This document shows positions 1-28,033 of a DNA stretch of 28,033 nucleotides, piece after piece. The DNA lies in the IMG/VR virus record IMGVR_UViG_3300022670_001834, positions 1 through 28,033 of that record; one strand, given 5' to 3'. The stretch's first letter is position 1, and each line of letters starts with the position of its first letter. This DNA is from a virus. Its lineage: Duplodnaviria; Caudoviricetes. The position numbers and the translations under genes are program-made. A model generated the notes under the pieces. It did no database searches and was not told where the DNA came from. It worked only from the letters and a program-made list of their open reading frames with translations.

Positions 1-12
1 GAGGGAAATATT

Positions 13-2367
13 ATGGAACTCGAATGTGCTGGACTTGAACATCACTTGCAAAGGATTCACTTTGCCAAACAGTATTTTTTTGAAACAGCATTTTTTGTTA
101 CAAGAGATATCGGGGATATATATAACGAGAACAGGGGAACGCTTAATCCCGAACTGGAAGATCATGATTCCAATACAAGTTCAGGAGGAGGTAACGATCT
201 TCCTATTTTTACTTCCAATGATTACGATTTCAATATCTCTGAAACCTTTTGCTATACTGGACTTGATGATGTCGTCAACAGATTAGGAAACTCTGTTGCA
301 GGAGAGGGTGCCAATGATTTTTTTGAATTGTTTTTTGTTCGTGGTTCTGCCGATGATAAGATTGCCTTCCGTGCCTTTTCATCAGGAGTAAATCCGGGAG
401 CAGGGAATGAATTAACAATCAGTGATGCCGATGTCGATAACGAAGATCCTTCCGAAGCAGGACTTGAATCAACGACTGGAACTTTGTTAGGAGCTTGGGG
501 AGCTGACGCACTCGGTAGCCTTCCCCCTGAATTTTCCGTCTTTGCAAGTCAAGTAATTGCCTTTGAGCTTGCTGCGATCCATATCCTTAACGAAGCTTAT
601 CCTGCTGATGCTAAGGTTCGAGTCGGCACGGCAATTTTCCGAACTCCTATTGCTACGGTTTCAAACCCACCTGCTGCACCTTGGACTCAAATAGAAGTTC
701 GTGATATTTTAGGACCGACAGCTCAATACTCTCCTTGGACTGATACGTTAAACAATGAATGGATTAACTCTGGTGCTAATCCCGACCCTACGGTTCATGG
801 TACTCAAGAGAATTTCAACGAACGTGCCTGTTGGGATTCTAATCTTGTAGTTATAGATGCCGAAAAATTCAGGAGTTGGGCTGATGTGAGATCGACTACT
901 GATAACTTTGATGTGAATTACAAATACGGAATGGTATCAGGAGGATCATATCGTGGCTTGAGGGCATTAGTAGATGGAACTGGAACTGGATTATTCTCTG
1001 CTTTTACAGATGCCCTAGTAGAGTTTGACGGTTTTGCTTGGCAATTAAAACACCAATTCATTGAGGGAACTGCACCTGATATCTTCGGTATTGCCGATAC
1101 TGCCGAAGTATGTGCTGTAATTTCAGAGGAAAAGAATTACGAGTTTAAGATTGGCAAGATTTGGACAGATGTTTCAGGGGAGAACTTGAAAAATGATTGC
1201 TTCCATCAATATACTGGAATTAGTAATGATGCTGGATATGTCTCAACAATAAAATCGGTTGGACCAGTTACAACTTATGGCGATACTTCTGCCATCTCTG
1301 TTCAATATGTTTGGACACCTATCGTTGGCGTTCTCGGCACAGTTGTCGCAGGCGATACTCCCAATTATTATAAAGCAGGATGCTGGCTTAATTTCCGATT
1401 ACCGTTTCCACATTCAACTCATAATGGAGTATCGCAGATAGGAACATTTTATGGAAACAATCTGGTAACAAAAGAACCTGCGACCCTAGACATTAACAAT
1501 ATGCACTTGACCCATTCAGGATTTCGTGGATTCAATAATGTCGAAGCCGAAGATTTAGGACCATTAAGCCATGTTAATTTTAATGCTAGATTCTTTTGGA
1601 CTCATACATCTACTGGAGCTATTGTTGCAGAGGGAGATTTCAAGTTCAGATGTATCTTATATGATACCGAGGATGATGTATTAGTTGCTGATTTTACAAT
1701 CCCAATTAACAATATTTGGCATCCAGTAAGCTTGCCGATAACAAGCTTCAAAATTTATCGTGGTAGGAATCCTTTAGGCTTTGGACAAATCGGACAAACA
1801 TTAGTGGTAACCGAACTAGATGTTACTCAAAGATTCAGGTATCGAAATTTCAAACAAGTTTGTATTCAATGGCAGGAATCCTATGACTCCGAAGGGAGAT
1901 ACGATGGAGCAGGGTCAAGGGCTAACACAGTTACTTTTTTCACCAATGGTGGATCAGCATTATTATTTATCGACGGATTCCATTTTGGAAAACCAATGAT
2001 GACTACTACTGCTGTTACTCAAGGAGTGGTAACAGGTAGGGTATTAGAACCCCCTTTCCAACAATTACCTTTCATATCAAACATGATCCAGTTAAGGCAA
2101 GCCAATGATTCACAGTTGGAGATTGAAAATTTCAGACATAAACAATATGACATAAGGACAGATGGTATTATCAATATTGACTATGGAGAATCATTCTTTT
2201 TACAAAAAGATTTCCTTGTTTCAGAAAACGATCCTGATACAGATGGAAACCCTGCTATCAATAATATCAAACTCGTTGCCAAAAAAATAATCTACAAAGT
2301 TACAAAACCTCACAATAGTCCGGGAAAATTTGAACGAATCATTACAGGAGTTAAGAGGTTTATCTAA
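13..2367 (+). CDS. Putative tail/baseplate structural protein (784 aa; true start may lie upstream of the window)
   Basis: Long, acidic, G/T/N/aromatic-rich beta-type ORF directly upstream of, and overlapping (TAATG) with, the fibre-like gene. No catalytic motif recognised. Confidence 0.55.
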   Translation: MELECAGLEHHLQRIHFAKQYFFETAFFVTRDIGDIYNENRGTLNPELEDHDSNTSSGGGNDLPIFTSNDYDFNISETFCYTGLDDVVNRLGNSVAGEGANDFFELFFVRGSADDKIAFRAFSSGVNPGAGNELTISDADVDNEDPSEAGLESTTGTLLGAWGADALGSLPPEFSVFASQVIAFELAAIHILNEAYPADAKVRVGTAIFRTPIATVSNPPAAPWTQIEVRDILGPTAQYSPWTDTLNNEWINSGANPDPTVHGTQENFNERACWDSNLVVIDAEKFRSWADVRSTTDNFDVNYKYGMVSGGSYRGLRALVDGTGTGLFSAFTDALVEFDGFAWQLKHQFIEGTAPDIFGIADTAEVCAVISEEKNYEFKIGKIWTDVSGENLKNDCFHQYTGISNDAGYVSTIKSVGPVTTYGDTSAISVQYVWTPIVGVLGTVVAGDTPNYYKAGCWLNFRLPFPHSTHNGVSQIGTFYGNNLVTKEPATLDINNMHLTHSGFRGFNNVEAEDLGPLSHVNFNARFFWTHTSTGAIVAEGDFKFRCILYDTEDDVLVADFTIPINNIWHPVSLPITSFKIYRGRNPLGFGQIGQTLVVTELDVTQRFRYRNFKQVCIQWQESYDSEGRYDGAGSRANTVTFFTNGGSALLFIDGFHFGKPMMTTTAVTQGVVTGRVLEPPFQQLPFISNMIQLRQANDSQLEIENFRHKQYDIRTDGIINIDYGESFFLQKDFLVSENDPDTDGNPAINNIKLVAKKIIYKVTKPHNSPGKFERIITGVKRFI

Positions 2368-4169
2368 TGGTAGGTAGCAAGCCACAAGAACGCAAATCCT
2401 TCGGGAAAAGGGTAATAGATCAGGAAAAAACCGATATCGACCTATATGGATTGATTCGGGCAAAGATATCATCGCCTCAACAGATTACTGTACCGTTTAG
2501 TGGTGGTGGTTCGGCGACAACTATTCAAGGAGCAGGTTCAGGATTTTTGAGGAAAGAGGGGGATATTATGATGGGACCTCTCGCCTTCAACCCAATACCA
2601 TTAACTGTTCTAAGCGATACGATTTCAGTTGATAAAGTTACAGGAGTTTATTCGCCGAGATTAATCCTTTTAGGTGAAGGTGCAGCACCAGATGATCTTT
2701 CAACAATAAGCGGTCAGATGTTTCCGGGACAGATTCTAAACCTTCAAGCAGTTGTAACTACTCCAATCACTCTCAAAGATGGAGTGGGAAATATCCTTAC
2801 CAGAACAGGAGGGGATATTGTTATTGGAGATGGGCAAAACATTCTGCTAATCTTTGATACTATTTCAGGAAACTGGACACCGTTAGACTCTGCTGCATTT
2901 GGAAGTGCAGCAACTGGTTGTCCTGTAATCTGTACGGAAAATGATTTAGGAAATGTTAGTGGGGTTACTGATCTTGATTGGAGTATTGCAAACTTTCATA
3001 GAGCTGTCCTAGTTGGAGATACAACATTCAATATCATCAACACTCCTGCAAACGCATTATGGCAGGATATTTGTCTCGAAGTTCAGCAGGATTTAGTCGG
3101 AGGGCATCTTGTCAGTTTTGTTCAAGGCTTTGCTAATAATTTTATTCCAGTGGCAATTTTGGGAGCATTACGATATACATCATTCCAAATCTATACTTAC
3201 GAGGAACCAAGTGGCACGGATATCTTTCAAGGTTTTAACAAGAATGGCAATAATGGACCTCAAGTTCCGGGAGGAGCAGGACTGTTTCAAGGGTTTGCAG
3301 GATTTATTCAAACTGTATTATCCTCTGACCAAACAACAAATATTGGAATAAATGATCACATCGAGTTTGATACTATTGTTGATAGCGATACGCTTACTGT
3401 TACAGTAGGAGCTGGACAAGCTAGAGGAATTTTTTCAGGATTTCGTCCCGGTCATACTTACGAATGTGAAGTCTATATCTCTGGTGAAGGATCAACTAAC
3501 GCATTAAACTGGTCTGCTCAATGGTTCGATATAGGAGGAAATGGATTCATTGGCACAGAGGGCGAACAAATAGCTAACACAGGAGTTACTAATCGTGACT
3601 CTCAATTTGTGGGTAAAGCATTTTTCAGAAGCATAAGTCTAGCTGATACCCTAGAAGTGAGAATTACCAATAGTACCGTCTTAACTTCTATCTTAAATGG
3701 CTCTAGTTCAACAGAACCTACTACATTCGTAACTATCAAGGATTGTGGAGTGATTGAATCGGTGATTAATCAACCAGAACCAGCACCAGAGGACGGTGAG
3801 CTTGATATTCGTGAATTTATTTACCAAGAGTGTAGTACGGAAACATCTGCAAAAAGATTCGGCACTTTCCAAGACACCGTATCCTTTTCGAATGTTAGTT
3901 TTATTGGTGATCCAATAATCCGAAATATGAGAATCAAAGCAATCCTAATCAATGTTTCAAATAAAGGAGCTGGTGATAGGATATTTAATGTAGAAGCTGA
4001 TGGAGTTCAACGAGGACCAGCATTTACAATTCCGGGAGGATTTACTGGAGTCATTGAATTTGCACCTGTAGATATTGGTCTTGACAAATCAGAGTTAATA
4101 GGATGGTCTAGTCAAGGAGGAGCAAGTGGCGATAGATGGTCAATGACTTGCGTAGTGTGGTATTTGTAA
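2367..4169 (+). CDS. Tail fibre / receptor-binding protein
   Basis: Modules typical of phage fibres: 'GEGAAPDDLSTISG..GQILNLQ..ITLKDGVGNI', 'DLGNVSGVTDLDWSIANFHRAVLVGDTTFNIINTP..LEVQQD..GG' and a C1q/BclA-like segment 'SSDQTTNIGINDHIEFDT..GIFS'. Gly-rich linkers. Confidence 0.65.
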   Translation: MVGSKPQERKSFGKRVIDQEKTDIDLYGLIRAKISSPQQITVPFSGGGSATTIQGAGSGFLRKEGDIMMGPLAFNPIPLTVLSDTISVDKVTGVYSPRLILLGEGAAPDDLSTISGQMFPGQILNLQAVVTTPITLKDGVGNILTRTGGDIVIGDGQNILLIFDTISGNWTPLDSAAFGSAATGCPVICTENDLGNVSGVTDLDWSIANFHRAVLVGDTTFNIINTPANALWQDICLEVQQDLVGGHLVSFVQGFANNFIPVAILGALRYTSFQIYTYEEPSGTDIFQGFNKNGNNGPQVPGGAGLFQGFAGFIQTVLSSDQTTNIGINDHIEFDTIVDSDTLTVTVGAGQARGIFSGFRPGHTYECEVYISGEGSTNALNWSAQWFDIGGNGFIGTEGEQIANTGVTNRDSQFVGKAFFRSISLADTLEVRITNSTVLTSILNGSSSTEPTTFVTIKDCGVIESVINQPEPAPEDGELDIREFIYQECSTETSAKRFGTFQDTVSFSNVSFIGDPIIRNMRIKAILINVSNKGAGDRIFNVEADGVQRGPAFTIPGGFTGVIEFAPVDIGLDKSELIGWSSQGGASGDRWSMTCVVWYL

Positions 4170-4170
4170 A

Positions 4171-4617
4171 ATGGTTCAGCTAGCTGTATGGAGACCACCT
4201 TTGAATATTGCCACTTCGGGCAACGATATTTACATTACTCCTAGATGGACTGATGGACGAGAAACAGATTTTGGAGGACAACCACCAAATAATATCGAGT
4301 GGGTTTGGCCTTTCCCGTTTGGTGGTGGAGGAGGATCTTTTTGGAAAGGTTTTAGGATTATTATATATTCACAGCAAGGTAATGGAACTGCAACCATGAG
4401 CCGAAGTGTTAATGGAATTGATGTTGGAACTACATTGACATTAACGAATAATCAACCCCCTGCTGTGCCGACAGTTTTTCTCGATCTTGTAGATGTAGAA
4501 ATTAACAAGTTTGACAAACTTTCAATCAGAATCAACAATAACTTTACGGGTTCAACAATTCCCAAAGTAAATTTCATAAGCTTTTTTGAATTTCCCGATG
4601 GGTTTTGGGGATTTTAA
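4171..4617 (+). CDS. Small beta-sandwich virion protein, probably tail-tip associated
   Basis: Starts 1 nt after the fibre gene stop. Beta-strand pattern resembles the C-terminal domain of 2367-4169. Confidence 0.5.
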   Translation: MVQLAVWRPPLNIATSGNDIYITPRWTDGRETDFGGQPPNNIEWVWPFPFGGGGGSFWKGFRIIIYSQQGNGTATMSRSVNGIDVGTTLTLTNNQPPAVPTVFLDLVDVEINKFDKLSIRINNNFTGSTIPKVNFISFFEFPDGFWGF

Positions 4618-5052
4618 ATGACGATCCTAAAATCTATGGGAACGTGGTGCGTTCAAGGAGAAACCAGTCTTATTGGTACTGGAGGATTGGTTCCTGTTCA
4701 ACAATTTGTTACGGTTCAAGCAAGAGATAATGTTAATCCAGCTCCCGGTCAAGCCAAAAATGAAGTTCAACCGTTAGAAGCTGTCCTTTTGTATTGGGCA
4801 ATTCGCCTGACTGTAAATGCTGGTAGCTCTATTCCTGATCCATTCATTACATTTAGTCTCTTGCGAAATAGCACGACAACCCTCGCAACGATTGACTTTC
4901 CCCCTCAAACAGTAGGCACAAAAGCTCAACTTTTGAACATTCCGATTTTTGTCAATGAGCATTTTAATTTCAAGATTCAGCAATTTGGTTCAGGAAATAC
5001 ATTCTTTACTTGGATGGCAGCGGGAAAATTGTCTGCTCCCCCAGTTCCTTAA
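4618..5052 (+). CDS. Small beta-sandwich virion protein, probable paralog of 4171-4617
   Basis: Abuts the previous stop (TAA ATG). Similar length and strand pattern (..IRLTVN..FSLLRN..TIDFP..TVG..IPIF..FNFKI). Confidence 0.5.
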   Translation: MTILKSMGTWCVQGETSLIGTGGLVPVQQFVTVQARDNVNPAPGQAKNEVQPLEAVLLYWAIRLTVNAGSSIPDPFITFSLLRNSTTTLATIDFPPQTVGTKAQLLNIPIFVNEHFNFKIQQFGSGNTFFTWMAAGKLSAPPVP

Positions 5053-5083
5053 TCCTTATTACCTTGAAGTATTCACTCCTGCT

Positions 5084-5371
5084 ATGTCTCAAAAAGTTAC
5101 AATGACTATCTCCAAAGAACAATTCAACCAGAACCTACGAAACTCTAAGGATCGGATTAGTGCTGCAAAGGGTCAGTTCTCTGACCAGTTAAGCGATACC
5201 ATCACAAGAGAGTACGGTGCAATAATGATGATGGCAAACCAAGCCCTTGACATGCTTGATGATAAGGAAAAAAAGATTGCCGAGCTTCAACAGCAATTAT
5301 CAGATGTTGCAAAGGGAAAAGTTGTAAAGCTTCAGGAGAATTTGTCAAAGCAGGTTAAACCTCAAAAGTAA
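5084..5371 (+). CDS. Coiled-coil hypothetical protein (95 aa)
   Basis: ATG at 5084 is in frame with the 4949 ORF and avoids overlap with 4618-5052. CCTTATTA box 30 nt upstream. Heptad-like 'KEKKIAELQQQLSDV'. Confidence 0.6.
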   Translation: MSQKVTMTISKEQFNQNLRNSKDRISAAKGQFSDQLSDTITREYGAIMMMANQALDMLDDKEKKIAELQQQLSDVAKGKVVKLQENLSKQVKPQK

Positions 5372-5428
5372 AATAGACTGATCACTTAGTCAAATCAATG
5401 CGACAGCGTACAGCATTAGTATTAGGAG

Positions 5429-5824
5429 GTGAATATTTTAGCAATTTGTAGAAACTGCTCACAAGAGATAGCATGGCCTAAACCTTATCGAACTGGCAAC
5501 AAACCAATTAACAAAGATGGAACTGCTCATAACTGTCTAGAAGGAGGAAAAGATAACGACCCAACACAGCAACAATTTAACCCTGATCAACCTCAAGTGG
5601 CTCAAACCCAACAAAGCACAATACATGAGTCAAATTCCAAATCAATGTCAAAGTTAGATGTGAAGTTCGAGGAAATCGACAAGCTTGACCAGATGTTGTT
5701 TGATGTATCAATCAACCGACTTGAAGCAATCAAAAAACAGTTTGGAATCGACATGGTTCCAATAAATGAAGCATTGATCTTTGTAGAGTCTTGGAGCAGA
5801 ACATTAGCTCAAACTCTCAAATAA
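5429..5824 (+). CDS. Zn-binding hypothetical protein (N-terminal CxxC...HxC, Q-rich linker, helical C-terminus)
   Basis: CRNC..W..P..DGTAHNC motif. GTG start directly preceded by AGGAG. Confidence 0.6.
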   Translation: MNILAICRNCSQEIAWPKPYRTGNKPINKDGTAHNCLEGGKDNDPTQQQFNPDQPQVAQTQQSTIHESNSKSMSKLDVKFEEIDKLDQMLFDVSINRLEAIKKQFGIDMVPINEALIFVESWSRTLAQTLK

Positions 5825-5913
5825 TCGGACTGAATCAGGATAGAAATATCAATGCTAATGCAAAAGTCTAGGTGTGAACATTACACCTTTGCTTTAGCCT
5901 TCACTCTTCAAAA

Positions 5914-5930
5914 CCCTCTTATTTTTTTTT
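5914..5930 (+). terminator. Archaeal-type oligo-T terminator
   Basis: CCCTCTTATTTTTTTTT. The same C-run + T-run pattern follows four other genes. Confidence 0.55.
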
Positions 5931-5945
5931 AACTATTTTCTAAGT

Positions 5946-6416
5946 ATGGGGAATATAACCAACAAACGTAGTTACGTCGCTAGGGCATATCGTGAGGATG
6001 ATACTGAAAAGGATATCATGCTCAAATGGAAACTAATCAAGAACCTAAAAATCAAATTTGGCATATATGCACGAACAGGACCTAAGATCGCTATTCATCG
6101 CAAATATGGATATATCAAGCAGAATCTCGCAAAGCATGAAATCAAGGACTTTTACCTACATGATCCTGATGTAACTGCACTCAAAAACAATCCTCCCCTG
6201 ATTTTTGAGATTGATGGTGATATCCATTTCCTTAAGGATAGGGTCGTTAAAAGGACAAACTCGCGTAACGAGCATTATGAACAGGCAATCATCAACGGCA
6301 AGCACCTTAAGTTAATCTGGTTGACTGATACAGAGGTAAAAAATTCTGATGAGATGCTAAGCTTAATTGTATCTCAAAAATTAAGAGACCAGAATATTAA
6401 ATTTAATCAAGCGTAG
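5946..6416 (+). CDS. PD-(D/E)xK endonuclease, DUF559/Vsr-like
   Basis: 'HDPDV..IFEIDGDIH..RTNSRNEHYE..LKLIWL' matches the PD..ExDG..H..R..(V/I) layout of DUF559/Vsr nucleases. Confidence 0.65.
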   Translation: MGNITNKRSYVARAYREDDTEKDIMLKWKLIKNLKIKFGIYARTGPKIAIHRKYGYIKQNLAKHEIKDFYLHDPDVTALKNNPPLIFEIDGDIHFLKDRVVKRTNSRNEHYEQAIINGKHLKLIWLTDTEVKNSDEMLSLIVSQKLRDQNIKFNQA

Positions 6417-6474
6417 AATCAATCACACCCATAGTTTAGGATTTTTACCGAACAGGCTTTTCCTTTGATAGCGT

Positions 6475-6651
6475 GAGAGTGTGAGAGATATACGCGACAA
6501 GACCATTTAGCGAATCGGATCGCAACTCATGGCTTGGGTAGAACTTGCCATCGAGTGAGTGATAAAACTAACAGGCTTTTATGTTTTTATGAAAAGATGA
6601 ATGGGGAACAAAAAACGATAAGAGTTATTATCTCTTATCTCTCACTCTCTC
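6475..6651. repeat. 16-bp imperfect inverted repeat (6475-6490 / 6636-6651), plus 11-bp direct repeat AACAGGCTTTT (6451-6461, 6570-6580)
   Basis: GAGAGTGTGAGAGATA versus TATCTCTCACTCTCTC: 15 of 16 positions complementary. Confidence 0.7.
6621..6632 (+). promoter_or_regulatory. Putative archaeal BRE/TATA promoter (early class)
   Basis: AGAGTTATTATC begins 33 nt upstream of ATG 6654. Same spacing as AGAGTAATATAA at 9451. Confidence 0.5.
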
Positions 6652-6653
6652 CA

Positions 6654-6911
6654 ATGCAGAAAAATTCGCAAAGATCAGCGACGGATATCCGTATCTGGAA
6701 TTTTAGAAAAATTCTAAAAACCAACAAGTTCACTACCGATGAAGTAATGAGGAAGTTTTTGAAATGTTCAAGGGCGACATATCAAAGAGAACTTTCCGAT
6801 TATACAAGTTCAGTATCAGGAGTAATCCATGATGTGAACTTTCATCTCATCGGCTACGAATCAGATATTGATAACGCCATCGCTAAGTTCGAGAAGGAAA
6901 AAAATGGCTAG
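6654..6911 (+). CDS. Small basic putative HTH DNA-binding protein
   Basis: In-frame ATG 6654 fits the promoter spacing better than TTG 6534. 'DEVMRKFLKCSRATYQREL' is HTH-like. Confidence 0.5.
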   Translation: MQKNSQRSATDIRIWNFRKILKTNKFTTDEVMRKFLKCSRATYQRELSDYTSSVSGVIHDVNFHLIGYESDIDNAIAKFEKEKNG

Positions 6912-7047
6912 ACCACTCAAAAACCCAGATGGACTTTATACCAAAAAATACATTGTTGAAAACGGTTACAAATGTCCAAAATGTGATGTTGTAGAAGCAT
7001 CAAAAAAATGGCTACGAGATCATATCAAGGAGAAGCATGCGTATTGA
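6904..7047 (+). CDS. C2H2 zinc-finger microprotein (47 aa; not in ORF track)
   Basis: MARPLKNPDGLYTKKYIVENGYKCPKCDVVEASKKWLRDHIKEKHAY: C-x2-C-x12-H-x4-H. Overlaps both neighbours by a few nt. Confidence 0.75.
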   Translation: MARPLKNPDGLYTKKYIVENGYKCPKCDVVEASKKWLRDHIKEKHAY

Positions 7048-7433
7048 GTCTTAACGAAACCTCGCCGAGATACCGACTCAATGCCACTCAATCATCAAAC
7101 AACATATGGACTTTCAATGCAACTGGGGAAGATAAGGACATTCATGTAAGAATGTCAAACGACCCAGAGGATGAAGGAAAAGTTGCTCATGAACCACTCG
7201 GTCTTAAAGTCCTCACTATGATAAAGGAAGCTGAGGATATTTGGAGAGATGATGGAAGATTAGTCGCATCAGACCCACAACAGGTACCTACAACCCCTCC
7301 TAAATCGTACCAGAAAAGCAGAAAAGCAGATTGGTATAAACAAAAACTCGAGTTTCATACCTCGATTATTGTTGCCCTCACTACCAATTCAAAGGCAGAG
7401 TTAGGACTAGACTTGACAAGTCATAAGTCTTAA
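7044..7433 (+). CDS. Hypothetical protein
   Basis: Same frame as ORF 7008-7433. TTG at 7044 overlaps the upstream TGA (TTGA coupling). Confidence 0.55.
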   Translation: MSLNETSPRYRLNATQSSNNIWTFNATGEDKDIHVRMSNDPEDEGKVAHEPLGLKVLTMIKEAEDIWRDDGRLVASDPQQVPTTPPKSYQKSRKADWYKQKLEFHTSIIVALTTNSKAELGLDLTSHKS

Positions 7434-7444
7434 TTATGCCATAT

Positions 7445-7456
7445 CCCTTTTTTTTT
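7445..7456 (+). terminator. Oligo-T terminator within a hairpin loop
   Basis: CCC-T9 directly after the 7433 stop. Confidence 0.5.
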
Positions 7457-7479
7457 CTGATGGGCAGGGGTATGGAATT

Positions 7480-8052
7480 TTGAAAGTAGATAAGTTCCCA
7501 ATGACCCAATTGTCAAGTATTTCTGTCCATCACTTATCTATTATTGAGAAAAATGATTTTTGGGAAACCCCGACTGATATGTTATTCAAAGCGATGCTTG
7601 ACTATGACATCAATCCTCAACTAGATGTCTGCACTACCAAATCTATTGCCAAACGTCAGAAATTCTATAAATTTTTTACAAAAGAATCCTCGGGATTGAA
7701 AAAGGAATGGAAAGTTAATTTTTACATGAACCCTCCTTATTCACAAATTGGTTCATGGATGAATCACTGCTACGAACAAATCAAAAAGCACGAAGTCGAG
7801 GGATTGATTCTCACCTATGCAAAGACAGATACTAAATGGTGGCACATGTTCGTTGAAGGCAATTCCGATGTCGAGGTTCACTTTGTAGAGGGTAGGGTAA
7901 AGTTCCTAAAAAATGGAAAGATTCCGACTTGGTGTAAAATATGTAAAAAAAACTATCAGGGCATAAAGATTTGTCCTAAATGTAATGGCAAGACATCGGA
8001 GAATGTGGCACCTTATCCTTCTGTATGGTTAGTTTTTAGGAGACCATCATGA
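7480..8052 (+). CDS. Phage-type DNA N6-adenine methyltransferase (Dam_phage family) with Zn-ribbon insertion
   Basis: NDFWETP, LDVC, catalytic MNPPYS, 'AKTDTKWWH', 'GRVKF', 'APYPSVWLVF'. Inserted CKIC-x9-CPKC. Confidence 0.85.
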   Translation: MKVDKFPMTQLSSISVHHLSIIEKNDFWETPTDMLFKAMLDYDINPQLDVCTTKSIAKRQKFYKFFTKESSGLKKEWKVNFYMNPPYSQIGSWMNHCYEQIKKHEVEGLILTYAKTDTKWWHMFVEGNSDVEVHFVEGRVKFLKNGKIPTWCKICKKNYQGIKICPKCNGKTSENVAPYPSVWLVFRRPS

Positions 8053-8162
8053 AATCCAAATCCGTAAAAATCAGCGAGATAAAAAGGCATGACAACATCT
8101 CTGCTGAATTTTGGATTAACCATGATCCCAACAAATGTAAAATCTGTAAGGGCAAAAAATGA
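8049..8162 (+). CDS. Microprotein with His/CxxC motif (37 aa)
   Basis: MKSKSVKISEIKRHDNISAEFWINHDPNKCKICKGKK. ATGA overlaps at both ends. Confidence 0.55.
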   Translation: MKSKSVKISEIKRHDNISAEFWINHDPNKCKICKGKK

Positions 8163-8254
8163 AACCTGCTAAATGTTCAGAGTGTGGAGAGGAATTTGAA
8201 ACAAGCAAACTATTACTTGATCACTTGAAAACACATATGGAAGCTAGAATATGA
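8159..8254 (+). CDS. C2H2 zinc-finger microprotein (31 aa)
   Basis: MKPAKCSECGEEFETSKLLLDHLKTHMEARI: canonical C-x2-C-x3-F-x5-L-x2-H-x3-H. Confidence 0.75.
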   Translation: MKPAKCSECGEEFETSKLLLDHLKTHMEARI

Positions 8255-8361
8255 TTATCTGCACTGTCTGTTTAAGACCTATTGCACGTGAGGATGGTTA
8301 TTGTGACCTTAATCAAATCAAATTTACCTGTATGAAATGCTTGGACAAACAGAAAAAATGA
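8251..8361 (+). CDS. Zn-ribbon microprotein (36 aa)
   Basis: MIICTVCLRPIAREDGYCDLNQIKFTCMKCLDKQKK. Two CxxC pairs, ATGA coupling. Confidence 0.65.
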   Translation: MIICTVCLRPIAREDGYCDLNQIKFTCMKCLDKQKK

Positions 8362-8456
8362 AAATTTGTCCTCATTGTAGAGATGGCATAACAAACATTC
8401 GTGGTTTGAAATGTTCAAGATGCGGAAAGACTATCAAATTTAGGAAAATGAGATGA
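8358..8456 (+). CDS. Zn-ribbon microprotein (32 aa)
   Basis: MKICPHCRDGITNIRGLKCSRCGKTIKFRKMR. Two CxxC pairs, ATGA coupling. Confidence 0.65.
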   Translation: MKICPHCRDGITNIRGLKCSRCGKTIKFRKMR

Positions 8457-8511
8457 ACATCATCCATTACGAGTTAAATTATAGTATGGGAATTAAATCA
8501 AATTGGGCAAA

Positions 8512-8652
8512 TTGATAGGGTTTTTACTGATTTTGATAATTATGCAACTGTTTGTTATTGCATATCAGGTAACGATTCAACTAGATGCTGTCCTTGAAAA
8601 CCAACGATACCTTATCGAGATGATTGAAGTCATTTACGACATTAATAGTTGA
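8512..8652 (+). CDS. Small single-pass membrane protein (46 aa)
   Basis: TTG start. MIGFLLILIIMQLFVIAYQVTIQL... hydrophobic helix. Linked to the upstream chain by a 20-codon ORF (8453-8515). Confidence 0.55.
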   Translation: MIGFLLILIIMQLFVIAYQVTIQLDAVLENQRYLIEMIEVIYDINS

Positions 8653-8653
8653 T

Positions 8654-9136
8654 ATGAAGGGCAAAGTCGTTAAATTTTTTTGGAAGGATATTTCAAACGA
8701 TCATGAGTACGGTGAAGATGTACCGATTCCCCCTAACGAACCTGATGCCGAGACTTACATCAATAGAATAATTGTAGAATTTAATGCAGAGGAAGATCGC
8801 AGGCATGAGGCTAATTCTGATTACCTAAAAAGGAAACGTAAACTCATTAGCGTTCATGGTGAAACTGGAAAGTCAGAGGAAATCCTAATCTATTGTGAAT
8901 CAACCAAATTCAATCTAATGACAATCAATAGAGGGAACGAAGTCTATGATCTATATCAATGCAAGAACTGTCTGTTCTTTCGTAAAAGACATTCTGTAGA
9001 ATGGCATGAAGAGCATTGTTATCCTGATAGGGTTTGCATTAAATGTAATAAATTATTCACATCGGTTAGGAATCTTGCTTTTCACAATAAACGTGATGGG
9101 CATCGACTTCCTGTATGGTATCCTGATGGCGTATGA
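8654..9136 (+). CDS. Protein with C-terminal Zn fingers (CxxC and C2H2)
   Basis: ATG 8654 is in frame with ORF 8624. YQCKNC..H..HC and VCIKCNKLFTSVRNLAFHNKRDGH. Confidence 0.65.
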   Translation: MKGKVVKFFWKDISNDHEYGEDVPIPPNEPDAETYINRIIVEFNAEEDRRHEANSDYLKRKRKLISVHGETGKSEEILIYCESTKFNLMTINRGNEVYDLYQCKNCLFFRKRHSVEWHEEHCYPDRVCIKCNKLFTSVRNLAFHNKRDGHRLPVWYPDGV

Positions 9137-9246
9137 GTCGTGCTGTAAACCTTGATAGGCATTGTTGGCAATACTTTATCCATAAATTCGGACTTGATTA
9201 TATCCAACCTACCAGAGTAAGATTAATTTTTGCAGGGCGATATTAG
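9133..9246 (+). CDS. Hypothetical microprotein (37 aa)
   Basis: ATGA overlap. MSRAVNLDRHCWQYFIHKFGLDYIQPTRVRLIFAGRY fills the gap. Confidence 0.4.
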   Translation: MSRAVNLDRHCWQYFIHKFGLDYIQPTRVRLIFAGRY

Positions 9247-9249
9247 ATA

Positions 9250-9354
9250 ATGTGGTTATGGATGCGTAGAGCAGAAGGAACAGATGCTTGCCCAGAATGT
9301 GGTGGCGAAAATGGAGATCATGATGACGACTGCGACCTTGCCGATTCTGAATAA
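9250..9354 (+). CDS. Acidic Zn-knuckle microprotein (34 aa)
   Basis: ...ACPECGGENGDHDDDC...: C-x2-C-x6-H-x3-C. Confidence 0.55.
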   Translation: MWLWMRRAEGTDACPECGGENGDHDDDCDLADSE

Positions 9355-9385
9355 AGCTTAAACATATCGACTACTGCGTAAGTTT

Positions 9386-9448
9386 GGTCAGCGATCTATG
9401 TGATTCTGCATGAGTGGATTGGACTTCAAGCTGACCTCCAATCCCTCA
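9386..9448 (+). ncRNA. Candidate structured RNA (interleaved stems)
   Basis: GGTCAGC (9386-9392) pairs with GCTGACC (9430-9436). TGAG-T-GGATTGGA (9411-9423) pairs with TCCAATCC-CTCA (9437-9448). TATA-like CTTAAA at 9357. Confidence 0.35.
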
Positions 9449-9450
9449 AC

Positions 9451-9463
9451 AGAGTAATATAAG
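9451..9463 (+). promoter_or_regulatory. Putative archaeal BRE/TATA promoter (early class)
   Basis: AGAGTAATATAAG begins 33 nt upstream of ATG 9484. No SD sequence, consistent with a leaderless transcript. Confidence 0.55.
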
Positions 9464-9483
9464 TACGAGTCTTAGAACTACCA

Positions 9484-10431
9484 ATGCAGAAATCACAACT
9501 AGATAACGTACCTCAACTTCCTAAGTCCTCAGCGACATTTTCAGCAGAGATCATGGATTCATTCCCTGAATATGGTCTAACGGCAGAACGAATACTTCGA
9601 AACGGAACCCCAACCAATACCCAATTAATCATCAAAAACGGTAATGTGATTCATCATTTTACCGAAGCATACAAGGTATTGCCTAATGAGGAAGCTTTCA
9701 AAGTAGCCGAGCAGATCAAAAAAGAGCATGGGTTAATCTTCGCAAAAGATATGCCAAAAGATTGGAAAGGAGTGCTAACCATTCCTGAATACATGGGTTC
9801 AATGGATAGGGGAATAACTACCCTTTTGATTGACCCGAAGCAAATCAATCTTACTGCTGGAACCAAAGAACCAGACGACTTTTTCAAATTCGGCATTGGT
9901 ATAGGAAACTCGATTGATGGCAGTTCAAGCCTTAAAACTTATGGCTTTACCTTCCGTCAGATTTGTGGAAACTTTGCTTTTCATAAATTCCATATTGGGA
10001 ACCTTCAAGTCGATTTGGCAATAAATCCCGGAGAGTTCAATGATGCAAAAATCTTGAACAAAGCAGTATTCATTCACTCGAAAAATATCGACATAGATAT
10101 TTTTGCAGAGTCGGTGAAGGAAATTCTCAAAGCTGGTAAGCTCATTGTCAAAAGATACCAAGCTATGAAAATTGAAAAACTCCTTGACAAGCAAGCTCAA
10201 GAACTAGTGAACCGATTACCTCATTCAGTCCTTAAGGACGAGGTAAAAGTTCCATGGTTGAAGTACGAGAAAAAAAAGGGATACCAATTCGTAGGGGATG
10301 GTATCTCAAAGTATCAAGCATTTAATGACCTAACTGATTCGTTGACTCATAGTGAGGACTTGAGTTATCACGTTCAGATGAAAGGTTTCAAGAGTCTTGA
10401 TAGAATTTTGGTGGCACCATCAGCCATCTAA
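9484..10431 (+). CDS. DUF932/DUF945-family mobile-element protein
   Basis: 'YKVLPNEE', 'IGNSIDGSSS', 'FRQICGN', 'IHSKN' and 'YQAFNDLT' match the family signature (Y....N; NSxDG; RxxCxN; H). Confidence 0.8.
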   Translation: MQKSQLDNVPQLPKSSATFSAEIMDSFPEYGLTAERILRNGTPTNTQLIIKNGNVIHHFTEAYKVLPNEEAFKVAEQIKKEHGLIFAKDMPKDWKGVLTIPEYMGSMDRGITTLLIDPKQINLTAGTKEPDDFFKFGIGIGNSIDGSSSLKTYGFTFRQICGNFAFHKFHIGNLQVDLAINPGEFNDAKILNKAVFIHSKNIDIDIFAESVKEILKAGKLIVKRYQAMKIEKLLDKQAQELVNRLPHSVLKDEVKVPWLKYEKKKGYQFVGDGISKYQAFNDLTDSLTHSEDLSYHVQMKGFKSLDRILVAPSAI

Positions 10432-10443
10432 CCCTTTTTTTTT
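10432..10443 (+). terminator. Oligo-T terminator
   Basis: CCC-T9 immediately after the stop, followed by TATA-like CTTTTATAG about 30 nt before the queD start. Confidence 0.6.
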
Positions 10444-10476
10444 ATCCTTTTATAGAACTCCGTTACAACAAAACTC

Positions 10477-10839
10477 GTGAAAATTATCTATAAAACTTCG
10501 ATTGATTGTGCTCATCATATACCAGATACAGAGGAATTAATCACTAAAAAATGCTCGAGACTTCACGGTCATACCTATAACTTTGAGTTTGTGTTTGACC
10601 TTCCCTCATTAAAAAAATATTGGAAAAAAGAGTTTGTTGACTTTGCCCTCATCAAAGATTTTGTCGAATCAATCCTATCAAAATATGATCACCATAACCT
10701 AGATGATTTTAACATCTATACAGTTGAACAGCTTGTTCTCATTGTAAAGGCAACCATCATTGAAAAATTTGCATGGCAGAACGAAAAGGCTCTAACCATA
10801 AGGATAATGGAAACTGCAAAGTTTGGTGTAGAATGTTAG
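10477..10839 (+). CDS. queD: 6-carboxy-5,6,7,8-tetrahydropterin synthase
   Basis: AHH, KCSRLHGHTY, VDF..IK, YDHHNL, TVE, MET motifs. Confidence 0.92.
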   Translation: MKIIYKTSIDCAHHIPDTEELITKKCSRLHGHTYNFEFVFDLPSLKKYWKKEFVDFALIKDFVESILSKYDHHNLDDFNIYTVEQLVLIVKATIIEKFAWQNEKALTIRIMETAKFGVEC

Positions 10840-11438
10840 CTATCAATGAGGAATTTGAATCGTTTCAAGGAGAAGGATTTCATACTGGAATCCGAATGTA
10901 TTTTGTCAGAACGCAAGGATGCGATGTCGGTTGTTATTTCTGCGATACCAAATACACTTGGAGAGGGGGATTACAGGAAACTGACGAATACGATATCATA
11001 AGGAGAGCAAGCAAGACTAGAGCAGAATGGATTTGTATAACCGGTGGTGAACCCTTAGAGCAGAATATTAGCGATCTAGTTCATCTTGCCCACGATAACA
11101 AATACAAGGTACAGATCGAAACTTCGGGAATGTATTATAATCCAATCGTTGAAAAGATAGACTGGGTATGCCTTAGTCCAAAAGAGCTCTTTGCTAAAAA
11201 AGGAATGAAAATGGCTTTGGGAATCCTAAATTATACTGACGAGGTTAAATGCGTAATCACATCAAAAGATGATATCACTTACTACCTTGACCAATACCGA
11301 GACTTCAAAGGAGTCAAAACTTTTCAACCTGTAGATAATAAACCTGAACTTGCCGAGATGGTGCTAAATATGTCAAGCAAGTTAGCAGGGGAATGGAAAG
11401 TAATGTGCCAACAGCATAAGCTTTTGAAACTACGATGA
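10833..11438 (+). CDS. queE: 7-carboxy-7-deazaguanine synthase (radical SAM)
   Basis: ATG 10833. EFESFQGEG, FVRTQGCDVGCYFCDT (CxxxCxxC), ITGGEP, IETSG, LSPK, QP, QQHK. Confidence 0.93.
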   Translation: MLAINEEFESFQGEGFHTGIRMYFVRTQGCDVGCYFCDTKYTWRGGLQETDEYDIIRRASKTRAEWICITGGEPLEQNISDLVHLAHDNKYKVQIETSGMYYNPIVEKIDWVCLSPKELFAKKGMKMALGILNYTDEVKCVITSKDDITYYLDQYRDFKGVKTFQPVDNKPELAEMVLNMSSKLAGEWKVMCQQHKLLKLR

Positions 11439-11551
11439 ATCTACGGATTGGTGAATTATGGTTGACTTGGAGATGTTGGGTGTGTAATAAACGATACTGG
11501 CTTGTTTCAAATTTAGAATGTAAGACCCATTATAGAGTGATGGATCATTGA
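11435..11551 (+). CDS. Zn-binding microprotein (38 aa) within the que operon
   Basis: MNLRIGELWLTWRCWVCNKRYWLVSNLECKTHYRVMDH. ATGA overlap with queE and TTGA overlap with queC. Confidence 0.55.
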   Translation: MNLRIGELWLTWRCWVCNKRYWLVSNLECKTHYRVMDH

Positions 11552-12192
11552 GTAGGGCATTAGTCCTATTATCAGGAGGAATGGATTCAGCATCGGTACT
11601 TGCTTATGCCACTACTCAAGATTTTACGCTTAGAGGTTTGTTTTTTAATTATGGTCAACAGCACCATAAGGAAGGGGAATCGGCACGGAAAATAGCAAAG
11701 CACTATGATATTCCTCTCGAAATTTTGACCCTTGACTTGGGAAAATTCAAGTCAGCATTGTTAAAAGGTTCTAAAATCCTAATACCTAACAAGGCAGTAG
11801 AGGGGAAGATTCCCCATACTTACGTTCCATACCGTAATGTGATATTTCTCTCTATTGCTTTTGGTTTTGCCGAATCCAAAAGAATGAGTGCTGTTTATTA
11901 TGGTGCCAATGCAGTTGACTATTCAGGATATCCAGACTGCCGACCTGAATTTGTCGAAGCATACTCAAATATGTCTAAGATAATTAATCCAAGAATCGAT
12001 CTTATTACTCCCCTCCTCTCAATGTCAAAGCAGGAGATCGTAGAGTTTGGCAATAGATTCTATACACCTTTTCACCTTACTTGGTCATGTTATAGGGGAG
12101 GATTGAAGGCATGTGGTAAATGCCCTAGTTGTGAGTTAAGATTAAAAGGCTTCAAACAAGCAGGATTAATTGATCCCATTGAGTACGAGTGA
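11548..12192 (+). CDS. queC: 7-cyano-7-deazaguanine (preQ0) synthase
   Basis: LLSGGMDS, NYGQ, YVPYRN, GYPDCRPEF, TWSCY, CGKCPSCELR. Confidence 0.95.
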   Translation: MSRALVLLSGGMDSASVLAYATTQDFTLRGLFFNYGQQHHKEGESARKIAKHYDIPLEILTLDLGKFKSALLKGSKILIPNKAVEGKIPHTYVPYRNVIFLSIAFGFAESKRMSAVYYGANAVDYSGYPDCRPEFVEAYSNMSKIINPRIDLITPLLSMSKQEIVEFGNRFYTPFHLTWSCYRGGLKACGKCPSCELRLKGFKQAGLIDPIEYE

Positions 12193-12709
12193 GAAATATT
12201 TCTATCTACTTGGTGGCAAAGACTTCCCAGATAGTACTTACAAAAGAACTCAAAAATTTTACGAGGAACTAGAGATTAAACGAGAATACCAAAAGTTCAC
12301 AACCTTTGAAACCAAACTTGACGAGATGATAGTAATCAATGGAATCAAGGTCTTTTCATTCTGTGAACATCACCTATTGCCATTCTTTGGTTACTGTTCT
12401 ATTGGGTACATTCCTGATGGTCATTTATTAGGACTCTCAAAGTTTCAAAGGCTAGTAGATAAGATAGCATCCAAACCGACTTTACAGGAAAATATTACAA
12501 GCGAGATTGCCGACAGTTTGGATAAAAAACTCTATCCAAAAGGGTTGGGAGTTGCCATGACTTGCGTTCATACCTGTATGTTTGGAAGGGGAATCAATAC
12601 ATCGACCTGCACGGTCAATACTCAAATCGTTAAAGGATTCATCAAAGATAAAGCAGAAACAAGGAACGAATTTTTAGGAAGGGTAAGGATTGCAGATATA
12701 CTTCGCTGA
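12170..12709 (+). CDS. folE: GTP cyclohydrolase I (alternative start TTG 12179)
   Basis: SFCEHHLLPFFG, GYIP, LGLSK..R, LQE, HTCM..RG motifs. Confidence 0.93.
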   Translation: MIPLSTSEKYFYLLGGKDFPDSTYKRTQKFYEELEIKREYQKFTTFETKLDEMIVINGIKVFSFCEHHLLPFFGYCSIGYIPDGHLLGLSKFQRLVDKIASKPTLQENITSEIADSLDKKLYPKGLGVAMTCVHTCMFGRGINTSTCTVNTQIVKGFIKDKAETRNEFLGRVRIADILR

Positions 12710-13451
12710 TACTGCAATCAATCTATTCTACTTGTATCATGAGGTAGGTGCTCGCTACTTCCTTACTTCATTCTGGTATAACAAAAAAATAGGTCCATAT
12801 AAAAAATTCAAGGAAACCCATCCTGATGGAACCATCATGCTGGATTCTGGTGCCTTTACTGCATTAATGAGGAATGAAACAATCGACATCGAAGCCTATG
12901 CAAAATTTTGTAATGAAGTAAAAGAATGGATAACCTATTTTGTCAATCTTGACGTTATAGGAGATGGTGAGGCATCAAAGGTCAATTATGACTATCTGCG
13001 AGATCAGGGCATTGAATCGCTACCTGTTTACCATATTGGAGAGGATATCAAATATCTCAAATATTATCTAAGTCGGTCAAATCACATCGGTTTAGGTGGC
13101 TTGGTTCCCTATGCTCGCGATCAGCGAAAACTTGAAAACTTCCTTACCAGAACGCTTGAACTGATTCCAAAAGATAAGCAAGTCCATATGTTCGGAATCA
13201 CCACGCCCTCTATTCTGATGAGGTTTAGCGATAGAATACACTCTGCTGACTCTGTTGCAGCGACTGATATCACTGGAAACCAGAACAGAGGATATAGTTT
13301 TAGTGGTTTGCCCAAAGGATTAAAAACCATTTTCAATACTCCTAGACTCACTCCTGAACAAAGGGATTGGCTAAACAAATACAATGCCTATATTTTTGTC
13401 AAATTAGAAAAACAAATTAATGATTACTTGGTGACTAAACAAATTGGCTAA
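12690..13451 (+). CDS. dpdA: Viral DNA 7-deazaguanine transglycosylase (TGT-fold, DpdA-like)
   Basis: MLDSGAFT, NLDVIG, LPVYH, IGLGGLV, VHMFG, SADS. Lacks the Zn/RNA-binding parts of tRNA TGTs. Lies within the preQ0 operon. Confidence 0.8.
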   Translation: MQIYFADTAINLFYLYHEVGARYFLTSFWYNKKIGPYKKFKETHPDGTIMLDSGAFTALMRNETIDIEAYAKFCNEVKEWITYFVNLDVIGDGEASKVNYDYLRDQGIESLPVYHIGEDIKYLKYYLSRSNHIGLGGLVPYARDQRKLENFLTRTLELIPKDKQVHMFGITTPSILMRFSDRIHSADSVAATDITGNQNRGYSFSGLPKGLKTIFNTPRLTPEQRDWLNKYNAYIFVKLEKQINDYLVTKQIG

Positions 13452-14295
13452 TGAGGTTGAATTAAAATCCGAGATCCAATTCCTCGATATTGATTCCATC
13501 AAGCCAAATGATTACAATCCAAACTATATGCCTGAATCTTTGTTCAATGACCTAACCGATGATATCAAGAGGAATGGATTCTATGGTGCAATTATTATCA
13601 ATAAGGAAAAAATTATCGTAGATGGCGAGCACAGATGGAGGGCATTAAAAAAATTAGGTGTCAAAGCTTGCCCTGTTATCCTAGATGATTCCTTAACAAA
13701 AGATACCTCAAAAATAATGACATTACGACTTAATCGTGAAAGAGGATTCCTTGTACCTGTAGAGACTGGGAATCTTTTAACAAATCTAACAAAGACTGTT
13801 CCAATAGATATCCTAAGTGAAGCGACTGCGATTCCAATGCCTGAACTAACAATACTAACTAATCTTAGCTATGAACCCGGACTTCAAGACTTAAGCAAGA
13901 GTGGAGAAGTGATCAACTGGTCAAGAATTGATACGCTAATCAATACTCTTTGTACCAGAATCAAGGACGAACTAGATGGAAAACCTTTGACTGTTTGCAC
14001 AATTTTAAGGGGAGGACTAATACCTGCCAGATTAGTTGCCGATAGAATGAACATTCCAAATATCCAAATCCTAAATGGAAACGAAACTGAAACTCCTGCT
14101 TTGATCGTTGATGATATCTACGATACAGGAAAGACTCATAAAAAATATGGAAAGGGGGTTCAAGTCTATGCAACCTTATTCAAACGCAAAGATATGAAAA
14201 GTCCTAAAAATCTAATCTATGGAACTGAAACTCTTGGAGCAGAGTATGTAGTATTTCCTTGGGATAGGTTCGAATACAAACGAAACCAGAAATAG
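13444..14295 (+). CDS. Fusion of ParB/Srx-like N-terminal domain and type I purine phosphoribosyltransferase
   Basis: N-terminus: IKPNDYNPN..NGF..IVDGEHRWRA..RLNRERG. C-terminus: W..I..L, ILRGGLIPARLVA, LIVDDIYDTGKT (PRPP loop), YVVFPWD. Confidence 0.85.
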   Translation: MANEVELKSEIQFLDIDSIKPNDYNPNYMPESLFNDLTDDIKRNGFYGAIIINKEKIIVDGEHRWRALKKLGVKACPVILDDSLTKDTSKIMTLRLNRERGFLVPVETGNLLTNLTKTVPIDILSEATAIPMPELTILTNLSYEPGLQDLSKSGEVINWSRIDTLINTLCTRIKDELDGKPLTVCTILRGGLIPARLVADRMNIPNIQILNGNETETPALIVDDIYDTGKTHKKYGKGVQVYATLFKRKDMKSPKNLIYGTETLGAEYVVFPWDRFEYKRNQK

Positions 14296-14351
14296 TCAAT
14301 ATATACTAAATCCATTTTATTTAATATACTAGCATGCTCTATTCCTATCTA

Positions 14352-14606
14352 ATGACTTATAACAACAAAAATGATGCAACCAAATCTACCTCTGGTGATA
14401 CACCCATCTCCAAAATTTTTATGGATATGGATCTAAAACTCGGCAAGATATTCTATAACATCAAACTCGGTCATTGGCAAGTTGACTTGTTAATTGATCT
14501 GGTTAAGGACTTCAGAACGACCAAACCAAAAGATTACAAACATTCTGAAACATGGTTTGACAATCTTGTATTCAACCTCCAGCACGGTAAGGAGATCAAA
14601 TCTTGA
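14352..14606 (+). CDS. Hypothetical protein
   Basis: ATG 14352 lies about 30 nt after TTTAATATA. In frame with ORF 14334. Confidence 0.5.
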   Translation: MTYNNKNDATKSTSGDTPISKIFMDMDLKLGKIFYNIKLGHWQVDLLIDLVKDFRTTKPKDYKHSETWFDNLVFNLQHGKEIKS

Positions 14607-14752
14607 CCAGACAATACTGCAACCTATGTCAAGCGGTGAACGACTTTGTAGAATGGGATGGTCAGCAAGTTTGCCCATACCATCAGCGAGTAATGCAAAC
14701 CGAGGAAGGTCCAGTGTTCATGTACGATGAGTTCAATCAGGATGGAGAATAA
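14603..14752 (+). CDS. Zn-binding microprotein (49 aa)
   Basis: TTGA-coupled. YCNLC..VCPYH. Confidence 0.6.
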   Translation: MTRQYCNLCQAVNDFVEWDGQQVCPYHQRVMQTEEGPVFMYDEFNQDGE

Positions 14753-14755
14753 ATT

Positions 14756-14896
14756 TTGACCATCAAACCATTACTCAGCGAGGAAAATTGGATACATATC
14801 GCCCAAGTTCTCAGGAAAGACAATACCTATACTTCCATCGAACTGGCACAACGAATCGAGCATAAAATTTTCGTTGGCAAGGGGGAGAAAAATTGA
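14756..14896 (+). CDS. Hypothetical microprotein (46 aa)
   Basis: TTG start 3 nt after the previous stop. Its TGA overlaps the next TTG. Confidence 0.5.
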   Translation: MTIKPLLSEENWIHIAQVLRKDNTYTSIELAQRIEHKIFVGKGEKN

Positions 14897-15084
14897 TTCC
14901 TGACGACGCAGAAAAACAACTTCAATGGACTTCTGACCGAGCTTACAAAATGGCAGTTCATCATGTCGGATTAACCGATTGGTCAACTGCTACGCAAGAC
15001 CAGAAGGACAAAGTCGAATACTGGCAACATGAATACATCGAATGGTTAGTGAGATTAGTTCTCGGGAGAGTTCAAATTGATTAG
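14893..15084 (+). CDS. Hypothetical protein
   Basis: Coupled ORF in a tightly packed chain. Confidence 0.5.
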   Translation: MIPDDAEKQLQWTSDRAYKMAVHHVGLTDWSTATQDQKDKVEYWQHEYIEWLVRLVLGRVQID

Positions 15085-15382
15085 AACCAAAGCAGAAATT
15101 GCAAAGGATCTTGCCATTAAGCAAAACGAGAGAGCAATCGAACTGCTACGATGTAAGGAATTGGAGATTCAGGCAAAACAAAATGCGATACCTAAAAAAT
15201 CCTATTCGCAAAACAAAACCGACTATGACCGAATCAGGAACATTACCTATTCTGTCAAGTTGAATCATGCCCAGATTGACACTCTCATAAGCTATATGGA
15301 CATGATGGAGGACGATGAAGGCATCTCTTTAATTTTCAAAGAGAACCTAATGGATTCTTTGAAGGGAGCAGATTCAGCATGA
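15077..15382 (+). CDS. Hypothetical helical protein
   Basis: Coupled ORF. GGGAG upstream. Confidence 0.55.
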   Translation: MIRTKAEIAKDLAIKQNERAIELLRCKELEIQAKQNAIPKKSYSQNKTDYDRIRNITYSVKLNHAQIDTLISYMDMMEDDEGISLIFKENLMDSLKGADSA

Positions 15383-15591
15383 AAAAAGCATCCCTCAAAC
15401 GTGCCATCAACTACCTCATGATGTCAACGCTTGAACTTGAAATAGTCAAAGCCGAAGCAATCAGGTCGAGAAAAAAGGCAAAAGCATCAGCCAAACCAAA
15501 ATGGACGAGATCCATTAAAACTACCAGTCGAACACTTGCCATACTCAAATTGGCACGCCAATATGCCCGACTGATACCAAAACGGGTTTAA
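15379..15591 (+). CDS. Small very basic protein
   Basis: ATGA overlap, K/R-rich, followed by a terminator. Confidence 0.55.
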   Translation: MKKASLKRAINYLMMSTLELEIVKAEAIRSRKKAKASAKPKWTRSIKTTSRTLAILKLARQYARLIPKRV

Positions 15592-15593
15592 AA

Positions 15594-15611
15594 CCCCCTT
15601 TTTTTATTTTT
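15594..15611 (+). terminator. Oligo-T terminator
   Basis: CCCCCTTTTTTTATTTTT after the stop at 15591. Confidence 0.6.
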
Positions 15612-15648
15612 AAAGACATTTAAGTTTCAGATTCACTTATGCCACTTA

Positions 15649-16149
15649 ATGTCAATTATGAGTGAGGGGGGTCGTCCTCCTAGAAAACGTAAAAAGGATA
15701 TTGATACTGCTGTTAGGTTTTACTGGGTTCGTGATATTGGAATTACTGAATGTATGGATAGGACTAAGTTTGCAAACAAAACTGTCCGAACTCGTTATGA
15801 AAAATGGGATAAAGTGCTTATTGATCGCAAAGATGAAAAGTTCCTTGATGCTCAAGATAAGGCTAAGGAACGAGCTTTGCTTGCTTTGGATATTCAGATT
15901 ACAGAATTACTCTCAGTTCAGCAGGGGATAAACAAAATACTTACAAACATTGAGAATCCTAACTATACTGAACTAAGAGCAGAGATCCGTAGCAAAGTTG
16001 CATGGATGCTGTTTGATATGACCGATAGAAAAGCAAGTCTAAAAATGACTCCTTCGGTGGCATCAAGAGTTCGAATAGAAGTGAGAGAATTAATTGAGAG
16101 GTACCAGAATCAACCAGTCGATAGACGACACTTGGAAGCAGGCAAGTGA
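15649..16149 (+). CDS. Putative terminase small subunit
   Basis: Directly upstream of the large terminase. GGRPP + HTH-like N-terminus and helical C-terminus. Confidence 0.6.
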   Translation: MSIMSEGGRPPRKRKKDIDTAVRFYWVRDIGITECMDRTKFANKTVRTRYEKWDKVLIDRKDEKFLDAQDKAKERALLALDIQITELLSVQQGINKILTNIENPNYTELRAEIRSKVAWMLFDMTDRKASLKMTPSVASRVRIEVRELIERYQNQPVDRRHLEAGK

Positions 16150-17902
16150 AGTAATCAAAGATAAGTTTGGGATATCAGTTCCTGATCTTCCTATCCTTGA
16201 TTCTAATACATTGAGATGGATTGAGCAATCACGACCAATCATCGGGAACATTCACCGTAACTTTGATCTGACTCCATTCTATTATGAAATTTACGAGGAC
16301 AATCATCCTAACATTATGATCGTAGCAGGTCGTCAAACCTATAAGACAACCTTTTGCACAGATAAGTTAGTCCATGGAGCAACAAGCAAACCCAGATCAG
16401 AAATCTGTTACGTTACCGATACAGAGTCCCATCTATCAGCCTTTAGTAAGCAACGACTTCGTATCGAAACATTCCTACAAAACCCTGAACTTAGACAATA
16501 CCTACGACATGATCGTGGTAACATTGGAGAAATTTCACTGGGGAATGACTCAACTATCTACTTGGTTACCGATGAAGGAGAATACAAAAAGGTAGAGGGG
16601 AAATCGCTTCAAGTCTTGATGCTAGATGAGGCACAGTATCAAGATGTGCAGTTCCTCGCCAAAGCAATGTATTCTCTTTTCCAAACTCATGGTCAGCTTT
16701 ACGTTCTAGGAATTGGTGGCGAAGCTGGATCAGAGTATTATAAAATGTGGCATAGGACTGACCAGAGGGAATGGATTTATGATGATAAGTTTTGGCATGA
16801 AAAAATTAAACGAGATGCCAACGGTCAAATAATTAACGAACAAAATGAAATCAAAACAATTCTCGCTGGGCATTGGGTTGCTCAAAAGCCTGAAAACCAT
16901 CAGTTTAGAGGGTATCATTTACCACAACATATCTTTCCAATTATTCCAAGAACTATTAGACAAGCCCAACTTCATAACATCAATCCTGAATTTTCCCTTG
17001 AGTATCAAGAACGATACTCACCCTCCAGTTACTATTCATCACATTGTCTTGGAGATTTCTACAAAGCAGAACGTCGTCCAATTACACCTGAAATGGTCGA
17101 GAATTGCTACAATAGGTATCTAACACTTTTAACCTCTGAGGAGGTCAGACAACTGAAAGATATCTATGGAAAAGAGATTCGCGTACTCATGGGAGTTGAC
17201 TTTGGATCAGGACCATCGGCATCAAAAACAGTTGCAACTATCATTATTCATTGGAGAAAACCAAACAGATTTCAGATTGTTTGGATTGATCAACGACCAC
17301 AAGAGCATGGCTACGATCAAACAAGATACATCGCCGAACTTGGTGAAGCATACAATATCGACTATGGAGTTGGTGATCTAGGATATGGTCAGGACAGGGT
17401 CAAGGGAATCCAAGATGGAGGACGAGATAGTAAAGATATCAAGTTTAAGGGCTTGGGCAAAAAACGATTCATCGGTTGCCGTACTATTGGAGATGAAACT
17501 AAACCAGAACTCAAGTTCATACAAGAGACTGACGAGCACGGAACGCAACTTGGTAGGCTCCAAATTGACAAGACTACTACTATCCAAAACTTCGTGGATA
17601 TGGTGGGACGTTATGTTGCTCATCCTACACGACCTGACGATGAACGATGGAAACGCACTCAACTCATTATTCCATTCGGAAATGAGATCGAAACCGATTA
17701 CCTCCTCAATGACTTTGTATCAATAACTAGGAAGGATTTAGAAAAGGATCCTGATATCTCAAAGGAAGATCCAAGACAGCGAGCTAAAAAGGAATTTAAT
17801 CATCCCCCCGATACTGTGATGTCAATCATTTATGCCCTAGTTGCTGAGGCAAACTACAATCCTGATAGATATAGGCTAGTTGGGACAAGGAAAAGGAAGT
17901 AA
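16094..17902 (+). CDS. terL: Terminase large subunit
   Basis: Walker A-like AGRQTYKTT, Walker B LMLDEAQ, RNase H-fold nuclease motifs MGVDFG, VGDLGYG and HPPDTVMS. Confidence 0.88.
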   Translation: MRGTRINQSIDDTWKQASEVIKDKFGISVPDLPILDSNTLRWIEQSRPIIGNIHRNFDLTPFYYEIYEDNHPNIMIVAGRQTYKTTFCTDKLVHGATSKPRSEICYVTDTESHLSAFSKQRLRIETFLQNPELRQYLRHDRGNIGEISLGNDSTIYLVTDEGEYKKVEGKSLQVLMLDEAQYQDVQFLAKAMYSLFQTHGQLYVLGIGGEAGSEYYKMWHRTDQREWIYDDKFWHEKIKRDANGQIINEQNEIKTILAGHWVAQKPENHQFRGYHLPQHIFPIIPRTIRQAQLHNINPEFSLEYQERYSPSSYYSSHCLGDFYKAERRPITPEMVENCYNRYLTLLTSEEVRQLKDIYGKEIRVLMGVDFGSGPSASKTVATIIIHWRKPNRFQIVWIDQRPQEHGYDQTRYIAELGEAYNIDYGVGDLGYGQDRVKGIQDGGRDSKDIKFKGLGKKRFIGCRTIGDETKPELKFIQETDEHGTQLGRLQIDKTTTIQNFVDMVGRYVAHPTRPDDERWKRTQLIIPFGNEIETDYLLNDFVSITRKDLEKDPDISKEDPRQRAKKEFNHPPDTVMSIIYALVAEANYNPDRYRLVGTRKRK

Positions 17903-17965
17903 GTTCTCAATAAAAATTTGGATAAAAACTAATATCCAAACTATCTACCTTTGTAATAACAAGTA

Positions 17966-18169
17966 ATGAAGTGCTTGAGTTGTGGTAAATCTTGTCGAAC
18001 CCCTAAAGCTGATAATTGGATATTATGGCAGAATTGCTACCAATGTGCTTTGAAAAATCATCCTGAGTATTATGAGCATAAACCAAAGCATGGTACTGGT
18101 GGCACTTGGATGGGAGAAATAAAATGTATTCCCATGACTACCGAAGTTATCAAAATAAAAACACTTTAA
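17966..18169 (+). CDS. Zn-finger small protein
   Basis: CLSC...CYQC. Confidence 0.6.
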   Translation: MKCLSCGKSCRTPKADNWILWQNCYQCALKNHPEYYEHKPKHGTGGTWMGEIKCIPMTTEVIKIKTL

Positions 18170-18193
18170 CCTTTTGACGATCCATGAACTACT

Positions 18194-19882
18194 ATGACGT
18201 GGGCTAATCGGTTACGTAATGGCTTGGCAAGGATCATCTCCACATCTCCAATTGTCTCGCCACGAACCCACTCTACTACAAATCTTTCCGTAATGGAAGT
18301 GAAATCCTCACTCAATAGTGATTCAGTACCATTTAGTGAAATGGTTCCTCCCGGATTAAGTCAACCAGTTTGGGGTCCTGAAATTTCAACTGTTGGAGCT
18401 TACTCAAGGGAAGGATATACTTCTAAAACTTTTGACAAACCTTTCATTCCTTTTAACACAATGGCAATAGCACTAGCATCCGATGAGGACGTATCGCTTG
18501 CCCTTAACCATTTATCATCTCAAATTACTGGAGGGGAACATTACTGGAAAGGTGAGAACGAACAGATCACCGAATACATGGAATCCTTTACAAAGATGAT
18601 TGACTTTGACGAACTCGATACAAAGATTGTAAAAGAATTACTTTGGTATGGAAATTCATTTTGGAAACCACGAATGGGTATTGCACACATTCACAGCAAG
18701 CATGATCTAATGCACATACCAATTAGTTCAGCAGTTCGTATATGGTGGGATCGTCAGAGAATACCTTACAAGTATGAGTTTAGGGGAGCAGAGTATCAAG
18801 GTTATCACAACCCTGATGAAATAATTCACTTGGCATGGAATCCAGTTAATGCTTCTGCTTATGGAATCGGTCTTGGTGTTGCCATGATGTCAGTCCATAG
18901 GTTCGAACAAATTACTGCCAATGGTCCAGAAACTAATTTACTTCCTTCATTACTTGATCGAAAATATTCTAATCAATTAACAATGCATATTACTGAACGC
19001 CGATACACTCCGAGAAATGTTTGGATAGCACCAGAAGCAGATGAGGATGAACGAGCACAGCTTGAAGCAAGACTTCAAGATTTGAAACTTGGAGAGGATA
19101 TGGTTGCAGGTTCGGACTTGAAGGTTCAAGAACTTGGATCATCACAAAGGGCGTTCAACCCTACTCAATTTACTGATACAGTTCTCGGTCCTATCATGAA
19201 GGCACTAAACGATTTCAGGGGAAAACAGGGAACTGAATCATCTCACCAATTTGCCAATGCAAAAACTTCTGCTGTCTTAGATCAAATCGGACTATCATCT
19301 TTTCCCCTTACAGTAACTAGAATGTTAATTGATAATTTGTTCAGGCCTTGGTATGATGAGAATCCAATGTATGATCAGTCTTACGGTGGGGGATTGGTTG
19401 CACTTCCTTGGGATTCCTGCAATTATGAATTAAACTTTGGACGAGTTCAGAAAAAAGATATTGACTTACAAGATCAGATTAAACTAATTGAGCTCGCCAT
19501 GTCAACTGGAGCTGTTCAAGATCCATCGGAGATTCGTTCACTTATCGAGGATGCAGGATTAGGATTAAGGGAAGAGTACGGTGCAGCATTAGAGGAACAA
19601 TACAATCCAATGAATCCAATGCCTGCAAACTTTAGTGATCCAATGAATCCAACCTTTGATGATATGGGTGGTGGTGAGATTCCAAATAACTTTTCCAATC
19701 AACGAATGGGAACCCCTCCTAATGATGATCCAATTTACAATGACATGATCCAAAATGTCAGGGGAAATAATCCTGCTACTGAAAACAATCCATTTACTCC
19801 TAATCCTTATTCAGCTCAACCGAGTGATCCAAGACTTAACTTTACAGAAACAAAAAGGAAAAAACGACATGCCACAAGATAA
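18194..19882 (+). CDS. Portal protein
   Basis: Follows terL. ELLWYGNSF, DEIIHL..N...YGIG motifs and a P/N/M-rich disordered C-terminus. Confidence 0.85.
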   Translation: MTWANRLRNGLARIISTSPIVSPRTHSTTNLSVMEVKSSLNSDSVPFSEMVPPGLSQPVWGPEISTVGAYSREGYTSKTFDKPFIPFNTMAIALASDEDVSLALNHLSSQITGGEHYWKGENEQITEYMESFTKMIDFDELDTKIVKELLWYGNSFWKPRMGIAHIHSKHDLMHIPISSAVRIWWDRQRIPYKYEFRGAEYQGYHNPDEIIHLAWNPVNASAYGIGLGVAMMSVHRFEQITANGPETNLLPSLLDRKYSNQLTMHITERRYTPRNVWIAPEADEDERAQLEARLQDLKLGEDMVAGSDLKVQELGSSQRAFNPTQFTDTVLGPIMKALNDFRGKQGTESSHQFANAKTSAVLDQIGLSSFPLTVTRMLIDNLFRPWYDENPMYDQSYGGGLVALPWDSCNYELNFGRVQKKDIDLQDQIKLIELAMSTGAVQDPSEIRSLIEDAGLGLREEYGAALEEQYNPMNPMPANFSDPMNPTFDDMGGGEIPNNFSNQRMGTPPNDDPIYNDMIQNVRGNNPATENNPFTPNPYSAQPSDPRLNFTETKRKKRHATR

Positions 19883-20282
19883 ACTCCATCGTTGCGTTGA
19901 GCAGGTAAAAGGGGAAAAGGGAGTTGATTCGGCCTATGCGATTTGTAACTCATCTATCAATGAAGCTCATAAACCATATCCATTTCCAGTAATCCCAAGC
20001 AAACAATCTGGTAGAGACCAGATGTTAAAACATAATGAACTAGAACCAGATCCAATGTTTGAAGCAGTTTGTAATGCCCTTACGCAAGAACAACATAATC
20101 CAATGGATATTATCAACTGCCCTGCTGACGATCCTGAAAGGGAAGCAGTAGCAATAGGAGGAGGACTTAGTGGCATATCAATAGGTGGCAAAAAAAAGAC
20201 AGTAGAAACTCTTTGCTCTTGTGATCAGTTTGATAATACTGTCAAGGCATTAAGGAAGGAAACTAATGCCGATAAAATCTAA
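19869..20282 (+). CDS. Head-module protein of unknown function
   Basis: ATG 19869 is in frame with ORF 19755. N-terminal 'KLHRCVEQVK..SAYAIC' motif. Confidence 0.55.
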   Translation: MPQDKLHRCVEQVKGEKGVDSAYAICNSSINEAHKPYPFPVIPSKQSGRDQMLKHNELEPDPMFEAVCNALTQEQHNPMDIINCPADDPEREAVAIGGGLSGISIGGKKKTVETLCSCDQFDNTVKALRKETNADKI

Positions 20283-22017
20283 GCTTGAACCCTTAGATTC
20301 TGAATACTCTTACAAAGAGATCAAGGAAGCATTACTCAAGGATGATATTGATAATATTCTCAACCGTTATGATTATCTAAAAAACATCGAAGGAATACCA
20401 GATCCCGAAGCTAAAAGGGCAATTACTGCTGAATTTGGAACTGATTTGGAAGTAAATCAGAATGATTGGAAACCTCCCCTTGATGTCGGTAATGGAATGG
20501 TTCCTGATCTTACAATGAAAGTTTTTGATACTGGTTATCCTCCTGTTCCTCCTTTGCCTGTCTTTGCCAATACATCGCCATTCGGCAACGATGGATTTGA
20601 TCATAAGAATCCTGATCCTCAAGGCTATGCAGGAGGTCGTGATGTCGAGAATTTATCTCAATACAAAACCAACGCACCAGAGAATTTAGTTACCAAAAGC
20701 AAACCCTATCCCTACGAAGATCAGAGTAAGGAGAATTATGTAAACAATCCTTTTGATCCCCCAAGCAATCCATCTATGCATGGAGAGCATGGGTTTAACG
20801 TAGAGAAAAGTATTCCTGAATGGAAATATCCAATCGAGGACGATCAAGGGGGAGTAGAGGAATTAATTGTTGATCGAGATAAAAAAACTGGTCAATGGGT
20901 AAAGCATGGAACAACAAAAGGAGATTTGATTACTGATCATTCACTCGCACCAATACTTGATAGGGCAAGGAAAGATTACTTACAAAGACAATGGGATGGC
21001 ACGATTGAGGAACCCTACATGGTTACTCATGAACCAAAACATGAGGATGATCCTCACGCTGTCGTTGAAGCTTTGGATCCCTATGATGAGAACGATATCT
21101 ACGCACCAATCTGGGCAAAGTATCATCTTGGACCAGCTCATAGGGATATGGACATATGTGATAAGTTCAAGGGAAAAGTTTATGATCTAACCGAGATGGA
21201 TCGACCCGTTCCTCCAAGCGAAGGTTTGGGATATACGACTACTCATCCTAATTGTCAATGCTGGTGGCAACCGATAAAAGAACCAAGTAAGACCACTATG
21301 GCAACAAAAAAACAGAGGAAAGATTTTGGAAAAATCAGAGCACATATTACCAGAAAAGCTAACAAAGGGAAACTTCATACTGTTAAGCCTGATGGGACAT
21401 TATCTAACAGAACACGATCGTCAAATCCGATGCGAGAAACAATCGAGGAAATCAGAGAACAGTTCCAATGGTTGACTGATAAGTATCTCGATAGAATCCA
21501 ATCAGTAGATGTTCCCGGAAAAATGTTTTTGATTCGAGCAAGTAATGAAGCTATTACAGATCATAGAAACGAAGGCGAACCTTTACGCAGATGGCTAAGT
21601 CCTGATGAACTTCATGGAATGGCTAGAACTGCAATAGGAAAAGGAATGGATGTGAATCATCACCCAGAATATACCACTAATGCTCAAGTTTTAGATTCAG
21701 AATATGACCGAAATAGGCACGAAATACAGATGATAATAAACGAACAAGATCCTCAAATCCTAGATGCCATAAACAAGCAGATCATTACTGCTGTTTCAAT
21801 AAATGGAGGTCAACCAAGAGATGAAAAGATTGAATGTCCTGATTGTGATAATGGAAACTGTGAGTGCTTTATCGTTCCCGAAGGTGTGGTTCTAGGAGAG
21901 CAGGATAATATTGCATTGACTTGGGTAGTTACTGATCCAAAAGGATTCAATTATCATGGAATGTTTATACCTCCTGCGACTCCCGGAGTTAAGACAACTG
22001 CCATTGAACCACTATAA
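20266..22017 (+). CDS. Prohead maturation protease fused to a MuF/SPP1-gp7-like Cys/His motif
   Basis: Central DICDKFKG..PP..HPNCQC. C-terminal 'R.LSPDEL...A...G..MDVNH...AVSING...ALTWV' fits assemblin-fold prohead proteases. Position after the portal. Confidence 0.65.
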   Translation: MPIKSKLEPLDSEYSYKEIKEALLKDDIDNILNRYDYLKNIEGIPDPEAKRAITAEFGTDLEVNQNDWKPPLDVGNGMVPDLTMKVFDTGYPPVPPLPVFANTSPFGNDGFDHKNPDPQGYAGGRDVENLSQYKTNAPENLVTKSKPYPYEDQSKENYVNNPFDPPSNPSMHGEHGFNVEKSIPEWKYPIEDDQGGVEELIVDRDKKTGQWVKHGTTKGDLITDHSLAPILDRARKDYLQRQWDGTIEEPYMVTHEPKHEDDPHAVVEALDPYDENDIYAPIWAKYHLGPAHRDMDICDKFKGKVYDLTEMDRPVPPSEGLGYTTTHPNCQCWWQPIKEPSKTTMATKKQRKDFGKIRAHITRKANKGKLHTVKPDGTLSNRTRSSNPMRETIEEIREQFQWLTDKYLDRIQSVDVPGKMFLIRASNEAITDHRNEGEPLRRWLSPDELHGMARTAIGKGMDVNHHPEYTTNAQVLDSEYDRNRHEIQMIINEQDPQILDAINKQIITAVSINGGQPRDEKIECPDCDNGNCECFIVPEGVVLGEQDNIALTWVVTDPKGFNYHGMFIPPATPGVKTTAIEPL

Positions 22018-22105
22018 TTATTGTCAATGTAAAAAACCAATTCCAATGACTGCCGATGTGGGAGACCGAAACTGTATAAGGTGCGGAATGAAAATGGAAT
22101 ATTGA
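22004..22105 (+). CDS. Zn-binding microprotein (33 aa)
   Basis: MNHYNYCQCKKPIPMTADVGDRNCIRCGMKMEY. TTGA coupling to the next ORF. Confidence 0.5.
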   Translation: MNHYNYCQCKKPIPMTADVGDRNCIRCGMKMEY

Positions 22106-22431
22106 GGGCTAGATGTGTGAATATCCAAATAGCACCGGCTGTTGATTTTAGTCATTTGATGCCCTCAAATTACTTAGAATTTTGTTTGAAGTTCTTTAAC
22201 AAAATTTACACAATACAGCAACGAGGGATTTATTCCCACTCCGAAGTATCTAATTTAATGAGAGAAGTCGAAAATGTCCTAGATAAGATTAAAGATAAAA
22301 ATGATACTCAAAAATTACTCGATTGGTATCATCGGGAATTTAATCCTCAATATCAGCTCACATGGCTACGATATACATTTCATCAACACTTGAAAAGAGC
22401 TGGCAAAGATCCCCTCAAAACACTTGTATAG
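22102..22431 (+). CDS. Hypothetical helical protein
   Basis: Same frame as ORF 22081. Start uncertain. Confidence 0.5.
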   Translation: MRARCVNIQIAPAVDFSHLMPSNYLEFCLKFFNKIYTIQQRGIYSHSEVSNLMREVENVLDKIKDKNDTQKLLDWYHREFNPQYQLTWLRYTFHQHLKRAGKDPLKTLV

Positions 22432-22432
22432 T
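22417..22432 (+). promoter_or_regulatory. Late promoter motif AAAACACTTGTATAGT (copy 1)
   Basis: Exact 16-mer repeated three times. Here CACTT begins 31 nt before ATG 22452. Confidence 0.75.
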
Positions 22433-22451
22433 TTTAGTTCACACAAAACCC

Positions 22452-22775
22452 ATGAGTCAATTATACGAAAGGGCTAAAGCTCTTGGAACATTTGCTCAAA
22501 ATGTTAAATGGTTCACTCCTGATTATGTCCCCGTCGCAGGCACTTCTAGGGCATCAGATTTAATTGTTCAAATAAATTCATCGACTTCCGTTATAGTAGA
22601 AGTTACTGTCAATGGAGGTTCTACATTTAATCCAATTAATTCAGGTAATGCCATACCAGTAGGTTTTTCTCAGTTTGATATTTTTGCAACAAAGGAAGAT
22701 CAAGTTAATCTTCGAACTACTGATCCAGCAGGAATTTCAGTTGATTGTAGATTAATCAATGATCTAACAGCGTGA
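22452..22775 (+). CDS. Small beta-rich virion protein
   Basis: ATG 22452 fits the promoter spacing. Jelly-roll-like strand pattern. Confidence 0.55.
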   Translation: MSQLYERAKALGTFAQNVKWFTPDYVPVAGTSRASDLIVQINSSTSVIVEVTVNGGSTFNPINSGNAIPVGFSQFDIFATKEDQVNLRTTDPAGISVDCRLINDLTA

Positions 22776-22780
22776 TCTAA

Positions 22781-25597
22781 ATGGCTAGATTCCCAGCACA
22801 AGGTTCAGGAACAGGAGGAGGAGCAGGAACAGGTCATGTTATCCAAGATGAAGGAACTGGATTACCTAACCAACCAATTTTAGATTTTACAGGCAACGCT
22901 GTTGTAGCATCTGATGGAACTGGAAAAACTCTTGTAGATATTAATAGATACATTATAAAAAATCAAATTGGAGCAATTTTACCTGCAATCGGTGAACCTC
23001 CAACAATAACATTTGGTGGTGGTTTAGTAGGATTAAACGACGAAGGAGGCACTCTGATCACTGGTGAGGAACCTCATATAATAAAAGATGAGGGTCTTTC
23101 ATTACCTGATCAACCAAGTCTTAATTTTGTAGGTAATGGAGTTGTTGCAAGCGATGGTCCCGGAAATAATACAACTGTTACAATTCCCGGAACCGAACCG
23201 ATAAATCTCGATAAACTATTTGAAACTACAACTACTTCGCTTGTTAATACCATTACAGCTTTACTAGCTTCACCTGTCAATGTAATTGATTATTCAGAAT
23301 TTTGGTTGATTGTAACTGGTTCATTAGATGCTCAAGGCGACATATTTGCTCAAATAAACAATTTTACATCATCAGAATATTCAACTTTATTTACTCGAGT
23401 TAATTCAACGCCAACTTCTGTCGCTGTCTCTAATACTGGAGCTGGTGCATGGGTTCTTAATAATTCCCCTAATGCCGAGCAACTTCTCATAAACTCTCAA
23501 ATCTATTCTAAGCTTGTATTTCAAGGTGGAACTGGAGGAGTTGTAAATCGTCATAACGGCACAATACATTCAACATATCAAGGGTCGGGAGTTGGAAATA
23601 CAAAGTCAGTATTGGATGGAGGTATAGAATTAGATGATACAACAACGACTCTAAATCAATTTGTAGTTAAAACTGATGGAGTGTCTAACTTCAATATCGG
23701 AACTAAAGTTTCAGTCTATGGCGTAAAAACTGCTGGTGGAACTACTGGGGGAACTTCTACAGCGACTGGGTTAGTTGTAGAAACATTATTCAAAACTACT
23801 CTAACAACTCCAAAGATCACCTTTGATGCAATAGTTTCTCCTGCTGTGCTGTTTGCAGATTATACTGAATTTTGGTTAGTAATCAATGGAGGCATGAACG
23901 CTGATGCTGATTTGTTCGTCCAAATTAATGACATCACGACCACGAACTACAATGCAGCCTATAATTTCCTTGACGGATTAGCTAGCACTCAAGCTTTCGA
24001 ACAAGAGTCTGCTCAAAGTTCATGGAGAATTAATACCACAACAAAAGTAATTAATGAACGAACTAATTTCTATTCTAAGTTAATCATTCAAGGTGGTGCA
24101 AGAGTACCTACAGAAGATGATGCTCTTTATGGTTCCATTTATTCATCATTTAGTGACCCAACGCCACTTCCTGCTGTAACTGGAGCTCAAATAATTAAAC
24201 AAGGAGGCATTAGATTAGACACATTTACCGACACAATCTTATCCAAATTTAGAATTTTTTCGACTGGTTCTGATGCGATGCAAACAGGAACGTCTATTGC
24301 AATCTATGGTGTAAAGCCAGTCGGAGCAGGTGCAGGTAGCACAGTCGCATCAGGAGGAGGCAATTATGTATTAATAGGATCTGCAATCGCTGATGGTTCA
24401 AGTCCGATTTTAAGAGCAACTTTTGCTGGCGAAACATTAGATGGAACTAAAAATGCAAAATTCGTGGCAATCTCTACAACCGAATTAGTAGGCGGTTCTG
24501 CTTCTGGTGATATTGGTTACAGAGTTAATCAGGTTGGTGTTTTACCAACAAATTCTCCTTATGCCACAAACGGATCTAGATTAAGCTCAGCAACCTATGA
24601 CCCATTCACAAATAGTAATGCAATAGAATGGAAAACTGGATTCTTTGACGGTGAAAAGGATGCTTTCAGTATAGTTGAATTTTCAGGAACGTATGGGGGA
24701 GATGGTGAAACTGGTGGTTTAACTGGTTTCGTTAGAGAATCATTGTCTGCTGAAAGCCGAGAATTTATGACAGCTGGAATCACATTTTCAGGCGATCCCC
24801 CTTTCGTGCTATCTCCTTTAACTTCGTTTGAGCTGGTAAATGTAGCTAGTGAGCCAGTCAATTTTGTAGCTGGTTCTCGACTTGATGTGTATAAGGTTGT
24901 TGTAGCTGAAGGGGGAGGGATTGCTGGTCATGTTATCCAAGACGAAGGCGTTGATCTAACTCAAGAACCCACTCTTGATTTTGTTGGTGATGGTGTAACA
25001 GTAACCGATGGATTAGACAAAACGATTGTAACAATTCCCGGAGGTGGTGGTGGAGCTGGTCTTGTAGAGAAATTATTTGATACAACAATAGTAACTCCTG
25101 TTGGTACGATTACAGCGACAATATCTCCTTCTGTCAATGTTGTTGACTATGCTGAATTTTGGCTAATTGCAACTGGTTCGCTATCAGCGACAGACGATAT
25201 ATTCACACAGATTAATAATTTTACAAGTTCATCTTATCAAAATCTTTTTAATCGAATCACAGGTGGAATTTTAGGTCAGGCTCCCTTTGAGGATAATGGA
25301 TCAGCAGGTTGGCAATTAAATAATACTGTTATTGGACCAAACGAAAGTGTTCTACTAAATACTCAATTCTATATGAAACTTGTATTTCAAGGCGGTGCAG
25401 CAGTTGGTTCACGACATAGAGGATCAATTAGCTCAACGTATGCTGGTTCAGTAGCTGGTAGTGATCCTTCATCAATTACGGGTCATATAGCATTGTTCGG
25501 AAGCATTACAACTCTAGACCAATTTGTAATTTTTACTCAAGGTGCAGCCAATTTCAATGCTGGAACTCAAATTACTGTCTATGGCGTAAAGATCTAG
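22781..25597 (+). CDS. Repeat-built fibre/decoration protein (938 aa)
   Basis: Three 'H(V/I)I(Q/K)DEG..L...P.L.F.G..V...DG' repeats, three clear ~170-aa domains ending in YGVK plus one diverged domain, and Gly-rich hinges. Confidence 0.65.
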   Translation: MARFPAQGSGTGGGAGTGHVIQDEGTGLPNQPILDFTGNAVVASDGTGKTLVDINRYIIKNQIGAILPAIGEPPTITFGGGLVGLNDEGGTLITGEEPHIIKDEGLSLPDQPSLNFVGNGVVASDGPGNNTTVTIPGTEPINLDKLFETTTTSLVNTITALLASPVNVIDYSEFWLIVTGSLDAQGDIFAQINNFTSSEYSTLFTRVNSTPTSVAVSNTGAGAWVLNNSPNAEQLLINSQIYSKLVFQGGTGGVVNRHNGTIHSTYQGSGVGNTKSVLDGGIELDDTTTTLNQFVVKTDGVSNFNIGTKVSVYGVKTAGGTTGGTSTATGLVVETLFKTTLTTPKITFDAIVSPAVLFADYTEFWLVINGGMNADADLFVQINDITTTNYNAAYNFLDGLASTQAFEQESAQSSWRINTTTKVINERTNFYSKLIIQGGARVPTEDDALYGSIYSSFSDPTPLPAVTGAQIIKQGGIRLDTFTDTILSKFRIFSTGSDAMQTGTSIAIYGVKPVGAGAGSTVASGGGNYVLIGSAIADGSSPILRATFAGETLDGTKNAKFVAISTTELVGGSASGDIGYRVNQVGVLPTNSPYATNGSRLSSATYDPFTNSNAIEWKTGFFDGEKDAFSIVEFSGTYGGDGETGGLTGFVRESLSAESREFMTAGITFSGDPPFVLSPLTSFELVNVASEPVNFVAGSRLDVYKVVVAEGGGIAGHVIQDEGVDLTQEPTLDFVGDGVTVTDGLDKTIVTIPGGGGGAGLVEKLFDTTIVTPVGTITATISPSVNVVDYAEFWLIATGSLSATDDIFTQINNFTSSSYQNLFNRITGGILGQAPFEDNGSAGWQLNNTVIGPNESVLLNTQFYMKLVFQGGAAVGSRHRGSISSTYAGSVAGSDPSSITGHIALFGSITTLDQFVIFTQGAANFNAGTQITVYGVKI

Positions 25598-25598
25598 C

Positions 25599-26543
25599 AT
25601 GATCATCTGGATCACAGGTCCAAGTAAGTCAGGCAAAACTACTCTAGCAAAAAATCTCCAATCCAAACTCGTTCAATGGGTTCTCCTAGACGGAGATCAA
25701 ATCAGGCGTATTACCGATGATTTAGGATTCTCGGCTAAGGATAGAATGGAAAACTGCAAGAGGATCGCAAGGCTAGCTCGAAATCTTGACTATCAAGGAT
25801 TCAATGTTTTAGTCTCTGTAATTGCTCCCTTCCGAAATATTCGTGATGAGGTAGATAAGATATGCAGTCCAAAGTGGGTATGCTTGCCAAAAGCATTAGA
25901 GGAAACAGAATACGAGAATCCTTACGAATCTCCAATTAATGCCTTGTTTGTTGAGATAAACGAGGAGGAAAGAATCATCGAGGAGTTAAAACTATTCAGC
26001 GTATTTGTAGTTGGAACTAGAAGGTCAGGAACTGGTCTAATGGTTCAGATCCTAGAAAAATTGGGAGTCCAAATGTTCTATGATCTCAAAGGAGTCAAGG
26101 GCTACGAACCTTATGAGATCCTTACCCATGCCATGACAAAATTCTACAAAATGGCATACACACCTTATACTGGTTGTAAGATATTGCTTCCTTTCGTTCC
26201 AGTTAAGATTGATATGATTACAGACGTTCCATGCAAGGTGGTCTTTATTTGGCGAGAGCCTAAAGCTATTCTTGATTCACAAAAGAGATTTTGGCATGAA
26301 CAAACAACTAATGCTCCGAAGGAATTGATTGATAAGCTTTTGGAACAAATTGATACAGAGCAAACTTCTCAACTCCTTGAATTAAGATCATTAAACGTCA
26401 AAGTATTGATTTCAGAGTATGAAAAAATACTAGCCGATCCCAAATCGGAAATCCAAAAGATTGCCGACTTTATCAGATCGGAGGAGCCAATCGAGAAGGC
26501 CATCAAGCTCGTAAAAATTCCAATAGTAAAAACACTTGTATAG
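25599..26543 (+). CDS. cysC: Adenylylsulfate (APS) kinase-sulfotransferase fusion
   Basis: IWITGPSKSGKTT, LDGDQIR, LGFSAKDR.EN..R, SVIAP and YE.P (CysC). Then VVGTRRSGT (5'-PSB), FIWREP...DS (3'-PB) and YEKILADP...IADFI (sulfotransferase). Confidence 0.85.
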   Translation: MIIWITGPSKSGKTTLAKNLQSKLVQWVLLDGDQIRRITDDLGFSAKDRMENCKRIARLARNLDYQGFNVLVSVIAPFRNIRDEVDKICSPKWVCLPKALEETEYENPYESPINALFVEINEEERIIEELKLFSVFVVGTRRSGTGLMVQILEKLGVQMFYDLKGVKGYEPYEILTHAMTKFYKMAYTPYTGCKILLPFVPVKIDMITDVPCKVVFIWREPKAILDSQKRFWHEQTTNAPKELIDKLLEQIDTEQTSQLLELRSLNVKVLISEYEKILADPKSEIQKIADFIRSEEPIEKAIKLVKIPIVKTLV

Positions 26544-26544
26544 T
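26529..26544 (+). promoter_or_regulatory. Late promoter motif AAAACACTTGTATAGT (copy 2)
   Basis: CACTT begins 32 nt before ATG 26565. Confidence 0.75.
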
Positions 26545-26564
26545 TTGATTCAAGACATTACTCA

Positions 26565-27497
26565 ATGGATTATAAACAAAAACTAAAGAATTGTAGAACC
26601 TGTGCAGAAGCACAACCAATTCTTGAAACTCTAAAAGTTCGACCATCTCAACGCAAGCTCATTGAGACTGCTATCCAACTAAGACAAAGTAATGATAACA
26701 GGCAAGTATCTTATGGCGAGGATTTCCTCATAACTGCCTTAAGAGAAATTGATGACGATAAGTTGAATGGAAACCACAAAAACGGAACTGGCAATCATCA
26801 GGAAGCAACAAACAACAATGATGATGGAATCAAAGAGGATAATGGAGGTTCACATCGACCACAAGGTGGCGATAAGGATTTGGATGATATGATCAAAAAT
26901 GGTGAAAAGGAAGCTGACGAAATCACACCACCCTTAGATTCACATCAATCATCTGATCTTGATATGCCCTACCCAAAGGAAGGTACTGATACTCCAAACA
27001 GCGATATCGAAGGCATGCAATCAGCATCAGGCGAAAACCAGATGGGAGGAGTTCGTGAAAATATGAACGGTTTCCCGATGGGAAATGGAATGCCACCTAT
27101 GGCACCAGACGTTCAGCAACAAATGCAACCAAAAATGCCTCCAATGCCACAAATGAATACTGGGCAAATGATGAGACAGATGCAATATACTGTAGAATCA
27201 AACTTGAAACGATATCTTACTCCAGTTATCCGAGAAACCAAAAAACTTCGTTCAGCATATATCGCCCTAGATAAAAAAATTCAGGAATCCCAAAGCCAAG
27301 CAGGAACCATGAAACTCGACCTTTCATCAATAAAGGCAAACGCAACAGCCAGAGAGCATGTGAGAGAAACTATTGGAGATATGGAAATACCAGTTCCTAA
27401 GATTGATTTTATCAGAGCAGAAACCAGCGATGCACGAACCAAGATTGCCGAAATGGATAAAGAGTTATCAAAACACTTATCACAACCGTATCAATAA
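26565..27497 (+). CDS. Putative capsid scaffolding protein
   Basis: Acidic/disordered middle, M/P/Q-rich tract and coiled-coil C-terminus. Positioned before the capsid cement gene. Confidence 0.55.
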   Translation: MDYKQKLKNCRTCAEAQPILETLKVRPSQRKLIETAIQLRQSNDNRQVSYGEDFLITALREIDDDKLNGNHKNGTGNHQEATNNNDDGIKEDNGGSHRPQGGDKDLDDMIKNGEKEADEITPPLDSHQSSDLDMPYPKEGTDTPNSDIEGMQSASGENQMGGVRENMNGFPMGNGMPPMAPDVQQQMQPKMPPMPQMNTGQMMRQMQYTVESNLKRYLTPVIRETKKLRSAYIALDKKIQESQSQAGTMKLDLSSIKANATAREHVRETIGDMEIPVPKIDFIRAETSDARTKIAEMDKELSKHLSQPYQ

Positions 27498-27498
27498 T

Positions 27499-27516
27499 CC
27501 CCCTTTATTTTTTTTT
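27499..27516 (+). terminator. Oligo-T terminator
   Basis: CCCCCTTTATTTTTTTTT between the stop codon and the next promoter. Confidence 0.6.
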
Positions 27517-27517
27517 A

Positions 27518-27533
27518 AAAACACTTGTATAGT
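27518..27533 (+). promoter_or_regulatory. Late promoter motif AAAACACTTGTATAGT (copy 3)
   Basis: Fully intergenic copy. CACTT begins 35 nt before ATG 27557. Confidence 0.75.
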
Positions 27534-27556
27534 AAGGCGAGAGTGCTACTTTAACA

Positions 27557-28033
27557 ATGACTGACAAATACACAGGACTTTTTGACGGAGCTGTCGATGA
27601 GGCAGCATACGTTGTTAACGCAACAGCAGACGAAACAATCACAATTGGATCACCAGTTATTCTAGTCACACCACCAACCGGTGAAAGACTACCAAGAGTC
27701 GAACCAACAAGTGTTCAAGGTGCTCGCATCTATGGAATATGTGTTGGAGGAGACCAGAATGGTACTTTCGGCGGTGAAAGTGAAGTGGCAGGTAATGCAG
27801 GGGATTCAGTTAAGATTTGTGTCAATGGCAGATGTAAAGCAAGAGTTGATGGAGTCGCAGGTGGTGCTATCGCAATAGCTACTGAACTGACAGCTTCCAG
27901 CACAGATGGAGTTGCAGAAGCAGCAGTAGCTTCCGATCAAATATTCGGAACTGCTCAGCAACCAAGCACATTCTCAACTGACTTTATTGTTGTCTTTGTT
28001 GATCAAGACGGTCATGGAACAGGAGGAGGTTAA
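27557..28033 (+). CDS. Capsid cement/decoration protein (DUF2190-like)
   Basis: A.ETITIGSPV..YGICV..AGDSVKICVNG..GAIAI..L..DGVA..FGTA pattern, typical of the gene preceding a major capsid gene. Confidence 0.7.
   Translation: MTDKYTGLFDGAVDEAAYVVNATADETITIGSPVILVTPPTGERLPRVEPTSVQGARIYGICVGGDQNGTFGGESEVAGNAGDSVKICVNGRCKARVDGVAGGAIAIATELTASSTDGVAEAAVASDQIFGTAQQPSTFSTDFIVVFVDQDGHGTGGG

Follow-up and report, generated by a model that had tools for sequence, protein, structure and literature searches.

A viral genome fragment probably linked to Nitrosopumilaceae is purged of CCWGG and of numerous further restriction-type words

The word CCWGG is completely absent from the viral DNA analysed here, a stretch of 28,033 nt hereafter called the window. 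CCWGG is one among many purged words and nothing special among them. We consider avoidance of restriction sites under diverse, strain-variable host systems to be the most probable explanation, and give it a probability of about 85%.

1..28033, no strand: viral genome fragment purged of CCWGG and many restriction-type words throughout (word counts, codon shuffles)

The initial annotation, made by eye from the sequence, noticed neither CCAGG nor CCTGG, and the exact count in the window is indeed 0 for both. A maximal-order Markov model gives 36.9 expected CCWGG and none are observed, the z of -7.8 being the lowest among all 5-mers. Within ORFs (35 ORFs comprising 26,091 nt constitute the codon-shuffle set), 24.6 occurrences are expected from 1000 synonymous-codon shuffles (shuffle minimum 12) and 25.2 when the shuffles also preserve dinucleotides (minimum 16). 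The occurrence of CCWGG at near its expected frequency had been named as evidence against selection; the count is 0 against 24.6-25.2. By hand calculation, about 12 of the roughly 24 expected CCWGG would arise from Pro-Gly, and since about half are expected outside these pairs, the absence also holds in other frames. Codon shuffles were preferred because a Markov model alone masks absences nested within depleted shorter words, e.g., the expectation for AAGAAA is 8 by the Markov model and 35 by codon shuffling. An assembly artefact was dismissed, as near-identical contigs from run X2 of a second study cover almost all of positions 10001-28033 with few differences (among the matches listed).

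The codons used for proline in front of glycine are relevant for understanding this absence.

within 394..25042, plus strand: 15 in-frame Pro-Gly pairs, the sole CCSGG sites of the window, all with CCC or CCG for Pro (exact counts)
394, 2320, 2724, 3267, 3447, 4032, 4744, 10027, 13876, 18350, 21514, 21982, 23159, 23186, 25037, plus strand: starts of these Pro-Gly pairs
4032..4037, plus strand: Pro-Gly pair with a variant third base of Pro (position 4034), C replacing G in a single run X6 contig (depth 5.9)

All 15 Pro-Gly pairs in ORFs are encoded by CCC-GG or CCG-GG, as first described (CCC 10, CCG 5, CCT 0, CCA 0), while CCT and CCA make up 329 of the 419 Pro codons overall, in agreement with the earlier remark that proline elsewhere is mostly CCT or CCA. 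Five of the eight example coordinates given for these pairs were correct and three were off by one, the proper starts being 2724, 4032, and 21514. The chance of finding no CCT or CCA at 15 Pro-Gly pairs is (90/419)^15, or about 1e-10 (by hand). CCSGG is found 15 times in the whole window, at positions coinciding exactly with the 15 Pro-Gly pairs; it survives solely where Pro-Gly forces it. The proposal that CCSGG is tolerated has to be corrected, as this is not free tolerance: outside Pro-Gly there are 0 CCSGG vs about 5 expected and 3 CCGG vs about 31 (both by hand, from codon-shuffle expectations of 8.0 CCSGG and 34.6 CCGG, with about 3.2 coming from Pro-Gly). The pairs themselves are scarce, 15 being present vs about 31 calculated by hand from the window's own residue frequencies (419 x 643 / 8697). 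The G to C change at 4034 stays within the S class, one isolated case consistent with ongoing constraint.

Counting 4-6-mers against a codon-aware model, the check proposed in the initial annotation, confirmed the depletion of CCWGG but not its uniqueness: 338 6-letter words (both strands) are absent from coding DNA vs 52 +/- 10 in 300 shuffles (maximum 86). From the 617 distinct sites of the Biopython restriction catalogue, the 416 with an expectation of at least 6 were taken into the test. The observed/expected ratio (O/E) is at most 0.25 for 31 of the 416 catalogued sites vs 24 of 1026 controls made by permuting their letters (Fisher p 1.4e-5), with a median of 0.95 over the 416 sites. Many of the 31 depleted sites are nested in one another, so they do not represent 31 independent systems. 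CCWGG itself is the site of 10 catalogued enzymes and belongs to the orthodox Type II sites.

Fully absent sites (observed/expected): HhaI 0/18, DraI 0/14.5, EcoRI 0/11, AccI 0/12.5, BbsI 0/10
Near-absent sites (observed/expected): ClaI 1/15, BsmI 1/11, BsrDI 1/12
Depleted sites (observed/expected): AciI 6/46, HaeIII 5/28, TspRI 6/31, BspCNI 9/39

Full purging also affects AAGAAR (0/51) and another purine-rich hexamer (0/19), neither of which matches any of the 617 catalogued sites, and several fully purged words are non-palindromic and lack a catalogued Type II enzyme. HinfI and EcoRV sites show no avoidance. GATC (129/140.5) and AGCT (88/86.4) are spared as well, which we attribute to their being the persistent orphan-methylase sites of Nitrososphaerota described in passages of PMC10609329. 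Shielding of the surviving sites by GATC methylation was considered and can be at most partial: as judged by inspection, GATC is overlapped by 8 of 20 MboII-type, the single ClaI-type, 1 of 8 TspRI-type, and 1 of 15 GTGGA survivors.

16094..17902, plus strand: terminase large subunit; places the virus and is the basis for the host group

Matches to terminase and head-morphogenesis genes identify the window as a fragment of a dsDNA head-tail virus, and it belongs to a virus record (G000). Among viral contigs, 43 relatives of the terminase were found (40-74% identity), and all eight loci confirmed in GTDB lie in Nitrososphaerota genomes, mostly of Nitrosopumilaceae (42-56% identity). This placement of the terminase relatives makes Nitrosopumilaceae, a family of ammonia-oxidising archaea, the likely hosts. 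A DNA search for the host in 401 family genomes gave short weak matches in 37, mostly to terminase, portal or que genes; the window has no tRNA or Rfam match, and no C5 methylase was found in the five genomes holding terminase relatives, all of them incomplete or of unknown completeness. At least half of the sampled words are present in five runs of two studies, labelled marine sediment metagenome, one of which may be the source; runs X7 and X8, which hold small shares, were excluded from this habitat call.

A run X2 contig extends about 1.9 kb beyond position 28033 (among the matches listed), so the window covers part of a genome; a gene for the major capsid protein was not recognised in it. 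Another feature of run X2 is a cluster of about 10 differences at 20682-20701 in one contig, inside a head-morphogenesis gene, which may be a recombination patch. The 938-aa Gly/Thr-rich protein encoded at 22781-25597 (plus strand) has internal repeated segments and no family match and is likely a virion surface protein. It is followed among the virion genes by an APS kinase-sulfotransferase domain fusion (25599-26543, plus strand) which may sulfate a virion or host-surface component. A tiny ORF of about 31 codons at 8159-8254 (plus strand) has a C2H2-type zinc-finger pattern, and positions 8157-8231 are matched alone by other contigs with unrelated flanks (among the matches listed), indicating a shared module.

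The codon-shuffle comparison covered 21 viral sequences, of which five were complete or almost complete records and 16 were drawn from the 43 loci, together with eight loci from host genomes. CCWGG is absent from 11 of the 21 viral sequences (six of them with an expectation of at least 7) and kept in 10, while none of the eight loci inside host genomes lacks it. In the Markov analysis, CCWGG is missing from 25 of 43 viral terminase loci, many of these being near-duplicates. Relatives of similar GC content differ in CCWGG in an all-or-none manner. The related viruses G008, G009, and G010 (L076-L081) have the mirror pattern, with CCWGG kept and CCSGG zero; G008 and G010 are also devoid of any CCGG. 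The provirus record G006 (L072-L073; 87% complete) retains both CCWGG and CCSGG. It lacks 535 hexamers vs 37 expected, a purge stronger than that of the window and composed of a different word set. AAGAAR is also zero in G007, L012, L013, and L017. No fetched relative has a tblastn match to the que genes or transglycosylase described below, so broad purging occurs without this cluster, at least in G006.

In samples of host chromosomes, the O/E of CCWGG is 0.87 for 11 genomes with an MvaI-family match and 0.80 for 20 others, and the other purged words are also kept (e.g., AAGAAR with an O/E of about 1.05). The depletion of CCWGG is therefore virus-specific and not a shared host compositional bias. 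Together with the count of 0 vs 24.6-25.2, retention by host chromosomes supports the initial suggestion of selection against CCWGG via host restriction. Hosts with MvaI-like genes show no extra avoidance of CCWGG in their own chromosomes, so genome composition cannot confirm the target of these enzymes. Patchy exposure to restriction predicts all-or-none, lineage-specific, and virus-only loss, as found here.

Candidate enzymes for CCWGG restriction are encoded in the host family. Among 251 Nitrosopumilaceae genomes, PF15515 (MvaI/BcnI) has matches in 16 and PF09019 (EcoRII-C) in three, two of them above the cut-off. The EcoRII/Dcm-like host system first proposed has a few candidate genes, but the commoner candidate is of the MvaI-like/m4C type (16 vs 3 of 251); the suggested search for such systems in candidate hosts has found candidates at the family level. 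In nine loci (L052-L058, L063, L065), the nuclease match adjoins a methylase with an N4/N6-type catalytic motif, and the methylases next to MvaI-like genes are probably m4C-specific. This arrangement resembles the MvaI system (CCWGG, N4-methylcytosine; PDB 2oa9), in which, according to PMC3001055, CCWGG is cut and m4C blocks cleavage. The products of L052, L053, and L054 score closer to MvaI than to BcnI. BcnI reads the central C:G pair with histidines 77 and 219, as described in part of PMC3089477; direct alignment of L052 to BcnI places Thr and Gly at these positions, where MvaI has Thr and Ala, so the host-family enzymes appear MvaI-like and not BcnI-like at the two centre-reading positions. 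The C-terminal recognition segment of L052 is common to nine of 13 aligned proteins. Unlike that of MvaI, the specificity of the host-family enzymes is predicted from sequence, and they are present in a minority of genomes and tied to the family rather than to the virus's own host.

L064, L066, and L067 encode Dcm-like C5 methylases paired with other nucleases; the L067 nuclease is equally close to Ecl18kI and PspGI, pointing to CCNGG or CCWGG. An MvaI-like enzyme with its m4C methylase is the likeliest CCWGG cutter, and a Dcm-linked PspGI/Ecl18kI-like enzyme is the alternative, both with predicted specificity. The host locus L064 (394-2635) has a tandem of a methylase of Dcm type, a nuclease distantly related to the MvaI family, and a gene that by eye looks like Vsr. 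C5 methylases occur in 59 of 251 family genomes. N4/N6 methylases were detected in 148 of 151 genomes, and 14 of the 151 have at least 11 matches. The methylase tallies and the 401-genome DNA search include genomes flagged as unpublished, and no single claim rests on these. A family genome with a GC content of 0.37 (G054) has two MvaI-family, five C5-methylase, and 11 N4/N6-methylase matches; this is the kind of host that could impose such a purge, which is not a host assignment. Restriction systems are enriched in some Nitrosopumilaceae, as passages of PMC6790972 state for sponge symbionts.

The virus also encodes putative DNA modification functions.

7501..8052, plus strand: N6-adenine DNA methyltransferase, phage-type, PF05869
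10477..12709, plus strand: queD, queE, queC, and folE, predicted preQ0 synthesis
12690..13451, plus strand: TGT-fold transglycosylase, likely DpdA-like (phrog_887, E 3e-37)

The TGT-fold gene has matches in 229 phage records and scores 17 with the NCBIfam DpdA model (NF041059; cut-off 200). A DpdA-like product would likely insert a 7-deazaguanine base into DNA. Directly after this gene, 13444-14295 (plus strand) codes for a fusion of a ParB-like N-terminal domain with a purine phosphoribosyltransferase domain; its product could feed or salvage the deazaguanine pathway. That folE, queD, queE, and queC cluster with a TGT-fold gene is shared with phages 9g, CAjan, Vid5, and MED16 (passages of PMC6884629, PMC6266253, and PMC8306585); unlike in these phages, the modification is here predicted from the genes. 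Phages with the same deazaguanine base differ in protection, according to part of PMC6884629. EcoRII is described as being resisted by Vid5 DNA but not by MED16 DNA, so protection of CCWGG by preQ0 is not predictable. DraI, HhaI, RsaI, and MfeI sites, which are cut in Vid5, are depleted in the window, whereas the protected EcoRV and MboI sites are not; EcoRII and ClaI sites are purged although protected in Vid5, and concordance with deazaguanine protection is therefore mixed. Avoidance in modifying phages is usually far lower (2.4% vs 55.8%, in a passage of PMC6286503). The que cluster, too, contains none of the fully purged words, which suggests a residence long enough for purging to have taken place.

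Under restriction-site avoidance, viral DNA that enters a cell unmarked by the host's methylation would suffer cleavage at every site, variants free of sites would replicate more often, and long selection could empty the genome of sites, most of them being removed by synonymous changes. The CCNGG frame being unavoidable at Pro-Gly, the rare CCC and CCG codons would be taken there as the lesser cost, in line with no CCNGG being kept elsewhere and with Pro-Gly pairs at about half their expected number. That the purge is so broad is likely due to encounters with many strain-variable systems over time, or to a host lineage in which such systems abound.

Part of the purge, above all the non-palindromic words, might instead be driven by other sequence-specific defence: Type IV systems acting on methylation from a previous host, BREX-like, or Type IIG/III systems. 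The lack of catalogued Type II enzymes for several such words and the many methylases of host-family genomes speak for this, but GATC and AGCT are methylated across nearly the whole class and yet not avoided here, CCWGG has direct endonuclease candidates in the host family, and sites of Type I, IIG, III, and IV systems show little avoidance in passages of PMC6286503, so we regard it as rather improbable. The mild depletion of CG and TA dinucleotides could hint at a bias of this AT-rich genome in codons, dinucleotides or composition, or at an artefact. This reading is refuted by the dinucleotide-preserving codon null, which still gives 25.2; moreover, rare Pro codons are chosen solely before Gly, an independent assembly agrees, and relatives of similar GC differ all-or-none, leaving it a practically negligible probability.

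5946..6416, plus strand: predicted nuclease, 156 aa, Vsr-like/I-Bth0305I-like fold (structure model)

The virus might also avoid the target of this nuclease, as the initial annotation proposed. The protein has a conserved PD...ExD core, and its predicted structure (pLDDT 81) suggests a Vsr-like fold; E. coli Vsr acts at Dcm sites. The best match of the model is the I-Bth0305I catalytic domain (Z 9.4, rmsd 3.9, 97 aligned), and the match to Vsr (Z 8.8, rmsd 6.8, 119 aligned) is tied with those to I-Bth0305I, a RAP-type chain, and NGO0050; Foldseek returned nothing at E <= 0.001. G006 carries a homolog (37% identity over 103 residues) and yet has normal CCWGG (39 vs 38 expected), while the fetched CCWGG-free relatives, which are fragments, have no match to the nuclease. 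No homologs were found in 201 host-family genomes, nor any C5 methylase among the 35 ORFs scanned in the window, an incomplete genome. Repair of the Vsr type would bring CCWGG back rather than eliminate it, and so many unrelated words are beyond the reach of one nuclease. The nuclease is thus likely not the cause of the purge, and self-avoidance is very unlikely. Deamination of host 5-methylcytosine at CCWGG, with decay of the word by mutation, was another early suggestion, to which the Dcm-like C5 methylases of L064, L066, and L067 and the presence of some C5 methylase in 59 of 251 family genomes lend substance. However, the change at Pro-Gly is central, from W to S, and synonymous, whereas deamination would alter C or G and the amino acid; host chromosomes, though permanently methylated, keep CCWGG; the commoner candidate methylases are of N4/N6 type; and A/T-only and purine-rich words are purged too. 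We find deamination scarcely plausible.

Restriction-site avoidance is established for prokaryotic viruses with dsDNA genomes (Rusinov et al., 2018; passages of PMC6286503). The mechanism is known, and the window is a strong case of this known escape strategy, broader than CCWGG. It resembles the viruses in those passages in that orthodox Type II sites are lost entirely or almost entirely, to far below composition-aware expectation, and differs in that many sites are lost at once, several of them non-palindromic, that DNA-modification genes are encoded, and that the host group is a predicted one. The archaeal head-tail haloviruses of the HF1 group (passages of PMC7230728) likewise have a broad purge of restriction words, with 21 six-base palindromes absent group-wide, and most carry an N6 methylase gene, as here. 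They belong to a different host group and lack GATC and CTAG, both of which are near expectation in the window; the passages on HF1 mention no preQ0 cluster, unlike the window. Our literature search found no report of site avoidance in viruses of ammonia-oxidising archaea, a point on which supplementary per-virus tables may bear.

Viruses of ammonia-oxidising archaea appear to face strong and varied restriction, while their hosts have been described mainly as carriers of orphan methylases. Purging can persist despite encoded preQ0 and m6A genes, against the published trend. We tentatively speculate, with well under even confidence, that the set of words purged in this clade mirrors the restriction repertoire found in uncultured Nitrosopumilaceae, among it non-palindromic specificities that are uncatalogued, such as AAGAAR. 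If so, AAGAAR-like words would be targets of new enzymes or of a non-classical defence unaffected by 7-deazaguanine. From the all-or-none patterns, methylation motifs of the hosts can be predicted in a testable way, in some cases for words that no catalogued enzyme recognises; such predictions may be useful for virus-host matching and for DNA design in the genetics of these archaea.

Follow-up and report, generated by a model that had tools for sequence, protein, structure and literature searches.

The gene at positions 13444 to 14295 of the DNA analysed here, which joins a ParB/Srx-fold domain to a purine phosphoribosyltransferase (PRT) domain, is a real and conserved variant of the known viral Dpd system. 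It represents an accessory that is conserved in viral Dpd clusters and apparently undescribed, and we give roughly even chances to the reading that it assists DpdA and salvages the excised guanine towards GTP and FolE. The window, i.e. the whole stretch of 28,033 nucleotides, belongs to a virus record classed as a provirus and 70% complete. The genes queD, queE, queC, folE and a viral TGT/DpdA gene lie upstream of the fusion, and terminase and head genes lie downstream. The features of this region are the following:

10477 to 10839, plus strand: queD, CPH4 synthase (PF01242, E 1.2e-16)
10773 to 11438, plus strand: queE, CDG synthase (TIGR04322, E 9.9e-33), with a true start that is probably more 3'
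11548 to 12192, plus strand: queC, preQ0 synthase (TIGR00364, passes the cut-off)
12170 to 12709, plus strand: folE, GTP cyclohydrolase I (PF01227, E 5.6e-45)
12690 to 13451, plus strand: dpdA, DpdA1-like DNA guanine transglycosylase (phrog_887, E 2.9e-37; PADLOC DpdA, E 2e-4)
13430 to 13434, plus strand: GGTGA, putative ribosome-binding site, 9 nt 5' of the TTG start
13444 to 14295, plus strand: ParB-PRT fusion gene, 283 aa, TTG start
13444 to 13863, plus strand: ParB/Srx-fold domain (residues ~1-100) and three short helices (105-140), assigned from Pfam, Noc/ParB matches and conservation
13909 to 14292, plus strand: Gpt/HGXPRT-type purine PRT domain with a shortened loop II, assigned from the fold match to Sulfolobus HGXPRT 5bqo

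The viral Dpd gene set is thus complete in the window, and from the gene content the predicted product of the operon is dPreQ0. The residues D52, D88 and D187 of the window DpdA are invariant in all 13 aligned rows, and its best matches among cultured phages are DpdA1-type (e.g. Dp-1, phiSM and PaMx25). By its sequence, the enzyme is DpdA1-like, has the catalytic Asp residues and is predicted to use free bases as substrates. Among relatives that carry the fusion, queC was not found in the operon in three loci (L001, L002 and L056) and a divergent QueC-like ATP pyrophosphatase takes its place in two others (L003:5628-6371 and L058:8366-9142); therefore, the inserted base may differ between them. 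Further features of the window are an adenine methyltransferase of the Dam family that carries a zinc ribbon at its C-terminus, 5' of the que operon (7480-8052), and, among the late genes, a protein with an adenylyl-sulfate kinase-like N-terminal domain (residues 1-88) and a C-terminal part (25599-26543). The tetranucleotide GCGC does not occur between positions 1 and 28033, against 20 occurrences expected (both strands counted), GGCC occurs 10 times against 62 and GTAC 66 times against 142. These deficits suggest restriction-site avoidance despite the modification operon.

The fusion gene is a single uninterrupted frame of 283 codons. Its overlap with the stop of dpdA, noted in the first-pass annotation, amounts to 8 nt. 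Both halves pass the curated Pfam cut-offs, ParB_N (PF02195) over residues 10-83 with an E-value of 2.5e-8 and Pribosyltran with 5.7e-7, and the motifs DGEHR, VDDIYDTGKT and VFPW are located at residues 60-64, 222-231 and 270-273. The predicted structure (mean pLDDT 88.8, pTM 0.50) consists of two confident domains joined by a loose linker, in which residues 147-151 score below 50. The same annotation had described both halves as intact, which holds for the ParB_N domain and for the named motifs; the PRT half, however, has no flexible catalytic loop II. It had also considered that a missed stop codon might account for the fusion. The gene is genuine, since full-length fusions recur among its relatives: 42 of 56 matches (the query and 41 others) span 89% or more of the query length, with identities of 32-68%, and in a profile search 24 of the best 150 representatives at 50% identity are full-length fusions, among them a divergent clade whose members measure about 300-356 aa. 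The gene dpdA lies immediately 5' of the fusion in 15 of 16 loci, several of which are duplicate contigs; the sixteenth (L007) begins inside the gene and has no upstream DNA. The gene order is the same in the one locus of the divergent clade with context (L104). The suggestion that the fusion is an undescribed Dpd accessory agrees with its conservation in Dpd clusters and with the lack of any account of it in the accessible parts of the literature searched.

The ParB half has Noc/ParB matches in profile and fold searches and contains the motifs NPN (25-27), DGEHR (60-64) and RLNRERG (95-101), the last of which follows the pattern RxNRExG in the family. The box at residues 60-64 reads D/N-G-E-H-R in the family, and not DGQQR or DGQHR as in DpdB and DndB (PMC10164549). 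No DpdB or DndB profile of NCBIfam or PADLOC matched the ParB half, and none of Pfam matched any of 22 members. NF041060 did not match the ParB half either, but it also had no match in any of 14 control genomes. By its motif and the absent profile matches, the ParB half is not a member of the DpdB/DndB family and can be no more than an analogue of DpdB in function; of the DpdB-like role proposed in the first-pass annotation, the analogy in function is possible and the kinship is lost. A chromosome-partition ParB is likewise rejected, because the TIGR00180 score is 35.9 bits against a cut-off of 58.45, although a GEHRWRA box is present, and no parA adjoins the fusion among the window genes scanned.

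Two systems indicate what such a protein could do beside a DNA-modifying enzyme. As described in PMC10164549, bacterial DpdA can bring free guanine into DNA by exchange and requires the ParB-fold ATPase DpdB, the ATPase being necessary even though no stable DpdA-DpdB complex was obtained. A phage ParB composed of a nucleotide-binding domain (NBD), helices, a linker and a C-terminal domain (CTD) activates its cognate T-dioxygenase on dsDNA; its CTD is needed, mutations of the NTP site are tolerated, and the complex could not be trapped (PMC13229309, where Iyer 2013 is cited for ParB proteins in DNA-modification clusters). Most stand-alone ParBs linked to dpdA have a C-terminal extension at the position where the fusion carries the PRT, which may supply dimerization in place of the ParB C-terminal domain.

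The PRT half displays the type I PRT fold and the hood motif PW. Its top fold match in Foldseek is Sulfolobus HGXPRT (PDB code 5bqo; E 3.2e-10), and archaeal HGXPRT, its adenine-using paralogue and Gpt match it best in structure and profile searches; the NCBIfam XPRT score, 34.5 bits, is far below the cut-off of 138. The PRPP loop is conserved, with D/E223, D224 and D227 in 42 of 42 fusions, and the catalytic Asp227, encoded at 14122-14124, is also retained in 22 of 22 rows of a further set of fusions. R/K248 is present in 42 of 42 fusions and D/E274 in 41 of 42, and Y268 of the window protein is aromatic. A basic residue 248 and a C-terminal Asp 274 are, in the alignment made here, what we take to be the marks of 6-oxopurine use. 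Position 274 is acidic as in XGPRT and HGXPRT and is an Asn in the adenine enzyme Sulfolobus GpT-1. The sequence thus favours a canonical 6-oxopurine as substrate of the PRT.

A departure from these enzymes is found between the RGG and DD motifs, which are separated by 34 residues in the fusion and by 51 in Yersinia XGPRT; loop II, about 17 residues shorter, is therefore missing as a flexible catalytic element. The spacing is at most 39 in 40 of 41 near-clade fusions measured, and the divergent clade has a loop of intermediate length. Among viral PRTs, 29 of 30 fused to FolE and 12 of 13 fused to ParB have a short loop II, and 32 of the 43 stand-alone ones measured have a long one, whereas in stand-alone host PRTs it is short in all 66 measured. 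In Trypanosoma cruzi HGPRT, removal of 7 loop residues lowers kcat 380- to 840-fold (PMC9536471). With loop II 17 residues short, the activity of the fused PRT may therefore be low.

The first-pass annotation had left open whether the PRT acts on guanine or converts preQ0 to a nucleotide. The second possibility is a serious one because TubE, a PRT specific for CDG, belongs to the same family and was aligned by its authors with Sulfolobus 4Z1O (PMC6112128). We examined 30 Streptomyces PRT loci (L453-L482), the best matches from 301 genomes. A Gly occupies the catalytic Asp site in 13 of these PRTs, 10 of which adjoin que or folE genes, while none of the 17 with Asp does so; the Gly members L455, L457 and L478 have no que gene within 1.5 kb. 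The change from Asp to Gly in the PRPP loop is thus a possible candidate signature of 7-deazapurine PRTs, a rule derived here from the gene context of these Streptomyces loci. The Asp presumably contacts N7 of the purine. By motif count, 78 of 80 stand-alone viral PRTs and 30 of 32 of those fused to FolE keep it. The retention of Asp in the fusion, against Gly beside the Streptomyces que and folE genes, favours guanine over preQ0 or CDG; guanine salvage is, as judged from these residues, the best-supported role, and the invariant Asp227 disfavours preQ0 or CDG as bases that are made into nucleotides.

The PRT half is most closely related to stand-alone chromosomal genes of Nitrososphaerota (79 of 80 loci), with best identities of 37-50%. 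A strong single copy is present in 37 of 81 genomes of the class, and these host homologues are unlinked to que genes. In two quick trees, the fusion and host PRTs form one clade, with a support of 97 when one long F2 row falls outside it and of 99 when three long rows are left out. The near fusions are interspersed with Nitrosopumilales genes and the divergent fusions with Nitrososphaerales genes, and the comparison of transfer directions between viral and host PRTs gave a p-AU of 0.315. In the same quick trees, the stand-alone loop-less PRT of Nitrosopumilales (e.g. L210:9929-10381, within L137-L215) nests among the viral fusion domains; its capture from viruses is possible. Because of the kinship of the PRT half with their chromosomal genes, Nitrososphaerota, i.e. 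ammonia-oxidizing archaea, are the likely hosts of the fusion viruses. These likely hosts encode a close PRT of their own, which leaves the reason for a viral copy unexplained.

The two halves also occur as separate genes in viral Dpd clusters. The PRT motifs of the fusion alignments, used alone, retrieved 120 viral loci, 4 of which had no PRT match, and the remainder cluster into 47 lineages (70% identity). In 44 of these the PRT is not fused to ParB; 35 of the 44 have two or more of the genes folE, queD, queE, queC and dpdA within the fetched 10 kb, and the other 9 have fewer than two. Any of these genes is found near 5 of 124 cellular PRT loci, which serve here as the comparison set in place of random viruses. 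Hpt-type rather than Gpt-type PRTs occupy the slot in 7 lineages, and full-loop Gpt- and Hpt-type enzymes are also found there beside folE. In one locus (L398), dpdA, ParB and an Hpt-type PRT stand next to each other as separate genes, in the same order as in the fusion.

In the reverse direction, of 560 viral dpdA matches that were confirmed, the best 80 were taken and, minus 3 fusion loci, reduced to 61 lineages. A PRT is encoded in 29 of the 49 folE-positive lineages and in none of the 12 folE-negative ones; restricted to the 5 of the latter with sufficient flank, the difference has a Fisher p of 0.017, for lineages that are not fully independent. Among the PRT reading frames of these dpdA loci, 24 of 33 are fused to FolE and none to ParB. 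ParB adjoins dpdA in 19 of the 61 lineages, 5 of them without folE, and is nearly always no more than about 30 nt away from the stop of dpdA, also where que genes are lacking. No PRT was found within 8 kb in 20 of the 49 folE-positive lineages and no ParB in 42 of the 61, and phages of the CAjan, 9g and iggy types are absent among the PRT matches; both halves are thus dispensable elsewhere. ParB thus travels with dpdA and PRT with folE, and the virus group of the window has joined both. The proposal that guanine is recycled at the DNA is not needed by these data, since PRT and ParB are far commoner as separate genes or as PRT-FolE; the fusion represents a local joining of two accessories.

Cultured phages display the same arrangements. 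The PRT lies immediately 5' of folE in Flavobacterium phage immuto_2-6A, the order is folE-PRT in a Brevundimonas phage and gpt-queE in MIJ3, and Sphingomonas phage MMDA13 and Vibrio phage VpKK5 encode PRT-FolE fusions annotated as FolE only. Cultured Stenotrophomonas and Pseudomonas phages likewise have PRT-FolE proteins labelled GTP cyclohydrolase only; examples of the fusion are L337:3966-4850, L217:6944-7831 and L409:5998-6900. The PRT of phiST is located outside the Dpd cluster, near ribonucleotide reductase, and is followed by a gene with what we read as a kinase-like P-loop (L408:6989-8033), and in Brevundimonas phage MaInes ribonucleotide reductase, dNMP kinase, folE and PRT are consecutive (L218:5623-7456); a nucleotide-level role of the PRT is possible in phages of this kind. 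Unusually long frames, measured from stop to stop, are a PRT-FolE frame of 610 aa (L364:6011-7840) and dpdA frames of 606 and 692 aa (L344:7986-9803 and L361:7797-9872), which are perhaps further fusions or inteins.

FolE, QueD, QueE and QueC use one GTP for each preQ0, and each exchange by DpdA frees one guanine. In the reading that we prefer, the ParB half would activate DpdA on double-stranded DNA, and the PRT half would make GMP from the guanine freed by DpdA. Each of these two parts we hold to be rather probable in itself, and the two together have roughly even odds. The GMP would be converted by host kinases to GTP and pass to FolE, closing the loop, and salvage would also remove the guanine that competes with preQ0 for DpdA. 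The PRT, a normally oligomeric enzyme, would stand in for the C-terminal dimerization domain that seems to be present in the stand-alone ParBs linked to dpdA.

PurR and PyrR are regulators with a PRT fold, and PurR is a weak match of the PRT half. The loop-less PRT could be mainly a ligand-binding and dimerizing module of this kind, which responds to guanine nucleotide status through PRPP, GMP or guanine and, by switching ParB, controls DpdA or the operon; in PRT-FolE proteins the module would likewise control FolE. The difference in loop length between fused and stand-alone viral PRTs, the severe effect of loop loss on HGPRT and the position of the PRT at the place of a ParB C-terminal domain all argue for such a sensor. 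By contrast, the short loop is also fixed in the 66 host genes that have no partner, all catalytic residues are retained, and full-loop enzymes fill the same slot by folE. The short loop and the HGPRT deletion data keep this explanation in consideration, at odds of between one in four and one in five. A fuller version, in which the loop-less PRT senses guanine, GMP or PRPP and dimerizes a ParB clamp that licenses DpdA, the mini-PRT gates FolE in many phages and the archaeal copy is captured from viruses, is less probable still; if it were true, excision of guanine from viral DNA would be confined to times at which the cell is able to recycle it.

A third explanation regards the fusion as the outcome of long adjacency in an operon, with a PRT for general purine salvage and a ParB for transcriptional control or packaging. 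The position of the phiST and Brevundimonas PRTs alongside ribonucleotide reductase and other genes of general nucleotide metabolism is consistent with it, as are the terminase genes that lie 3' of the fusion in L056-L058 and the common fusion of ParB to methyltransferases. We nevertheless consider it improbable, given the Dpd and Que genes around most non-fused viral PRTs (the 9 lineages with fewer than two aside), the frequency of PRT-FolE and the nearly constant place of ParB at the dpdA stop. Least probable is the ribosylation of preQ0 or CDG as by TubE, for a nucleotide store or a nucleotide-level route into DNA, which the family membership of TubE and the presence of a PRT in both cultured phages found with 100% replacement of G (phiST and immuto_2-6A; PMC10516641) speak for, and which the invariant Asp227, the free-base substrate of a DpdA1-like enzyme, the unlinked host homologue and the lack of a polymerase or ribonucleotide reductase among the proteins scanned in the window (of a record 70% complete) speak against.

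Modification with 7-deazaguanine spends one GTP and discards one guanine for each base. The recurrent presence of a PRT, in over half of the sampled folE-positive viral dpdA lineages and often within genes annotated as GTP cyclohydrolase, suggests that a step of recycling or regulation has been overlooked, and the wider result, that PRT and ParB are common accessories of viral Dpd systems, outweighs the fusion itself. The ParB genes beside dpdA suggest, by analogy with bacterial DpdA and its need for DpdB, that an activator is required by some viral DpdAs. According to PMC10516641, DpdA1 replaces at most 30% of G and DpdA3 100%, and DpdA3, DpdA4 and DpdL showed no activity in E. coli, for which missing helpers are one candidate cause. 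The fusion also places 7-deazaguanine modification in viruses that likely infect ammonia-oxidizing archaea. Neither "ParB" nor "phosphoribosyl" occurs in the accessible main texts of PMC6884629 and PMC10516641, "phosphoribosyl" does not occur in that of PMC10484667, and the available supplementary text of PMC10516641 gave no matches; PRT terms are absent from the main text and six supplementary files of PMC12704722. The accessible literature describes neither a ParB-PRT fusion nor a PRT that serves viral Dpd systems as an accessory, including PMC5699537, PMC12783734, PMC8651126 and the main texts of bioRxiv 2026.10.19.760177 and 2026.04.15.718813, and an earlier mention is possible. The parts of the pathway literature searched do not state the fate of the guanine freed by DpdA.

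A comparison with known systems reveals which features are shared and which are particular to the fusion. The window has all five core genes of the viral FolE-QueD-QueE-QueC-DpdA1 system for dPreQ0 (CAjan, Rosebush and iggy), to which it adds the ParB-PRT gene. The PRT half resembles Gpt/XGPRT and archaeal HGXPRT in its fold, the RGG loop, the DD-x-x-D-T-G PRPP loop, residues 248 and 268 and the PW-D at 272-274; it differs in the shortened loop II, the fused ParB and the XPRT score below cut-off. Like the phage ParB activators, the ParB half has an NBD, short helices and a linker, and its gene lies by that of a post-replicative DNA-modifying enzyme; by contrast, its partner is a transglycosylase and a PRT replaces the CTD, the comparison with ParB176 being one of layout. 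With bacterial DpdB, a DndB/DGQQR ParB-fold ATPase, it shares a ParB-superfamily fold next to dpdA, but carries DGEHR or NGEHR in a ParB part of about 140 aa, against 352 positions in the DpdB model. Finally, the PRT half has its family and its folE/que neighbourhood in common with the deazapurine PRTs TubE and ToyH; unlike the Streptomyces PRTs beside que genes, which have a full loop II, it combines a short loop II with an Asp in place of their Gly.
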